A stretch of DNA of 64,000 nucleotides from an uncultured Gemmatimonadaceae bacterium (GTDB lineage: Bacteria; Gemmatimonadota; Gemmatimonadetes; Gemmatimonadales; Gemmatimonadaceae), in the NCBI GenBank assembly GCA_963829055.1, contig CAWHHI010000004.1:192001-256000 (forward strand). The letters run 5' to 3'. The position numbers were made by a program, and so were the translations under genes. This document shows, piece after piece, positions 1 to 64,000 of this stretch (positions within the stretch are counted from its first letter, which is position 1; every line of letters starts with the position of its first letter). Below the pieces are notes generated by a model, which was not told where the DNA came from, made no database searches, and saw nothing but the letters and a program-made list of their open reading frames with translations.

Positions 1-386
1 CGAAGCGGTTCAAGAACAACATCTTCATGCACGTCATTCGCGGAGGCCCGGCGGGCGGCGGCTATTCGACGGCCGAGGATCTCGTTAGGTTCGCCGAGTC
101 GCTCAAGTCGGGCAAGCTGGTGTCGGCGGCGACGTACGAGTTGCTGACGACGCCCAAACCCGACGTCAATTCGCCGGAGTACGGGTACGGGTTCGGCGTG
201 GATTCGCAGACCGGCATCGTCGGTCACAGCGGAGGCTTCCCGGGCATCAGCTCGAACCTCGACATCTTCAAGGGCAGCGGCTACGTCGCCGTCGTGATGT
301 CGAACTACGGGGGCGCGAGCCAACCGGTGGTGGAGAAGATCCGGACCCTCGTGAAGGCCCGCACGGCCGGGACGGCCGCCCAGTAA
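1..386 (+). CDS. Serine hydrolase (beta-lactamase family), 3' part, truncated by window edge
   Basis: GGPAGGGYSTAEDL, YGYGF and GHSGGFPG motifs typical of the serine hydrolase C-terminus; stop at 386. Confidence 0.85.
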   Translation, partial: KRFKNNIFMHVIRGGPAGGGYSTAEDLVRFAESLKSGKLVSAATYELLTTPKPDVNSPEYGYGFGVDSQTGIVGHSGGFPGISSNLDIFKGSGYVAVVMSNYGGASQPVVEKIRTLVKARTAGTAAQ

Positions 387-410
387 ACCTCGCCGTTCGC
401 GGCGACGACC

Positions 411-1433
411 TCACCGCAGCCGAATGAAGGCGAGGCCGTTGTTGGGATTCATCGGGATCACGAGCTGATTCGCGCCGGCATCGTAGCACATCGATGCGGC
501 GCTCGGAATGTTACGGGCGATGAGCTCGGCGGGCTGACCCGAGCGGATCCGTGAGACTCCGCCGTTCACGACGCTACTCACGTACTTCGTGCCGTCGCGC
601 ATGATCACGAGACCGTCGTTGCCGGCCTGCGCCGCCTTCTCGGTGCGCACGAGCCGGCCCTCGGGTGAGAACGTGAGCACCTCATCGTTGCCGATGTTCA
701 CGACGACGACGTTTCCCTGTGCGTCGAACGCGACGCCGTTCGGCTGAAGCAGGGGCGCACCCTGCACGAAGATCGACGCAGTGCCGTTAGGCGTGATCTT
801 CCAGACCTGCCAGGATGTGGAGTCGGCGCGGGTTCCCGTTTGCGTCGCGTAGATCGTTCCGTCGTTCGCGACCTCGATGTCGTTGAACCACGCCACGCGG
901 TCGACGCGGATCTCGCCCGCCGGCGCGCCCGTCTTCATGTCGAACTGGCGAATGACCGCGACACTCGGATCGTTAGGCGTGGTGGCGCCGTCGCGATCGG
1001 CGACGTAGAGCTTCCCGTTCGCGATGTCGCTGCCGTACGGCTCGTTCAACACGAGCGGCGGCGTGAGACTCGCGCGCTCGGGCGGGTTCTGCACGCCGAT
1101 CCATCGCGCGGTGTGAACGGAGCCGTCGTGGTTGATGAACGAGACCCACGCGTTGTTCGTCTGCACGTTCTGCGGGACCCCGCGATTCGGCACGACGATG
1201 ACGCCGCGGTCCGCGTCGTACGAACAGCTCTCGGCCGAGTAGATCGCGCCGAAGACTTTGACGTTCGAGGAGACCGGCTCGAACGCTCCCGTCGTCGCAG
1301 GTGTGACCGGCAGCCCGACTCGATTGCCGACGGAGTAGGGCTGCGGCCCCTGCGGTTGCTGTGCCGCCAGGGGGCCCGCGCCGACAGTGGCAACTACCGC
1401 TATCAGGGCAGTCAGGCAGTCGATTCGCTTCAT
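411..1433 (-). CDS. Secreted SMP-30/gluconolactonase/LRE-like beta-propeller protein
   Basis: Signal peptide; SAESCSYD, WFNDIEV, QPNGVAFD, GNDGL propeller motifs. Confidence 0.75.
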   Translation of the reverse strand: MKRIDCLTALIAVVATVGAGPLAAQQPQGPQPYSVGNRVGLPVTPATTGAFEPVSSNVKVFGAIYSAESCSYDADRGVIVVPNRGVPQNVQTNNAWVSFINHDGSVHTARWIGVQNPPERASLTPPLVLNEPYGSDIANGKLYVADRDGATTPNDPSVAVIRQFDMKTGAPAGEIRVDRVAWFNDIEVANDGTIYATQTGTRADSTSWQVWKITPNGTASIFVQGAPLLQPNGVAFDAQGNVVVVNIGNDEVLTFSPEGRLVRTEKAAQAGNDGLVIMRDGTKYVSSVVNGGVSRIRSGQPAELIARNIPSAASMCYDAGANQLVIPMNPNNGLAFIRLR

Positions 1434-1610
1434 GGACAGTCTCCAGTCATGTCGTGCGTTCTCGTGCGTTTAGAGGCGCTGCGTACCATTCTAGTCGCCC
1501 TGGTGCGGATGACGCATGCTGCCACAGCGAGCCCTAGCATCGTCCCTGTCGCTCGAGCGGTAGAGCAGCGACTTGTTTCGGTCCGGTCCGCGTTGTGCGA
1601 AGCGGACGGT

Positions 1611-2624
1611 ATGCCGTCTCCGCTGCTCTCGTTCTTCTCAGGGCGCTTCGCCGGAAGGCGCGCCGTCGAAACGATCGTGCCGGAGCGAACGTTCGCCGAC
1701 GTCATCCTTCCGCCCGCGACGCGCGCTACGCTCGATCAGGCGCTGAGCCAGGTCCGCAACCACGGGCTCATATTCGGCCGCTGGGGGCTCGGCGAGCGAC
1801 ACGCGACCGGGCTTGGCCTCGCGTTCAACTTTGCTGGGCCCCCCGGCACCGGTAAAACCATCTGCGCGGAGGCAATCGCGCACGCGCTCGGTAAGAAGTT
1901 GCTCATCGTCAACTACGCCGAAGTCCACTCGATGTGGGCGGGTGAGACCTCGAAGAACGTCGCGAGCCTCTTTCGCGCGGCGGCCGAGCAGGACGCCGTG
2001 CTGCTGTTCGACGAAGCGGACGCCATCGCCGCGCGTCGTTTCGGGCGCACGAGCCACGGGCTCGAGCGCGAGGCCAACACTACCGTCAACGTGCTCCTTC
2101 GCGAGCTCGAGAACTTCAATGGCGTCGTCATTTTCGCGACGAACCTCGCGGCCAACTTCGATCCCGCGTTCGAGCGGCGCATCCGCACCCACGTGATGTT
2201 CGAGATGCCGGGCCTCGAGGAGCGCGAACGCATCTGGCAGGTGCAGTTGCATCCAACGAAAACGCCGCTCGCCGATGACGTGGACTTCCGGGTACTCGCC
2301 GAGCGTTTCGCGGTGAGCGGCGGCGACATCAAGAACGCGGTGTTGAAGGCGGCAGCGGCTGCCGCATCCGAGCCCGGGCCTGACGTCGGAAAGCGTATTC
2401 ATCAACGGCACTTCGAGCGCGCGATGGAAGACGTCGTGGGGAATCGGAGCGTGATGCGGCAGTCGGTGCTCGACGACGACGCGCTCCAACGCACCGACCC
2501 CGCTGTTCAGGTCGTCCAGGCGATGGAGGAGCGCTGGCGGATGACGGCGCTGCTGGCGGCCGGGCTCGCGGCGCTTGCGCTCATTGTAGCGGTTGGTGCA
2601 CTGGGCATCGTGCTCGGTCGATAA
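1611..2624 (+). CDS. AAA+ ATPase with C-terminal hydrophobic anchor
   Basis: Walker A GPPGTGKT, Walker B LLFDEAD, ATN..DPAFERR; ATG at 1611 within ORF 840..2624; hydrophobic tail. Confidence 0.85.
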   Translation: MPSPLLSFFSGRFAGRRAVETIVPERTFADVILPPATRATLDQALSQVRNHGLIFGRWGLGERHATGLGLAFNFAGPPGTGKTICAEAIAHALGKKLLIVNYAEVHSMWAGETSKNVASLFRAAAEQDAVLLFDEADAIAARRFGRTSHGLEREANTTVNVLLRELENFNGVVIFATNLAANFDPAFERRIRTHVMFEMPGLEERERIWQVQLHPTKTPLADDVDFRVLAERFAVSGGDIKNAVLKAAAAAASEPGPDVGKRIHQRHFERAMEDVVGNRSVMRQSVLDDDALQRTDPAVQVVQAMEERWRMTALLAAGLAALALIVAVGALGIVLGR

Positions 2625-2717
2625 TCGCGGCGCCGCGCTGCTCGCGCTCGAGGCGGTTGCCGCTACTTCCACCGCGCAGCTCGAGTTGGACCCGCGCTTG
2701 CTCACGCTGCGTGGGAA

Positions 2718-4428
2718 ATGCGTCCGAATAGTCACTTCTCTCGAGCCACGAGGGTGCTGTGCGTAACATGGCCACTCGCGTGGGCGGTGCCCGCCCGCGT
2801 GGGTGCGCAGCAGAGCACGGCGCCCGCTACGTCTGCAACGCAGACAGTCGTCGCCGCTCCACCAACAGGAGGCGAAGCACCTAACTCTCCGCGCAGCGCC
2901 CTCAGGCGTTTCTTGGCGCTGGCCGACGAGGGCGACTTCGTCGGAGCGGCCCAGGTGCTCATGCCCGACGTGAGAGATAGAGTTCGGGCCGCCGAAACGG
3001 CCCGCCGGATCTACGAGGTCATGCGACGGCGAGTGGTGATCGACCTCGACAGCGTCTCCCCACTGGCGGAGGGAGATGTCACCGACGCCGAGCCCGTCCT
3101 GCAGGACCGCGTCGGCGTCATGTACGGCCGCGGCGGGGAGCAGTCGAGGCCGATCGTGCTGCGCCGCATAACGCGTGACAGGGAACAGCGGTGGGTGCTC
3201 GCGCCGGAGTCGGTCACGGCCCTCGAGACGGCGTACACGAGCCTCCCACGGTCGTGGGCCGAGGGTCGTCTGCCTCGAACTCTGCTCGAGTCCGGCCCAC
3301 TCGGCATTCCGCGATGGAAGTGGGCCTGGGGGATTTTCGCCCTCCCGATCGTCTGGCTGCTCACGCTCGTCCTCTCGGCGGGCCTGCGCGAGATCGCGGG
3401 AGCAGTGGCCCGCCGCACGACGACGAAGTGGGACGACGAGCTGGTGCGCCGACTACGCGAGCCGATGCGGCTGTTCCTGGCGTCGATTCTCGCACTGCCG
3501 GCAGTCGTGCTCCTCGAGCTCGACGCGAATACCACCGCGACCGCGTGGCGCATCCTGCGAGGGCTCACGATCGTCTCCGTCTTCTGGATGCTGCTGCGCA
3601 TGATCGGCGTTGCGCAGGAGCACCTCGCGCGAAAGGCGTGGGCGTCCGACCGCGCAAACGCGCAGACGATCGTGCCGCTCATCGGCCGGACGCTCCGCGT
3701 CGGACTCGGCGTCGTGGCGCTGCTGGTCGCGATCTCGCAGTTCGGCTACCCCGTGGCCACCTTGCTCGCCGGCTTCGGGCTCGGCGGCATCGTGGTGGCG
3801 CTAGCGGCGCAGAAGACCGTCGAGAACCTGTTCGGGTCGGTGACGCTCGCGGCCGACCGGGTCTTCCGCGTCGGCGACTGGGTGAAGTTCGAAGGGGCAG
3901 AGGGCGCCGTCGAGCGGATCGGGCTCCGCTCGACCCACGTACGGACGATGGACCGCACTCTGGTGAAGGTGCCTAACGGGCGGCTGGCGGACCTGCGCAT
4001 CGAGTCGTTCGGCGAGCGCGACCGGATCCGGTTCTTCACTACGATCCGCCTGGTGTACGGCACGACCGCATCACAGCTCCGGGCTGTCATCCGCGACACC
4101 GAGACCCTCCTCGACTACCCACGCCCGCGTGTGGCCCGAGGGCATCGCCGTCCGGCTTGTCGCGTTAGGCGAGTACAGCCTCGACGTGAACGTGAACGCG
4201 TGGTTCGCGATGACCAACTACGCCGAGTTCGAGCTCATACGCCAGGATGTCCTCCTGTCCATCATGGACATCGTCGAGCGCACCGGTACCCGGCTGGCCA
4301 TGCCGATGCAGGTGCTCCGTATCGAGGAGAACGGGAACGGCAGTGAGTCTGCCGCTCCCGCGCGCGGAGCAGCCGCGGCCGCGGCTGTCGCCGGTTCTCA
4401 TGTGCAGCCGGGCGTCGCCGACCGCTGA
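2718..4428 (+). CDS. MscS-family mechanosensitive channel (frameshift near 4110)
   Basis: ALAAQKTVENLFG, FRVGDWVK, VERIGLRST, VPNG; C-terminus continues in ORF 4129..4428. Confidence 0.85.
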
Positions 4429-4692
4429 CGCAATCGCGGATCGATCTGCGCCTTCGCTTTGCGGGCGAGGGGGGCGCTCATCGCGCTTTCAGCGACGCGG
4501 GGTCGAGCCCACTCCACATCCGTTCGGCGACCTGTCTCGCCTCGCGCAGTGCTCGCGCGCCATCGGCGGCGAGCTTCACGTACCGGCGTGGCTTGCCCCC
4601 TCGCTCGGGTCATAATCCGGCAAGCAGAACTCTTGGTGGGACTGAACAGGTCAGTGCGGTGGCGCCTGTCGCGCGCTACGTTTCTCGCAACC

Positions 4693-5074
4693 ATGCGACG
4701 TCGGTCCCCGGTCACCCGCGCACTCTTCAGCCTCACCGCCCTCGTCACGGTGTGGTGCCTCGGCTGCAGCGCGTTCGACCCGCTCATCGCCAGGCTGATC
4801 TCCAGCGACGGCCCGATGATGGTGTGCGCGTCCGAAGCTCCGGCATCGGTTCAGGCGGCGGGGTCAGACAATCCCGTCGGTAAGTGCCCCGGCGGACCGT
4901 GATGCGAGCGACGGCGCCACGTGTGGGTGCGCGTCGTGTACCGCGCCCGCGCCGACTGGTTTCGCGGTCGCCGGACCGGCTCAGGCGTTACCGCAGCAGC
5001 CCACGACCGACGCCGGCTCGCCGACGAGCGTCGTGCGTACCCCGCTCGTCCCGCCGCCCCAGCGCGCTGCCTAA
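4693..5074 (+). CDS. Small exported Cys-motif leader protein upstream of metal efflux operon (CzcI/DUF2946-like layout)
   Basis: MRRRSPVTRALFSLTALVTVWCLGC signal/TM; after one +1 shift near 4875 reads DGATCGCASCTAP...RTPLVPPPQRAA-stop. Confidence 0.6.
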
Positions 5075-5214
5075 CGGGAGACGTGTGTCCGCGCGCGACG
5101 CGATCGCGCCAGCGGACTGACCGTCGGCTCGTCCGAGTCCTCGACGAATCGCCCCGCGGCGGCAGAGCCGTGGTGCTCGCTCAACGACACAACACGCCAC
5201 GCCGGACAGAAAAC

Positions 5215-6638
5215 ATGATCGGTCACCGTTCGTCGGTCCTACGCCGTCGACGCCAGCGCTCCGCCATTGTGCGTGCGACATTCCTCGCCGCGATAGCGGG
5301 AGTCACTAGCCACGGCGCCATCGGCAGGAGCACAGGCCGGTCACTCGGCCGTGGGCGTCCAAGCCCTCACGCTGCACGACGTGCTCGACAGCGCGCTCGC
5401 GCGCCACCCGCTCGTCGAAGCAGCGCACGCCCGGGTCCGTGCCGCGCACGGCACTCGAACAACTGCCGGCGCGTTCGGGAACCCGATGCTGAGCTACGAC
5501 GTCGAGAACGCCCCGTTCCCGGGCGGGAGCCGGGTCACCGGAATGGCACGCGAGACGATGACGACCGCCACGCTGCCACTCGAGAGCATTGTCCAGCGAT
5601 TCCCTCGGACGCGACGCGCCGACGCGGAGGTGCGCGCGGCCGAGGCGGATGCACGCGGGGTACGCCAGCAGCTCGCGCTCGACGCGTCGCGGGCGTTCTT
5701 CCGAACGGCACTCGCGCAAGTCAGCATCGAGGTCGCGCGGGGACCTGACCACGTGGCTCGACTCCGTCGTCGCCTACAACCGGACGCGCGTCGAGGAAGG
5801 TGTCGCGGCGGAAGCGGATCTGATCCGGGCCGAGCTGGAACGCGACCGCGCCGCGGCGCAGCTGACGCTGCACGAGGCCGACTACGCGCGCACGCGCGCC
5901 GAGCTCGCGGCCTTCCTCGGCGACCTCAGGTCAGGTGTCCCGAACGTCGTCGTCACGATCGATGACGCGCCGATACCGCTGCCAGACTTCCCGGACTCGT
6001 CGAGTGCGCGCATCGACGCGCACGCCGCTCCGCTCGCAGTCGCGCAGACAGACCTCGAGCGCCGGCCGGACGTGCGAGCGGCGCGCGAACGCCTAACGTC
6101 TGCGGGAGCCGGAGTCTCGGTCGAGCGCGCTACCATCCTGCGCGAGCTCGGGGCCACGTTCGGCGCGAAGCGTACCGCCGGGACAACGTCGATGGTGGCT
6201 GGGCTCAGCCTGCCGCTGCCGATCTTCGATCCGAATCGCGGCGAGATCGCTCGCGCGTCCGCCGAGCGCGACGTGGCGGCGCTCGACCTCGCGGCACGGG
6301 AGCGCACGGCGCGTGCGGAGTTGGCGGGCGCTTACGAGGCGGCGCGACTTCTGACAGCGCAGGTGTCGCTGCTCACTCGCGGAACTGCCGGTCGGCCAGC
6401 GTTCCTTTCCCGCGCCGATGAGGCGCGTCGCATCGCGCTCGGCGCGTATCGCGAGGGCGCAGTTCCCCTGCTGCAGGTCATCGACGCGGCCCGAGCGTGG
6501 GGTGACGCGCGGCTCGCGTTCTACGAGACGTTATACGCACAGCACGAGAGCGTCGCGCTGCTGCTCGTCGCACGGGGCGATGACCTGTTCACCGAACTGC
6601 CCGCGCTCGCGCGCAGTGGGCAGCGAACTCCGCGCTGA
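5215..6638 (+). CDS. TolC/CzcC-family outer membrane efflux protein (frameshifted)
   Basis: LTLHDVLDSALARHP, RRPDVRAA, LSLPLPIFDPNRG, AYREGAVPLLQVIDA across ORFs 5351..5965 and 5589..6638. Confidence 0.85.
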
Positions 6639-6651
6639 CCGAGGCGACGAC

Positions 6652-7990
6652 ATGCCATTCATTGACGAAACAGGCGACGTTAGGCCGTCACCTCGCGGCG
6701 CCCGACTGATTGGTGCCCTGGCTCGAGCCACAACGATCGCCGCACTCATCGGGTGTCGGGATAATACCGCCGAGAAGGGCGAGACCATGAAGGACGACAC
6801 GGCGCGAAAGGTGGCGTCGGCCGACAGCGGGGCGGCGGGGAAGGGAATGGCCGGGATGAACATGGCATCGCCGACGGTCGCACCGGACAGCGCCGCGGCA
6901 GCGGGCACGCAGGTCACGCTCACCGCGAGCCAGATACGCCACGGCGGCGTGGCGTGGCAGCCCGTGACCGTGGGCACGGCGGCGGCCGTGGTCTCCGTTC
7001 CCGGGCAGCTGGTGCCTAACGAAGATCGCACTGCGCGCCTCGGGTCGCCGGCGTCCGGTCGGGTCATCGCCGTCCGGTCTCGTCCGGGGGACCGCGTCGC
7101 GCGAGGCCAGGTGCTCGTCACGCTGCAGAGCCCCGAGGCGGGCGGGGCACAATCCGACTACGCCAAGGCGCAGGCGGAGCTCACGTCGCAGCGCGCGCAG
7201 GCCACGTACGCGAAAAGCGCCCGCGCCCGCGCGGAACGTCTGCTCGCGCTCAAGGCGATCCCGCGGCAGGACTACGAGCGCGCGGTCGCCGACGACGAGC
7301 TTGCGCAGAGCGCGGTCGTTCAGGCGGAGGCCGAGTTGACGCGAGCGCGCAGCTCGGCGGAACAACTCGGGGCGATCGGCTCGGCCAACGGGGAGATCGC
7401 GTTGACGACGCCGCTGGCCGGTGTTGTTCTGGCGCGGACCGCTGTGCCAGGGACCGTGGTGGAGGCCGGCGCGCCGCTCGTCGTCGTCACTGATCCAACG
7501 ACGCTCTGGCTGACGATCAACGCGCCGGAGTCGCTCGCTGGCGCATTCCGCACGGGCGCGACAATGAGCTTCAGGGTCCCGGCCTACTCTCGGGAGTTGT
7601 TTACGGCGCGCGTCGACGCGGTCGGGGCCGGCCTCGACCCCGGCACGCGGACCCTTCCGGTGCGCGCCACGGTCGACAACCGCAGCTGGCCGGCTCAAAC
7701 CCGAGATGCTTGCGACGGTCATGGCAGCCGGCGGCCCACAGGTCGCGGCGGCGATCGTGCCTGACGCGGCGGTGCAGATGCTCAAGGGAAAAACCGTCGT
7801 GTTCATCGCCCGGCCCGCGCCTAACGGGAGTGCGACGTTCACGCGCCGCGAGGTGGAGGTCGGCTCTCGAGCGGACGGCCGCGCCGCGATCCTCAGCGGC
7901 CTCGCAGCGGGCGATGTCGTCGTGACCACGGGCGCCTTCGCGGTGAAGGCCGAGTTCGAGAAGGGCAGCATGCCGAAGATGGAGATGTGA
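6652..7990 (+). CDS. RND efflux periplasmic adaptor, CzcB/CusB family (frameshift near 7690)
   Basis: PGDRVARGQVLVTL, TPLAGVV, LDPGTRTLPVRA, VPDAAVQ, GLAAGDVVV; Met-rich segments KGMAGMNM and SMPKMEM. Confidence 0.88.
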
Positions 7991-7992
7991 CG

Positions 7993-10900
7993 ATGACCGT
8001 TCCACGCAGCGTCATCGAGCGCGTGATCGACGCGTCGATCCGGCATCGCGCGATCGTCATCGGCGCGACACTCGCCGTCGCCGCCGCGGGCACCTGGGCA
8101 TTCGCGACGCTCAAGACGGACGCCTTTCCCGACCTGACGCCGAACCAGGTGCTCGTCATGACCGAGGCGCCCGGACTCTCGCCCGTCGAGGTCGAGAATC
8201 AGGTCACGTACCCGATGGAGGTCGCGATGCTCGGCCTCCCGCGCACGACCGATGTCCGATCGATCTCGAAGGTCGGGACTCTCCGTCGTTACCGTGACGT
8301 TCGAAGACGACGTCGACCTCTACTTCGCGCGCGCGCAGGTGCAGCAGCGCATGCAGGACGCAATAATGTCCCTGCCCGATGGAGCAGAGCCGATGCTCGG
8401 GCCGCCGGCGACAGCGATGGGGGAGGTGTTCCAGTACCTCGTCGAGGCGGACGACGGCGCACGAGACAGCCTGACCTTGCTCAACCTGAGCAACGTTCAG
8501 GCGTACGTGATCGCGCCACTCCTTCGAACCGTGCCCGGCGTCGCGTCGGTGAACGCGTGGGGCGGTCTCGAGCAGCAGTTCGAGGTGCTCGCCGATCCCG
8601 CGAAGCTCGCCGGCTTCGGCCTCACGCTCCACGACCTCGAGACCGCGCTCGCGAACAACAACGCGAACTTCGGCGGCGGCTACATCGAGGACCGCGGCGA
8701 GCGCCTAACGCTGCGCGGCCTCGGGCGGGTTGCTGACACGACCGACATCGCGAACGTCGTCGTCGCCACGCGGGAGGCGACGCCGGTCTACGTCCGTGAC
8801 GTGGCGCGCGTCACGATCGGCGGCGCACCGCGATTCGGCGCCGTGACGCGGGACGCGCGCGGGGAGGCGTTGTCGGCGGCCGTCATCATCCTCAAGGGCT
8901 CGAACGGACGCGAGGTCGTCTCCCGCGTGCTCGCGCGGCTCGAGGAGATCAAACGCGTTCTGCCGCGCGGGGTCACCATCCGCCCGTTCTACAACCAGGG
9001 CGAGGTCGTCGAGCGCACGACCCACACGGTGTTCCGGAACCTCATCGAAGGGGCACTGCTCGTCACCGCGATCCTGTTCCTGTTCCTCCGCACGTTCCGC
9101 GCGTCGCTCGTCACGGCGTCCGTCATCCCGCTCTCGTTGTTGATCGCGTTCCTCGCCATGCGCGAGTTCGGCGTCTCGGCCAACCTCATGAGCCTCGGGG
9201 CGCTCGACTTCGGCCTCATCGTCGATGCGTCGGTGGTGATGGTCGAGAACTACGTGCGCCGGCTGCACGGCCAGCACGCACTCGCGCCTGACGCACGGCG
9301 CGACCTGATACGCGAGGCGGCGTTCGAGGTCGGTCGCCCCGTCGTGTTCGGCGTCGCGATCATCGTCGCGGTGTACGTGCCCATTTTCACGCTCGAGGGG
9401 CTCGAGGGCCGCATGTTCCGGCCGATGGCGTTCACCGTCTGCGCGGCCGTGCTCGGCTCACTCCTCCTCGCGCTCACGTACGTTCCCGCCGCGTCAGCGT
9501 ACGTCTTCGCACGCGAGGGCGGCGCGCGAACGTCGCGACGCACCCACGAGGACGCGCGTTGGTTCGTTGCGTTGCGCGCGAAGTACGCCGGAGCGCTCGA
9601 GTGGGCGCTCACACATCGCCGCGCCGTGGTCGGCGGCGCACTGGCGTTGCTCGCCGTGTCGCTCGGGTCAGTCCCGTTCCTCGGCACCGAGTTCATGCCG
9701 AAGCTCGACGAGGGCTACATGCTGATCGAGACGCGCCGCGCGCCGAGTGCGGCGCTGGCGCAGGGCATCGCCGTCTCCGAGGACGTGGAGCGCACGCTCA
9801 GATCCCTTCCCGAGGTGGCGCGCGTCGTGACGAACCTCGGCCGGCCGCACGAGGCGACCGAGACGATGGCGCTCAACCAGGGCGACGTATACGTGACGTT
9901 CAAACCGAAGCGCGAGTGGCGCGACGGTTCGCTGGACGCGTTGATCGAGCGCATGGACTCGGCGCTCGCGGAGATTCCGGGACTCGACTACGAGTTCAGC
10001 GCGCCGATGCGCATGCGGCTCGACGAAGTGATCTCGGGCGTCCGCACCGACCTGGGCGTGAAGCTCTACGGCGACAGCCTGCCGCTGCTCCAGGAGAAGG
10101 CGGCTGAGGTCGAGCGCGTCATTGCCGCAGTGCCGGGCGCCGAAGACGTGTCGGTCGGCGCGAGCGCCGGTGCGATGCAGCTCGAGGTCGATCTCGATCG
10201 CGCGGCGATCGCGCGCTACGGCCTCAACGTCGCGGACGTGCGCGAGGCCGTCGAGTCGGGGATCGGCGGGGCCGCAACGACGGAGGTGCTGGATGGGCGG
10301 CGACGCTACCCGATTGTCGTTAGGCTCGACGCGCCCTACCGCTCGACGCCCGAGGCCGTGGGCCAGACGCTGATCCGGACACCGGCGGGGGGAACGGTGA
10401 CCCTGTCGCAGGTGGCGCGCCTGCGGACCGTGGAAGGACCGGAGGTCGTCGAGCACGAGGGGGGCCAGCGCTTCGTGGTCGTGAAGAGCAACGTGCGCGG
10501 GCGCGACCTCGGCAGCTTCGTGGCCGACGTCCGACGCGCGGTCGCCGAGCGGGTGACAATGCCGCCCGGCTACTTCACGGCGTACGGCGGGCAGTTCGCG
10601 AACCAGGCACGCGCGACGCGGCGACTCGCGGTCATCGTGCCGCTCGTGCTGCTCCTCATCGTCGTTCTGCTCTACGCGAGCTTCGGGAGTGTGCGGCACG
10701 CGCTGCTCGTCATGCTCAACGTGCCGTTTGCGCTCGTTGGCGGGATCGCCGCGCTCTGGCTGCGCGGTCTGAATCTCAACCTCAGCGCGTCGGTCGGCTT
10801 CATCGCGCTGTTTGGCGTCGCGGTGCTCAACGGCGTCGTGCTGCTGTCGTACATCAACCAGCTTCGGGCTGCCGGCCGCACGTTAGGCGACGCCGTCCGT

Positions 10901-11173
10901 GAGGGTGCCGCGGTTCGGCTGCGGCCCGTGCTCATGACCGCGCTCGTCGCATCGGTCGGCTTCATCCCGATGGCCGTTTCCACGAGTGCGGGCGCCGAGG
11001 TGCAGCGGCCGCTCGCGACGGTGGTTATTGGCGGCCTCGTGTCTTCGACGTTCTTGACTCTCCTCGTGCTACCGACCGTCTTCGCGTGGCTGGAGGAGAG
11101 ACGACTCGCGAGGAAGTCGCTTCCGGCGGAGCGAATACCGGCCGCCGGCGACCCGTCGGCTGCGATTGGGTGA
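7993..11173 (+). CDS. czcA: CzcA/CusA-family heavy-metal RND permease (frameshift near 8275)
   Basis: DAFPDLTPNQV, ANLMSLGALDFGLIVD, EGRMFRPMA, RLRPVLMTALVA, GAEVQRPLATVVIGG. Confidence 0.92.
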
Positions 11174-11435
11174 GGACGGCCGGATGCCACATCGGAGCCA
11201 CGTGATGGCGGGCAATGCACCGCAGAACGCAACGCGTAGCGGAGTTCGACGATGCGCCTTGCCTCGGACCGCCATCCGCTTAACGTGCTTGTGGGAGGTA
11301 TGCGGTTCGCCGTGAACGTGGACGGCTGTTCGCGAACCGCGCGCGGCGAGTGGCTGAAGATCTTCATGAGGTAAGGGTCGCACCAGAACCATCGGTGGTG
11401 TGTGTGCCATTCCGCACCGTCGCAGGTGTGGTTCA

Positions 11436-14400
11436 ATGGCTCAGCTTGTAGCTGCCGCAGCCTTTTGGTCTCTCTTTCTTTGTGTGCTCGACGGCTTCGG
11501 GGGCGCTCGGGCGCAGGGGATGACGTCAGCGGCAATCGCCGGCCGCATCGTCGACGATGGAGGCCACGGATTGCAGGGCGTCGAGGTGGTCGTGAAGAAC
11601 CACGCGACCGGCATCTCGATGCGCACGGTCTCTCGAGCGGACGGACGCTACCTGGTCAGCGGGCTCGAGGTCGGTGGGCCGTATTCCGTGACCGTGCGAC
11701 GAATCGGGTCGCCGATGCAGACGCGGACCGGGCTCTTTCTCAGTCTCGGGCAGCAGTTGCAGGTGGATGTCGGCCTTCGAGCAGCAGGCGGTGAGGCTTC
11801 AGGGAATCGAAACGCGGGCGGCGCAGGATAGACTGTTTTCGCGTGCGCACACGGGCACCGAGGCGTTCCTGTCCGATTCGACGATCCACCAGATGCCCGT
11901 CATCAATCGCGATCTGTACGACCTCGTTCGCCTGGTTCCGCAAATGTCGACGTGGTTCACGCTGGCACCGTCGGGAGCGGGAACCCGTGTGAACAGCATC
12001 CGCATCGACGGCGTCAGCGATCAGGTGCCGTCGAGCAATCTCGCGGCCGGCCAGTTGTATGGCGGCAAGGTCATCCCGCTGGACGCCGTGAAGGAGTACC
12101 AGGTCCTGTTTTCGCCCTTCGATGTGAGATACGGGAGCTTCGCCGGCGCGAGCATCAACGTCGTGACGCGGAGCGGCACCAACGAACTGCACGGAAGTGT
12201 GTTCGGCTACGGCACTAACGAACGCCTCGGTCCAAACGTGCCGTTAGTCCGGAGCGCGCAATATGAGAAACAGCAATTCGGCGTTTCGCTCGGCGGACCG
12301 ATCATTCGCGACCGTCTTCTCTTCTTCGTATCGTCGGAGCTGCAGCGGCGCACGATCCCGGCGATCGGGCCGCGCGTCGGTGAGCCGGCATCCGAGTCAG
12401 AGTCCGCTTCCCGTCAGCGCAGCGGACATTGCGCGCTTCCAGCAGTTGTTGAGCGGCTATGGGCTCGATGGTGGGTCCGCCGGCAGCCGTGACGAACGCC
12501 AATCCGTCGTCGAGCACGTTCCTCCGTCTCGACGCGCCGATCGCCCGCTGGAACAGCCGTATCACCCTACGCGGGAATTACGGGCACGCAGACAGCTCGA
12601 TCTTCGCTCGACCAACGGCGCTCGCGCCCACGAATTGTTCGACGAACGCGTGCTTTCCGTTGTCGTCGCTTCAGCACTCGCGTTGGGTGGACAAGCGGTC
12701 GGTCGCCGCGCAGCTCGTATCGAATCTTTGCGAGCGGTGCATACAACGAGCTCCATGTTGGATACAACGGCATCGTTTCCGGCTTCCGGCCAACCGTTAG
12801 GCAACCGCTCATCGTGGTGACCGTGCCGGGAACGAACGGAGCGCCGGCCGTTCTGCAGTCGGGAACTCATGAAATCGCGACCGGACAGAGGAACGCGAGC
12901 TGGACGGCAGAGATCACGGACAATCTCTCGATCTCCGCGGGCGCGCATCGCGTCACGCTGGGCTTCTCGTCGCAGCTGTTCGACCTGCAGGCCTTTCAGC
13001 TACGCGGCTCCTACGGCATCTGGGAGTTCGGGAGCCTGGACTCGCTGCGAACGGGCGTCGCGTCGCGCTACCGCGTGACGCGAGATACGGGCAGTGTGAC
13101 CGCGGCATCCGGCGCGTATCACGCAGCGTATCTCGGCGACGAGTGGGAAGCGTCGTCCCGCCTGTCGCTCACGTTCGGCCTCCGCGCCGATCTTTCGGTT
13201 CTCTCGGCGCGACCACCGTACGTGGCTGCTGTCGATTCGACATTCCAGGTCCGCACGGACAACGTGCCGTCCGGGGCGGTCGCGTGGTCGCCGCGGCTCG
13301 GCTTCAATTATCGCCTAACGAGCGGCGACCGCGCCGGCTCAGGTGCGCGGCGGCGTCGGTCTGTTCACCGGACGGCCGCCGCTGTTCTGGCTGTTCGGTG
13401 GCTTTTCAGCCTACGGACTCGCCGCGCGAACGCTCCAGTGCGGATCGCTTCCCGGCGACGCCGGCGCCCCACCCGTGTTTCGCACCGACATTCGAAATCC
13501 GCCGCTCGCGTGTGCGGGCGGTCAGACGTTCGCCGCCGCGACGAACGGAGAGATCGACGTCATCGACCGACATCTGCGCCTCCCTCAGACGATGCGCGCC
13601 ACGCTCGCCACGGACGCGCGGCTCCCCTTCGGCGTCGTCGGGACCATCGAAGGGCTGTACACGCGCGCTACGCGCGCCGTGTTCTTTTCTCCGATCAATC
13701 TCAGCGAACCGACCGCGTCCGACCGCCACGACCGCGTGATGTACGGGACGATCAACGCGACGGGAGTGGCCATTCCGAGACGCGTTTCGTCCCGGTTCGG
13801 CGACGTCATCGCGATCACGAATCAGTCGAAGGACTATGCCTACGACGTCGTCGGTGAGCTGCGAAAGAACAGTCGCATCGTCGACGTGACGTCGTCGGTC
13901 AGCTACGGGCGGGCCCGTGACGTACAGAGCCCGCGACCGGTCAGTGCTCTCCTCACTGACAATTGGCGCTTCGCGCGTCCCGTCACCGGTCGTCAGAATG
14001 ACCTCACGCTTGGAACCTCGGATTTCGATCAACCCTTTCAGGTGCGCGCGTCGGGCACCGTTCATTCTCCCTGGCGGCGGTATGGCACCGATCTGTCGTT
14101 CCTCTATGTCGGTGGCTCCGGATTCCCTTACACGTATGTCGCTGGCGGGACGGCGGGACGTGGCGACCTCAACGCCGACGGCGCGGTAGGCAACGACCCG
14201 ATCTACATCCCGCGTTCCGCGTTCGACACGGCGGAGATCAGATTCGGCGGGTCCGCCTCCGACGTGGCAACGCAGCAGGCCGCGTTCGAGCGCTTCGTCA
14301 GCGGCGCGACATGCCTCGCGCAACCAGCGGGGGCGCATCATGGCGCGCAACAGCTGCCGTTCGCCCTGGATGAGTCTCACGAATCTGGCGATACGCCAGG

Positions 14401-14672
14401 CGTTCCCGAGCGTACGAGAGCAGTCGATGGTGTTCGAGTTGCAGGTGTTCAACGTGCTCAACCTGCTGAACTCTCGTTGGGGGAGAATGGCGTTGCCCAC
14501 CGGGGCTTCACTGGCGACCACGAGCCAGATTCCATTGCTGTCACAGATCGGCGAAACGGCAGGACCGCGCGCACAGCCGATCTATCGGTTCGATTCGACG
14601 ATGCGCCGGTACAACGACGAGAACTTCGACACGTACTATCAGATCCAGGTGGCGTTACGCTACAACTTCTAG
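11436..14672 (+). CDS. TonB-dependent receptor, Oar-like, with carboxypeptidase-regulatory-like N-domain (several frameshifts)
   Basis: GRYLVSGLEVGGPYSV, INVVTRSGTNELHGS, SLGGPIIRDRLLFF, WSPRLGFNY, terminal YQIQVALRYNF. Confidence 0.88.
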
Positions 14673-14681
14673 GGAACTGAC

Positions 14682-16641
14682 GTGCCAGACGGACCGGCCG
14701 AGCGGACACGCCTCGTCACCGCTTTCGTTCTTTTCCTGTGCGTGTTGGCTCCGAACGCAACGGCGCAGCGTGCCGGGCACCCGACGCGCGTTCTCGTGCT
14801 GTATCAACAGCAAGCCGAGACGCAGCCGATGCTCGAGTTCACGCAGCAGCTGCGCCTAACGATCACGAAGGAGCTGGGCTCACCGGTCGAGTTCTACCAG
14901 GAAGCCCTGGACTTCGACCGTTTCGCTGGTCGCGAGCAGTCGTCGCCGCTCGTGGACTACTTCGACGACAAGTATCGCCGATTCGGCATCGACGTCGTCG
15001 TGCCCGTTGGCGGCCGAGCGTTGAGATTTGCCGTCGACCAGCTGGGCCGTGTATTGCCGAACGTTCCGATCGTGTTCGCGCTGTGCGCGGCACCTCAGAC
15101 GGATCCGGCGGCACAGCCGGAGAATGTCACGGGGCGTCTCGCCTCGGCGTCGCGCTTCGCACCCACACTGTGGATGGCGCGGCGGCTCCAGCCGGACGCG
15201 CGAGCGGATCGTCGTCGTCGGCGGCGCGGGGCCGGCGGATTCGGCCACGGTCTCCGCCGCGGTGAGCGCGGCCGCGACGTTACGCGACTCACTCGAGCTC
15301 ACCGTCCTTCAGGGCCTCTCGCTCGATGTGTTGCTCGCGAGGCTCCGCCAGATTCCTCGGCGCTCGATCGTCATTTTCGCGAACTACAGGTACGACGCGC
15401 GCGGGCAGGCATTCGAGCCATTGGACATTGTCGGCAGCATCGCGCGCGCGGCGTCGGCCCCGATGTACACACAGTTGGGCAGCTACGTCGGTGAAGGCGT
15501 CGTCGGCGGTTCCGTCCTGCGGTTCGACGACGAAGGCCTGCGCACGGGCCGGCTCGTCGTCCGCGTCCTTCGCCGTCGCGCCGGCGAACGGATGCCGCCC
15601 GTGGAGCCCATCGCCAAGTCGTTCGTTGCCGACTGGCGTCAACTGCGCCGTTGGGGACTCTCCGAAAAACGTCTGCCACCGGGAACCGAGGTGCTGTTCC
15701 GAGAACCGACGCTGTGGCAGCGACACCGGACGGTCGTGCTCGTGGCGCTCGGCGTCATCATCGCGGAGCTGCTGCTCATCGGTGGCCTTCTCGCCGAACG
15801 GCGGCAGCGCAAACGGGCACAAGCCGTGGCCGAGGAGCAGCAGCGGCGCGCCGATGAGACGAGACGTCACGTTGCGCACATGGGGCGTGTGGCCCTCGTC
15901 GGTGAGCTGGCGGCGACGATGTCACACGAGCTTCGGCAGCCGCTCGCCGCGATCCGCGCGAACGCCGAAACCGGTGCCAGGCTCCTGACGCGTAGGACGG
16001 GACAGTTCGGCGAGGACGAGCGGGAGCTATGTGAAGAGATCTTCAGCGAGATCGTCGCCGACGATCTGCTTGCCTCCGACATCATCACGCGGGTTCGCGC
16101 GCTCGTACGAAAGGAGGAATTGCCCCAGCAGCCTGTGGACCTCAATGAAGTGTGTCGAACCTCGGAACGCCTGGTCCAGCACGATGCGCTGACTCGCGGG
16201 ATCGACATCATCTTGTCGCTCGACCCGCGGATACCGCCGGTCACTGGCGACCCCATTCAGCTTCAGCAGGTCGTGCTGAATCTCATGCTGAACGCGCTCG
16301 ATGCATGCGCAGTGTCGACGAATCCGCGGATCGTCGTCGGTACGGTGGCTCGGGGCGACGAAGTCGAGGTCTCCGTGCGCGACAACGGGCCCGGACTCCC
16401 GGAGGATGTGCGGCCACATCTATTCGAGTCGTTCTTCACCACCAAATCACAGGGTCTGGGCTTGGGCCTGGTGATCGTGCAGTCGATCGTCGAGCGACAC
16501 CACGGGCAGGTGCGGGCCGAGAACGGCGAGCAGGGGGGCGCGATCTTTCGCGTCGTGCTGCCCGGCACGCGGAGCTCAGCTCCGGGTCCGTCCAAAGAGC
16601 GACGCGGGCACATCGAGCCGGAAGCTTCGGTATCGAATTAG
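14682..16641 (+). CDS. Sensor histidine kinase with substrate-binding-like periplasmic domain (frameshift near 15200)
   Basis: GELAATMSHELRQPL, QQVVLNLMLNA, DNGPG, FFTTKSQGLGLGL. Confidence 0.88.
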
Positions 16642-16743
16642 TTGTGATCCGAAGCGTGTGTAAGCCGAAGGTCCAATAAAACGTGTTGGTCGCTGGTCCT
16701 ACATCTGTGCCACCGAGGGTATGCCGCGAGCGAGGTTATTGCG

Positions 16744-17142
16744 TTGCCGACAGGAAACGGTAGGCGCCCGACGTCGGGGGCAGATGCGGACAGCTGGGTG
16801 GCGATCATCGACGACCATGAGTCGATGCGATCGTGCCTCGGTCGCGTCATGCGGATCGAGGGAATCCGCGCCGCCACGTTCGCGTCAGCCGAGGCGTACC
16901 TCGACGACGCGTCTCCGACCGCGCCGTGCTGTCTCGTGCTCGACATGCAGTTGCCCGGGATGAGCGGCCCTAAGCTGGCGCAGTTCCTCGAGCGCGAACG
17001 GCCGCCATTGCCGCCGATCATTTTCATCAGCGCGCACGATGACTTGTTGACGTCGCTCGAGGGCAGTCATCTTGTGCACGGAAGACTCAGAAAGCCGTTC
17101 GAAACCGACGCGCTGCTGGCACTCGTCACGCCACTGCTGTGA
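16744..17142 (+). CDS. Stand-alone response regulator receiver protein
   Basis: VAIIDD, LVLDMQLPGMSG, IFISAHD, LRKPF; start uncertain. Confidence 0.8.
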   Translation: MPTGNGRRPTSGADADSWVAIIDDHESMRSCLGRVMRIEGIRAATFASAEAYLDDASPTAPCCLVLDMQLPGMSGPKLAQFLERERPPLPPIIFISAHDDLLTSLEGSHLVHGRLRKPFETDALLALVTPLL

Positions 17143-17180
17143 ACGCGCGGGACGTCTCGGCGGCGCTATGCATCCTCACA

Positions 17181-17279
17181 AACGGCCTGGTCATCAGTCG
17201 TGGGTCATATAGTCGTCAGTTGTCAGTCCGTCACTGAATACTGATCACTGTACGACCCACGACTGATGACCAGGCCGTT
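17181..17279. repeat. Long palindromic element, copy 1
   Basis: Perfect 26-bp inverted repeat AACGGCCTGGTCATCAGTCGTGGGTC (17181-17206 / 17254-17279) enclosing inner TCAGT-N5-ACTGA hairpin; second copy near 58.2 kb. Confidence 0.9.
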
Positions 17280-17344
17280 GCAGCTCCAGGCCGTTCCCGA
17301 GAGCCGCGCCCCGTAGGTGGGCGTTCGTCCGCTTCCGGTGCCGA

Positions 17345-17512
17345 TTACACGGCGCACCCGCAGTTCGACGGGCAGGCGCACACGTCACAGCCGCACGCGT
17401 TGCCGCAGCAGCAGCGGGCCGCATCGGTGCCTGGTGCGTTGCTCGTCGAGCGGCACGCGCACGTGTTCGCGTGACAGGAGGCGCACGCGCAGGATGTCTG
17501 GGAGCTGGTCAT
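17345..17512 (-). CDS. Metallothionein-like Cys-rich peptide (55 aa, 14 Cys)
   Basis: MTSSQTSCACASCHANTCACRSTSNAPGTDAARCCCGNACGCDVCACPSNCGCAV; GAGGG 5 nt before ATG; GC-rich third positions. Confidence 0.75.
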   Translation of the reverse strand: MTSSQTSCACASCHANTCACRSTSNAPGTDAARCCCGNACGCDVCACPSNCGCAV

Positions 17513-17649
17513 GGTATCCCTCGGAGTCTCGATGTTGGTATCACGACGTCCCGGCGTCCCCGGGCATTGGCGCGGCGCGTGCACGGCTGGCCGTGTCCAC
17601 GCGTGCGCCCGTCGTGAGGTACACGTTAGGCCTCGAGATCCACTGCCGA

Positions 17650-17665
17650 TTGAACGAGGGGGCTG
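17650..17665 (-). promoter_or_regulatory. Putative AraC-type operator upstream of Cys-rich peptide gene
   Basis: TTGAACGAGGGGGCTG matches 19850-19865 at 14 of 16 positions. Confidence 0.5.
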
Positions 17666-17710
17666 TGTTGCGCGCGAGTCGCGTCGCTGCTGCCAGCGCA
17701 GAGCGCCGCG

Positions 17711-18565
17711 TCAGCGGTGGATCGGCGCGCCGATGTCCCGCGCGAGTGGAGGCGTACCTCGCGTGCCGACTTCGCGTGGCAGGGGCCCCGCCATCTGCAT
17801 AGCGGACGGTGGGAAGCCGAACGTGCTGCGCGAGGTGCGCGAGAGGTGCGCCGCATCGGCGAACCCCGCCGCGTGCGCCGCCGACGACAGTGTCTCGCCG
17901 GCCATCAGCAGCTCCCACACGCGGAGGAAGCGGCGCCACAGCAGGTACGGCCGGAGTCCCATGCCGGTCTGCTCGACGAACAGGTGCCGGAAGCGACCCG
18001 GCGAGAGGCACGCTTCGGCCGCGACCTCATCGAGCGTGAGCGGGCGGTCGAGGTTCGCCCTGATGTACGCGATGGCGCGCAGGATCCGCTCGTCGGACAT
18101 GACGGACGGAACGCCGCCCGTGAGCGCCTGGACAATGCGCCGCGCCGCGTCGGCGACGTCGCGCTCCGTCTGTCGCCCCTGCCACGCGTCCTCCCACACG
18201 GCGAACAGCGGCGGCACGAGGTCGAGCACGTCGTTAGGCACGTGCGCGATGCCGCCGCCGAGGTAGCGCTCGGCGAGCGTGCGTCCCTCGCGCGTCTCGG
18301 GCTCGACGAACAGCACGGCGTTAGGCGACACGTGCGTCGCGTCCATCGAGTGCGGCTGGCGCGACGCGATGATCGCGCCGCCGTACTCCGTCCACGGTTC
18401 GCCCTCCCCGGTCCGGAAGCGGATGCCCGGGGTGGAGCCGAACGCGATCTGGATGGCGTAGTGCGCGTGCACGGGCACTACGCTGCCCCCGCGGCCGATC
18501 AGCAGGCAGCCGCCGTCCCACGGCACGAAATGGCCCTGGTATGGTGCTCCACCTGCGTTGCTCAT
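17711..18565 (-). CDS. AraC-family transcriptional regulator
   Basis: HAHYAIQ N-domain; LSPGRFRHLF and AAHAAGFADAAHLSRT HTH motifs. Confidence 0.92.
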   Translation of the reverse strand: MSNAGGAPYQGHFVPWDGGCLLIGRGGSVVPVHAHYAIQIAFGSTPGIRFRTGEGEPWTEYGGAIIASRQPHSMDATHVSPNAVLFVEPETREGRTLAERYLGGGIAHVPNDVLDLVPPLFAVWEDAWQGRQTERDVADAARRIVQALTGGVPSVMSDERILRAIAYIRANLDRPLTLDEVAAEACLSPGRFRHLFVEQTGMGLRPYLLWRRFLRVWELLMAGETLSSAAHAAGFADAAHLSRTSRSTFGFPPSAMQMAGPLPREVGTRGTPPLARDIGAPIHR

Positions 18566-18645
18566 GCGCTCCCTCGCTTCGCCATCGCCTCGATACTAGC
18601 GCGCGGCTAGCGCGCGATCAACGCGCGATGGCCGTGTGGCGACGG

Positions 18646-19752
18646 TCAGGCGCCGACCGAGGCCCCGACGCGGCGCGCCACCTGCTCGGCGATGAATGCG
18701 GCGTCCTCCCCGACGCCGCCGATGAGCGACGACGTCATGCGGTGCTGGAAGCGCAGGCCGACGAAGTAGAGTCCCGCCATGTCAGTCGCGACGCCGCGGC
18801 GGTGCCGGGGGCGCCCGTCGGTGTGGAGAACGGGTAGGTCGATCCAGCGGTAGTCGGATGTGAACCCCGTGCACCACACGACGACCCGCGGCTCGAGCAC
18901 CGTCCCGTCGCAGACGGGGAGGCCCGCGCGCTCGTCGGTGACGCGCCCGACCCGTACCACGCCGCTGGCCTCGATGGCGCGCTCCGGGATGCCAATGAGC
19001 GAGTCGCCTCCGGCGGCCGCACGGGCAAACAGACGCCTGCCCAGTCGGGTGTCCAGCGTGGCGCGTGTCATCACAGGCCAGATCCAGTCGAACAGGTCCC
19101 GTCCAAGCAGCCGGCGGGGCAGATGCCCCGTGTCGCGGCCCGACAGCCACACCTTGCGGAAGCGCGCGAGCTCGAGCGCGATCTGCGCGCCGGAATTGCC
19201 AGCGCCGACGACGAGCGCCGGGCCGTCGGGCAGGTCGAACGGGCTCCGGTACTGGCTCGAGTGGAGCTGGTGGATGGTCGGCGCGAGCCGCGACGCGCGA
19301 TCCGGCACCGCGGGCCGCTGGAACGGTCCCGTCGCGACCACGACGTTGTCGGCCTCGAACCGGGTGTCTCCCGCGCGTGCGACGTAGCGCTCTCCGTCCC
19401 AGCCGAGTGACTCGACCCGCGTGTCGTGGCGAACGGGGAGGTCGAAGCGCTCGACGTACCGCTCGAGATAGTCTGCCACCTCGTCCTTGTCGGGCAGGTG
19501 GGAGGGCGGGGCGGGGAAGACCAGACCGGGCAGCCCGCTGAACGCCGCGGGAGTGAAGAGGCGGAGCGAGTCCCAGCGCCGGCGCCACACATCCCCCGTG
19601 CGGCGCTCGGCGTCGAGAATGACGAAGTCGACGTCACGTGCCGCCAGGTGATGGCCGACGGCGAGGCCCGCCTGTCCGCCGCCGATGACGATGGTTTCGA
19701 CGCGCTCCACGCGCGTGGAGGGCATGGTGTGCGTGTGCGCGGAATGGGTCAT
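18646..19752 (-). CDS. Flavin-containing monooxygenase, CzcO/ArsO-like
   Basis: VIGGGQAG, WRRRWDSLRLFTP, QLHSSQY, VVGAGNSG, WCTGF. Confidence 0.88.
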   Translation of the reverse strand: MTHSAHTHTMPSTRVERVETIVIGGGQAGLAVGHHLAARDVDFVILDAERRTGDVWRRRWDSLRLFTPAAFSGLPGLVFPAPPSHLPDKDEVADYLERYVERFDLPVRHDTRVESLGWDGERYVARAGDTRFEADNVVVATGPFQRPAVPDRASRLAPTIHQLHSSQYRSPFDLPDGPALVVGAGNSGAQIALELARFRKVWLSGRDTGHLPRRLLGRDLFDWIWPVMTRATLDTRLGRRLFARAAAGGDSLIGIPERAIEASGVVRVGRVTDERAGLPVCDGTVLEPRVVVWCTGFTSDYRWIDLPVLHTDGRPRHRRGVATDMAGLYFVGLRFQHRMTSSLIGGVGEDAAFIAEQVARRVGASVGA

Positions 19753-19849
19753 GGCGGTCGCTCCGGAGACGTGGACGGCTCGGGGTCGCGGCCGATCGAC
19801 GATCGCGGTCAGCCGTGCGACGATGATCGCCTAACGCCGACGTCCGCGC

Positions 19850-19865
19850 TTGAACAAAGGGGCTG
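19850..19865 (-). promoter_or_regulatory. Putative AraC-type operator upstream of flavin monooxygenase
   Basis: TTGAACAAAGGGGCTG, near-copy of 17650-17665. Confidence 0.5.
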
Positions 19866-19924
19866 ATCGCGAGCGCTCCGGCGCCCGCAAGCACGCGGCG
19901 CCGGCAATGCAACAGCCCGCCGCG

Positions 19925-20744
19925 TCAGCGGCCGCGCATCGAGCGCGCGTAGCGGGCCGGCGTCTCTCCGAACGTCTGGCGGAAGACGCGCGTGAAGTGC
20001 GACTGGTCGGAGAAGCCGGCGTCGAGCGCGATCATTGACAGCGGACGATCGCCCTTCGCGACCTCGATGCGCGCACGCTCGATCCGACGACGCCTAACGT
20101 AGGTCGCGACCGTCGTACCGTGATAGCGGCGGAACGTGCGGAGCAGATGCGACGCGTGCACGCCGGCGAGCGCGGCGAGGTCGGTGACCGAGGGAGTGTC
20201 CGCGCCGGCGGCCTCGATCGCGTCCTCGACACTCTGGAGCCAGCGCGGTCGCCGCCGCTCGCCGATCACCGGGAGTCGCGATAGATCGGCCACGAGAAGG
20301 AGGAGCGCGCCCTCGACGGCGAACCGCGAGACGCGGTCCGGCTCGCGGAGCTCGGCGCCGAGCCGCGCCGCCCAGCTGACCGCGCCCCGTCGCGCAGGAT
20401 CTGTGGCGCGGTCGGCAACGCGGCCTCGCCCGCGCCGACGCGCTGCGAACCACCGCGCAGAGAACTGGATGTTGAGCCACCGGCCCGGCGTGAGGAACCG
20501 GTGCCCGTGCGTCTCGTACGACGGCGTGTAGAGAAGGCTCTGCACTCCCAGCTCGCGCGTGCGACTGCCGATCTCCTCCGTCGCGCTGCCCTGGAGCACG
20601 AGGCTCAGGAGTGGCGCATCGTGCGCGTGGGCGGCGACGCAGCAGTCCGGCGGCGTACGTGTTCTCCGCGACCGACACGCCGTCGAACGCCTGCGCGCGC
20701 ACCGGCGCTCCGACGAACTTCCCCATCTCGATCGGTGCGGTCAT
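19925..20744 (-). CDS. AraC-family transcriptional regulator (frameshifted)
   Basis: GVHASHLLRTFRR, IALDAGFSDQSHFTRVFR; N-terminus MTAPIEMGKF in another frame. Confidence 0.85.
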
Positions 20745-20924
20745 GCAATCTCCCGGCGAGGCACATCGAGCCTGCTTTCGATCCCGAATATAGGGCCGCC
20801 GGACCGCCGCGCGCGAACTGGTCACCACGTTCGTTCCATCGTGCGTGTTCGGTGCTAGAACGAAGCTGCGCAGCCAGGGGATGTTGGGGGCACGTCATCA
20901 CGCGACATCACCTCCGTCACCGCC

Positions 20925-21631
20925 ATGCACACGACTTCCCCGCCCGGTCCGCTCTCCATTGGAATGGTGCTGTTCCCCGACCTCACGCAGCTCGACCTCA
21001 CCGGCGCGTACGAAGTGCTCGCGCGCATGCCCGACACGCGAGTGCACCTCGTGGCGTCCACGCTCCACCCGGTGCGGAGCGAGTGGGGGCTGACCATCTC
21101 TGCCGGACGCCACGTTCGCCGACGCGCCGCCGCTCGACATCCTCTGCGTGCCGGGCGGATGGGGCGTCAACGAGCACCTCGACGACGAGGAGCTGCTCGG
21201 CTTCCTGCGCGCGCGCGGGGAGCACGCTCGCTACATCACCTCGGTGTGCAGCGGCGCTCTCCTCCTCGGCGCCGCCGGACTGCTCCGCGGCTACCGCGCG
21301 ACCACGCACTGGCTCTCGCTCGATCTGCTCCCGCTCCTGGGAGCCGAGGCGGTCCGGCAGCGCGTCGTGCGTGATCGGCAACCGGATCACCGGCGGCGGG
21401 CGTGACGGCGGGGATCGACTTCGGCCTCGGCGCTCGCCGCTGAGCTCTTCGGGCCAGCCACGGCGCAGCGGATCCAGCTCGCGATCGAGTACGCGCCCGC
21501 GCCGCCGTTCGACAGCGGGTCGCCGGACACGGCCCCGGACGACATCCGTCGACGCGCTTCGTCGCGACAGCCGTGACGCGCTCGACCGACGGCGCGCGCT
21601 CGTCGAAGCCGCCGCGCGTCGTCTCGGCTGA
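20925..21631 (+). CDS. DJ-1/PfpI family protein, isonitrile-hydratase-like (frameshifted)
   Basis: [41 protein letters not shown]. Confidence 0.85.
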
Positions 21632-21679
21632 CCGCGCACCACGCGAGTAACTGCCATTCCTCGAACCAGGAGCGACTAC

Positions 21680-22087
21680 ATGCCCTACTTGATCGGAATC
21701 GTGCTGGCCCTCGCCGTCTCGGTGTACGCGACCGCGCTCCGGCTCGATCGGGATCGCGCGTTCTACCCGACCGTGCTCGTCGTGGTCGCCTCCTACTACG
21801 TGCTGTTCGCGGCCATGGGAGGCTCAGGCCGCGTGATCGTCGTCGAGTCGCTCATCATGGGTGTCTTCGTCCTGGCCGCGTCGGTCGGCTTCCGGCGAAG
21901 CCTCTGGCTCGTCGTCGCGGCGCTCGCCGCGCACGGCGTGCAGGACTTCTTCCACGCGAGGCTCGTCGCGAATCCCGGCGTGCCCGCCTGGTGGCCGGCG
22001 TTCTGTCTGAGCTACGACGTCGCTGCCGCCGGCTACCTGGCGTGGCGCCTAACGCAGAATCCGGCCCGGCGTGTGCCGGTCGCCTAA
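21680..22087 (+). CDS. Hypothetical membrane protein
   Basis: AGGAG RBS; several hydrophobic helices; NPGVPAWWPAFC. Confidence 0.75.
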   Translation: MPYLIGIVLALAVSVYATALRLDRDRAFYPTVLVVVASYYVLFAAMGGSGRVIVVESLIMGVFVLAASVGFRRSLWLVVAALAAHGVQDFFHARLVANPGVPAWWPAFCLSYDVAAAGYLAWRLTQNPARRVPVA

Positions 22088-22150
22088 CGCAGGTCCAGCC
22101 ATCCTCCGCAAGGAATCATGTCCACGATGAAGCGAGTGCCGGGACTGGCG

Positions 22151-22681
22151 TTACCGGTTCGGCGCCTGCGCCGGAGATGACGCATGCCAGTGGATGACCT
22201 TCCAGCCGCCCGGGTCCTTCCGGAACACGACGGTGCGCCTGGAGGGAGTTTCTTCGGCGCCGAGATGGAAGCTGACGACCGCGACGCCCGGTCCTGCCAT
22301 CTGAACCTTCAGATCCCGCGGGGCGATGCCCTGAACCATTGGCCGCCCCGCCTTCGCCCGCGCCTCGCGCTGGGCTGTCATGAACTTGCCGAAGACGTCC
22401 TCGATCTCGGCCTTGCCGTTCACTCGAGCAGGGAACTGGGGGAACGGAAAAAACATCGTCATATCCTCGGCGAAGTAGCCGCGGAACGAATCGAACTGAA
22501 GCGAGTCAAACGCGGCCAGGAACCCCTGCGCCGCTGCGTGCACGCCAGCTGAGTCAGCCGCCCAGCCGCCGCCGGTGGGCACCGCCGAGCGAGACGGCTG
22601 CGCGCCGCCGCCGAGGTTGGTGCACGACGCGAGGACGCCGAGTGACATGAGGAGAGCCAGCACTAAGGATCGGTTCTGCAT
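22151..22681 (-). CDS. NTF2/SnoaL-like (DUF4440-type) lipoprotein
   Basis: Lipobox LASC; C-terminal RRTVVFRKDPGGWKVIHWHAS. Confidence 0.75.
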   Translation of the reverse strand: MQNRSLVLALLMSLGVLASCTNLGGGAQPSRSAVPTGGGWAADSAGVHAAAQGFLAAFDSLQFDSFRGYFAEDMTMFFPFPQFPARVNGKAEIEDVFGKFMTAQREARAKAGRPMVQGIAPRDLKVQMAGPGVAVVSFHLGAEETPSRRTVVFRKDPGGWKVIHWHASSPAQAPNR

Positions 22682-22702
22682 GGTAGGATCGAGTGTCTAG
22701 TG

Positions 22703-22848
22703 TCAGGAGGCGTCGACCAGGGCGGACATCCGGCGGCGCGTCGCGGCATCCGGCATTGGCCCGCGCGCGGCGCCGAGGTTGTCCGTCAGGTACTCCATCT
22801 TGGCGGTGCCGGGATGGCCACCGTTACGGCGGGGTGCGAGACGATCAA
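22703..22848 (-). pseudogene. 3' remnant of aldo/keto reductase
   Basis: Reads IVSHPAVTVAIP(G)TAKMEYLTDNLGAARGPMPDAATRRRM; no 5' part. Confidence 0.65.
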
Positions 22849-22915
22849 TTGGCCGGGCGGTGTCGCTCTCGAAAGCGCGATCACGAGTGGGGCCTCGCCG
22901 GTATCGGGAGCCGCC

Positions 22916-23003
22916 AACGTCGCATGCGTGAAACGGGGACGCGATGACGCCCCCGGCGGGCGGCGCAAATCGGCGGCAAGCGGATCGCTCTAGCGACGAG
23001 CGG
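22916..23003 (-). promoter_or_regulatory. LytTR-type promoter cassette, copy 1
   Basis: Aligns with 51786-51873 and 53971-54059; GCGG-ending repeats at 20-nt period. Confidence 0.65.
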
Positions 23004-23153
23004 CGTGCGCCGTCGTCGCTTAGCCGGCGTCTGCGAGGCGCCGCACGTTGTCGCGTGAGTTCCGGTCAATGTAGTAGTTGTCGGGATCGATCCCGCAGCA
23101 TCCGCTCGTGGCTGTGGGTGCGGCAGGGCTCACGAGGCCGAGGCTCCGACCCA

Positions 23154-23861
23154 TCAGATGGGCGGAGGGCCTGGCGGACCGCCCCGGGCCCCAGCGACCG
23201 CCGCGACCGTGTCGCAGAGCGCACGCGCGACCTGCCACCGAGACTCGACCTTCAACCGGGCGAAGATCTGCTCGGCGTGATTGCGGGCGGTGAATCGGCT
23301 GATGCCGAGCCGCCCGGCGATCTCCGGATTCGAGCGCCCCTCGGCAATCAGGAGCGCGACCTCCGCCTGTCGCAGGGTCAGCCCGCAAGCGCTCATGACC
23401 TGCTGAGGAGTGAGCAGCGAGGCGTCCGGCTCCGCGGCCGGGATCGGCGTGGCCGGCGCTGGCTGGACCGACGCCGCGGCCCGCTCCCGAACGACGCGCC
23501 GCGCCATCGCGTCCACCCGCGCCATCAGCTCCAGCGTGCGAAACGGCTTCGTGACGTAGTCGTCCGCTCCGAGGCGGAACCCCTCGACCTTGTCCGAGTC
23601 GGAGTCGCGCGCGGACAGAATGAGCACGGGGCACCAGTGCCCCTCGGCACGCAGACGTGACAGGACCGCGAGCCCGTCGAGTCCCGGGATGCCGAGGTCG
23701 AGCACGACGATGTCGGGCGGATCGGCGCGCACCATCGCGAGCGCCTGTCGCCCGTCACTCGCGACGCTCGCCTGGTATCCCTCGCTGCGGAGGTTCGCCC
23801 GGAGCGCGTCGGCCAGGTCGTCGTGGTCCTCGACGATCAGGATGCGCAGACTCAGGCTCAC
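23154..23861 (-). CDS. Response regulator (receiver plus LuxR-type HTH)
   Basis: ILIVEDH, VVLDLGIPGLDG, GADDYVTKPF; LTLRQAEVALLIAEGRSNPEIA; start uncertain. Confidence 0.88.
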   Translation of the reverse strand: MSLSLRILIVEDHDDLADALRANLRSEGYQASVASDGRQALAMVRADPPDIVVLDLGIPGLDGLAVLSRLRAEGHWCPVLILSARDSDSDKVEGFRLGADDYVTKPFRTLELMARVDAMARRVVRERAAASVQPAPATPIPAAEPDASLLTPQQVMSACGLTLRQAEVALLIAEGRSNPEIAGRLGISRFTARNHAEQIFARLKVESRWQVARALCDTVAAVAGARGGPPGPPPI

Positions 23862-24112
23862 GTCGTGGACGGCGTTCGGGATGCTGGTCAGGGCGGCGGC
23901 TGCGGGACGCGACGCAATCTCGTCGGGCCGCTCGACGCGGGCATAGGTCACCGTCCCATGTCGGGCGACCCTGCGAGATGACACTTGCTCGCGGTCCGCA
24001 GGAGCGCCATGGGTCTGTGACCCATAGGATACTGGCCTGCCGCAGGTGCACCTTGCATCGTCTCGGCGCCGCGGCAGCGTTCGCAGCGCGGCACCTTTGA
24101 CCGGCAAACTCG

Positions 24113-25978
24113 TTGCGCCTCGATCAGATGCGACAGACAGTGCGGTCCGCCGTCGCGCGCCGCGGCAGGGAGACGGTCGCCTGGCTCGCCATCGGCGGAA
24201 CGCTGGCGGCGATGTTCCTCACGGCGTATCAGGTGCGTCAGGGCTGGGCGCAGCGACGCCTCGCCGCGGAGCAGGCCGTGCGCGACCAGCCTGACGACCG
24301 CCGCGGTCCTCATCGGCACCGAGGCAGCGAGGATGAGTGCGCTCGAGCTGCGCGCGCTCCTCTGGCCGGCGCTCGCCACGAACGCATCGCCCGAGCTCGC
24401 GCCCGCTCACGCTCGACGAGTTCGCGGGCGCCGGCGCGGAGCAGTTCGCCGCCATGCACGACGATCGCGGCGCCGCGCGGCCGGGTTACTTCCGCCTCGC
24501 GCGGAATGGCCGCGGTGAGTGGACGCCCGAGCTGCGCGGCGCGCTCGCCACCGACTCCGTGTACGCGCGCGCGGTGCTCGACGAGGTCCGTCGCTGTACC
24601 GATCACGTCGACGTCGACAGGCGCGGAGCGCGCATCGTCATCCTCTACCCGAACGTGCGGGGTCTGCCGTTCGTCGTCGGCATGGCGCCGGAGCGCGGGG
24701 CCGACAGGCGCGTGGTCGCCCTGTTCGGCGTCGCGTACGCGCGCACCGCGGCGCTCCGCACGCACGTCGGGCACGTGCTGCACGGGATCTCGCTGCTGCC
24801 GGCGCCCTCGGGCGAACCGAGCGACGGCACCCGTCGTTCCGAATCGGGGCAGGCTCCCCGCCCTGGCGCCAGAGTGGACAACGCGGGCCTCGCCGTGCGT
24901 CTTCGGTACGCGACCGGTTTCCGCGACGCCATCTCCCCCGCCGCGGCCGACGACGCCGTCTGGCGCTCCGGGTTCGTCGCCGCGCGCGGCGTCCCGGGCC
25001 TGGACGGCGGGTTCATCGTCGAGGTGGCGGTGCCGGAGCACGTCGGCCGGCGCTACGTGGAGGCCGCGACGCCGTTAGGCGGCGAGCGGCTGATGCTCGG
25101 CGGCGTGCTGCTTCCTCGGCCTCGGGTTCGCCGCGGCCGCGGCGCTCGGGCTGCGGCGACAGTACAAGCTCGCCGAGGCGCGCAGGACGTTCGTTGCCGC
25201 GGTGTCGCACGAGCTCCGCACGCCGCTCGCCCACGTGAACGCGCTGAGCGAGACGCTGCTGCTCGGGCGCGCGGAGTCGCCGGAGCAGGCGCAGCGCTGG
25301 CTCCGCGCGATCCACCGCGAGGGCCGGCGCCTCAGCGTGCTCACGGAGAACGTCCTGCTGCACGCGCGTGGCGAGCGACGCGGCGTTCGCGCGGCCCCAC
25401 AGTGGACGGATGTCGGCGCGGTCGTCCGCGACGCGGTCAGCCTCGTCGAGGCGCAGGCGCAGGCACGCTCGGCGCGCATCGTCATCGCCGGCACGGCGGT
25501 GGAAGGCACGGTGGGTGACGCTGGCGCCTGGATCGACGCGGCCGCCGTGCGACAGATCGTCATCAACTTCATCGAGAACGCACTGAAGTTCGGCCCCGAC
25601 GGCCAGACGGTGACGGTCACGCTCGACCTCGAGCGCGCGGAGTTTTCCGGCCGCGCGGAGGGTCTGCTGCGTCTGAGCGTCGACGACGAAGGGCCGGGCG
25701 TCCCGCCCGACGATCGCGACCGCATCTGGCAGCCTTTCGTGCGGCTTGCGGAAGGCGGGAGCGCGCCAGCAGGCACGGGCCTGGGCTTGAGCGTCGTGCG
25801 ACAGCTGGTCGCGGAGCTCGGCGGACGGTGGTCGGTGTTCGACGCACCAGGGCGCGGCGCGCGATTCCGCGTCGAGCTGCCGCTCGCCGCGCCGCCTCCT
25901 CAAGTCGTCGAGCGCGCGACGGAGCATTCGACGTCGTCGCTGGCGCAGAGACAGAGGTTCGCCGCGAACGGGCGTTGA
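24113..25978 (+). CDS. Sensor histidine kinase (several frameshifts)
   Basis: SHELRTPL, NFIENALKF, DEGPG, GTGLGL in 25202..25978; sensor region upstream. Confidence 0.8.
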
Positions 25979-25995
25979 GGGACAGTAATAAACGA

Positions 25996-26022
25996 CGGCG
26001 CGCGGGGAATTCCCGCGCGCCG
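25996..26022. terminator. GC-rich hairpin between convergent genes
   Basis: CGGCGCGCGGG-GAATT-CCCGCGCGCCG, 11-bp perfect stem; no clear U-tract. Confidence 0.55.
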
Positions 26023-26056
26023 CCTGGTGTCTACTCGCTGGCCCTACTCTTCCGCT

Positions 26057-27169
26057 TTACGGAATAAACAGCCAGGCGGCGTTTCGCGCGGCGGTTCCAT
26101 TTCCGTACCCGCCCACAATGAGCACGTGCCCGTTCTCCAGGCGCGTCGCCGTCGAAAAGTTGGCAGCAAGCGCGTTCGACGATGACACCAGCGTAAAGCG
26201 CGCGGTCACTGGGTCGAACAGCTCGGGATCGCCTGCTCCGCCAGCAACAAGAATTCGGCCGTCGACCAGCGGTGTCATCGTCCCTTGATGTTTGTACCGC
26301 GCTCGGCGCAGCTCGCCCGCACTGGAAAAGCGTTCGCTCTGGGGGTCGTAGATCTCTGCATCGCGATACTGACCACGGTCGTCGCGCTCGTCGGAGCCGC
26401 CCGTAATGAGCACCCTCCCATCGGGGAGAATCGCCGCCGCGTGCTTATGCCTTGGCCGAGTCATCGACCCGGTCGTGCGGAATGCGCCTTGTTCCGGATC
26501 GTACAGCTCTGCGCCGTCGTACAGCCGGATCGATTCACGACGACCCGCGTGCCCGCCGGCAATGAGTACGCGCCCGTTAGGCAGAAGTGCTCCCACGTGC
26601 GATTCACGTGCAACGGACATGGCGCCGGTGCGCGTGAATCGCATCGTGGCAGGATCGAACACTTCTGCCGAGGCGAGGAACGAATAGCCGGTGCTGGTTC
26701 CGCCGACGAATAACACGCGTCGATCGCGCAGCGGTATCGCGAGGTGATCGCTGCGTGGCTCGGTGAGGTCAGGACCGCGCGTGAACGTTCCTGAGGCAGG
26801 GTCGTAAATCTCAGTGCTCGCGAGCCACGTTCCATCGTAGCCGCCCGCGATGAGCACTCGACCATCGGGAAGGGACGTCGCCGTATGTCCACCGCGCGCA
26901 CGAAGCAACCCTTGCGTCGGTAGGAAGCGTCTCGTTCCAGGGTCGAAGATCTCTGCGGTGGCGGACGCGTCGGAACCACTTCCGCCAGCAACGAGAACGC
27001 GACCGTCTGGAAGCGGCGTGGCTGTGTGAGCAAAACGGGCAACGCGCATTGGCGGCAGTGCCACGAGCGATGCGGAACCGGGGCCGGTGTCAGCGGTCGG
27101 TTCCATCGCAACACCACAGGCGAGAACGAGTGAGCCCAGCGCAACACGTCGCAGCACGACCGATCCCAT
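26057..27169 (-). CDS. Secreted Kelch-repeat protein
   Basis: Repeated HTAT.LPDGRVL.AGG...AEIYDP units. Confidence 0.9.
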   Translation of the reverse strand: MGSVVLRRVALGSLVLACGVAMEPTADTGPGSASLVALPPMRVARFAHTATPLPDGRVLVAGGSGSDASATAEIFDPGTRRFLPTQGLLRARGGHTATSLPDGRVLIAGGYDGTWLASTEIYDPASGTFTRGPDLTEPRSDHLAIPLRDRRVLFVGGTSTGYSFLASAEVFDPATMRFTRTGAMSVARESHVGALLPNGRVLIAGGHAGRRESIRLYDGAELYDPEQGAFRTTGSMTRPRHKHAAAILPDGRVLITGGSDERDDRGQYRDAEIYDPQSERFSSAGELRRARYKHQGTMTPLVDGRILVAGGAGDPELFDPVTARFTLVSSSNALAANFSTATRLENGHVLIVGGYGNGTAARNAAWLFIP

Positions 27170-27280
27170 TTTGCACCTCCCATTTGGAGGTAGGATGCCG
27201 CCGACAGCGCAAACGCTGCCAATGACGTCAAATCGAATGCACGATCTCGCCATGTCGTGCCATTATCTATCGCGACATGA

Positions 27281-27365
27281 TACCCTTGTCGCCTTGTCGG
27301 CAGCGCTCGCCCCGGCAATCAGGGCGGTGCGCGTCGATCCGATCGAAGCCCTGCGCTCTGACTGA
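27281..27365 (+). pseudogene. C-terminal remnant of MacB/FtsX-like permease
   Basis: VALSAALAPAIRAVRVDPIEALRSD-stop, with no upstream permease body. Confidence 0.65.
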
Positions 27366-27382
27366 ACGAGGGCGCGAACAAA

Positions 27383-27915
27383 TCAGTCCGCGCGCAACGC
27401 GATAGTGGGGTCGACGCGCGCCGCGCGCCGTGACGGGAGCCAACTCGCGACGAGCGCCACCGCCGCGAGCAGCGCCGCGACGACGACGAACGTGACGGGA
27501 TCGCTCGCGCTCACCACGTAGAGCAGGGAGCGCAGCAGGCGCGTGGCGAACAGCGCCAGCGGGATCCCGACCGCGAGTCCGGCGAGCACCGGCGCCATCC
27601 CGCGCCGTAGCATGAGCCCCACCACGTGGGCCTGCGTGGCGCCGAGCGCCACGCGCACGCCGATCTCGCGCTCGCGTTGGCGCACCACGTAGGCGACGAT
27701 CCCGTAGAGTCCCACCGCGGCCAGCGTAAGGGCGAGCGCGCCGAACACGCTCACCAGCGTGGTGAAGAAACGCGGCGTCGCGGCGGCGGCGGCGACCTTG
27801 TCCTGCATCGGGACGATCTGGAGGATCGGCTGGCGCGGCAGTACCTCGCGGATCGCGGCGCGCACCGGCCCCGCGAGCCGCGCCGGGTCGCCGTCCGTGC
27901 GCACGATGAGCGACG
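27383..27915 (-). pseudogene. 3' fragment of ADOP/MacB-like permease
   Basis: LAAVGLYGIVAYVVRQREREIGVRVALGA...PSRRAARVDPTIALRAD; 5' part missing. Confidence 0.8.
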
Positions 27916-28002
27916 CATGCGCCCCCACGAGAGGGTCTTCAGGATGAGCACGTCGAGCGTGCCCTGGACCAGGTCGAGGTCTTCGGCGCTGTTGTCGGCC
28001 AC
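27916..28002 (-). pseudogene. 5' fragment of PadR-family regulator
   Basis: MADNSAEDLDLVQGTLDVLILKTLSWG, similar to intact PadR at 45128; breaks directly into permease. Confidence 0.8.
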
Positions 28003-28010
28003 GGCTTCCC

Positions 28011-28031
28011 CCCCCTAAGGTGTCGAGGGGG
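28011..28031. promoter_or_regulatory. Putative PadR operator
   Basis: CCCCCT-AAGGTGTCG-AGGGGG palindrome just upstream of padR fragment; centre resembles boxes at 45480-45536. Confidence 0.5.
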
Positions 28032-28107
28032 AGAGGCCAGCGCGTTGGGCATCTAGCACGTAAGTAGGCAGCCCGCACGTTCAGCCCACATTTTCACTCT
28101 CCATTCC

Positions 28108-29232
28108 ATGCAGAGCAGGCGCGAATTCATCGGCCGAAGCATCGCCGCACTTGGCGCTGCCGCCGCACTCGATCCGAGATCTCTACTCGCTGCCCCCGCT
28201 GCTGCGCCCAAGCGCATCCTCATCCTCGGCGGCACTGGCTTCGTCGGCCCGCATCAGGTGCGCCACGCGCTGCAGCGTGGACACACCGTCACGATCTTCA
28301 ACCGCGGCCGCACTGCGCCGGGCATGTTCGGGAAGGACGTGGAGGAACTGGTTGGCGACCGCGCCACGGATCTCACCGCGCTCAAGGGGAAGAAGTGGGA
28401 TGCCGTCATCGACGAGTCGGCGTCGCTGAGCAGTGCGCCGGAGTGGGTGAAGCTGTCGGCCGACCTGCTCAAGGATGCCACCGACCAGTACCTGTTCATC
28501 TCGACGCGTTCGGTTTACTTCGACACGAGCCGCGTGCCGATGACCGCCGACGCACCCGTGCTCACGCGCGAGAATACGCCGATTCCCGAAGGTCGCCCGC
28601 TCACCTACGGCCACGCGAAGGCGTACGCGGAGAAGGAAGCGCAGGCGGCGATGCCGGGTCGCGTGACGGTCGTGCGCCCGGGGCTGATCGTCGGCCCGGA
28701 AGACGATACCGATCGATTCACGTACTGGCCCGTGCGCATCGCGCGTGGCGGCGAAGTGCTCGTGCCCGGTGACGGGAGTGATCACGTGCAGATCATCGAC
28801 GTGCGCGATCTCGTCGAATTCAACATCAAACTCGTCGAGGATCGCATGTACGGCGTGTTCAACGCGGTCGGCCCGCACATGGGCCAACCGTTCAAGCAGT
28901 TCGTGGCGAGCATTCACAAGGGTGTGGGTAGTCCGCCGGCGACGTTCACATGGGTCGACGCCGAGTTCCTGCGCGCGAACGGCGCGAATCCTTATGGGCG
29001 CGAGCTCCCGGTCTTTCAGGTCATGCAAGGGCGCTCGGCGGGCTTCGCGCGCTTCGACCTGACTCCGGAAATCAAGGCGGGCCTCAAGTTCCGACCGACC
29101 GAAACCACCGCGCGTGAGACGCTCGCATGGTGGCGCACGTTGCCGGCAGAGCGACAGGCGGCGATCAAGACCGGGTTCACGCCGGAGCGGGAGAAGACGC
29201 TGCTCGAGCTCTGGCACGCGCGGGGACGGTAA
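28108..29232 (+). CDS. NAD-dependent epimerase/dehydratase (isoflavone-reductase-like) with Tat signal
   Basis: SRREFI twin-arginine motif; [24 protein letters not shown]. Confidence 0.9.
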
Positions 29233-29252
29233 GGGTCGCCCTTCTTCGTGAG

Positions 29253-29548
29253 CACGTGTCGGCGACCGCGCTGTTTGATCGGCCGGCGTTCAGCACGTGT
29301 CTCAGCGCACGGCATCGTGTTAGGCAACGATGGTCAGAAGATGTCGGAGTCGCGGAAGAACTATCCCGACGTGAGGAGGTGTTCGACCGCGACGGTTCCG
29401 ACGCGATGCGGTGGTTCCTCATGGCGAGCTCGATCCTGCGTGGCAGTGATCTCATCGTCACCGAGTCGGGCATCCGCGACGCAGTGCGTGAGGCCTGCTG
29501 CTGCTGTGGAACAGGTATTCCTTCGTCGCGCTGTACGCGAATGCGGAG
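29253..29548 (+). pseudogene. ileS: Internal fragment of isoleucyl-tRNA synthetase (type 2-like)
   Basis: [65 protein letters not shown] altered, several indels, no termini. Confidence 0.75.
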
Positions 29549-29899
29549 AACGTGGAGGGCCGCACGCGGACGGAATCGTCGGCCGCCTAACGCGCCCAGG
29601 CACGTGCTTCGGACGGTGCCACTTGTGTTCGCCACTCTCTTACGTTCACCCCGATCTTCGTGCGTCGGCGCGGCGGTTGGCCCCAATCGTATCGCTCGTT
29701 GAAGAGCGCGGCCCCGCGTTCCGGTCGCCGCGGGAGCCGGATCATTGACGAACTCGACGACGTCGCAGCCAGGATGGTCGATTCGATAGTATGGGACTCA
29801 GACGATCGCAGTCAGCGCCCGGAACGCGTTGAGTCGAAGCGGTGCGCGAAATTCTTGTGCCGCCGCGTGCACGCTCGTCATATCGCTTCTTGACGCCGC

Positions 29900-31048
29900 T
29901 CAAGAGGTCGCGCTCGGCACGAAGGCAGGGAAAACGGGTGCGGCGGGTTCCGAGATCAGCGACACTGCAGACTCGTACACCCGCATCGGAAACTCGCTCG
30001 CCACTGCTCGCGTCGCCGCACGGATTGCCGGGAGCGCCACATCGCCCTTCTCACGGCTGAGGAAGCTACGCCAATGCGTGGGGTAATAGCGGACGAGCAT
30101 CCCGGTCACGTACGCAATCGCGAACAGGAGCGATAGCGTCGTGAGCGCGATGCCGCCACGGAGGGGCTCTCGGATGAATATCATGTCCCGTGATAGCACC
30201 GAGTCGCCCGCTGCGTTTATCCAACGGGCGGAAGGATCTCAGGCAGCGAGCGATCGGGTGTGGTCGGGAGGATGCGTTTCCATCGGTGCCAATGGTAGGT
30301 CGTCCAGCCAGTGTCAGGCGTTATCTGCGCGTTAGGCGGCAACCGGAACGCTGTTCGTATCCAGGAATCGGTTTCGCCCGGCCGCTGGTCGACGATCAGC
30401 GCGCATCCGCTCGAAGCCAACGCTCCGTCGGTAGGGTACACTGGACCGTGGTCATGAAGGTACATCGCCCGGAGGGCCGACGCTTGACCGAAGGCGTCGA
30501 GGTACGCGTCGACGATCTCTGTCAGGCGGGCGAGCAACTCCCGCGCACTAAATGCAAATCCCTGCGGCAGCGGCGCCGGCGTGGAGCTGCTGGCGCCAGC
30601 GAAACTCTCGGTCCGCGTCGTAGCAATGAAAGGTTATGGCCTCCCGTCCGCCGGTGGCTTCAATGAGCTGCGTGAACGTTCCTCGAGTGACGCGGGTCTC
30701 CGTGTCAGCGAACGCTCTTATGCCTCGAGCCAAGGTCTCATCCCAGTTGTGCGCGTCGAGGCCGTGTTGCTTCGCGAGCGACGCTTCGCGGATGCCCCGC
30801 AACCGGAACAGGATGAGCCAGCGTGCGAGCCCGAGCACCCCATAGTATAGCAGCAGGGGCCGCACAAGCTCGTTGGCGTTCCCGGCCGAGGCGAAGTACT
30901 CGCGCGCCTGAGTCAGCGCCGACGTCATTTCGCGAGCCTTCTCGGCACCAGGCTCGCGCCCGTGGACCTCGGCATACAGCCGCGACACGACATCGCGGCT
31001 CTCATAACTCTCAGGCAGTTCCCACGCAGGACTAAGGGCGTTAGGCAT
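29900..31048 (-). CDS. YaaC-like protein (fragmented; possibly pseudogene)
   Basis: QAREYF...RPLLLYYG...HGL in 30548..31081 and AYVTGMLVRYYPTHW in 29900..30199. Confidence 0.55.
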
Positions 31049-31166
31049 AGATTCGTTTGCGGCGTACCGCGAGCCCAACAAGGGCCCGGGTTGCCGCGTA
31101 CACTACTGACCTGGCAGACGCCGGTAGAGTCGCCTGCCACCACCACTCACGAGCCGTCACTGTCAT

Positions 31167-31705
31167 ATGGCCAAGAAATTCAAACCCCCCGACCGGTGAG
31201 AACGCATTCGGAACTCTGTGCCGGACTCGGACACGTCATCTACAATGCGTTACTCCTCGCTCTGAGCCTCCAAGTTTGGCGGGACCGTGGCACGTTCGAC
31301 GGCAGAGTGACCGGCACAGATTTCAATCGCGAGCGCCAGATCGCGCTCGAACTAATGGTGGTGAAGTGCCGTACGTTCAATGATTTCCTCATGTCGAACA
31401 TCAAATTCGAAAAGGACATGGTTGCCTCAGAGTTTACCTATGTCCCGAGCGGTCGCTACACGGAGCTCCTGCACAGTTTTAGGGATGCTGTGAACACCCG
31501 TACGGCTCACCTTTCGTGGACCCGAGTCGAGTCGTTGTCGTTGACGAACTATGACAAGCTGGACGCTGGAGTTGAGAAACTCTCTCTCGACGCACTCGAA
31601 GAAATAGACCATTTCCTTCAAGACGCTGTAACCCGCTTCACGCTCTCCATGGAGGATGACGCGTTTTGGCAAGCCTTCCAACGCGAGTACTCGAAAGTGG
31701 TGTAG
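31167..31705 (+). CDS. Hypothetical protein, lower GC, possible HEPN-like motif
   Basis: ATG 31167 joins ORF 30962..31705 if one C is added in the C-run at 31185-31190; FRDAVNTRTAHLSW. Confidence 0.55.
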
Positions 31706-31862
31706 CTCGATCCGGTCAAGACTACAACTTGTTAGGCAAGCGACGGCCGGTTTTTGGCGGCGGCAAGATCTGGATCACCGTTTGTCCGGTGTTCGCGAGA
31801 CACGATTTGACGGCTCGCGGGAACCCCCCCCCCGCGTCGCTCTCGAGTGTTCCTTGGTCCGC

Positions 31863-33229
31863 TTACGGCACCGGCTTTGGCTGCTGCTGCTTGATCTTCT
31901 CCATGTACTTCTGGAAGAACCACTTCTGGATGTCCATCATGTTCAGCTCGCGCCCCTGGATGTACGCCTGATCGATGTTCGACGTCATGTCGAGCGGTGT
32001 CCCCGTCGTGATGAGCAGCGTGCCCTGCTTCCCGACCTCGAGCGAGCCGACCTTGTCCGCAATGCCCATCATCTCGGCGGCGTTGATCGTCACCGCCTTG
32101 AGCGCCTCCTCCTCCGGTAGCCCGAACGCCACCGCGACGCCCGCGTCCCACGGCAACCGGTTGCTGTACAGCGCCCCCGACCCGCCGGCGATCGCGAACT
32201 TCACCCCCGCCGCGTGCAGCTTCGCCGGCAGGCTGTAGACGGCATCGTAGCCCTCGTACTCCCTGTCCGGCGCGGCCATCGTCGACGTCAGGATCACCGG
32301 GACGTTCTCCGCCTTGAGCCGACGGCGCAACGTGAATCGCGTCGGCGCCGCCACGGATCACGAGCTTCAGGCCCTCCTGCTTCGCCCACGTGATGGCGTC
32401 GTTCATCTGCGCGACGCCGTCGGCTGCAACGACGACAGGGATCGCGCCGTCGAGCGCAGGAATCATCGCCGCGTATTTCACATCGGAGCGCACCGTCTGC
32501 CCGGCCTTCACCGCATCGCGATACGCGCGCGCCTCGGCGAAGAAGTTCTTGAGCTCCTGCACGCGCTCGGCGTAGCTCTTGGGTGGCTGACGATTGGCGG
32601 CGTTAGGTCCGCCCGGGCCACCACCACCAAAACCGCCGCCCGGACGCGCGTTAGGGTCGGGCCAGCGCACGTTGAGCGCGGCCGCGCCCTTCATCGACAT
32701 CTCCTCCCACGTCCACCCCTCGAGCGACATCGCCGAGGAGAGGCCCGAGACCACGCCGACCGTCCGGCGTGCTGAACGCGACGAGTACGCCCGCCGAACG
32801 CGTCGTGCCGATGTGCCGGCTCTCTGCGTTGAACGCCACCTCGGCGCGCACGTTCGGGTTGAAGTCGCCGCGCTCGGTGATGTCGTTCGACACATCGACC
32901 GCGCCGATCTCGGTAATGCCCACCGTGCTGTACGCGTCGATGAGGCCCGGATAGATGTGTTTGCCCGTCAGGTCGACGACCTTCGCGGCGCGCGGCGTCT
33001 GCACATTGGCGCCGCCGATTGCCGTGATCTTGCCGTTCTCGAGCACGATCGTGCCGTTCTGGATCGTCCCCTTGGTGACGGTGTGAATCGTCGCGCCGCG
33101 CAACACGACCGGCTGTGACTGCGGCGCTACCGGCATCATCACCTGCGCGGTCGCGGCGTTAGGCGCGAATGCAGTGGCGCCGAGCAGCGCGATCCCGGCG
33201 GTGCGGGAGAGCATTTTCATGGTCGGCAT
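31863..33229 (-). CDS. Amidohydrolase-family protein (frameshifted)
   Basis: LRGATIHTV, IYPGLIDAY, AVTINAAEMMG, VGSLEVGK. Confidence 0.85.
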
Positions 33230-33230
33230 C

Positions 33231-36200
33231 TCAGCGTCCTCCCCGGCCAGGCGTGCGCGCCGGACGTTCGGTTGACGGGTCGGTGTTGCCCGAGCCGCTG
33301 GCGGCGAGCACCGCCTGAATGAGCTGACTGCGCTGCCGCGCCATGTCGGCCCGCAGCGCCGCGTCCTCCTCGAGCGAGAAGTAGCGACGGCCGTCGACCC
33401 ACGTCTGCTCCGCCTTCGTGAACTGCGAGAGCGGGTTGCCGTTCCAGATCACGAAGTCGGCGTCCTTGCCCGCTTCGAGTGAGCCGACGCGGTCGTCGAT
33501 CGCGATCGCCTTGGCTGCCTGGTTCGTGACGGTGGAGAGCGCCTGAATCTCACCCACACCGGTGCGCAGCAGCTTGCCCGCCTCCCAGTTCATGCGCGTC
33601 GAGATCTCGGCGTTGTCCGAGTGGAGCGACGTCACGACACCCGCCTCCATCAGCATGCGCGCGTTGTAGTTCGTTGCGTCGTAGGCCTCCATCTTGAACG
33701 CGCCCCAGTCGCTCCACACGACCGCGGCGACGCCCGATTTCTTGAGCTCCGAGGCGATCTTGTACGCCTCGACGCCGTGCTGCAGCGTCTGCACGCGGAA
33801 GCCGAACTCCTCCGCCAGGCGCACGAGTGCGAGGAACTCGTCGGCGCGATAACCGTGCGACGACACGAGGAGCTTCTGGTCGAGGATGTCCGACCAGCGC
33901 TTCCATTCGCAGGTCGCGCCGCGGTGGGATCCCGGCTTTGGTGCGGTCGGCCTCCCAGCGCTTCCACACCGCCCGGTAGTCACGCGCGGCCATGAAATGG
34001 TCGCGAATGATTTCCTGCGTTCCCATGCGGGTGTCCGGATACCGATTCGGATTGCGCTTCGGGTTTTCGCCGAGCGCGAACTTCACCGTTCGTGGCGCGT
34101 TTGCGAGCTTCAGCTCGTCGGGGAGCGCGCCCCATCGAATCTTCACGTACACGTTCTCGCCACCGATCGGGTTGGCGGAGCCGTGTTTGATCATCGTCGT
34201 CGTTAGGCCGCCGGCGAGCTGGCGGTAGAACCAGATGTTGTTGTGCGTGAGCACGTCACCCATTTGCACTTCGGGAACGATCGCGAAGCCGCTCTCGTTC
34301 ACCGAGCTCACGCCCGAGTGCGTGTGTGGATCGATGAGGCCCGGGGTGACGTGTTTACCAGTAGCGTCGATGACCATGGCGCCGGCCGGCGCGGTAAGCC
34401 CCTTACCGACCTGCGCGACCTTGCCCGCGCGGAAGAGCACGTCGGTGTTCTCGAGGCGGCCCTGCGGTCCCTGCGTCCAGACGGTACCGTTGCGCACCAG
34501 TACGGCCGGCGGCTGCGTCGGCGGCGCGGCGCGTCCGAACTCCATCGCCGGCCGAATCGCCGGGAGCGTGAGATTCGGAACCTTCATGGCCACGGTGCCG
34601 CGCGCGGGGCCTTCGAACTGCTCGGTGCGCGTCCCGCGGTACGTGGCATCAGCGCCGTTTGGGAGCGACATCCATCCGAAGAAGTTCTCGCCCTGCGACC
34701 GAACCGGTGAGCGAGCACCCGGCCCTGATGGCCGAGCGGTTCACCGTCGAACGTCACCTCGAGGCGGCCGGTCTCCGTGATGATCCGCGCGGACGTGAGC
34801 TTGCATCGGTTTGCCGTTCGGGCGCCGAGATCGTGCCGCGGATCCGGTTGAGCGGCCCCTCGATGCGCAGGGTCGCGGGGAAGCCGTTCACATCGGCCGT
34901 CGCGATCGTCCACGTTCCGCGCGGATCGATCTGCGGCGGGCGCGTGACGCCATAACGCGTTCCCTGCACCCACACGTCTCGGACGCTGGCTTCTTCGGTG
35001 AAGAGGTTGCCGTCGGCGACCACGAGATTCGCGACCTTGCCCGCGGCGATCGTGCCGTGAGTCTTCTCGATTCCGAGCAAGGTGGCGGGCACCGTCGTCA
35101 GCGCCGCGAGCGCCTTGTCGGCAGCGAGCCCGCGTGCGACCGCGATGCGGAGGTTCGGGAGGAACTGCCCGATCGACGATAGGCCGTCCGTGGTGAGCGC
35201 GAAGGTGACTCCCGCACTCGCGAGCTGCGCAGGATTCGTCGGCGCCAGGTACCAGTGGCGGAGTGCCGCGAACGACGCATCCGAGCGCGGCTTCGGGCGT
35301 CGAGACGTCGGGTGCGTCGGGGAAGTTGAGCGGAACGATGAGCGGCTGCGTGCGACCGCGCAGCACATCGAGCAGACGATACTCCTGCCCGCTCCCGCGA
35401 AACCATGGTGTCAGTTTGTAATCGGTCGCGAGGCGGTACGCCCGCAGGTAGTCCTCCTCGCTCTCCGTCTGGAATATCACGGGCTGCCGCCCGCGCACGA
35501 CTTCGGCGAGTGCGTCGAGCGCCTCGCTGGTCTCCGGCGGGAGACCGGCGCGGCCGCCCTTCTCGTACGCGTCGCGTGCGCGGATGTACCAGTCCGCGTC
35601 CATGAAGGTCTGCTTCATCAGTGCGATGGTGCCCATCGAGGAGTTCGGGTAGACGCCGCCGAGCTGGAACGACTGTTGAAGCCGATCGCCTGTATGAGGT
35701 CTGACCTGAGCACCCGCTCACGCGCGCCGAGGTCGCCGAGGTTCACGACGGACGCCCGGCCGCGGAAGATGCCGTGTTTCGGCACGACGAGCGCGGTGCC
35801 GAAGCCGAGCGAGCGCAGCGCGGCTCGACGCGTGGTGTCGTCCTTCAGGCTCGCCGTGGTGCTGAACCACGCACGCACCTGCGGATTCCAGTGCGTCGGG
35901 CCGACATCGCCGCCCTGCGGTACCTCGCCGACGCCGAGATCTGCGTGCGCGTCGATGAAGCCGGGGTAGATGGTCTGGCCGGCGAGATTCCAAACGCGCG
36001 CGCCGGCGGGCGGCTGCACGTTCGCGCCGACGGCGGTGATGAGCCCGTCGCGGATGACGATGGTTGCGTTGGGAAGCACCTGACCGGGGCCGGTCACGAC
36101 GCGGGCGCCGACGAGCGCGTGGAAGCCTGTGCCGTTGTTGCGGAGTCCTGTGACGGGCTCGGTGCGGGAGGTCTGTTGGGCGTCGAGGGTGTTGGCGGCT

Positions 36201-36238
36201 ACGAGAGCGACGCCAACGAGGAGGCGGATACGCGTCAA
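33231..36238 (-). CDS. Large two-domain amidohydrolase-family protein (frameshifted)
   Basis: IYPGFIDAH, GTIAAGKVANLVV, PGLIDPHTH, KFALGENPK, HGVEAYK, GSLEAGKDADFVIW. Confidence 0.85.
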
Positions 36239-36494
36239 AGGCAGACTCCGTGGGAAGGTCGAGCCGACGTAAGATGTGGCGCGGGCAGCGGGTCGTTGAA
36301 GGCGCCGGCCGTCCGGAAACTGTAGGCTGACGGTTGCCGGCCGCTAGGACCGTTCGACCAGGCGGGTAGCGCCGCGCTTTCGGATCTCGCAGCCGTTCGT
36401 GCGGCGCGCGAGGGGACGGGGTGATGGGTCACTGCACCATGCCCGCGGTACTGCACGGGCGTAGGGTGTGGCTCCCGCAACCCTGGTGCGTGCA

Positions 36495-37056
36495 ATGCCG
36501 CGGTCCCGTCCTGTCCTCACGCTCGTCCCCGCTTCCTCCGACCGCCGAACCGCCGAGCGCCTAACGGTAGCCCCGACGGCGCTGCTCGCTACGTTCGCGG
36601 CGATCGCGCTTCTCACGTTAGGCACGACCGCTGCCGAGGCGCAGGCCGCCGCCGCGACCGACACGCCGCTGCACCTGGCGGAGAGCCGCTTCGATTTCGT
36701 CGCGTCGGGCGACACGCCGCCGCCCGCGAAGCCGCTCCGCGTTCACAACGGCGGCACGGCGCGGTTCACCGACGTGCGACTGACGCGGCTCACGTACGCG
36801 GACTCGGCGCGCGGTGCCGCGTGGCTCGTCGCGCTGCCGCGTCAGTCTGCCGTCGCGCCTAACGAGCTCGCGACGGTCGGCACGCTCTGTGTCGACGCGA
36901 CCGGGCTGCCGGCCGGCACCTACCGCGCGACGGCCGCCGTCGCTGCGCGCGAGGTCCCGGAGCCGGTCGCGATCACGATCACGTCTCGTCGTGAAGGACG
37001 CCGGCGCTGGCGCGGGCCACGCGGCCGGGCGCTGCGGAACGGCCGCCACGAAGTAG
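36495..37056 (+). CDS. Hypothetical exported protein (beta-rich, BACON-like); frameshift near 36985
   Basis: Signal-like segment, then GLPAGTYRAT; ends in frame of ORF 36814..37056. Confidence 0.5.
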
Positions 37057-37190
37057 TCCGGGCACGCGTGACGCGAGCAATCGGCGATGAATCGGACGCG
37101 CGCGCCGCCTCGGGAAGTGGCGGTCCATCGAGTACCCCTACGCGCCTAACGCCGGTCGTCTCGGCAGATTGGGCGCTCGCGATCAACTAC

Positions 37191-37880
37191 ATGACACGGA
37201 GACTGAACATGTCGAAGGTATCTGTTACGAGCCTCATCGTCCTCTGCGCCGCGCTGGCGGCGTGCTCCGACAGCGCCACGACCCGCACGGTGACTGCGCC
37301 GGACGCGCGGCCGGAGTTCAGCGAAGCGCTGGCCGACGTCCGCGTCGGGTTCACGCCGGACGGGCCGTTCGAGCTCGCCCTTCCGTCCGACGACGCGTCT
37401 ACGCAGATGGCCGCATCGGCGCAGGCCGCGAGCGGCAGTCGCGCATCCGGTCACGTCGGGTTTCCCAGCGGCTGGCCGGGCACGACGATCGCGTTCGAGA
37501 AGTATTCCTTCGTGGCGCTGAGCACGGACCCCGCCACGCCATTCGCGACGAAGGGGCAGTACGATTTGTCGCTGGCGACCACGGCGGGGAACACGCTGGA
37601 TGTCCACGGCGACGTGACCTGCATGTTCACGTTCGGTAACACGACGCGGGTCGGCGGGCAGATCACGAAGTTCCTGCGCGACGGCGTGCCGGCGCCGATC
37701 CTTCCGACGGGCACGCACAACATCTGGGTCGTGGTCGACAACGGCGAGGGCGCGGCAACGCCGGACCAGGTGTCGCTGATGCGCTTCGGGAACGCGGCGG
37801 CCGCGCAGACCTATTGCGCCACGGGCTTCCTCTCCTTCGTGTCCGCCAATCAGGAAGGCAACGTTCAGGTACAGCCCTGA
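37191..37880 (+). CDS. Hypothetical lipoprotein
   Basis: Lipobox LAACSD; VVDNGEG...PDQVS. Confidence 0.7.
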   Translation: MTRRLNMSKVSVTSLIVLCAALAACSDSATTRTVTAPDARPEFSEALADVRVGFTPDGPFELALPSDDASTQMAASAQAASGSRASGHVGFPSGWPGTTIAFEKYSFVALSTDPATPFATKGQYDLSLATTAGNTLDVHGDVTCMFTFGNTTRVGGQITKFLRDGVPAPILPTGTHNIWVVVDNGEGAATPDQVSLMRFGNAAAAQTYCATGFLSFVSANQEGNVQVQP

Positions 37881-37952
37881 GCCCGCGTCAGGGCTGACGA
37901 GCCGCGTGGCGGCGGCTCTCTTCGCCGCCGCGCAGTTCGTGGGTCGCTCCCT

Positions 37953-40452
37953 CTATTCCGCCCGCAGTGCCTCCGTCGGCTGAATGCCGAGCGCCTTTCT
38001 GGTCGGCACAACGCACGCAAGCAGGCACACGCCGAGCATCAGCGCCGCATAACTGATCAGCGTGGCGAGCTGCGAGATGGACAAACCACCGGCGAGCGTA
38101 TGCATGCCCATGTCGGTATCGGGCTGATGGTTCCTCACGACGATGCTCCCGAGGCCCACCAGGAACGACCCGACCAGGATGCCGATGCTGACCTGCGTCA
38201 GCGGACGCTTGAAGATCGTCGTGACGATTCGCCGCGGCGTCGCGCCCACCGCCACGCGCACGCCGATCTCCCGCGTACGCTTCGAGACGATGAACGACAG
38301 CACCGCATAGATCCCCGCGAGCGACAGCAGCACCGCGATGCCCGTCAGGACCATCGTGATCTTTTGCCAGAGGTGAAATGAACCAGACCATCGGGTCCGC
38401 CATCCTGTCCATGCGCGTGATCTCATTCAGTCGGATGGTCGGATCCACCGACTCGGCGATCGCGCGCAGCCGCGCCGTGAGCGTCAACGGATCTCCCGAC
38501 GCGTGGATCATCATGAACGGAGAGCCCATCATCTCCGGCGTCGCCGGCTTGTAGATGCCGGCCGGCGGGCTGCGCTCGATCGGCGAGACCATGCCGAGGT
38601 CCTTCACGACACCGACGATCTCCCACCACGACGAATCGGCCCGGCCGATCTGGATCTGACGTCCGAGCGGATTCATGCCGCCCAGCACGTGTTTCACGAA
38701 TCCAAGGTCGACGATGACGTTGCGCGCGCCGGGAACGAGGTCGCCGCTGTGGAAGCCGCGTCCGGACAGGATCGGAGCGCCAAGCACGCTGAAGTAGTTC
38801 GGCTCCGCGCGCGCGATGCCCACGACCCGGAGACCCTTCGGAAGCTGTGCCGAATCCGCGAGCTGGATGCGGGCGCCGTCATGCGACGTGCCCGGTGGCT
38901 CGGTCACGAATGCCACGCCGCGCACGCCGGGCTCGCTGGCGATACGCTGTCGCAGGGTCTCGAGCATCGCGCCTTCGCGCACGCGCCACGCTTCGCGCGC
39001 CGCGCTCGTCGTGTCGAGCGGTGCGTCCGTCTCCACGTTGACGGTGAGGTATTCCGTCGGCCGGAATCCGAAGTCGTATGACTCGATCCGCGACAACTCG
39101 TTCTGCTCGAGCGCCACGATCGCGGGCAGCAGGACGGTCGCCGCGACCTGCGCGACGATGACGAACGTCCACACGCCGCTGAAGCGCAGGCCGCCGCCGG
39201 TGGTGCCCTGGCGGAGCTTCGACGAGATGCTGCGCGTCACCTTGAGCGCTGGAAGCACGCCGGCGATCACCGCGCCGAAGACCGTCAGGCCGAGCGCATA
39301 CAGCACCGTCGTCGGCGACAGCTGAGGGTCGAACCAGAACGGCAGCGTGTCGTAGTTGATCTCGAGGTAGTGCCTGGCGTACACGCGCAGCGTGATGTCC
39401 GCGGCGCCGAGTCCGATAGCGGCGGCAACTCCACCCAACACGAGCGCTTCGGCAAAGAGCTGCATCACGAGACGCCCGCGGCTCGCGCCTAACGCGCTAC
39501 GCACCGTCAGCTCCGTCTCGCGCGTGGCAGCGCGCGCGAAGAGGAGGAGCGCGACGTTGCCGCAAACCAGCACGAGCAGCGCCATGACCATGCCGTTCAT
39601 CGCAACGGTCATTGCCAGTGTGTCCGGGGACGGGTCGTCGTCGGCGACGTAGGAGATGACGCGCGGCCTGAGGTGCTCGTGCGTCTGCGCGAATTGCGTG
39701 GCCATGCGACGGCCGATCACGTCCAGCTCGGCCTGTGCCTTCTCGTACGATGCGCCGTCGGCCAGTCGGCCAAAGACGGTAATGGAGACTCCGCCGCGAG
39801 GGGTGCGATCGAGCTCGTCGACGCGCAGCGGCATCCACACCTCGTGCGCGATCGGGAAAGCGTATCCCTCATCCATCACGCCAACGACGGTGGCGAAGGA
39901 GTCGCCGATCTTGACCGACTTGCCGAGGATCGCGGGATCGCTGCCGAAGCGGTCCTTCCAGACTTCGTAGCCGATGACGGCGACGGGAGGAGCGCCGGCG
40001 CGCTCGTCGCCTGTGTTGAGCGTGCGACCCATCAGTGCCTTCGCCGACGACACCGCGAAGCCCGATGCAGTCATCTCGGCGATCTTCACCTCGCGGGTCT
40101 GGCCGCCCGGCACCACGAGGTTCCGCGCGACGTCACGGAACGCGCCGAGGTCCTTGACGGAGCGGAGCTCGCTCGCGCCAGACGAGGAACTCGTGAACCA
40201 ATCGCTTCTCGGGAACACTCTCCTTCGTGTCCCAGTTGAAGAGCTGGACGATGCGGTCGCCGTCGGGAAGAGGCAGCTTCGGGTTCACGACGAGCCCGTA
40301 CATCACGAAGGTCACCGTGCCGAACCAGAGGGCGAAGGCCATCGCGATGCCGCCGACGAGCGTGATGACCGGGTATTTGGCGAGCAGCCGGCCGCCGAGC
40401 TTCATGTCGAGGGGAAACCGCTTGCCCAGGAGAGTCGCGCGGGTAGAAGCAT
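37953..40452 (-). CDS. ADOP/MacB-like duplicated permease (frameshifted)
   Basis: DMKLGGRLLAKYP, VVGVMDEGYAFP, ETELTVRSALGASRGR, REIGVRVAVGA, PTEALRAE. Confidence 0.85.
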
Positions 40453-40526
40453 TGACCGAGGTGTGGAGGTATGCGTGCCGTAACGCAACGTCGGCGTTAG
40501 GGTTTCCCGGCGACAGCCTCGATTCG

Positions 40527-40557
40527 CCGAACGGCACATCGAGGGGGTCGAACGGCA
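40527..40557 (-). promoter_or_regulatory. Putative LytTR direct repeat upstream of permease
   Basis: GAACGGCA at 40529 and 40550 (21-nt period) in the spacer between permease and divergent lytS-lytR. Confidence 0.45.
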
Positions 40558-40698
40558 GACCGGTCGGGTCCGCGCGGCGCTTATCATGAACGGGTGAACT
40601 CCTGATCCATCTGTCACTCGCCATGCCGAGGGTTTCTGCTTTTCGCCCTTCAGGCCCGCCGTAGCAGGCCTACCTGGGTCCCCGGCGAGCTCGAATCG

Positions 40699-41607
40699 AT
40701 GATCGTGCACCTGGTGGTCGGCTGCGCCGTTGCGGTCGCCGTGTTTCGGCTCGTGCCTCGTGTGCCGTGGCCTCGACCGATCGGCTGGCGCTTCGTCGCC
40801 TTTCATATCGTTGCGGCGCCAGCGGCAGCAGCCGTGTGGATCTTCGCGTCGGCGTTGTTCGAGCCGCTGGTCGGCGGGCGCTCAGAGGTCGGCTTCGCCC
40901 GGCGGTTCCAGGAGATGATGGTGATCGGCTGCTTTTTCTACGTCCTCATCGCCGGCCTCTCCTATTCGGCTCACGGGGCGCGCCGCGCCGCACAGGCGGA
41001 AGCCATCGCCGCGCGAACGCAGCTCGCCACGCTGCGTTCGCAGCTGCAGCCGCACTTTCTCTTCAACGCGCTGCACACCATCGTGCAGCTGATTCATATC
41101 GAGCCGCGCCGGGCCACCGAGGCGGCTGAGCTGGTCGCCGATCTCCTTCGGCGAACGCTCGAGGAGCAGAGAGACGAAGTCCCGCTCGGCGATGAATGGC
41201 GCTTCGTGTCACGCTATCTCGCGGTCGAGCAGATGCGCTTCGGAGAACGCCTCGTGGTGACTACGGATCTGCCGCCGGACCTGGAGTCTGAACGCGTTCC
41301 ATCGTTCGCGCTGCAGACCCTCGTCGAGAATGCCGTACAGCATGGAGCCGCGCCGCGCGTCGCGCCGACGGAGATCGCGATCACCGGAACTCGGAGCAAC
41401 TCGGAACTCGTGATTTCGGTGCGCAACAGCTCTGACGGCGAGGCGCCGCGAACCAACGGCAACGGAACGGGCACCGGGCTCGCGCGGCTGCGCGAGCGCT
41501 TATCGGTGCTGTATGGCGACGCGGCCACACTCGTCTCACACCCGACCGCGTCCGGCGGCTACGAGGCCGTGCTGACGATCCCGCAGAAGCGACTGACCGA
41601 CGCGTGA
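40699..41607 (+). CDS. LytS/YehU-type sensor histidine kinase (true start may be upstream)
   Basis: LRSQLQPHFLFNALHTI, EQMRFGERL, LQTLVENAVQHG, GTGLARLRERL. Confidence 0.9.
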   Translation: MIVHLVVGCAVAVAVFRLVPRVPWPRPIGWRFVAFHIVAAPAAAAVWIFASALFEPLVGGRSEVGFARRFQEMMVIGCFFYVLIAGLSYSAHGARRAAQAEAIAARTQLATLRSQLQPHFLFNALHTIVQLIHIEPRRATEAAELVADLLRRTLEEQRDEVPLGDEWRFVSRYLAVEQMRFGERLVVTTDLPPDLESERVPSFALQTLVENAVQHGAAPRVAPTEIAITGTRSNSELVISVRNSSDGEAPRTNGNGTGTGLARLRERLSVLYGDAATLVSHPTASGGYEAVLTIPQKRLTDA

Positions 41608-42341
41608 AGGTCACAGTCCTCGTCGTTGACGACGAGCCGATCGCCCGTGCCGGCCTCAAAGCCGCGCTATCCGGCTTCGACTGGATCGAAGTCGTCGGCG
41701 AGGCGGCGGACGGCCAATCGGCGGTGCAGGCGATCGACACGCTGAAGCCTGAGCTGGTATTTCTCGACGTGCAGATGCCCGGGCTGCTCGGCACCGACGT
41801 GCTTCGCCACATCGATCACCGACCATTCGTCATTTTCACGACGGCGTACTCGCAGCACGCCGTGACCGCCTTCGAGCTCGGCGCCGTGGATTATCTCGTG
41901 AAGCCATTTGGCCCGGCGCGCCTTGCCGCGGCGATGGAGCGCGTGCGTGGCGCCATCGGTCAGCCATCATCCGTCGATGCCATCGAACGATTGAGCGGCG
42001 CACTTGGCGGCGGTCCGATCACGCGGTTGTTCGTGCGCGTCGGGAATGCGATCGTCCCGGTGCCGCTCGATCGAGTGTCATGGCTCGAGGCAGACGGGGA
42101 CTACGTGGTTGCGCATGTCGGCGGCAGTCGGCACCTGCTTCACCTGTCGCTCAGCAGCCTCGTCACGCGTCTCGATCCCAGGCGCTTTGCCCAGGTTCAT
42201 CGCGCGCACGTCGTGAACCTCGACCACGTCCGCGCATTCAAGCGCGATGGGCGCGGCAATCTCGAGGCGGAGCTCAATGACGGGACGCGCGTGCCAGTCA
42301 GCCGCGCGCGCGCGCAGGAGTTGCGAAGCCTGGGCCGGTAA
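41604..42341 (+). CDS. LytTR-family response regulator
   Basis: VVDDEPIAR, FLDVQMP, DYLVKPF, FAQVHRAHVVN, VPVSR. Confidence 0.93.
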   Translation: MKVTVLVVDDEPIARAGLKAALSGFDWIEVVGEAADGQSAVQAIDTLKPELVFLDVQMPGLLGTDVLRHIDHRPFVIFTTAYSQHAVTAFELGAVDYLVKPFGPARLAAAMERVRGAIGQPSSVDAIERLSGALGGGPITRLFVRVGNAIVPVPLDRVSWLEADGDYVVAHVGGSRHLLHLSLSSLVTRLDPRRFAQVHRAHVVNLDHVRAFKRDGRGNLEAELNDGTRVPVSRARAQELRSLGR

Positions 42342-42362
42342 GCTCCTGCTTCGCGTCCTCCG

Positions 42363-45080
42363 TCATTCCGCCCTCAGTGCCTCCGTCGGCTGCACCCGCA
42401 GTGCGCGGACGCTAGGCACGACGCAGGCGAGGGTGCAGACACCAAGCATCAGGATCGCGTAGCCACTGAGGAGCGCGATCTCGCCTAACGTCAGCCCCCG
42501 AGGCTGGGCCGCGCGGAACTGCTCCGTGTGCTGAATGCCGATCGCTGCCACAGAGATCAAGACGACACCGGCCATCACGCCCAGGGTGACCTGGGTCAGC
42601 GGGCGTCTGAAGATCGACGTGATCACTCGACGCGCGCTCGCGCCCAGTGCGACACGCACTCCGATCTCCCGTGTACGGCGAGCGACGATGTACGACAGCA
42701 CCGCGTAGATGCCGGCCAGCGAGAGCAGAAGGGCGACTCCCGTCAGGCCGATGATGATCCTCGACCACAGGCCGCAGGAGCCAGAGCAGCGGCGTCATCA
42801 CCTGGTCGACGCGCATCAGCTTCTCGACCCGGAGTGCCGCGTCCACCGCCGTCGTCAGCTCGCGGACGCGCGGCGCGAGCGACAGCGCGTCGCCGCGAGC
42901 GTGCACGATCATGTTGACGTCGCCCTGGCTTCCCGGAACGGTTGGCAGGTACAGGCCGGCCTGCCGTTGCGGCATCGCGGCGCTCGCCATGCCGAGGTCC
43001 TTCACGACGCCGACGATCTCGTACCACGGCAACTGGGCCGCGTTCGAGTCGAGCTGCGCGCTCGAGCCGATGCGCACGCGATGACCGATCGGATTCCGTC
43101 CGGACATCACGAGGTCCACGAAGGCCTGATCGACGATCACGACGCGAGCGTCCGGAGAGAGATCGGAGCTGGTGAACGCGCGACCCGCGAGCACCGGCGC
43201 CCGCAGCACGTCGAAATAGGAAGGATGGATCGATGCGGTCGCCACGACCGAGCGCACGCTTCTCCGGCAGCGACACCACTTCCACGCGCTGATAGTCGTG
43301 ATCGCCTCCCGGCAACCGGTCGACGAATGTCACGCCGGCGACGCCCGGCTCCGCTTCCATCCGGCTGCGCAGCGCCTCGAGCGAGGTGGTGATCCGCGCG
43401 CCTAACGCGGCGCGGGTCTCGGGTGTCAGCGTCTCTTCCGCCGCACCGTCGACGCCGAGGGTCACGCCAAGGTATTCATGCGTTGGAAAGCCGGCGTCGT
43501 ACGACTCGACGCGTTTACTCTCACTGCGCAGGAGCATGACGACCGCCGGCAACGCGACGGTGAGCGCGACCTGCGTGACGATGACCGCCGTCCAGACACC
43601 GCCGAAGCTCACGCCACCGCCGCCGGCGGTTCCCGCGCGGAGTCGCGTCCCGAGTCCGCGGGTGATTTTCCGCGCCGGCATTACCCCCGCCACCACCGCG
43701 CCGATCACCGCGAGCGCGAGCGCGGAGATGATGGCCTTCGGCGACAGATTGAAGTCGAACCAGAAGGGAACACTCGCGGTGTCGAACGCCATCTCGAAGG
43801 TACGGCTTACCCAAGCGGGTCAGTGCCAGCTGGGCCGTCACCAGTCCGACCACCGCCGCAGCGCCGGCGAGCACCAGCGCCTCGGCGAAGAGCTGCGTCA
43901 CGATGCGCCGGCGGCTCGCGCCCAGGGCGCTGCGGACGAGAATCTCAGTCTCCCGCGACGCGGCACGCGCGAACAGGAGCAGCGCCACGGTGCTGCACAC
44001 CACCAGCACGAGCGCGACGACGAAGAAGTAGCTCAGCGCCTTCATCGCCGTCACTTCGCCGTTGTCGACCGACAATTGCGCGTACGGGAGTACGTGCGGC
44101 TGGAGCTGCGCGTGCGTCGTCGGGTGTTCCGCGGCGAGGCGCTTGCCGAAGGCCGTCAGCTCCGCCTGCGCGTTCTCGAGGGACATTCCGCTCGCGAGGC
44201 GGCCGAAGACCTTTATGGCGGTGCCGCGCCGCGGTTCCTCGCGAGCGGCGTTCGTACGCAGCGGTAGCCACAGCTCGTGCGCCACGGGGAACGCATAGCC
44301 TTCCGGCATCACACCGACGACCGTCGCGAAGCTGTTTCCGAGCTTGACGCTGCGTCCGACGATCTGCGGATCACGATCGAAGCGATTCGTCCACACCCCG
44401 TGGCCAAGCAGCACCACGGGCGCCGCACCCGCGGCTTCGTCCGACTCGTCGAGGACGCGGCCGAGCAGCGGACGCTGAGGGGCGATGCGAAATGCGGAGG
44501 CGGTGATCTCCGCTGCCTCCTCGGGCCGCGCACCGCCGTCGGCGCCCACCAGGTTGACGCTCGCGTCGCGATACGCGCCGAGGTCCGTGATCGACCGCGC
44601 GGAGCGCCAGAGCTCGTAGTCGTACAGCACGCGATCCTCGTCCTGGAGCGTCTTCGCATCCCAGTTCTGGATCCTCACGATGCGATCGCCGTCGGGGAGC
44701 GGCAGCTTGGTGCTCGTCAGGAGGCCGACCATCTGGAAGGTGACAGCGCCGAACCAGATACCGAACGCCATCGCAAGGCCACCGATGAGCGTGAGGCCGG
44801 GATACTTGACGAGCATTCGGAAGCCCAGCTTCAGGTCGAGCGACAAGCCGCTGAACCAGGCGGTGCCGCGGCCCTCGCGGAGTGTCTCGCGATGCTGCTG
44901 CACGCCGCCGAAGGTCGCCAGTGCGCGCCGCCTCGCTTCGTCGGGATCGAGCTGCTGCTCGCGCACGAGCCGCTGCGTCTCCATCTCGATGTGGAAGCGG
45001 ATCTCGTCGTCGATCCTGGACTCGGCGGCGCGTGGCGCGAGGAGGCGCAGGCGCGCGCGGGCGGCGTGGAACCACGTCAT
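42363..45080 (-). CDS. ADOP/MacB-like duplicated permease (frameshifted)
   Basis: IDDEIRFHIEM...EARRRALATFGG N-domain; LDLKLGFRMLVKYPG; PTEALRAE; paralog of 37953..40452. Confidence 0.87.
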
Positions 45081-45127
45081 GGAATGCTCCGGGAATGAAG
45101 AGCGCGCGGCGCGGACGCCGCCCGCGG

Positions 45128-45463
45128 TCACGAAACGTTCAGTACGGCCTCGAGGCCAGCCGCGAAACGACGCCAGTTTTCGAGCTCGTCGCCGAGCGCG
45201 CGCTGTCCGGTGGCGGTAAGTCGGTAGTACCGGGCGCGACGGTTGTTATCGGTCGTGTCCCAGTCGCTGGTCACGAGACCCGCTTTCTCGAGGCGCTGCA
45301 GTGCCGGATACAGCGACCCCTGATTCACCTCCAGCACGCCCTTGGAGATCTGCTGCACGCGCTGGCTGATCCCCCACCCGTGCATGGGGGCGAGGGAAAG
45401 CGTTTTCAGGATCAGCAGGTCCAGCGAGCCCCGCAGGGCGTCCGTCTGTGGCCGTGGCGGCAT
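45128..45463 (-). CDS. PadR-family transcriptional regulator
   Basis: GSLDLLILKTLSLAPMHGWG, QGSLYPALQRLE, NRRARYYRLT. Confidence 0.93.
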   Translation of the reverse strand: MPPRPQTDALRGSLDLLILKTLSLAPMHGWGISQRVQQISKGVLEVNQGSLYPALQRLEKAGLVTSDWDTTDNNRRARYYRLTATGQRALGDELENWRRFAAGLEAVLNVS

Positions 45464-45479
45464 GTGAGCTCCGGACAGT

Positions 45480-45536
45480 TTCTGTAGCTGTCGACAGAAC
45501 ACCTTATCAGCGTGTTCCTGTCGCTGTCAAGAGGAA
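45480..45536. promoter_or_regulatory. Two putative PadR operator palindromes
   Basis: TTCTGT-AGCTGTCG-ACAGAA (45480-45499) and TTCCT-GTCGCTGTCAAG-AGGAA (45515-45536) upstream of padR. Confidence 0.55.
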
Positions 45537-45628
45537 CGGTGCTCGGCGCCGCGAAGGCTCGGTGGGCAATACGACCGTTGCTGTGCAAACAAAGCCGCAA
45601 CGATGCTGCTGTTACCTAACGGTTCGTG

Positions 45629-46605
45629 CTACTGCCGGGCGTCCAGACCAATCTGCTCGCGCAGCCAATCATGCCTGTCGAACAAGGCCTGTTGATTGAG
45701 TCCGTGTCCCGCGTCATACCAGCGAATCGTCTTTGACCGCGGCGCGGCTGTGTGCAACGCCTGCGCATCGGCTGCGGGTACCAGGTTGTCTCATTCGTCC
45801 GTTCTGCAGCAACAACGCGGTGGGCGACGCGTGCGCGATGAATCGAATCGGCTCGATGGGTGCCATGGCCCGGAACCAGCCGACGCGTGTCGCACAGGAC
45901 AGACTGGCCAAGAAGCTGAAATCCTCGGGTCCGGTGAAGTGCGAGACGAGACCGCCGTCTCCTACGACGAGCGCCGCAGCTTTGAGGCGCCGCTCGATCC
46001 CAGCGAACAGCGCACCCATCGCGCCGCCGTAACTGATGCCAAGGTAGGCGATGCGCTCATCGTCGACGTTGGCCCGTGCGCGCAACACATCGACGGCGCG
46101 TTGCAGATCCTTGATCAACTGGATCTGCTCGGCCCGATCCTGAGTGCTGAACCGGACGGGCTCTCCAGCGCGGCGAGCAAACGGGGCATCGATCGCAATC
46201 ACTACGGCACCGAACTGCGCGAGCACCTGCGCGTAAGGCCGCCATGCCGCGCGCGGTGCCGGGCATGCCGTGCATGAGCACGATGCCGGGGCGCAGACTC
46301 GAGCGCGTGACCGGATCGAACAACAATCCGGTTACCGATCCGCCGTCCCGACTATCGAAGGTGATGGCGCTGACCTCCACGCCGTTGTTCGTGGATTCGA
46401 CAGTCTTCTGCAGGTTCAGGGGCGCGTTGACGTCGTAGGCGAACAGGGCGAGGTCTGCGACGGTCGCCGCGCCTCCGAAATCGGGGCGTGCGACTGCACA
46501 GGAATCGGCGACGAGGCTCGGCTTGGTCGGCACGGTGCTCGGGTCGGCCGGGGACCCTGCGCATGCGGACGTGCACAGAGCGGCCAGCACAATCGCGTTT
46601 CTCAT
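45629..46605 (-). CDS. Alpha/beta-hydrolase lipoprotein (frameshifted)
   Basis: Lipobox TSAC; MHGMPG; GISYGG nucleophile elbow; WYDAGHGL. Confidence 0.8.
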
Positions 46606-46802
46606 CGACACTCTCCAACGAAGTTCATCAATTCGATGGTCAAGAGCTGGTTGTGCTGGCTGTCGTGGTTTCCGGGACATCGCCCGGCTGACGTTCACCT
46701 CACGGCATCAGAAGATTCGGCGAGACGCTCGTCCGGACACGGTAGCGATCGCTGCCCGCTCGTGCATGCATGCGCAACATCAGTCGACAGCAACGATCGG
46801 CG

Positions 46803-48059
46803 TCATTCGCAACTCACCGCCGGACGGTAGGCTTGGTTATGCAGGCTACCGGAGGCGCCGCCGATATCGGTGCCGCCGCCGACTGCCCAGATCAGACCGT
46901 CTACAAAGGCTGACCCGACGACTCCATGGATGGGGATGGGCATGTTGGCGAGGCTTGTCCACTTGTCGCTTCGAGGATCGTAGTAGTCATGATCGGGCGT
47001 CATGCCGGTCGGCGCCTCGCCGCCCCAGACGTGGAAGCAGCCCCGGGCCATGACCCCGTTCATGCCGCTGCGGCCGCGCAGCATCGGGGCTGCGGTCGTC
47101 CAAACCCGGGTTCGTGGGTCGAAGACTTCGTTCGCATCCGATTTCAGGGGCGACAGACCGTTGCCGAGACGCCCGCCGACGATGTGAATGCGGCCGTTGA
47201 TCGCCGCACCGGTAATGTGATTGCGCTGGCTGGGTAGGTTCGGCAGCACCTCCCACCGATCGGCCGCCGGGTCGTAGACGGCGAAGTCGTTTCCGCGCGG
47301 CACGCGTCCCCCGGCGACGTAGATCTTGCCGTCGTGCACGACAGCCACCCCCCCGCTGCGCGCGGTGGGCATCCGCGCCTTCTCGACCCATGCACCCTTC
47401 GCGGGATCCAGCTCGTACACCCGGTCGACAGCCGTGGCGCCCTCTTGATCATCCGTGGTTTGGCCGCCGATGAGGTAGACTTTTCCATTGACGCCGGCCG
47501 CCATCCCGTGGTTGTTGGGCTGCGGGAGCTCCGGTCCGAGCTGCCAGCGGTCGCTCGCGATGTCGTAGATCTGCAGCGTACGGGACGTCTGCCGGGAAGC
47601 GGGATAACCGCCCATGACGTAGATCTTGCCGTTCGATTCGGCGAGGGCGAACTCGGAGTTCGCCACGAGCAATCCAGCGCGGAGCCCCCATCCGCCGGGG
47701 GCAACCGGCGCGCGGCTGAGCACAAATGCGGAAGCATTTGCCTCCGCTCCGCCTGCTACCGTGACGGAGGCCGTGCCCGCCGCATCGATGACGAATCCGG
47801 CTGCAGACGTAACCGCCAGCGCATACGTTCCCGGGGGCACCTTCGCAAAGGTGTAGACGCCGTTGGCGCCGCTATTCGCCGTGCGAGCGGCCTGCGCGTT
47901 TCCGGTCAACGTAACCACGGCGTTTGCCACGCCGGCGCCGCCGTTGTCGGTAACGGTGCCTCGGATGCTCCCGGTGGTATCAGGGCTCACCTTGGTCGTA
48001 CCATCACCGCCGCAGGAGGCGAGAATGACGACTGCCGCGAGCCCGAGTGCACGCCGCAT
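46803..48059 (-). CDS. Lipoprotein with carboxypeptidase-regulatory-like domain and Kelch repeats
   Basis: MRRALGLAAVVILASCGG; VPPGTY; repeated GKIYVAGG / YDP..D.W; alternative start 48170. Confidence 0.85.
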   Translation of the reverse strand: MRRALGLAAVVILASCGGDGTTKVSPDTTGSIRGTVTDNGGAGVANAVVTLTGNAQAARTANSGANGVYTFAKVPPGTYALAVTSAAGFVIDAAGTASVTVAGGAEANASAFVLSRAPVAPGGWGLRAGLLVANSEFALAESNGKIYVMGGYPASRQTSRTLQIYDIASDRWQLGPELPQPNNHGMAAGVNGKVYLIGGQTTDDQEGATAVDRVYELDPAKGAWVEKARMPTARSGGVAVVHDGKIYVAGGRVPRGNDFAVYDPAADRWEVLPNLPSQRNHITGAAINGRIHIVGGRLGNGLSPLKSDANEVFDPRTRVWTTAAPMLRGRSGMNGVMARGCFHVWGGEAPTGMTPDHDYYDPRSDKWTSLANMPIPIHGVVGSAFVDGLIWAVGGGTDIGGASGSLHNQAYRPAVSCE

Positions 48060-48198
48060 GGGACCTCCGACGCCACGGCTTGACGGCGGGGTGCTCGGCT
48101 CGGTCGCAGTGCCGTCGCCGGCGGAAATCAACGCAGTTGCCAGCGCGATTGTCGGTTTCTTCGGTTTCATGCTCGGTCTCCTCGATTCGCACATTGCT

Positions 48199-49407
48199 TC
48201 AGCAAGCACCTACTACGACAGTTCCTCCCGACATCCGCTGCCAACCGAGCGCCGCCTCTCGAGAGGGCAGCCAGCTCGCGCTCGAACGAGCGGAACCGTA
48301 GCACGCGTACGTCGAGATCGCGCCGGTCGACCGGTTGCCGAGCCAGCCGACCGTTTCCGACACTGCACGGAGCGGCGCCCCCGCAGTCGCCGGAAGACGC
48401 GCCGTGAGGACCGCATCGATCCAGTCGAACATCAGAGCGATGTCGACGATCGGTCCGTGACCAAAGGCATCGATGGAAAGCGACCAGGGTGCCCCGGCGG
48501 CTCGACCGGCTTCGAACACGGGCGTGATGTTCGCGGTCCGGTGCGGCTCATCCACTCTTCCGATCAGGAAAAATCCCGGAACGGGGGCCGCCGCCCCCGC
48601 CGGGCCAGGGGCGTGGCAGCCGCCCTTCATGGTGACGAACCCCGCCACCCGGGGACCGTGAGCGCGGCTGAACCCGTACGCGGTGCATCCCCCCTGCGAG
48701 TGCCCGACGAACAGGATGGGAATGTTCGCGAGCTCCGGATGAAGGCTCTGCGCGCCAAACTGGGAGAGTGCCTGTAGCAGCTTTTCGTAGTCTGCAGGCT
48801 GGTCGAGCAGGGTCGTCGTTCCGATGAGCGCCACGTTTCCGCCCGCGAGCTCGAGTGCGCGCCGCTTCACCTCCTCCAGCTCGTTAGGCAAGCACCAGAT
48901 GCTGCATCCTGTGCCCGAGGCGCCGCTCACGAGGCGGCGCGAATCCAGAGGATTGCCGGTGGCAGGGTCTCTCAAGCCAGGCAGGAAAGCGATCGCGACT
49001 TTGTACTCGGCTCTCCCCGCCGGCAGATTCGCGAGAGCGTTCTGGTGCGTGAAAATCGTCTGGTGCGACAACACGACGTCGTGGGCGTTCGTCCCCGCAC
49101 TCAGGCTGACGCTCTCCGACCGTTGATCGAAGCGCGGCGCGCTCGTGATGATCGTTCGATTACCGACCGGCAGATCCCGGAGCTCGAATCGTCCGTCGGT
49201 ACCGGTCGTGCCGGTTGCGCTTCCGATTTTCACCGATGCGCGTTCGATGACGGCTCCGGTGGCCGCCGTCACGACGCCGGACACGGTCGCGGTGGCGGTC
49301 TCGGTCGCAGTCGGGCTGCCAGGGTCACCCTTCCCGCACGCGGCGACGAGAATGGATGTCGCCGCCAACGCAAGCGGGAGCGTAGAGATCGATGTCGAGA
49401 ACTGCAT
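48199..49407 (-). CDS. Lipoprotein with carboxypeptidase-regulatory-like domain and alpha/beta-hydrolase
   Basis: Lipobox VAACG; TGTDGRFEL; GHSQGG; FGH. Confidence 0.8.
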   Translation of the reverse strand: MQFSTSISTLPLALAATSILVAACGKGDPGSPTATETATATVSGVVTAATGAVIERASVKIGSATGTTGTDGRFELRDLPVGNRTIITSAPRFDQRSESVSLSAGTNAHDVVLSHQTIFTHQNALANLPAGRAEYKVAIAFLPGLRDPATGNPLDSRRLVSGASGTGCSIWCLPNELEEVKRRALELAGGNVALIGTTTLLDQPADYEKLLQALSQFGAQSLHPELANIPILFVGHSQGGCTAYGFSRAHGPRVAGFVTMKGGCHAPGPAGAAAPVPGFFLIGRVDEPHRTANITPVFEAGRAAGAPWSLSIDAFGHGPIVDIALMFDWIDAVLTARLPATAGAPLRAVSETVGWLGNRSTGAISTYACYGSARSSASWLPSREAALGWQRMSGGTVVVGAC

Positions 49408-49463
49408 GAGCCTCCCGGACGGGAACTAAGAAGCCAAAACGTGAGTCCACCCGCGCTACGTTC

Positions 49464-51641
49464 CTACTTCGCCAGCGGATCCGGCCGGAGCTGGAAGTGG
49501 ATCGCCTTGCTGGTATTTCCTTTCCCTCCCTCCATGTGGAACGGCGCCCGCGTGCTGATGGAGGCCCAGAGACCACGCCCCTTCCAGCCCGCGTTAGGGT
49601 CGTCGATCCGGCCGTCGAGCCACTTGGCGTAGAATCCCATGGGGTAGGGAACGCGCAGGACAACCCACTTTCCGTCCTTGAGCACCAGGAGCCCCTCGGA
49701 CTGATTCCCGGTGTTGATCGGGATGTTGGCGCCGAGGCCTAACGTGTTGAACTGGTCCACCCAGGTGAAGTAGCTGCCTTCGCCGCTCCCCTGGCCGGCG
49801 ACGTTGCCGAGCTGCGGCAGCGGCTCGGCGTAGAAGCGCCACCCCTCGGGACAGTGCTGGCCCGTGGCAGTCGGTCCGTTCAACGGACCTTTGCACTTGC
49901 GACGGTCGAAGCTCGCCAGGTGCCCGCTCGCCAGGGCGGCCCAGTACACCCCGTTCCGGTCCACGTCCCCGCCGCGCGGGGAGAAGCCCACGTTAGGCGC
50001 TGCCGGGTTGTTCCACGGGATCTCGAACACCTCGGTGAGCGCGGTCTCCGGCGGGTTCGCGCCCGGCGTCAGGCGGAATATCGCGCCGGGGAACCCGAAC
50101 ATCGTGCCCCACACCGATCCGTCCGGCGCCGGCGCCAGCGCATACGGACCGCCTCCGTACTGCCCGGGTTGAATGCGCCTGTCCCTGGCCGGATCCACGG
50201 GCGCGTTAGGCTCCACGTACTCGTCGCGGCGGCCGTTCCCGTTCAGGTCCATGATCAGCGCGGTCCATCCCTGCGCTTTCTCCTCGTCGGCCGTCTGGTC
50301 CCACAGCTTCGTATTCAACCATCCCACCACCGGGCCGCCACCGCTCGTCCAGAGCGTGCGGTTCGCGTCTTCGGCGAACATCAGGTGGTGCGTCCCGTAG
50401 CAGGTGGAGATGTGCTTCATCTCCTTCCTCTTCGGATCGTAGACCGCGAGGTGACGGCCCGAGTTATTGAGGGGGAAGAGGCGCGCCGACGGATGGCTCG
50501 ACCCCGCCTTGCAGAAGTCCGGGTTCGCCGGACCACGCACTCTGGAGGTGAGCCACACGCGTCCCGTCTCGTCGAACATCGGATTGTGCACGTTCGCCTT
50601 GCTGGTCCAGATCGGCTCGGTGCCCCAGTACGGCGAGGCGAACGGGACCTGCTGCGGTGACGACGGCGGGATGTTCGGGTCGCTGAGCGTGACGGGAACC
50701 CGGGTCGCCGTGTGGGTCTTGGGGTCGAGCACCGGCATGTAGTCGGCGCTCGCCTCGAGCACCGCGTAGATCGAGCCGCCCGCGTTGACTGTCGGGTTGC
50801 GTCGGTCTGTGGAGACGAGATCGTGCAGGTACGCCTTCGGGTCCGCCCAGTCCCACATGGTGATGACGACGTTCCGCTCGATCCCCTGCGGGCGGGGCGG
50901 CGTCGGTGGTACCTCGCCGGCGGCGATGCGGTCCGTCCAGTCAGCGAACATCTTGAGCGTGCGCGGCCCCATCTGCTGCACTGGCCCCGCCATCGCCCCT
51001 CCTGCCTGGCCGGACTGTAGCCGACGCTCCCACGCCTTCACGGAGCTCTCGAAGGTGCCTAACGCGGGGTGCAGCTCGCGCGTCCCCTTGCTCCCCAGCT
51101 GATGGCAACCCAGGCAGGAACTGTTCTTGAGCAGGCGCACGTACTCCGCCTGACTCTTGAAGACAGGATTGATCCCGTTCCCCTCCGGGCCCGTGCCGGG
51201 GAACTCGCTCTCGGCTGGGACCTTGAGCAGCGAGTACCAGTACCCGGCCGGGTAGTACTGGGCCGCGGCACGCGGATTCGGCGCGGCGGTCGCACGCAGG
51301 TTCATCATCGCGCCCGGCTTCGCTCGCTGCCTGGGCGAGTCGACGAGCCCGTAGCCGCGCACCCAGACGTCGTAGCTCGCCTTTGGCAGATCGGGGAGCA
51401 GATAGCGCCCCTGCCCGTCGGTGACCACGATCCTGGCGAACTTCGTCGGGAGGTCGGACGTTTCGGCGATAACCCACACACCGGCCTCGGGGCCGCGCGC
51501 TCCCGTCACCACTCCGGCGATGTCGTCGCTATCGATCCTCGTCGCACCGGGGGTCGTCTGCGCGCAGAGCGTGGAGGCTGCCCAGAGCAGCGTTGAAGCC
51601 GCGACCGTCGCAACCACGAACGGTGCCTTCGTCGTTTTCAT
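49464..51641 (-). CDS. Secreted protein: carboxypeptidase-regulatory-like domain, CxxCH motif, probable beta-propeller
   Basis: Signal peptide; GPEAGVWVIAET, GRYLLPDLP; CLGCHQLG; C-terminal FQLRPDPLAK. Confidence 0.8.
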   Translation of the reverse strand: MKTTKAPFVVATVAASTLLWAASTLCAQTTPGATRIDSDDIAGVVTGARGPEAGVWVIAETSDLPTKFARIVVTDGQGRYLLPDLPKASYDVWVRGYGLVDSPRQRAKPGAMMNLRATAAPNPRAAAQYYPAGYWYSLLKVPAESEFPGTGPEGNGINPVFKSQAEYVRLLKNSSCLGCHQLGSKGTRELHPALGTFESSVKAWERRLQSGQAGGAMAGPVQQMGPRTLKMFADWTDRIAAGEVPPTPPRPQGIERNVVITMWDWADPKAYLHDLVSTDRRNPTVNAGGSIYAVLEASADYMPVLDPKTHTATRVPVTLSDPNIPPSSPQQVPFASPYWGTEPIWTSKANVHNPMFDETGRVWLTSRVRGPANPDFCKAGSSHPSARLFPLNNSGRHLAVYDPKRKEMKHISTCYGTHHLMFAEDANRTLWTSGGGPVVGWLNTKLWDQTADEEKAQGWTALIMDLNGNGRRDEYVEPNAPVDPARDRRIQPGQYGGGPYALAPAPDGSVWGTMFGFPGAIFRLTPGANPPETALTEVFEIPWNNPAAPNVGFSPRGGDVDRNGVYWAALASGHLASFDRRKCKGPLNGPTATGQHCPEGWRFYAEPLPQLGNVAGQGSGEGSYFTWVDQFNTLGLGANIPINTGNQSEGLLVLKDGKWVVLRVPYPMGFYAKWLDGRIDDPNAGWKGRGLWASISTRAPFHMEGGKGNTSKAIHFQLRPDPLAK

Positions 51642-51785
51642 CTGCCAGCTCCAATCTGATGATGTCACGCCACGATAGGCGCGACTCGATCGGGACGAGG
51701 CCGGCCTGGCGTTAGGCGGCCGGGCGTGCCAACCCGTTCCCGACGGGACGGCATCGCGAGAGGCCTCGTTGGGTTGCTGTGCTGA

Positions 51786-51873
51786 AAGGTCGTATGCGAG
51801 CATGACCGACGCGATGACGCACCCGGCGGGCGGCCCAAATCGGCGACGAGCGGAAAATTCTGGCGACGAGCGG
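51786..51873 (-). promoter_or_regulatory. LytTR-type promoter cassette, copy 2
   Basis: GGCGACGAGCGG at 51842 and 51862 (20-nt period) plus degenerate third unit; just after the lytR stop. Confidence 0.7.
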
Positions 51874-51905
51874 CAAGCGGACGCGACGTCGTCGCCGCGG
51901 TCGCC

Positions 51906-52637
51906 TCATCCGAACCGGTCTCTGAGCCGAGCCCCGAACCGCCGACTCATGGTCATCGGGTCCGGCAGGCCGCGCAGGTAAACGCGCTGGCTCGCGTGCG
52001 ACCATGGCTCCATCCGCTCGACGAAATCGAGGTTCACGATCGTCGAGCGGTGTATACGTACAAACTGCCGGTCTGGGAGGCGCTGTTCCCATTCCCGGAG
52101 CGACTTCGACGACGGCTTGCGCGTTAGGTGCGGGGCCAGGAGTAGTGTGGAGCCGTCCCCCTCCGCCTCGATGGCCACAATGTCGCGCACCCGGACGAAG
52201 GCGCGCTCCTGGCCGAGGCGCAGGAACAGACGGTCCTCGTAGGTGACTGTCTCGCGGACAGGCGTTGTCGGCTGCGACGCCGCGAGCCGGTTCACCGTCA
52301 CCGCGAGCCGCTCGGGCTCTACCGGCTTGAGCAGGTAATCAAGGGCATTCACCTCGAAGGCGCGGAGCGTGTACTCGTCGTGCGCGGTCACGAACACGAC
52401 GTTCACATCCGCGCCCAGCAGCGGTAGCAGGTCCATCCCCGTCTCGCCCGCGAGCTGGATGTCGAGAAATACCACGTCTGCGTCGGTGGCATGCACGAGT
52501 CGCGCAGCATCGGCCACCGACGCAGCCTCGCCCACGACGTGCAACTGATCGGCGTGCTCCTCGAGCAACGTCCGAAGCTCGAATCGGGCGAGGCGCTCGT
52601 CGTCCACGATCACGGCGTGGCGTCGGCGCGCGCTCAC
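51906..52637 (-). CDS. LytTR-family response regulator
   Basis: IVDDERLAR, FLDIQL, DYLLKP, FVRIHRSTIVN. Confidence 0.93.
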   Translation of the reverse strand: MSARRRHAVIVDDERLARFELRTLLEEHADQLHVVGEAASVADAARLVHATDADVVFLDIQLAGETGMDLLPLLGADVNVVFVTAHDEYTLRAFEVNALDYLLKPVEPERLAVTVNRLAASQPTTPVRETVTYEDRLFLRLGQERAFVRVRDIVAIEAEGDGSTLLLAPHLTRKPSSKSLREWEQRLPDRQFVRIHRSTIVNLDFVERMEPWSHASQRVYLRGLPDPMTMSRRFGARLRDRFG

Positions 52638-53809
52638 GTCGCTGCCTCGGCGCGGAAGCGGGCTGGCAACTCCACGACAACGCGCACACGTCCACCCGTC
52701 TCATCGATCTCGATGCGATGGTCCGCGGGATGGAGCGCGGCGAGGCGTGCGCGGACATTGGCGAGCCCCACACCGCCAGGCCGGCCGTCGTCGTCCTCGT
52801 CGGCGTTAGGCGCGGTCGTCTGCTCGCCCGCCCACCGTCCCGTATTTTCGACCACGAGCCTGAGCCGGTCTGGCGGCACCAGCCGCGCCGCCACACGCAG
52901 CACGAGCGGCGCATTGGTGGTGCCGGTGACGCCGTGCTTCACCGCATTCTCCACGAGCGGGTTGAGGAGGAACGCCGGCACCTCGCAGCGCAGCGCGGCG
53001 GGCTCGATCTCCATGTGAGCGTCGAGACGCTCCTCGAAGCGCACCTGCTCTACGGCCAGGTAGCCGCGCACCGACGCCACCTCCTCTTCCAGCAACGCCG
53101 TGTGCAGCGGACGCTCCACCAGTGCGTAGCGAAGATAGCGCGAGAGTGCAGTCACCATCTCGCGGGCGCGCTGACGGTCCTCGTTGATCAGCGCGCGGAT
53201 CGAGTTGAGCGTGTTGAACAGGAAGTGAGGGTTGAGCTGGTACGCGAGCATCCGGAGCTGCGCGTCGCGGGCCGCGGCCACGGCGCGCAGTGCCTGCTCC
53301 CGCTGCTCCCGCAGCGCGGTGTTGTACTGCAGCCCCAGGTGCACGAGGCTCCACCCGAACAGCGGCAGGATGCAGTGTTCCAGCGCGCCGTCGAGGATCC
53401 ATTCGCGCGGGAAGCGGAGCCGCGACGGCGCATCGATGATCACAGAATGGAGGGTGGCGGCGCCGTACTGCCGGTGGTAGTAGAAGGCGACGTTCCACAG
53501 CATCCCTGCCACGATCGACCCCACGACGCTGATGGCGAGCGTCCGGCCGAAGGACGCCGGCCCAACGCCGAGGCGGTCGTATACGCGGCCGAGCAGCATC
53601 GCCAGCAGGAAGCCGATGAGGACGTACACCGACTCGGTCGCCAGGATGACATCCCACGGCATCACGTCGAGCGAGCCGATCATCATCGCGATGCCGAACA
53701 CCAGCCAGCCGCCGACGGTGAGCAACCAATAGCTCCAGGGTCGCTTAACGTCAGGGGCGACCTCGAGGAAATCCGCCGCACCGGCGCGAAGTGTGGACAA
53801 GGGCGTCAT
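52634..53809 (-). CDS. LytS/YehU-type sensor histidine kinase
   Basis: Several TM helices; YQLNPHFLFNTLNSI, EQVRFEERL, PLVENAVKHG, GVGLANVRARL. Confidence 0.92.
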   Translation of the reverse strand: MTPLSTLRAGAADFLEVAPDVKRPWSYWLLTVGGWLVFGIAMMIGSLDVMPWDVILATESVYVLIGFLLAMLLGRVYDRLGVGPASFGRTLAISVVGSIVAGMLWNVAFYYHRQYGAATLHSVIIDAPSRLRFPREWILDGALEHCILPLFGWSLVHLGLQYNTALREQREQALRAVAAARDAQLRMLAYQLNPHFLFNTLNSIRALINEDRQRAREMVTALSRYLRYALVERPLHTALLEEEVASVRGYLAVEQVRFEERLDAHMEIEPAALRCEVPAFLLNPLVENAVKHGVTGTTNAPLVLRVAARLVPPDRLRLVVENTGRWAGEQTTAPNADEDDDGRPGGVGLANVRARLAALHPADHRIEIDETGGRVRVVVELPARFRAEAAT

Positions 53810-53970
53810 CGCTGCAGGGAATCGTTGGCGAAGTTGCGATCGCGGGTAAGGTAGAAGTCGGCCCTCCTCTCCATCATTGCAAGATCGCTACGAACGCCTG
53901 GCGTGGTGGTTAGGAACGCGAGACGTCCTAACGAGTCTCTCGACCGCGGTGTCGGGCTCGGTATCGCGGC

Positions 53971-54059
53971 AAGGTCGCATCGCAATCATCCGCGGCGCGA
54001 TGACGCAGCCGGCAGGCGGCGCAAATCGGCGACGAGCGGATCGCCCTGGCGACGAGCGG
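53971..54059 (-). promoter_or_regulatory. LytTR-type promoter cassette, copy 3
   Basis: GGCGACGAGCGG twice at 20-nt period; same flanks as copies 1 and 2; upstream of the kinase gene. Confidence 0.7.
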
Positions 54060-54227
54060 TGCTGGCGCACCATCCCGCTCTGCGCTCGCAGCGAACGGCG
54101 CCGGCTCGTTGCTCTATCGCGCGGTCGCCCTGTGCCATATCGTGCACATCGCCATCGCCCCCGCCCCCGCCTGGCCGTCGGTCCCGGGGCGAGAAGCGCA
54201 ACGCCGGCATGACTGCCGGCAGGACCC

Positions 54228-54910
54228 ATGGAGGTCCACTTGTCCCACAGCCGCATCGTTGTCGCCCAGCTCGCCACTGCCCTCGTCACCCTACTCGCCG
54301 CATGCGCGCCCGACGCGCCCACCGGTCCCGACGCTCTAGCGCATCTGCGGCCCGCACAAGCCGCGCACTAACCAGCCAAGGTGCCGCCGGCGCGGGCGGG
54401 TCAGGTGGCGCCATCTTCGTGATCGGCACCGACGACTTCTTCGCAATCATCACCAACGACCCGCAGCGGCAACTCACGACGACGCTGGGGACCACGCTGG
54501 CGGCCACCGAGCTCTTTTGCAGCGGCGGGCCGTTTGAAGCCGACGTGTTCACCTATCGCACGCTGACGACGCCCTCCGGCAAGGTACTCGAGCACTTGCA
54601 GGCGGAGGACGTCGCCGTGGTGGTGTGGGACGGGTACTACGAGTTCAACACCGACTTCTGCGCGTTCGTCGCAAGTACGCCGGTGCTGGCGGTCGGCACC
54701 GCGGACTACGTGATCACGAGCAACAACTTGCTCGCGCCAGCCGGCGCCCCGGGCGCGACCGAGGACAACACGCGCGCCCACGGCACGGTGACCAACGTGC
54801 AGACCGGGGAGTTGCTGCACTACGTCGTGCGGTCAGGCAGCCTCGTGACCGGCGGCGGCACCAACAAGGGCTTCAACAACAACATCCTGCTCACGCCAAT
54901 GAAGCGGTGA
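54228..54910 (+). CDS. Hypothetical lipoprotein (frameshift near 54335)
   Basis: Lipobox LAACAPDAPTGP in ORF 54109..54339, continuing in 53903..54910. Confidence 0.6.
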
Positions 54911-55043
54911 GTCGATGGTGCGTCGGCGAGCCGCGCGGAGCTCGCCGGCGCACGCGGTAGGCGGCGGCTGTCCCGCCGCCGACGCCGCTTCGAGAAGCGT
55001 TAGGCACGAGCACGGAAGTGCACCGTGTTGCACGGCCCTGCAC

Positions 55044-56723
55044 CTAACGACCGCCGCTTCCCGTCGTATCGCTCCCGACCGCCGCGACGTTGTCGTCGCG
55101 CACGCGCTCGATGAACGTCCGATACGGATCGATCCCGGCCTGCGTGGGCCGGCGCGGCACGATGACGGTGATCGTCTGCTTGCCGCTGCGTATGCGGTGC
55201 TGCTTGAGGTACAGAGTGTCGCCCAGGCCATCCGGACTCCCGGTTCGCTTGGCGAAGACCCCCACGTCCACGAGGTCGTCCATCGGGATCGGCGTCTTGT
55301 TGCCGATGCTGTCCGCGCGCGCTTTCGACGCGTCGACGAACAGCCTAACGCGGTACGCCCCGCCCCCCGCGGGCTCGGCTTTCGCCGAATCGGCGCGGAC
55401 ATCCCAGATCGTGATGTGCTCGAACAGGTCCGACAGCAGTGGCTTGAGCGAGTCCGGGGTGGCTGCCTTGAGCTCGGCGTAGAGCGCGCGCGATGTCGGC
55501 GGCGGCGCGTTCGCGCCGGCGTACTTGTCGTGGAAGCGGCGCAGCGCGCCGTTCACCGCGTCGGCGCCGAGGCGCTCGCGCAGGGTGTACATTGCGACGG
55601 CGCCTTTCATGTAATAGACGTAGCTCTGGTTCACCACGTCGAGCAGCGGCACCTCGCGGTTCGTGTAGACGGTCCGGCCGGAGAGGTACGTCTTCATGAC
55701 GTAGTCGTAGAAGTCGCGCACCATCGCCTCGCCGTACTCCTTCTCCAGCACCATCATCGAGCTGTACTGCGCAAGCGTCTCGGAGACGAAGCTGGCGCCG
55801 GGCGCCGACGCGGGGATCACCTGCCCGCCCCACCACTGGTGGGCGGTCTCGTGCGCGACGACGAAGAACGTGCGGTCGACGCCGCCGGAGTCGATGCGCG
55901 TGAGGAACGCGCTACCCTCGGAGAACGCGATCGTGCCGGGGTGCGCCCGAGCCCCCGCCGCGTACAGCGGGAACTCGACGACGCGGAGCTCATTGAACTG
56001 ATACGGGCCGAAGTGCTCGCCGTAGTACGCGAGCGAGGCGCGCATGCTGCGGATCATCCGGTCGACGTTCACGTCGTGCGCCGGATGATAGTAGACGGCG
56101 AGCGCCACGCCCTGCGCCGTGTCCCTGCGGACCGCGTACTCCGCGGACAGGACGGCGGTGCCGAAGCGGGTGGGCTGGTCGGTCCGGTAGTGGAAGTAGC
56201 GGCGGCCATTCTCGGTCCATTCGCGGACGAGCCTTCCGGGCGAGATGGCCGTGTGGCGCGGGTCGGTCCCGATGATCGTCTCGCCGTCCACCAGCTGCAC
56301 CGGCTTCAATCCCGCTCGCGTCTCCACGTCCCCCGCGCTCGGCGCCACCGCACGGGGAGGGAGGCCGAGCTCGCGGCGCTTCGTCTCGTCGGTGAGCTCT
56401 CGGCTGGGTGAGTAGCCCAGGACCGGCATCCAGGGGGCATCCTGGCGCTCGGGCACATAGCCTACCTGTGCCCTCACCCCCGGCCCATCCCGCCCGGTAT
56501 CGAGCCCGAAGACCTCCGCGGTGCCAGCGTCGGGACGCTCCAGGTTCATGAGCACCTTGAACAGGGTGCTCTTGCCGGCGCCGTTGACCCCGACGAGGAC
56601 GTATACCGCCCCTTCAGGGACTCGCAGGTCCACCTCGTGAAGCGCGGACTCGCGGCCGTAGCGCTTGGACAACCCGTGCGTGGCCACCGCGTAGTCGCCA
56701 ATCCGTGGGTCGGTGTAGATCAC
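55044..56723 (-). CDS. In-frame chimera: partial ABC ATPase N-terminus plus M1 aminopeptidase domain
   Basis: GVNGAGKST and VGYVPE, no LSGG or Walker B, then VVAHETAHQWWG...SETLAQYS, YYMKG. Confidence 0.75.
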   Translation of the reverse strand: MIYTDPRIGDYAVATHGLSKRYGRESALHEVDLRVPEGAVYVLVGVNGAGKSTLFKVLMNLERPDAGTAEVFGLDTGRDGPGVRAQVGYVPERQDAPWMPVLGYSPSRELTDETKRRELGLPPRAVAPSAGDVETRAGLKPVQLVDGETIIGTDPRHTAISPGRLVREWTENGRRYFHYRTDQPTRFGTAVLSAEYAVRRDTAQGVALAVYYHPAHDVNVDRMIRSMRASLAYYGEHFGPYQFNELRVVEFPLYAAGARAHPGTIAFSEGSAFLTRIDSGGVDRTFFVVAHETAHQWWGGQVIPASAPGASFVSETLAQYSSMMVLEKEYGEAMVRDFYDYVMKTYLSGRTVYTNREVPLLDVVNQSYVYYMKGAVAMYTLRERLGADAVNGALRRFHDKYAGANAPPPTSRALYAELKAATPDSLKPLLSDLFEHITIWDVRADSAKAEPAGGGAYRVRLFVDASKARADSIGNKTPIPMDDLVDVGVFAKRTGSPDGLGDTLYLKQHRIRSGKQTITVIVPRRPTQAGIDPYRTFIERVRDDNVAAVGSDTTGSGGR

Positions 56724-57145
56724 GCGGCTCCTTCCTCCTCACCAGGTGCGATGGCAGAGGTCGACGGCGATCCTTCCCCCTCGGCCGCCACTTCCCAGAT
56801 CATTGGGACCAGCTCGTCTACCCCGAGCCCGTTGCGCCGCGCCTCGACCACCGCGCGCTCGGCCACTCCGCGGACGAGGGCACGCCGTTCTCGGCGGTCG
56901 GGGTGAATGGTGGGCGCCACGAAGGTCCCCTGTCCCCGCCGTACGTAGATCACGCCCTCGCCCTCCAACTCCCGGTAAGCCTGCGACACTGTGCGCGGAT
57001 TGACCACCAGCTGGCCGGCGAGCTCCCGGACGGACGGCAGGGGGTCCTCGGCCCGGAGCGTGCCGTCCAGGAGCGCGCGCCGGACCTGATCCACGATCTG
57101 CACGTACAGTGGCCGCTCGTCGCGAGGATCAAGGGTGACAAGCAT
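56720..57145 (-). CDS. GntR-family regulator, YtrA subfamily
   Basis: PLYVQI, LPSVRELAGQLVVNPRTVSQAYRELE, RRGQGTFV. Confidence 0.92.
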   Translation of the reverse strand: MLVTLDPRDERPLYVQIVDQVRRALLDGTLRAEDPLPSVRELAGQLVVNPRTVSQAYRELEGEGVIYVRRGQGTFVAPTIHPDRRERRALVRGVAERAVVEARRNGLGVDELVPMIWEVAAEGEGSPSTSAIAPGEEEGAA

Positions 57146-57164
57146 CAGTGCTCGGTGTTGCAGT

Positions 57165-57177
57165 GTGTATGCTACAC
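57165..57177. promoter_or_regulatory. Possible GntR/YtrA operator
   Basis: GTGTA-TGC-TACAC palindrome 20 nt upstream of the regulator start. Confidence 0.35.
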
Positions 57178-57770
57178 TAGATCTTTCCGCAGTGCCGCGC
57201 AAGCGCGGGGTGCTCAGGCCGACGCTGCAGGGCTTTCGCTGCGCCCCCGCGTCCGTGCACTACCGGTGCGGCACACCGACACGGTGGTCCCGATGCACAC
57301 GCTCCACGTCGCGACGCGGGGCTATTGACGCCCGGCACGACGTGCGCGCGTCCCTGGTGCCTAGCGCCTCACCAAGCGCGTGTGGCGAACCGTCAGCCAG
57401 CGGGGTTCGCGAAGCGCTGATTCCACGGACGCACGTCGTGGGTAGTGTCGTAGGCGTTCCATGACGCCGATGCGTGGCACGGAGACCGTCGATCACGAAT
57501 CGACCGCGCGGTCGCCTTGAAACTCGCGCGCGGACTGCGCGTGCGGATGATCCTCTAGGCGCAGCGTCTAGAAAGACGCATGGGCCCGAGTTGGTCATGG
57601 GCAGCTAGAGCAGAAAGCTTCGGCGGTGCAGCCTGGTGCCGATTGTGGTGCCACTTCAACGTGGCAAACTACGACATTGAGGCCGTCGAAAACGGCAGAT
57701 CGCGCCGGCCATCCCCCAAGTTTGTCTGTTCGGTTAATCGCTCCCACTTCATAGGAAACGTCTACATCCC

Positions 57771-58148
57771 ATGCCTGCTCTCGTGTCGTCCGTCGTGGTC
57801 CGCACGATCGTGCTACTCACGTGCTCGAACGTCTTCATGACGTTCGCCTGGTACGCGCACCTCCGGAATCTGAGTGGGCGTCCGTGGTACGTGGCGGCGC
57901 TGGTGAGCTGGGGGATCGCGCTGTTCGAGTACCTGCTGCAGGTGCCCGCGAACCGCATCGGCTACACGCAGCTCAGCCTCGCGCAGCTCAAGATCCTGCA
58001 GGAAGTGATCACGTTAGGCGTATTCGTCCCGTTTGCCGTGTTCTACATGCGGCAGCCACTGCGCTGGGACTACCTCTGGGCGGCGTTATGCATCCTCGGC
58101 GCCGTGTACTTCATGTTTCGCGGCGGCGCCGGCGCGCACGCCGGATGA
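57771..58148 (+). CDS. DMT superfamily membrane protein (DUF486-like)
   Basis: SNVFMTFAWYAHL, SWGIALFEYLLQVPANRIG, QLKILQEVITL. Confidence 0.88.
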   Translation: MPALVSSVVVRTIVLLTCSNVFMTFAWYAHLRNLSGRPWYVAALVSWGIALFEYLLQVPANRIGYTQLSLAQLKILQEVITLGVFVPFAVFYMRQPLRWDYLWAALCILGAVYFMFRGGAGAHAG

Positions 58149-58154
58149 AAAAAA

Positions 58155-58272
58155 GGCCTGGTCATCAGTCAGAAAAGGCCCGGTCATCAGTCGTGGGTCG
58201 TATAGTCGTCAGTTTTCAGTCGGTAACTGACTACTGATCACTATATGACCCATGACTGATGACCAGGCCGTT
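58155..58272. repeat. Long palindromic element, copy 2, with partial tandem duplication of left arm
   Basis: 58177-58269 aligns with 17184-17276; extra GGCCTGGTCATCAGTC at 58155-58170. Confidence 0.9.
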
Positions 58273-58276
58273 CAAG

Positions 58277-59287
58277 CTACGGTGCTACGATGGTTCCCAT
58301 CTTGACGAGCTCGAAGTTCGCGGCGGTGAGCTGCCCGAGCTTGGCGAGGTTGTCGTCGCTCCAGCGTGAGTCGGGCGCGCCGCTGATGTAGAAGCCGCTG
58401 CCGTTGTCGGCGAGGAACATCCCGTACTTCTTGAGCGCCGTGAGGATCACGCGCACCTCGGGCGGATACGTCGAGATGTCGAAGTCCGCCTTGAGGCGGA
58501 CGCGCGCGCCCATCGGCATGTAGCTCGTGCTCGTTTGCGAGCTCGCCCAGTGACGCGCGGGCGAGATGTATGCCTTGCGCGTCGTCGGACAGGTGAACCG
58601 CAGCGCGTGGTTGATCGCGCCCTTGATCACCGCTTCGTCATAGCGCACGAGTCCGGGGAAGATCGGAAGCCCCGCAGCGTCGGCGGACGTCCAGCCGGCC
58701 GGGCGCAGCGCGTTCGAGCTCAGATCCCAGGTCGCGCCGGAACCTGCGTGCCAGCTCGTGCCACCGTTGAGTGGGTGCGAATCGAACGTCTCGTAGAGCT
58801 TCCAGGCGATCGTGTCGATGACGATCACGTGCCGATCGCCCGTGCCGTTCGGTCCGCCCTCGATGGGCGCGTTCGCCGGGATCGGATACGGTCCGGGGTC
58901 GCTCTCATCCGCGTAGTCGAACGAGACCGGCACCTTGGGCTGCGTTCCGCCCACGAGCACGTACGGAATGCCGTTAGGTGCGCCGTCCCAGACCGTTCCG
59001 AAGTCGGGGTGCACGCGTCGCGTGGAGCCGCCGCAGCTGTTGATGAGCGTCGTGGAGTTCGGATCGACTGGCTGCGCTGAGATGTCCGTGTTCCACGGGT
59101 TGTCCGCGGGGAACACGAGTCGAGCGCCGACGCTGCCGCCTCCGGTCCCAGGCGGCGCGGTGGTGCCGCCGCCTTTCCTGCCATCGGCTGACAGCGTGTC
59201 GGCACCGGGTGACATTGACGTATCACCCGCGCAGGCGGTGCCTAACGTCAGCGCGGCCAGGACTGCGACTGCTGCTTCACGACGCAT
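58277..59287 (-). CDS. Hypothetical secreted lipoprotein
   Basis: Lipobox GTAC; FPADNPWN, WTSADAAGLPIFPGLVR, ALKKYGMFLADNG. Confidence 0.8.
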   Translation of the reverse strand: MRREAAVAVLAALTLGTACAGDTSMSPGADTLSADGRKGGGTTAPPGTGGGSVGARLVFPADNPWNTDISAQPVDPNSTTLINSCGGSTRRVHPDFGTVWDGAPNGIPYVLVGGTQPKVPVSFDYADESDPGPYPIPANAPIEGGPNGTGDRHVIVIDTIAWKLYETFDSHPLNGGTSWHAGSGATWDLSSNALRPAGWTSADAAGLPIFPGLVRYDEAVIKGAINHALRFTCPTTRKAYISPARHWASSQTSTSYMPMGARVRLKADFDISTYPPEVRVILTALKKYGMFLADNGSGFYISGAPDSRWSDDNLAKLGQLTAANFELVKMGTIVAP

Positions 59288-59459
59288 TGCGATACTCCAG
59301 TCGAGGGTTCGTGCACCCGGTGGCCCACGATAACAGTTCGGTTCCGGGCGCGGTGGGCGGCACCGCACGCCTGTGGCGCGTCCGAAGTCGTGTGGCCGAC
59401 GTGCATCAGATCACGGTCGTGCGCGCGTCCGTTCACGCGATGCGTGCACGCGGCACTGT

Positions 59460-59586
59460 CGTCCGGTTGTGGGACGCTGCGTCCGCCTCTGCGACGCACC
59501 AGCGGCTTCGCGGATCTCCATAGACGACCGCAATGCGTTATCCAGCTTGCGGTTGGCGGAATCGTGATCTGTGGCACCGGCCGTGC
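59460..59586 (+). promoter_or_regulatory. Putative sigma-54 promoter with upstream activator palindromes
   Basis: TGGCACCGGCCGTGC (GG-N10-GC) at 59572-59586; CGTCC-N7-GGACG at 59460 and GCGTC-N9-GACGC at 59479. Confidence 0.5.
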
Positions 59587-59675
59587 CTTTCATGAGAAGA
59601 CAGCCTAGCCGCGTATCAGCGAACGAGCACCCCGCACGCGACGCGATTGTCGCGCGCGTCTATCCGGCCAGCCAA

Positions 59676-62105
59676 ATGTCGAACGATTTTCGTTTCGCGC
59701 TGCGGTCGCTCCGCCGGCGACCCGCGTTTACCGCCGCCGTGTTTCTCACCCTCGCGCTTGGCATCGGCACGAGCACGGCCGTGTTCAGTCTGCTCGATGC
59801 GGCACTGATCCGGCCGCTGCCATTCGCCGATCCATCACGCATCGTGATGCTGTCAGGGGTCTACGGGCCCGAGCGCGCGGTTCGCGGCGCATCTCATCGC
59901 GAGATCCTCGATTGGCGCGAGCTCAACCACTCGTTCAGCGACGTCGCCGCGTACGACGACATCTCGCTCAACCTCCGCACGACCGGCGAACCGCGGCGCG
60001 TAGAGGCGGAGATGGTGTCCGCGAGCTATTTCGACATCGTTGGGGCGACGGCGGCGCGCGGGAGAACGTTCACGCCCGACGAGGACCGTGTTCCCGACGA
60101 GCGGCCAGTCGCCGTGATCAGCCACGCGATGTGGACCACGCGGTTCGGAAGCGACCCAGGCATCATCGGTCGATCCATCACGCTCAACGACCGCCCACTC
60201 ACCATCGTCGGCGTCATGCGCGACGGCTTCCGAGGGATCTCGTTCGACGCCGACGTCTGGGTGCCGATGATGATGATCTCGCTCACCACCGCGCCTTCCA
60301 CGCTCGAGAATCGCGGCAACCGCTGGCTCGGCGCGATCGGACGGATGAAGCCGGGCGTCACGATGTCCGGAGCGCAGCGCGACATGGACGCCGTCGCGGC
60401 GCGCCTCGCGACGGCGTTCCCGGAATCGAACCAGGAACGCGGCGTTAGGCTCTCGACGCTCCAGGACGCCGCGCTCGGCTCCACGCGCGACCTGCTCATC
60501 GCACTGTTCGCCGCGGTGATGGTGTTTCTCGCCATCGCCTGTGCGAACGTCATGAATCTCCAGCTTGTGCGCGCGACGTCGCGTCGTCGCGAGATGGCGC
60601 TGCGTGTCGCCGTGGGCGCCGACCGCGGTGCCTTGCTTCGACAGCTGCTGGCCGAAGGGCTGACGCTGGCAGTGCTCGGCGCAGCGGGCGGCCTAACGCT
60701 CGCGGTGTGGGCGCTCGCCGCCCTGCTGCCACTGCTTCCCACTGGCGCGCTGCCGCCCTGGGTGACGCCCTCGGTGGACTGGCGCGTGATGGCGTTCACG
60801 ACGGTGATGACTCTGGCGTGTGGCGTGTTGTTCGGGCTCGCGCCCGCGTTCCAGGCGCGGCGACTCGTCATCGCCGATTCGCTCAAGGAAGGGGCGCGGT
60901 CTGCCGCCGGCGGCATCACGACGCTGCGTCGCTTCGGCGCCCAACAGCTTCTCGTCGTGTGCGAGGTCGCCCTGGCGCTGATGCTGCTCGTGGGTGGTGG
61001 CCTGATGCTGCGCAGCCTGCAGCGTCAGCTCGGCGTCGAGCCCGGCTTCCGCGCGAACGGCGTCGTGACCGCGCAGATCTCACTGCCGCGTCAGTACAGT
61101 CGATCGGTGCGCACCGACATCGCTCGCCGGTTGGTCGAACGCGTGCGCGCACTTCCGCAGGTCCAGTCCGTCGCCCTCGGGTCGGACGTTCCGCTCGACG
61201 GCAACACCAGCGCCGCGAACATCTTCATCGACGGCGTGACGGACACGCCCATTCGCTTCTACCGCCATCGCGTCACGCCGGACTACTTCGCGACGCTCGG
61301 CATCCCGCTACTTCGCGGTCGCACGTTCGGCGCGGCGGACCGCGACAGCACGCCTCTCGTCGTGGTCATCACGGAGGCGATGGCGCGCCGCTACTGGCCG
61401 AACGACGACGCCGTCGGCCGCCGCATTCGATTCGGCGATGCGACCGGCGTCGAAGCGACCGTGGTCGGCGTCGTTGGGACCGCGCGCTTTCGCGATCTCA
61501 CGTCGAGCGTGATCGCGCCGCGCAGCGAACCCAATGTCTTCGTGTCGTTCGACCAGCGACCGGACATCGATTTTTCGCTGATCGTGCGGACGACGGACGA
61601 GCCGGCTACGTTGGTGAGCGCAATGCAGCGGGAGCTCTCCGCGATCGATCCGGGAATCCCGCTGTACCACGCGGCGCCGCTCGCCGACCTCCTCGGTCGT
61701 CAGACGGCGGCGGCCCGGTTCGGGTCCACTCTTCTCGGGACGTTCAGCATTGTGGCCCTGCTGCTCGCGGCGATCGGCATCTACGGCGTCCTGTCGTTCG
61801 TCATCGGACTGAGCCGACGCGAGATCGCGATCCGCCTCGCACTCGGCGCGACAGTCGGGCGCGTCATCACGCTCATCGTCACGCAGAGCATGCGTCTCGT
61901 CGCCGTGGGTCTCGCGGTTGGTCTCGCCGGCGCGTACCTCACGAGCGGCCTGCTGTCGACGCAGCTGTTCGGCATCTCCGCCACCGATCCGGCGACGTTC
62001 GCCGGCGTCGCCCTCATCGTGCTCGGCGTCGCAGTCGTTGCCAGCTACCTCCCGTCGCGCCTGGCCGCGCGCATCGATCCCCAGCACGCCCTCAAATCCG
62101 ACTGA
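59676..62105 (+). CDS. ADOP/MacB-like duplicated permease (intact)
   Basis: DFRFALRSLRRRPAF, IACANVMNL, RRREMALRVAVGA, LAAIGIYGV, ARIDPQHALKSD. Confidence 0.92.
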   Translation: MSNDFRFALRSLRRRPAFTAAVFLTLALGIGTSTAVFSLLDAALIRPLPFADPSRIVMLSGVYGPERAVRGASHREILDWRELNHSFSDVAAYDDISLNLRTTGEPRRVEAEMVSASYFDIVGATAARGRTFTPDEDRVPDERPVAVISHAMWTTRFGSDPGIIGRSITLNDRPLTIVGVMRDGFRGISFDADVWVPMMMISLTTAPSTLENRGNRWLGAIGRMKPGVTMSGAQRDMDAVAARLATAFPESNQERGVRLSTLQDAALGSTRDLLIALFAAVMVFLAIACANVMNLQLVRATSRRREMALRVAVGADRGALLRQLLAEGLTLAVLGAAGGLTLAVWALAALLPLLPTGALPPWVTPSVDWRVMAFTTVMTLACGVLFGLAPAFQARRLVIADSLKEGARSAAGGITTLRRFGAQQLLVVCEVALALMLLVGGGLMLRSLQRQLGVEPGFRANGVVTAQISLPRQYSRSVRTDIARRLVERVRALPQVQSVALGSDVPLDGNTSAANIFIDGVTDTPIRFYRHRVTPDYFATLGIPLLRGRTFGAADRDSTPLVVVITEAMARRYWPNDDAVGRRIRFGDATGVEATVVGVVGTARFRDLTSSVIAPRSEPNVFVSFDQRPDIDFSLIVRTTDEPATLVSAMQRELSAIDPGIPLYHAAPLADLLGRQTAAARFGSTLLGTFSIVALLLAAIGIYGVLSFVIGLSRREIAIRLALGATVGRVITLIVTQSMRLVAVGLAVGLAGAYLTSGLLSTQLFGISATDPATFAGVALIVLGVAVVASYLPSRLAARIDPQHALKSD

Positions 62106-62107
62106 CC

Positions 62108-62935
62108 GTTGACCACGTTAGGTGGAACCCGACCATCATCGGTCTGCCGTACGATGCCAGCTCTTCCTTTCAACGCGGTCCCGCCGACGCGCCCCCGCTA
62201 ATACGTGAGGCGCTGTGGAGCCCGAGCGCGAACAGCTGGACGGAGCTCGGTGTGAACATTGGGCTCGAAGGCAGGGTGGCTGATGCCGGGGACCTCGAGC
62301 TCGGGACCTGTGCGCCGGCGGATGCGCGTCGCACCATCCAGAATGGCATTGCGCGCCTGCTCGCCATCGGAGCGCGTCCCGTCTCACTCGGCGGCGATCA
62401 CTCGGTGACGTACCCGGTGCTTCGCGCCGTTCGGGCGCATGCGCCCAAGCTCACGATCATCCATGTGGACGCGCACCCCGATCTCTACGATGAGTTCGAG
62501 GGCGACCGGTTTTCGCACGCCTGTCCATTCGCCCGCATCATGGAGGAGGGGCTCGCCGACCGACTTGTGCAGGTGGGCATCCGTACGGCGACGGGGCACC
62601 AGCGGGCGCAGGCCCGTCGGTTCGGCGTCGAGGTCATCGACATGCGGCACGTCCGCGACGACTTGCGCATCGCGCTGGATACGCCGGTCTACATCTCCGT
62701 CGATCTCGACGTTCTCGATCCTGCGTTCGTGCCCGGCGTTTCCCACCGCGAACCGGGCGGCATGTCCGTACGACAACTACTCTCGTTGCTGCAATCGCTC
62801 GAGGCGCCGGTCGTCGCCGCCGACGTCGTGGAGCTGAACCCGAGAAACGACCCAACCGGCGGCTCGGCGATCGTTGCCGGGAAGGTGCTCCGCGAGCTGT
62901 TGGGCGTCATGCTGGGTCGCGATGCCCTCGCGTGA
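62108..62935 (+). CDS. Agmatinase/arginase-family ureohydrolase (start uncertain)
   Basis: GGDHSVT, DAHPD, SHACPF, DLDVLDP, PGG, VELNP. Confidence 0.9.
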   Translation, partial: VDHVRWNPTIIGLPYDASSSFQRGPADAPPLIREALWSPSANSWTELGVNIGLEGRVADAGDLELGTCAPADARRTIQNGIARLLAIGARPVSLGGDHSVTYPVLRAVRAHAPKLTIIHVDAHPDLYDEFEGDRFSHACPFARIMEEGLADRLVQVGIRTATGHQRAQARRFGVEVIDMRHVRDDLRIALDTPVYISVDLDVLDPAFVPGVSHREPGGMSVRQLLSLLQSLEAPVVAADVVELNPRNDPTGGSAIVAGKVLRELLGVMLGRDALA

Positions 62936-63293
62936 GCTCAGCCCGGCCTATCGGACACACGAGATCAACGGGCGAGCAGCGCGCGAGCCGCGCCGAGCCG
63001 GCGGCAGTCCGCGCAGCAACGCCAGCACCAGCCAGGCCCCGGGTCGCCAGTTCAGGCTGCGAAAGCGCACGGAGCGTACCGGGCGATCTCGGCACGAAGC
63101 AATTCGCGGCGTCTGGCGCGCGATCGTCCCAGCGGGGCACCATTCGTCACTCGGCCCTGCGTGCGGCGGGTAATTGGGCTTAGGATGATCGAAGCGGTGA
63201 CTTGCCTATCGCATGTCCCTTGCACGATACTGTATCACTAGGCGCCCGAATCGGGACGTACCGAACGGGCATCCGTTTACGGGAGGAGGCCTC

Positions 63294-63998
63294 ATGCTTC
63301 GCCTCTTGCTCGAGTCCAATACGAGGGGCTTTCAGTTTCGACCGGGCGCCCTCGTGAGCCTCGCGGCTCATTCCATCCTCATCTCGGTCTCCGTGCTCGC
63401 CACACGGGAAGGACCGGTCGAACTCATTGAGGAGGCGCAGGAAAAGGTCGTCTTCCTCGTCCCCATGAACCGCACGAACTCGCCGCCGCCGCGCGAGGAG
63501 AGTGTGCGATTCCTGCGAGTGGGCGAGAAGGCTGGCACTGGCGGATCCGAGGAAAAGATCGTCGACAAGACCGCGACGCGAACAGCGGCAGTCGTCGGAA
63601 AGGGAAAGGAAGAAGGCAAGCCGGAAGAGAAGGCGGAGGAGATCGTTCCCAACGCCATCTGATGACACGGTCGCGACAGCAGTCGATGTCGATTCGACGG
63701 TCACCCGATTTGCCGACAGCGCGGCACCGGCATACCCGCCGAAGCTCCTGGACCTGAAGGTCGAGGGCGGCGCCTACGTCCAGTTTGTCGTAGACACGAC
63801 GGGCCTTCCCAGACACGTCGTCGTTCCGCGTGATCAGCACGACGCACCCGGAGTTTGCCGAGTCGGTGCGCGAGGCGTTACCGGGCAGGCGGGTTCCACC
63901 CGGCGATTCTGCGATCCCGCAAAGTCCGGCAGCTGGTGGAGCAGCCATTCATGTTCAAGATCCTCGCACCGGTGACGCAGGCGTCGGCAAAACCGTAG
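63294..63998 (+). CDS. TonB-family energy transducer protein (frameshifted)
   Basis: SLAAH TM anchor; PAYPPKLLDLKVEGGAYVQFVVDTTG; GGAGG RBS. Confidence 0.75.
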
Positions 63999-64000
63999 GG

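What the first reader, a model, noticed from the sequence alone, without database searches (positions are those of the whole stretch)
785..60698. Hyper-abundant non-palindromic octamer CGTTAGGC/GCCTAACG: candidate DNA-uptake-sequence-like genome signal
Seen: by-eye count of 49 exact copies, 25 as CGTTAGGC (e.g. 785, 971, 4163, 6678, 10318, 10881, 18232, 18319, 33157, 49991, 60443) and 24 as GCCTAACG (e.g. 3971, 5069, 6091, 7014, 8703, 22047, 22082, 36559, 43400, 60691), plus about a dozen one-mismatch variants (83, 29318, 32601, 45614, 62116). At ~68% GC a zero-order model expects about 2-3 on both strands. Most copies sit inside genes, in different frames, imposing codons rare at this GC (CGC-CTA-ACG, ACG-TTA-GGC, GTT-AGG, CCT-AAC); two supply the stop codon (5072, 22085). 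Established: Chi and KOPS are orientation-biased, HIP1 is palindromic, Neisseria DUS and Pasteurellaceae USS are non-palindromic, unbiased and embedded in genes. Inference: this behaves most like an uptake signal or a nucleoid-protein/methylation site; I know of no description for this lineage.
Basis: partly seen in the sequence, partly recalled or inferred. Interest (0 to 1): 0.9.

Follow-up and report, generated by a model that had tools for sequence, protein, structure and literature searches.

The report
Hyper-abundant CGTTAGGC word in Gemmatimonadaceae
This uncultured soil bacterium has written one eight-letter DNA word about five thousand times through its genes against its own codon habits, much like the "self tags" of bacteria that take up their own kind's DNA; the word is spelled like the core recombination site of integron gene cassettes, and what reads it is unknown.

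Summary
The window has 49 exact copies (25+/24-) against 1.19 expected. The genome, a 7.78-Mb Gemmatimonadaceae MAG, has 5004.

- **DNA-level signal:** coding regions hold 3119 copies against 75-150 under codon-aware nulls. All six frames are used. 22.5% of protein-compatible positions are occupied.
- **No polarity:** there is no strand or replichore bias, so Chi/KOPS is rejected.
- **Interference:** copies repel each other up to about 400 bp, whatever their orientation.
- **Maintenance:** copies are kept between species at 39 of 76 sites, against 27 of 261 frame-matched controls.
- **Methylation:** Vsr and two main DNA methyltransferase families were found in 0 of 7 congeners. A third gave one strong hit.
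- **Distribution:** the trait is bimodal in the family, with 53 of 147 genomes "on", in 31 of 75 genera. It recurs in 1 of 301 Verrucomicrobiota genomes.
- **Integron link:** the word equals the R' end of integron attC sites in three phyla. Integrase presence does not track abundance.

Best reading: an uptake-sequence-like self word with an unknown reader (confidence 0.4). Earlier notes of this scan reported the same word on other DNA. The paper searches found no description.

The parts
785..792 (+). exact copy; antisense in gene 411-1433(-), read ACG CCT AAC GGC (T-P-N-G)
971..978 (+). exact copy; antisense in gene 411-1433(-), CCT AAC (P-N) frame
3971..3978 (-). exact copy; in MscS-like gene 2913-4346(+), CCT AAC frame
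4163..4170 (+). exact copy; sense in gene 2913-4346(+), GTT AGG (V-R) frame
5069..5076 (-). exact copy; no called gene; inside ORF 4921-5748(+) as xGC CTA ACG; does not supply a stop for any ORF of 60 aa or more
6091..6098 (-). exact copy; in outer-membrane efflux gene 5649-6638(+), CGC CTA ACG (R-L-T)
6678..6685 (+). exact copy; sense in HlyD-like gene 6616-7764(+), GTT AGG frame
7014..7021 (-). exact copy; in gene 6616-7764(+), CCT AAC frame
7819..7826 (-). exact copy; outside called genes
8703..8710 (-). exact copy; in AcrB-like gene 8294-11173(+), CGC CTA ACG
10318..10325 (+). exact copy; sense in AcrB-like gene, GTT AGG frame
10881..10888 (+). exact copy; sense in AcrB-like gene, ACG TTA GGC (T-L-G, rare TTA)
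12795..12802 (+). exact copy; outside called genes
13313..13320 (-). exact copy; outside called genes
14854..14861 (-). exact copy; outside called genes
17624..17631 (+). exact copy; outside called genes
18232..18239 (+). exact copy; in AraC-type gene 17711-18565(-), CCT AAC frame
18319..18326 (+). exact copy; in gene 17711-18565(-), CCT AAC frame
19829..19836 (-). exact copy; outside called genes
20092..20099 (-). exact copy; sense in gene 19925-20599(-), GTT AGG frame
22047..22054 (-). exact copy; in gene 21680-22087(+), CGC CTA ACG
22082..22089 (-). exact copy; GCC TAA CG supplies the TAA stop of gene 21680-22087(+)
25073..25080 (+). exact copy; outside called genes
26575..26582 (+). exact copy; in Kelch-repeat gene 26057-26857(-), CCT AAC frame
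29585..29592 (-). exact copy; outside called genes
30330..30337 (+). exact copy; outside called genes
31039..31046 (+). exact copy; in gene 30548-31081(-), CCT AAC frame
33157..33164 (+). exact copy; in gene 32651-33229(-), CCT AAC frame
34201..34208 (+). exact copy; outside called genes
36559..36566 (-). exact copy; in gene 36468-37880(+), CGC CTA ACG
36616..36623 (+). exact copy; sense in gene 36468-37880(+), ACG TTA GGC
36857..36864 (-). exact copy; in gene 36468-37880(+), CCT AAC frame
37144..37151 (-). exact copy; in gene 36468-37880(+), CGC CTA ACG
39487..39494 (-). exact copy; sense in MacB/FtsX permease gene 37888-40218(-), GCG TTA GGC
42483..42490 (-). exact copy; sense in gene 42363-42701(-), ACG TTA GGC
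43400..43407 (-). exact copy; outside called genes
48882..48889 (+). exact copy; in gene 48199-49407(-), CCT AAC frame
49737..49744 (-). exact copy; sense in gene 49464-51641(-), ACG TTA GGC
49991..49998 (+). exact copy; in gene 49464-51641(-), CCT AAC frame
50204..50211 (+). exact copy; in gene 49464-51641(-), CCT AAC frame
51057..51064 (-). exact copy; sense in gene 49464-51641(-), GCG TTA GGC
51710..51717 (+). exact copy; outside called genes
52804..52811 (+). exact copy; in histidine-kinase gene 52634-53809(-), CCT AAC frame
54998..55005 (+). exact copy; outside called genes
55343..55350 (-). exact copy; sense in gene 55044-56723(-), GTT AGG frame
58012..58019 (+). exact copy; sense in DMT-family gene 57771-58148(+), ACG TTA GGC
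59240..59247 (-). exact copy; sense in gene 58277-59287(-), ACG TTA GGC
60443..60450 (+). exact copy; sense in MacB/FtsX permease gene 59676-62105(+), GTT AGG frame
60691..60698 (-). exact copy; in gene 59676-62105(+), GGC CTA ACG

Best explanation
CGTTAGGC is a genome-wide 'self word' that acts at the DNA level. It is read as duplex DNA whatever its orientation, and it is kept at roughly one copy per 0.75-1.5 kb by a force that acts per DNA segment, not per site.

The most likely mechanism is the one known for the uptake sequences of Neisseriaceae (DUS) and Pasteurellaceae (USS). A component of the DNA-uptake or transformation machinery prefers fragments that carry the word. Word-bearing alleles are therefore imported and recombined more often, and the word accumulates by molecular drive (with or without selection) wherever the protein sequence tolerates it.

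Shown here: the abundance, its DNA-level nature, strand symmetry, saturation of compatible sites, orientation-independent mutual interference, active maintenance of individual copies, absence from one stretch of foreign DNA, and presence of the transformation genes.

For: - **DNA-level signal.** Called CDS hold 3119 copies, against 150.4 (synonymous shuffle) or 75.2 (word-free codon usage). All six frames are used, and the commonest is the rare-codon frame xCG-TTA-GGC with 1258 copies. Flanks carry 0.13 bit or less per position.
- **Saturation.** 3104 of 13786 protein-compatible CDS positions are occupied; for the x-P-N-x frame it is 846 of 1474.
- **No polarity.** Strand heterogeneity is chi2 152.5 on 145 bins of 50 kb (p 0.32). 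2589 of 4984 adjacent pairs share a strand. Sense versus antisense to genes is 1826:1623.
- **Interference.** Gaps under 200 bp number 83, against 295.9 +/- 17.1 in 200 random draws from compatible sites. Pair density is 0.18, 0.25, 0.44 and 0.81 of expectation at <50, 50-100, 100-200 and 200-400 bp. The same-strand share is about 0.5-0.57 beyond 50 bp (0.70 below 50 bp). A local mutational drive should not give this; a per-fragment benefit should.
- **Maintenance.** In 238,796 aligned positions against congener G001 (79.5% identity), occupied sites keep the 8-mer at 39 of 76. Unoccupied sites of the same peptide classes do so at 27 of 261. A first, smaller test gave 25 of 42 and 25 of 61, against 19% for all 8-mers.
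- **Self versus foreign.** The only outlying gap is 49.6 kb (C6:5440-55037). It has 70-73% GC and carries second copies of ftsK, aroC, DAHP synthase and pepA at 47-56% identity to the genome's other copies.
- **Machinery present.** pilMNOPQ with pilins, ComEC, DprA and a ComEA-like protein.
- **Shared properties of DUS/USS, as read in passages.** DUS spacing matches conversion fragments, DUS are conserved, and they are absent from acquired genes (PMC2397512). Reading-frame bias and peptide enrichment are reported in PMC2817400. Here the peptide shift is in the same direction but weak.
Against: - No uptake or transformation data exist. The organism is known only as a MAG.
- The competence genes are just as present in word-poor relatives: ComEC in 21 of 21 genomes; secretin, DprA and pilins also in G007.
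- No reader was identified.
- The proteome shift is much weaker than the roughly two-fold reported for known uptake sequences. Forward/reverse peptide ratios are 1.6 against 1.36 and 1.25-1.33 against 1.06.
- There is no excess of inverted pairs as in Neisseria terminators. Pairs within 60 nt: 27 same-strand, 13 opposite.
- The same 8-mer recurs in a Verrucomicrobiota genome and equals the integron attC R' core in three phyla. An arbitrary uptake specificity does not predict this.
- The other long gaps (10-16 kb) hold ordinary genes and match an exponential tail, so 'absent from acquired DNA' rests on one island.
- The gene calls come from my own crude caller (71% coding).
Confidence: 0.4

Rival explanations
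1. The word is the binding or nucleation site of a chromosomal DNA-binding protein and is kept by selection, not by uptake drive. The protein could organise the nucleoid, or could mark DNA as 'self' for a nuclease, repair or defence system.
For: Orientation-independent reading and interference out to about 400 bp fit one bound site serving a neighbourhood. Individual copies are maintained. The bimodal on/off distribution, including a split genus (g54: 0.97 and 0.94 against 0.013 per kb), fits gain or loss of one system. The genus carries almost no classical methyltransferases, so another self-marking scheme is conceivable.
Against: No candidate protein was found. I recall no nucleoid protein with a fully specified, non-palindromic 8-bp site at this density. 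Copies turn over quickly between species (37 of 76 occupied sites differ in G001), which fits drive-mutation balance at least as well as site-specific selection.
Confidence: 0.25
2. The word is abundant because it is the recognition core of integron-type tyrosine recombinases. An IntI, Xer-like or derived DNA-binding protein reads GTTAGGC genome-wide. Alternatively, the reader's specificity was borrowed from, or tuned to, the attC R' end.
For: - Cassette arrays in the same order end every attC in the octamer (G015:C95, C80, C43 and G013:C3; 47 contexts printed, most with the R''-L''...L'-R' palindrome).
- G000's own small integron has attC-like sites ending in the octamer.
- An Acidobacteriota array does the same in 23 of 23 copies.
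- The published consensus is GTTRRRY / RYYYAAC (PMC3053210, passages read).
- An isolated IntI N-terminal fragment ORF exists at G000:C4:2862-3170.
Against: - IntI presence does not track abundance. It is over the curated cut-off in 14 of 21 relatives, including word-poor G007-G009, G011-G014 and G018-G020. None over the cut-off was found in word-rich G002 and G004, nor in G010 (moderate: 605 copies, 0.16/kb). It is present in 'off' G120, and only partial in the densest genome, G022.
- Dispersed copies have no attC architecture. Only about 40 GCCTAAC..GTTAGGC pairs exist genome-wide, almost none with complementary arms, and flanks carry no information.
- Integrase insertion at genomic attG sites needs only GWT (bioRxiv 10.1101/2022.09.11.507474, passages read).
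- A cleaved site would be expected to be lost by conversion, not gained (inference).
Confidence: 0.12
3. A methyltransferase or short-patch-repair drive, as proposed for cyanobacterial HIP1: near-cognate sites are repaired towards the methylated cognate word.
For: The magnitude of enrichment and the in-gene position resemble HIP1 (recalled). Not all methyltransferase families were searched.
Against: - Vsr was found in 0 of 7, PF00145 in 0 of 7 and PF01555 in 0 of 7 genomes of the genus. PF02384 was strong only in G001; its weak hits lie in a ~1080-aa protein that word-poor genomes also have.
- One-mismatch neighbours show position-specific effects, not transition-specific ones. TGTTAGGC and CGTTAGGT are enriched 4.4x and 5.2x, and all changes at positions 2 and 7 are depleted.
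- The word is non-palindromic.
- A site-local drive does not predict the mutual interference.
Confidence: 0.06
4. A Chi-like recombination hotspot or a KOPS-like FtsK-orienting sequence.
For: It is an octamer, non-palindromic, lineage-specific and frequent in core genes. G000 has an AddAB-like PDDEXK pair on C15. In sister genus G010 the copies on two contigs are strongly one-sided (C1 22:6, C6 0:15).
Against: - There is no polarity in G000, nor in my own scans of G061, G086, G053, G068 and G467.
- Interference is orientation-independent.
- RecC was found in 0 of 21 genomes.
- PDDEXK_1 nucleases do not track the trait: none found in the densest genome G022, present in 'off' G120.
- The G010 bias follows gene-strand bias and is absent on four other contigs.
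Confidence: 0.03

Closest known systems
DNA uptake sequences: DUS of Neisseriaceae and USS of Pasteurellaceae
   Same: A short, fully specified, non-palindromic word at about one per kb. Both strands are used equally. It sits in genes in all frames against codon preference. It is lineage-restricted, copies are conserved but turn over, it is missing from foreign DNA, and spacing is more even than random. Published DUS/USS properties were read in passages of PMC2397512 and PMC2817400.
   Different: Uptake bias is untested and no receptor is known. The phylum is different, with no known competence. The word is 8 bp with no flanking preference. There is no terminator-type inverted pairing. The proteome shift is weak. 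Within one family the trait is on or off, not a set of dialects: only G010 has a variant, CGTTTGGC, with 925 copies against 110 for the control. The same word recurs in another phylum.
Integron attC/attI core site (GTTRRRY, inverse core RYYYAAC)
   Same: The inner heptamer GTTAGGC / GCCTAAC fits the published consensus (PMC3053210, passages). The full octamer is the R' end of attC sites in arrays of Gemmatimonadota (the same order) and Acidobacteriota, and in G000's own integron.
   Different: The 5004 dispersed copies have no R''-L''...L'-R' palindrome, no conserved flanks, no one-strand arrangement and no cassette spacing. Integrase presence does not track abundance.
HIP1 and other highly iterated palindromes of cyanobacteria
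   Same: An octamer at comparable density, written into genes, of unknown function (recalled).
   Different: Not palindromic. No associated methyltransferase or Vsr was found.
Chi (RecBCD/AddAB) and KOPS/SRS (FtsK/SpoIIIE)
   Same: Lineage-specific, non-palindromic 7-8-mers over-represented in core DNA.
   Different: Those are co-oriented with replication (recalled). This word has no polarity, and its interference is orientation-independent. Its enrichment over codon-aware nulls is 20-40 fold.

Membership tests
Uptake sequences (DUS/USS) | Short specific word hugely over-represented beyond codon and protein needs | tested here: met
   3119 in CDS against 150.4 or 75.2 under two codon-aware nulls; top 8-mer genome-wide
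Uptake sequences (DUS/USS) | Both orientations equally, no replication polarity | tested here: met
   2547:2457; chi2 152.5 on 145 bins; 2589 of 4984 adjacent pairs on the same strand
Uptake sequences (DUS/USS) | Shared by relatives, conserved at orthologous sites, lacking in foreign DNA | tested here: met
   6 of 6 congeners; 39 of 76 against 27 of 261; one 49.6-kb foreign island without copies. The other long gaps are not informative
Uptake sequences (DUS/USS) | Competent cells preferentially take up DNA carrying the word | not testable with these tools
   Uncultured MAG; needs an uptake assay
Uptake sequences (DUS/USS) | Transformation machinery present (type IV pilus, ComEA, ComEC, DprA) | tested here: met
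   Not discriminating: also present in word-poor G007
Uptake sequences (DUS/USS) | Dedicated reader (ComP-type minor pilin in Neisseria; recalled) | not tested
   Pilins are present, but no specificity can be inferred from sequence
Uptake sequences (DUS/USS) | Proteome enriched about two-fold in word-encoded peptides (PMC2817400) | tested here: inconclusive
   Forward/reverse ratios 1.6 against 1.36 (PN[ADEGV]) and 1.25-1.33 against 1.06 ([APST]LG)
Chi / KOPS | Strand polarity co-oriented with replication | tested here: not met
Chi / KOPS | Cognate RecBCD or AddAB enzyme tracking the word | tested here: not met
   RecC 0 of 21. PDDEXK_1 not found in dense G022, present in 'off' G120
HIP1-type iterated palindromes | Palindromic word | tested here: not met
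   The sequence itself
HIP1-type iterated palindromes | Associated methyltransferase / short-patch repair | tested here: not met
   Vsr, PF00145 and PF01555 each 0 of 7 in the genus; PF02384 strong in G001 only. Other methyltransferase families were not searched
Integron attC site | RYYYAAC ... GTTRRRY flanking an imperfect palindrome of 57-141 bp (PMC3053210) | tested here: not met
   Dispersed copies: flanks carry no information; about 40 candidate pairs, almost none with complementary arms. Met only for a few sites beside G000's intI
Integron attC site | One-strand arrays next to intI with cassette spacing | tested here: not met
   Strands are mixed genome-wide, in contrast to G015, G013 and G165 arrays

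The most novel reading that the evidence does not exclude
The word is read by a so far unknown reader that can be gained or lost. Its specificity coincides with the universal R' core of integron attC sites. Word-rich lineages (31 of 75 sampled Gemmatimonadaceae genera and at least one Verrucomicrobiota lineage) would then preferentially import or retain both conspecific DNA and integron cassettes from the common soil pool. This would be a direct mechanistic link between DNA 'self' tagging, or uptake specificity, and the integron gene-capture system.
Probability: 0.15. Interest if true: 0.92.

Novelty: new variant of a known kind. Interest (0 to 1): 0.78.

Why it matters
Sequence-specific uptake tags are firmly known from only two families of host-associated Proteobacteria (recalled). 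This is a family of abundant, uncultured soil bacteria with a word of comparable strength. The data set has a natural on/off contrast (53 'on', 91 'off' genomes, one split genus), which makes the unknown reader findable by gene-content comparison.

Three features go beyond a new example:
- the orientation-independent interference between copies;
- the recurrence of the identical 8-mer in a second phylum;
- its identity with the integron attC core.

If the word governs which DNA these bacteria import or keep, it bears on gene flow in soil and on how integron cassettes spread. If it is not an uptake signal, it marks an unknown genome-wide DNA-reading system. It is also a practical marker for binning: the word exposed a 50-kb foreign or chimeric stretch in this MAG.

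Tried and rejected
- **False polarity.** The list showed only plus-strand copies for G061:C2, G161:C1, G119:C1 and G086:C1, and I briefly read this as extreme polarity. My own scan of fetched DNA shows mixed strands. The lists are truncated, so I dropped that reading.
- **G010 polarity.** It is real on two contigs (22:6, 0:15), follows gene-strand bias, and is absent on four others. I did not pursue it.
- **Dialects.** CGTTTGGC is enriched only in G010, 1 of 147 usable genomes. In about 20-kb samples of 78 word-poor named loci, no alternative AT-containing octamer stood out.
- **Long gaps as mobile DNA.** Eight gaps of 10-16 kb hold ordinary metabolic and housekeeping genes, with one plasmid-type RPA protein. 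Their number fits an exponential tail: 3 against 1.2 expected over 12.8 kb.
- **IntI as driver.** No association with abundance.
- **attG insertion.** It needs only GWT.
- **Methylation/VSP.** No enzymes found and no signature in the neighbours.
- **Chi.** See the rival explanations.
- **Horizontally shared reader.** I compared 1493 ORFs from 363 kb of G467 with G000. The 195 hits had a median identity of 42%, and the top hits fall in what looks like conserved housekeeping regions. Nothing stood out, but only about 12% of that genome was sampled.
- **Pilin profile.** Considered and not run, because the shared N-terminal helix makes presence calls unreliable.
- **Literature.** The octamer itself returns only primers and unrelated text. 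'Gemmatimonadetes' with 'DNA uptake sequence' gave 0 papers. None of the 10 listed papers for 'uptake sequence' with Gemmatimonas, Gemmatimonadota or Verrucomicrobia holds the term 'uptake sequence'. 'integron' with 'Gemmatimonadetes' and 'attC' gave 2 unrelated papers.
- **Not used.** Structure prediction, complex prediction, read laying and the protein-database searches, because no candidate reader emerged.

Full report
**What is there.** The window is G000:C4:192001-256000 of a 7,784,024-bp assembly in 20 contigs. The closest named relatives of its AcrB-like protein are MAGs titled Gemmatimonadaceae, Gemmatimonadales or Gemmatimonadota. 100 dinucleotide-preserving shuffles gave a mean of 1.19 and never more than 5. 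Genome-wide there are 5004 copies (2547/2457), 17 times the base-composition expectation, the highest ratio of any 8-mer. The signal is exactly eight bases long. Flanking positions carry 0.13 bit or less. 5004 of the 7392 TTAGG pentamers lie inside the octamer. A maximal-order Markov ratio of 0.99 only reflects that the sub-words are themselves made by the octamer.

**It is a DNA-level signal.** I called genes with a simple codon-usage caller: 6124 genes, 71% coding. That is crude, so 'outside called genes' is not the same as intergenic.
- 3449 copies touch called genes and 1555 do not, in proportion to length.
- All six frames occur. On the coding strand: xCG-TTA-GGC 1258, xxC-GTT-AGG-C 412, CGT-TAG-GC as a stop 156. 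For the complement: xGC-CTA-ACG 585, xxG-CCT-AAC-G 860, GCC-TAA-CG as a stop 178.
- CDS hold 3119 complete copies, against a mean of 150.4 after shuffling synonymous codons within each gene (10 runs, range 123-170). That null is conservative, because it keeps the word's own codons. Resampling from word-free codon usage gave 75.2 (5 runs).
- 46% of all TTA codons (1259 of 2723) lie in the word.
- Of 13,786 positions where the encoded peptide would allow the word, 3104 (22.5%) carry it. For the x-Pro-Asn-x frame it is 846 of 1474.
- In the window, 35 of 49 copies lie in called genes in five frame classes. One (22082-22089) supplies a stop. The copy at 5069 does not supply a stop for any ORF of 60 aa or more.
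- The window's 57 one-mismatch copies are close to the shuffle expectation.

**Orientation and spacing.**
- There is no strand structure. Heterogeneity over 145 bins of 50 kb gives chi2 152.5 (p 0.32). 2589 of 4984 neighbours share a strand. The correlation with GC skew is weak (rho 0.16, p 0.06). Orientation relative to genes is 1826:1623. This excludes Chi/KOPS-type polarity and RNA-level functions.
- Copies avoid each other. Against 200 random draws of the same number of sites from the protein-compatible positions, gaps under 100, 200 and 400 bp number 23, 83 and 312, where 157.6 +/- 11.6, 295.9 +/- 17.1 and 550.6 +/- 21.0 are expected.
- The pair density is 0.18, 0.25, 0.44 and 0.81 of expectation in the distance bins <50, 50-100, 100-200 and 200-400 bp, and about 1 beyond. 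Same-strand pairs make up about half from 50 bp outward (0.70 below 50 bp), so the interference does not depend on orientation.
- A drive that acts on each site independently, such as methylation-linked repair, does not predict this. A benefit counted per DNA segment does.
- Close inverted pairs are not enriched.

**Maintenance and turnover.** In 238,796 aligned positions between G000 and congener G001 (79.5% identity):
- the identical 8-mer is kept at 39 of 76 occupied coding sites;
- it is kept at 27 of 261 unoccupied sites of the same peptide classes;
- 15 of those 261 carry the word in G001 only;
- over all contexts, 59 of 110 copies are conserved.

An earlier, smaller test, with some overlapping loci, gave 25 of 42 and 25 of 61, against 19% for all 8-mers. 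Copies are therefore actively kept, yet they turn over. Where the partner lacks the word it usually has the ordinary high-GC spelling, and 26 of 37 such sites differ at two or more positions. The proteome is only mildly shifted towards word-encoded peptides.

**Self versus foreign.** One gap is a clear outlier: 49,597 bp at C6:5440-55037. It has 70-73% GC, against 66.5% for the genome, and encodes ftsK, aroC, DAHP synthase, pepA and trp genes. The genome holds second copies of these elsewhere at 47-56% identity. It is either a chimeric join in the MAG or a large transfer from a distant lineage, and the word is absent from it. The next eight gaps (10-16 kb) hold ordinary genes and are as long as an exponential tail predicts, so this argument rests on one island.

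**Candidate machinery.**
- Vsr (PF03852), C5 methyltransferases (PF00145) and N6/N4 methyltransferases (PF01555) were each found in 0 of 7 genomes of the genus.
- PF02384 gave one strong hit (G001), plus weak hits in a ~1080-aa protein that word-poor genomes share. These MAGs are 77-92% complete, so this means 'not found', not 'absent'.
- One-mismatch neighbours show position effects: changes at positions 2 and 7 are depleted, while TGTTAGGC, CGTTAGGT, CGTTAGGG and CGTTATGC are enriched. There is no deamination-repair signature.
- RecC was found in 0 of 21 genomes, and AddAB-type nucleases do not track the trait.
- G000 has pilM-N-O-P-Q with two tandem pilins and minor-pilin-like genes, orphan pilins, ComEC, DprA and a weak ComEA-like match. 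So do word-poor relatives.

**Distribution.**
- In 21 relatives, all 6 congeners have 2501-5112 copies. Most other genera have 5-65, below the reversed-word control. G010 has 605.
- In a sample of 151 genomes of the family, I dropped 4 that are flagged unpublished, leaving 147. Of these, 91 have under 0.02 copies per kb, 3 have 0.02-0.05 and 53 have 0.05-1.33. The 53 are spread over 31 of 75 genera. 15 genera have a member at 0.2 per kb or more, and g14 reaches 1.2-1.3.
- Values mostly agree within genera, but g54 is split (0.97 and 0.94 against 0.013).
- All 24 genomes with 1000 or more copies are near 50:50 by strand.
- My own scans of DNA from g53, g78, g45, g60 and the lists for g14 show mixed strands. 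An apparent one-strand pattern in the list was a truncation artefact.
- Of 80 named loci, only L015 (26 copies in 17.8 kb) and L072 (5 in 9.2 kb) are rich.
- Outside the phylum, 1 of 301 genomes from the phylum of an Opitutus-titled MAG (Verrucomicrobiota) carries 2140 copies in 2.9 Mb (G467). The next highest has 104.
- G467 is a different organism: 57% GC, and a median best-hit protein identity to G000 of 38%. The word behaves the same there: 0.76 per kb, 126 of 261 neighbours on the same strand, 5 gaps under 100 bp against 20.9 expected. T precedes it in 83% of copies.
- In 398 usable Acidobacteriota genomes (401 less 3 flagged unpublished), none reaches 0.2 per kb. The highest strand-balanced count is 299.

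**The integron coincidence.** Word-poor genomes of the same order hold most of their few copies in one-strand runs 500-650 bp apart. Aligning 47 such contexts (G015:C95, C80, C43; G013:C3) shows textbook attC sites in most of them: GCCTAAC, a left arm, a variable part, the complementary arm, then the octamer. A Thermoanaerobaculia genome (Acidobacteriota) has an array in which 23 of 23 copies in 20 kb end a conserved ~60-nt attC. G000 has its own intI (265.7 bits) with a few attC-like sites ending in the word. This fits the published core GTTRRRY and inverse core RYYYAAC (PMC3053210, passages read).

The dispersed copies are not attC sites. IntI is over the cut-off in 14 of 21 relatives irrespective of abundance, and it is present in 'off' G120. 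Genomic attG insertion needs only GWT (bioRxiv 10.1101/2022.09.11.507474, passages read). The identity is therefore unexplained.

**Verdict.** The best-supported mechanism is an uptake-sequence-like drive (confidence 0.4). The interference, orientation independence, saturation, maintenance with turnover and absence from foreign DNA are what fragment-level preferential import predicts, and they match the published behaviour of DUS/USS (PMC2397512 and PMC2817400, passages read). A selected binding site for a chromosomal or self-recognition protein (0.25) fits nearly as well. A recombinase-linked reader (0.12) is kept alive by the attC identity. Methylation drive (0.06) and Chi/KOPS (0.03) are largely contradicted.

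**Earlier notes and unpublished genomes.** Earlier notes of this scan reported the same word in other Gemmatimonadaceae genomes, its integron identity, and TCGTTAGGC in soil Verrucomicrobia. I had found the attC identity before reading them, and I confirmed the Verrucomicrobiota case myself.

Noticed in passing
G000:C6:5440-55037 (outside the window): A 49.6-kb stretch without any copy, at 70-73% GC. It carries ftsK, aroC, DAHP synthase, pepA and trp genes that duplicate the genome's own at only 47-56% identity. It is probably a chimeric join in the MAG or a large transfer from a distant lineage.
   Followed up: partly
L140-L144 (G015:C95:1-24000, G015:C80, G015:C43, G013:C3); L252 (G165:C2:1132000-1151999): Chromosomal integron cassette arrays with conserved attC sites that all end in the octamer. 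In G015:C80 the integrase gene lies on the same strand, just past the array. The Acidobacteriota array spans about 51 kb.
   Followed up: partly
G000:C20:197000-209200: G000's own integron: intI at 208041-208958 (just over the curated cut-off), a run of 10 minus-strand copies out of 11 beside it, at least two of them with attC-like arms (205101, 207188), and a copy at 209104 just upstream of intI.
   Followed up: partly
G000:C4:2862-3170: An isolated ORF encoding only the N-terminal ~105 residues of an integron-type integrase. A similar fragment sits at a contig end in congener G002. It may be a pseudogene or a stand-alone DNA-binding domain.
   Followed up: no
G467 (L213-L231, 363 kb sample): The Verrucomicrobiota genome carries a second, even denser word, AAGATCGACA: 576 copies in 363 kb, about 1200 times the composition expectation.
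   Followed up: no
G010 (L125-L139, L151-L170): The sister genus has a one-letter variant, CGTTTGGC: 925 copies against 110 for the control, enriched in this genome alone among those sampled. TCGTTTGGCA is its top 10-mer. Its CGTTAGGC copies are one-sided on two contigs (22:6, 0:15), following gene-strand bias.
   Followed up: partly
G000-G006 (genus g1): These 5.7-7.8-Mb soil genomes show almost no classical DNA methyltransferases. PF00145 and PF01555 were found in 0 of 7, and PF02384 is strong in one only.
   Followed up: no
window:4921-6638, 11767-14677, 31866-35368: Several window genes look split into adjacent pieces: the outer-membrane efflux protein over two overlapping frames, a large beta-barrel receptor in two parts, and three amidohydrolase C-terminal fragments. 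These may be frameshifts, pseudogenes or assembly errors.
   Followed up: no
Acidobacteriota sample: G639, G856, G533, G778, G824, G753, G503: Strongly one-sided counts of the octamer (for example 168:6 and 5:100), the pattern given by large integron arrays. The sequences were not inspected.
   Followed up: no

Follow-up and report, generated by a model that had tools for sequence, protein, structure and literature searches.

Few bacterial metallothioneins have been characterised, the described ones being SmtA/BmtA and MymT (PMC7387436 and PMC7558416, each in part), and prokaryotic metallothioneins are held to prefer His over Cys (PMC11705764, in part). Metallothioneins in general are about 3.5-14 kDa in size and rich in Cys arranged in CxC, CxxC and CC motifs (PMC13578184, in part). 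The SmtA/BmtA proteins, which fall under PF02069 and include the Pseudomonas metallothioneins, have His ligands and a zinc-finger-type fold. The SmtA gene adjoins that of its own regulator, SmtB (PMC7387436, in part). MymT of Mycobacterium tuberculosis is a 4.9-kDa, originally unannotated, copper-induced Cu(I) binder (PMC7558416, in part). Among metal-responsive sigma factors, CorE (copper) and CorE2 (cadmium/zinc) of Myxococcus xanthus both require a linker CxC together with a tail rich in Cys, and Cys174 of CorE2 corresponds to Ala185 of CorE, an exchange that switches specificity from cadmium to copper (PMC4937300, in part).

Here, we analyse a stretch of 64,000 nucleotides from an uncultured Gemmatimonadaceae bacterium (the window), in which a preliminary description had picked out a eukaryote-style metallothionein-like peptide, P0002, as a possibly new bacterial metallothionein. 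On balance, we favour the reading that P0002 is a cytoplasmic metallothionein, most likely for copper, which would be switched on by an adjacent cupin-type AraC regulator through an upstream operator. The features on which the argument draws are as follows.

17345..17512, minus strand: metallothionein-like peptide gene (P0002), from translation, homologs and dN/dS
17517..17522, minus strand: ribosome-binding site GAGGGA, read from the sequence, 4 nt before the ATG of the P0002 gene
17623..17628, minus strand: -10-like hexamer TAACGT, aligned in five loci and lying 21 nt beyond the core of the operator
17648..17666, minus strand: predicted AraC operator, a single site of consensus TCAGCCCCTTCGTTCAAG, 21.4 bits
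17711..18565, minus strand: AraC-family regulator with an N-terminal cupin, from Pfam HTH_18, invariant columns and a structure model
18646..19752, minus strand: FMO-like flavoprotein, with best matches to the MSMEG_0569 family and ArsO, both below cut-off
19848..19866, minus strand: second predicted operator, before the FMO-like and AraC genes, 24.6 bits
17181..17279, no strand assigned: long inverted repeat with 47-nt arms, -75.7 kcal/mol
about 5351-11173, plus strand: CzcCBA-type pump, CusA/CzcA 1057 bits against a cut-off of 701

Translation of 17345-17512 on the minus strand gives 55 residues and a TAA stop (5.3 kDa), with 14 Cys, one His and no F, W, Y, L or I, so that the length, the Cys count and the absence of aromatic residues given in the preliminary description were all exact. 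The Cys residues make up 25% of the peptide, include CxC, CxxC and CC motifs, and occupy positions 8, 10, 13, 18 and 20 followed by 34, 35, 36, 40, 42, 45, 47, 51 and 53, a 5+9 layout around a Cys-free linker of 13 residues (21-33) that agrees with the two clusters first reported. The ribosome-binding site, called good at that time, lies 4 nt before the ATG, and purine-rich sites precede most of the homologs. The gene has a GC3 of 0.89 and lies between the co-directional AraC gene and a convergent response regulator gene. The peptide has neither leader nor signal peptide, its first Cys being residue 8, and since it also lacks a hydrophobic core it would be expected to fold only around metal-thiolate clusters; its predicted structure (pLDDT 49, without secondary structure) fits, but does not prove, a peptide that has no fold when metal-free. 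Three of four soil RNA runs yielded short, shallow contigs that overlap the P0002 gene or the leader before it, and we consider them too weak to count as evidence of expression because the word shares were below 0.1 and the libraries may hold DNA.

To place P0002 in a family, we ran a search of 1.84 billion representatives, which returned four matches, and extended these by iterated alignments to 53 distinct peptides of 50-81 residues from two soil-bacterial phyla, Myxococcota and Gemmatimonadota (L093, whose start was not found, is left out of these counts). Exactly 14 Cys are present in 42 of the 53, a single full Cys pattern fits 37, aromatic residues are absent from 51 and His from 35; in the host genome this full pattern occurs once, at the P0002 locus. 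The preliminary description had named a lack of homologs with conserved Cys positions as grounds for refutation, and such homologs were found, with 12 Cys invariant in all 22 aligned members. A profile built from 22 members matched, at E ≤ 0.001, at least 6 of 201 genomes from the family to which the host belongs, at least 47 of 251 genomes of one myxobacterial order and at least 5 of 151 of another, these being lower bounds because 16-42 first-look candidates per genome were scored, and counts taken by score with the weakest matches included. The family peptide tree has 9 well-supported branches among 50. Searches with the single sequence were otherwise almost blind to the family, which surfaced only in the search of representatives and the iterated alignments: they found no relative of P0002 in assembled genome contigs or in plasmids, and an alignment search found none in viral contigs. 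Nine of ten family sequences tested were absent from a collection of 15 billion proteins, bearing out the expectation that automated annotation would probably miss the gene, and members that carry any database name are called 'hypothetical protein'.

Sequence comparison confirms that P0002 is a real gene under purifying selection, because its homologs keep their Cys and dN/dS is 0.17-0.24 in three pairs (0.24, 0.23 and 0.17 when the window, L027 and L023 are compared with one another). The ratio is 0.49 when the P0002 gene is compared with the repeat-expanded L034, and substitutions relative to L027 are distributed 9/6/15 over the three codon positions, favouring the third. Two near-identical strains differ by 3-4 non-synonymous changes versus one synonymous change, none of them at a Cys, and retain all 14 Cys.

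Several family members depart from the common form. An 81-residue member with 19 Cys (L034:2436-2681) has grown by tandem CGSxCG repeats, a 12-Cys member (L030:8531-8710) has a His-rich tail in place of the last CxC, and L104 and L105 encode divergent peptides of 50 residues and 12 Cys that lie opposite to a CorE-type sigma gene and may form a subfamily of their own. In the database proteins P0004, P0015 and P0023 the peptide appears as the end of a longer predicted protein, probably through gene-calling artefacts, and P0003 is a contig-truncated form.

We next compared the family with known metallothioneins, a check by HMM that the preliminary description had called for and in which no metallothionein family was matched by the members. 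At E ≤ 1, none of 17 members matched Pfam and none of 22 matched NCBIfam; PF02069 (Metallothio_Pro) had no match in P0002, in any of the 17 members or in the host genome, with a positive Synechococcus control, and PF00131 had none at the P0002 locus. P0002 resembles SmtA/BmtA in being bacterial, Cys-rich and about 55-60 residues long, and just as the SmtA gene adjoins that of SmtB, the P0002 gene adjoins an AraC gene. The two differ in the following ways: about 16% Cys in SmtA/BmtA (PMC13578184, in part) vs. 25% in P0002, His ligands in a zinc-finger-type fold vs. a family without conserved His, and, in the cyanobacterial members, a divergent ArsR/SmtB repressor vs. an AraC activator or CorE-type sigma factor here. 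The earlier statement that the peptide is not of the SmtA/BmtA type therefore stands, on the lack of a PF02069 match and on the different Cys/His content. MymT is the closest functional model for the copper reading that we favour; the two, compared by description, differ in phylum and in regulator, and no family member matched a MymT model in Pfam or NCBIfam, libraries that may hold none.

The label 'eukaryote-style' holds for composition and not for kinship. With plant Ec-1/type 4, Drosophila family 5 and vertebrate metallothioneins P0002 shares a high proportion of Cys, CxC clusters, a Cys-free linker between clusters and the absence of aromatic residues, and eukaryotic metallothionein clusters are the nearest named clusters in the Atlas, scoring 0.82-0.84; three unnamed clusters rank first (0.91-0.88), one of them mostly Myxococcota. 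There is no significant sequence match between eukaryotic metallothioneins and the P0002 family, and the likeness may be convergent: the only PDB match of P0002 is a wheat Ec-1 domain at E=4.9, and neither SmtA nor PflQ2 chains are among the PDB matches at E ≤ 10. At 5.3 kDa with 14 Cys in 55 residues, P0002 lies within the size range and Cys-motif pattern of metallothioneins, and the 51 of 53 members without aromatics conform to the further description of these proteins as having few or no aromatic and large hydrophobic residues. We consider a metallothionein function for the family likely, and, as a real gene outside SmtA/BmtA and without Pfam or NCBIfam match, P0002 is probably the new bacterial metallothionein that had been proposed. 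A soil-metagenome metallothionein screen reportedly exists and could list family members. No description of the family or of its regulon was found in the literature searched, which included PMC3107203, PMC8999054, PMC7826278 and PMC11672702 (each in part), and subscription reviews of metallothionein diversity could list members; three family motifs were absent from four supplements of PMC11705764.

The regulator next to P0002 belongs to a cupin-containing AraC family that we found in 35 of 201 genomes. Its structure model (pLDDT 89) matches full-length AraC folds, and residues H33, H35, Q39 and H72, which lie within the predicted cupin domain, are invariant in 30 of 30 sequences. Metal-binding cupins carry an HxH...Q/E...H ligand set in the barrel. 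The four invariant residues are thus a possible metal site, and direct sensing of copper through metal bound at this His-His-Gln-His set is conceivable, if somewhat doubtful in our judgement. With AraC, RhaR, ToxT and CuxR the protein shares a cupin sensor, a double helix-turn-helix, tandem sites 21 bp apart and a site at the -35 position; it differs in falling below every NCBIfam cut-off, and the characterised cupin-AraC proteins among its fold matches bind organic ligands. A His-His-Gln-His set together with a copper-flavoured regulon was not described for AraC regulators in the literature searched, and AraC is not mentioned in the first half of a 2024 bacterial metal-sensing review or in a copper-homeostasis review, the latter likewise covered in part.

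The peptide gene follows this AraC in 3 of 30 fetched loci and is thus an optional target, while the FMO-like gene, a predicted member of the same regulon, is present in 22 of the 30; the FMO-like protein of the window is 72% identical to that of the syntenic locus L023. A second AraC gene lies at window positions 19925-20599 (minus strand), and its homolog directly precedes the peptide gene in L067 and L068, which lack the FMO-AraC block. Elsewhere in the host genome a broken further copy of the cupin-containing AraC that adjoins P0002, with three stops in the match (G000 C8:270127-270489), stands beside three operator sites and YtkA, MauG-like and GNAT genes; the AraC-YtkA-MauG-like-GNAT cluster is whole in L023 and L029 and split in the host genome (G000).

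In 6 of 8 Gemmatimonadota genomes, the window included, the peptide gene is preceded by the AraC gene and a site resembling TCAGCCCCTTCGTTCAAG; the other two, L067 and L068, have the other AraC and no operator. The operator also lies downstream of the AraC gene in 20 of the 30 fetched loci, often as a pair 21 bp apart. We built a matrix from 40 sites of 16 other loci, with a seed pattern taken from peptide-bearing loci, and it finds 9 sites of at least 16 bits in the 7.78-Mb host genome, among them the one at 17648-17666, and the top five all stand at the two loci of this AraC. The score of 21.4 bits for the window's site is partly circular, because the matrix was seeded from peptide-bearing loci, and it exceeds the scores of just 3 of the 40 training sites; the site in a near-identical strain scores 19.9 bits. 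Exact matches to the pattern number 29, spread over 9 of 10 AraC-bearing genomes (reversed control 0), against one in five other genomes, three of which are listed as lacking the AraC.

Of 61 promoter-proximal operator sites, 35 are followed at 21-22 nt by a TAxxxT motif (control offsets 0, 1 and 1), and this fixed spacing to the -10 box puts the operator over the -35 region. A site over the -35 region is the geometry of a class II activator. The -10 box at 17623-17628 is predicted to be part of an activator-dependent promoter, with transcription expected to start near 17616, and a promoter scanner returned nothing at the P0002 gene, as expected for such a promoter. That the AraC protein binds the operator over the -35 position and activates transcription is quite probable.

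In Myxococcota the same peptide family sits in a different regulatory setting. An ECF sigma gene lies within 1.5 kb of the peptide gene in 31 of 35 loci, in 29 of them directly downstream on the same strand, and all 31 partner sigma factors have 4-6 tail Cys and a linker CxC, sharing the Cys-rich tail and the CxC with CorE and CorE2 (ECF44, now ECF238); sigma-70 regions 2 and 4 were confirmed by Pfam for two partners. The motif GTAA-N17/18-CGTC is present within 130 nt upstream of the peptide gene in 25 of the 35 loci, against a background of at most 8 in 1650 tiles of the same loci, whereas the ECF238 survey, in the part available, reports no conserved promoter. The Cys that specifies cadmium, read by eye, is absent from all 31 sigma tails. 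Eight tails have CorE-like spacing, with Ala (7) or Thr (1) at the specificity position; these eight include the tails that go with the four closest peptides to P0002, of which three carry Ala and one Thr. For the 23 tails without CorE spacing the Ala/Cys rule may not hold. The described targets of CorE and CorE2 are oxidase, ATPase and efflux genes, and the word 'metallothionein' is absent from the parts searched of two CorE papers and one review. The Myxococcota loci could constitute a two-gene unit in which the peptide would soak up the inducer of the sigma factor and so shut the response off. The host genome has no tblastn match to a CorE-type sigma factor at E ≤ 1e-15 and uses the AraC in place of one.

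We additionally asked which genes follow the 29 exact operator sites. Five genomes have multicopper oxidase genes behind such sites, which in G316 lie on a different contig from the AraC. Seven have YtkA-like genes there, mostly with a MauG-like di-haem enzyme next in line where the locus could be read that far, and six have GNAT-like genes, two of them confirmed by Pfam. In Bacillus subtilis, the assembly of CuA is aided by YtkA domains (PMC13344008, in part). The regulon also holds FMO-like, dehydrogenase, hydrolase and transporter genes, which like the GNAT-like genes have no link to copper, and no Zn/Cd exporter or ars gene was recognised behind the 29 sites, where some genes had no Pfam match. 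The presence of multicopper oxidase and YtkA/MauG-like genes in the regulon makes us lean slightly towards copper, as Cu(I) in the cytoplasm, as both signal and cargo. The host's own YtkA-MauG-oxidase cluster on C20 had no operator match.

The pair of YtkA and MauG-like genes is the commonest operator-led target of the AraC (L029:9156-10827, L033-L050; G000 C8:268136-270079, C20:839540-843819); the C20 cluster contains a multicopper oxidase and a further YtkA as well. The YtkA protein of the pair is conserved and lipoprotein-like, and the MauG-like enzyme falls below the MauG and MbnH cut-offs; the two may be an enzyme and substrate for a periplasmic copper site. An operator-led multicopper oxidase at L122:1669-2262 has a long His-rich N-terminal stretch.

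Under the reading that we favour, metal entering the cytoplasm would activate the AraC protein, which would bind the operator over the -35 position so that the peptide gene is transcribed; the peptide would then fold around metal-thiolate clusters and lower the concentration of free metal. The strongest argument for this reading is the association of a single peptide family with two regulators that are unrelated to each other, one of which is of a known metal-sensor type. Its main competitor keeps the metallothionein and exchanges copper for Zn, Cd, Hg or As(III) as the working cargo. The nine-Cys half of P0002 suits a three-ion divalent metal cluster, a CzcA-type pump lies 6 kb from P0002, and ArsO is the second-best NCBIfam match of the FMO-like gene, though below cut-off. 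CorE2, moreover, answers to Cd and Zn (PMC4937300, in part), and a scan of 44 neighbour proteins placed MerC beside two loci and a chromate transporter beside one. We nevertheless consider a cargo other than copper unlikely, because the operator precedes multicopper oxidase and YtkA genes with no Zn/Cd exporter or ars gene recognised behind the 29 sites, the cadmium-specifying Cys is in none of the 31 sigma tails, and the Czc pump has no operator and is missing from all nine homologous loci.

A further alternative, improbable in our view, is that the AraC senses an organic compound or oxidant and the peptide acts mainly as a thiol/redox buffer in a general stress regulon. This would account for the FMO-like (22 of 30 loci), GNAT-like, dehydrogenase and hydrolase targets and for the ligand-binding AraC proteins among the fold matches, and a Pseudomonas metallothionein is dispensable for metal resistance (PMC7387436, in part); it does not account for the independent link to a CorE-type metal-sensing sigma factor in 31 of 35 myxobacterial loci, and the fixed Cys spacing fits clusters better than a redox sink. 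Far less probable still is that P0002 gives rise to a modified peptide or is secreted in disulfide-bonded form, an idea that the small size and Cys content of P0002 and the MauG-like gene often found downstream in Gemmatimonadota might encourage: no leader or signal peptide precedes the Cys series, which starts at residue 8, the 44 neighbour proteins scanned include neither a radical-SAM nor another peptide-modifying family, and the MauG-like gene is found together with YtkA in the absence of the peptide (13 of 30 loci), whereas the peptide of the window has no such gene next to it. Finally, a chance Cys-rich frame in GC-rich DNA has in its favour that at least 14 Cys occur in five 55-residue six-frame windows of the 7.78-Mb, 67% GC genome (P0002 and four others), so that the Cys count alone is not decisive, and that a single-sequence search of 60 relatives gave weak, chance-level matches and none that was clear. 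This explanation is effectively refuted by homologs in two phyla that share the invariant Cys, the start, the stop and the ribosome site, with dN/dS of about 0.2.

What is new here is the Gemmatimonadota branch and the AraC regulon. In its fullest form the copper reading would make P0002 part of a third independent bacterial metallothionein family, held in two unrelated metal switches, namely CorE-type sigma factors in Myxococcota and, in Gemmatimonadota, an AraC that would sense copper directly at its His-His-Gln-His cupin site and run an undescribed copper regulon from a defined operator, a combination that we put forward tentatively and regard as rather unlikely to hold in every part. If true, it would describe a nearly all-cysteine bacterial family resembling eukaryotic metallothioneins and an AraC regulon made up of a metallothionein, a multicopper oxidase, YtkA and a MauG-like enzyme. 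Under the favoured reading, the known kinds of bacterial metallothionein would grow to three, and metal-responsive switches would gain a new type. A 14-Cys, mostly His-free family hidden from annotation in about a fifth of the genomes searched in one myxobacterial order (at least 47 of 251) would also change the picture of a prokaryotic preference for His over Cys. The peptides would be short metal binders that are simple to synthesise, and with the operator and -10 box one can ask directly whether an AraC protein acts as a copper sensor. For CorE-type sigma factors, the myxobacterial units provide a promoter that is conserved and a partner that could plausibly exert feedback.

Two neighbouring features of the preliminary description exist as reported, and their connection to the gene did not hold up. 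The CzcCBA-type pump about 6 kb away is real (1057 bits), and it is ruled out as a linked partner by having no operator site and by its absence from all nine homologous loci, of 3-18 kb. Many genes in window positions 5351-16641 and elsewhere look frameshifted (CzcC, CzcB, the start of CzcA, a TonB-dependent receptor and a sensor kinase), which suggests assembly indel errors. The strong hairpin after the gene (-75.7 kcal/mol) starts 65 nt beyond the stop of P0002, and its lack of a T-tail, a second copy at window positions 58169-58278 with 88% identity, and its absence from all seven homologous loci rule it out as a dedicated terminator of the P0002 gene; it is a dispersed repeat and not part of the conserved module. 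The left arm of a hairpin seen after the L023 gene seems to be kept at about 17295-17312 without its partner arm. The repeat belongs to a palindromic family of short ACTGA(T/C)GAC units; C3, C10, C11 and C16 hold weaker copies of it.
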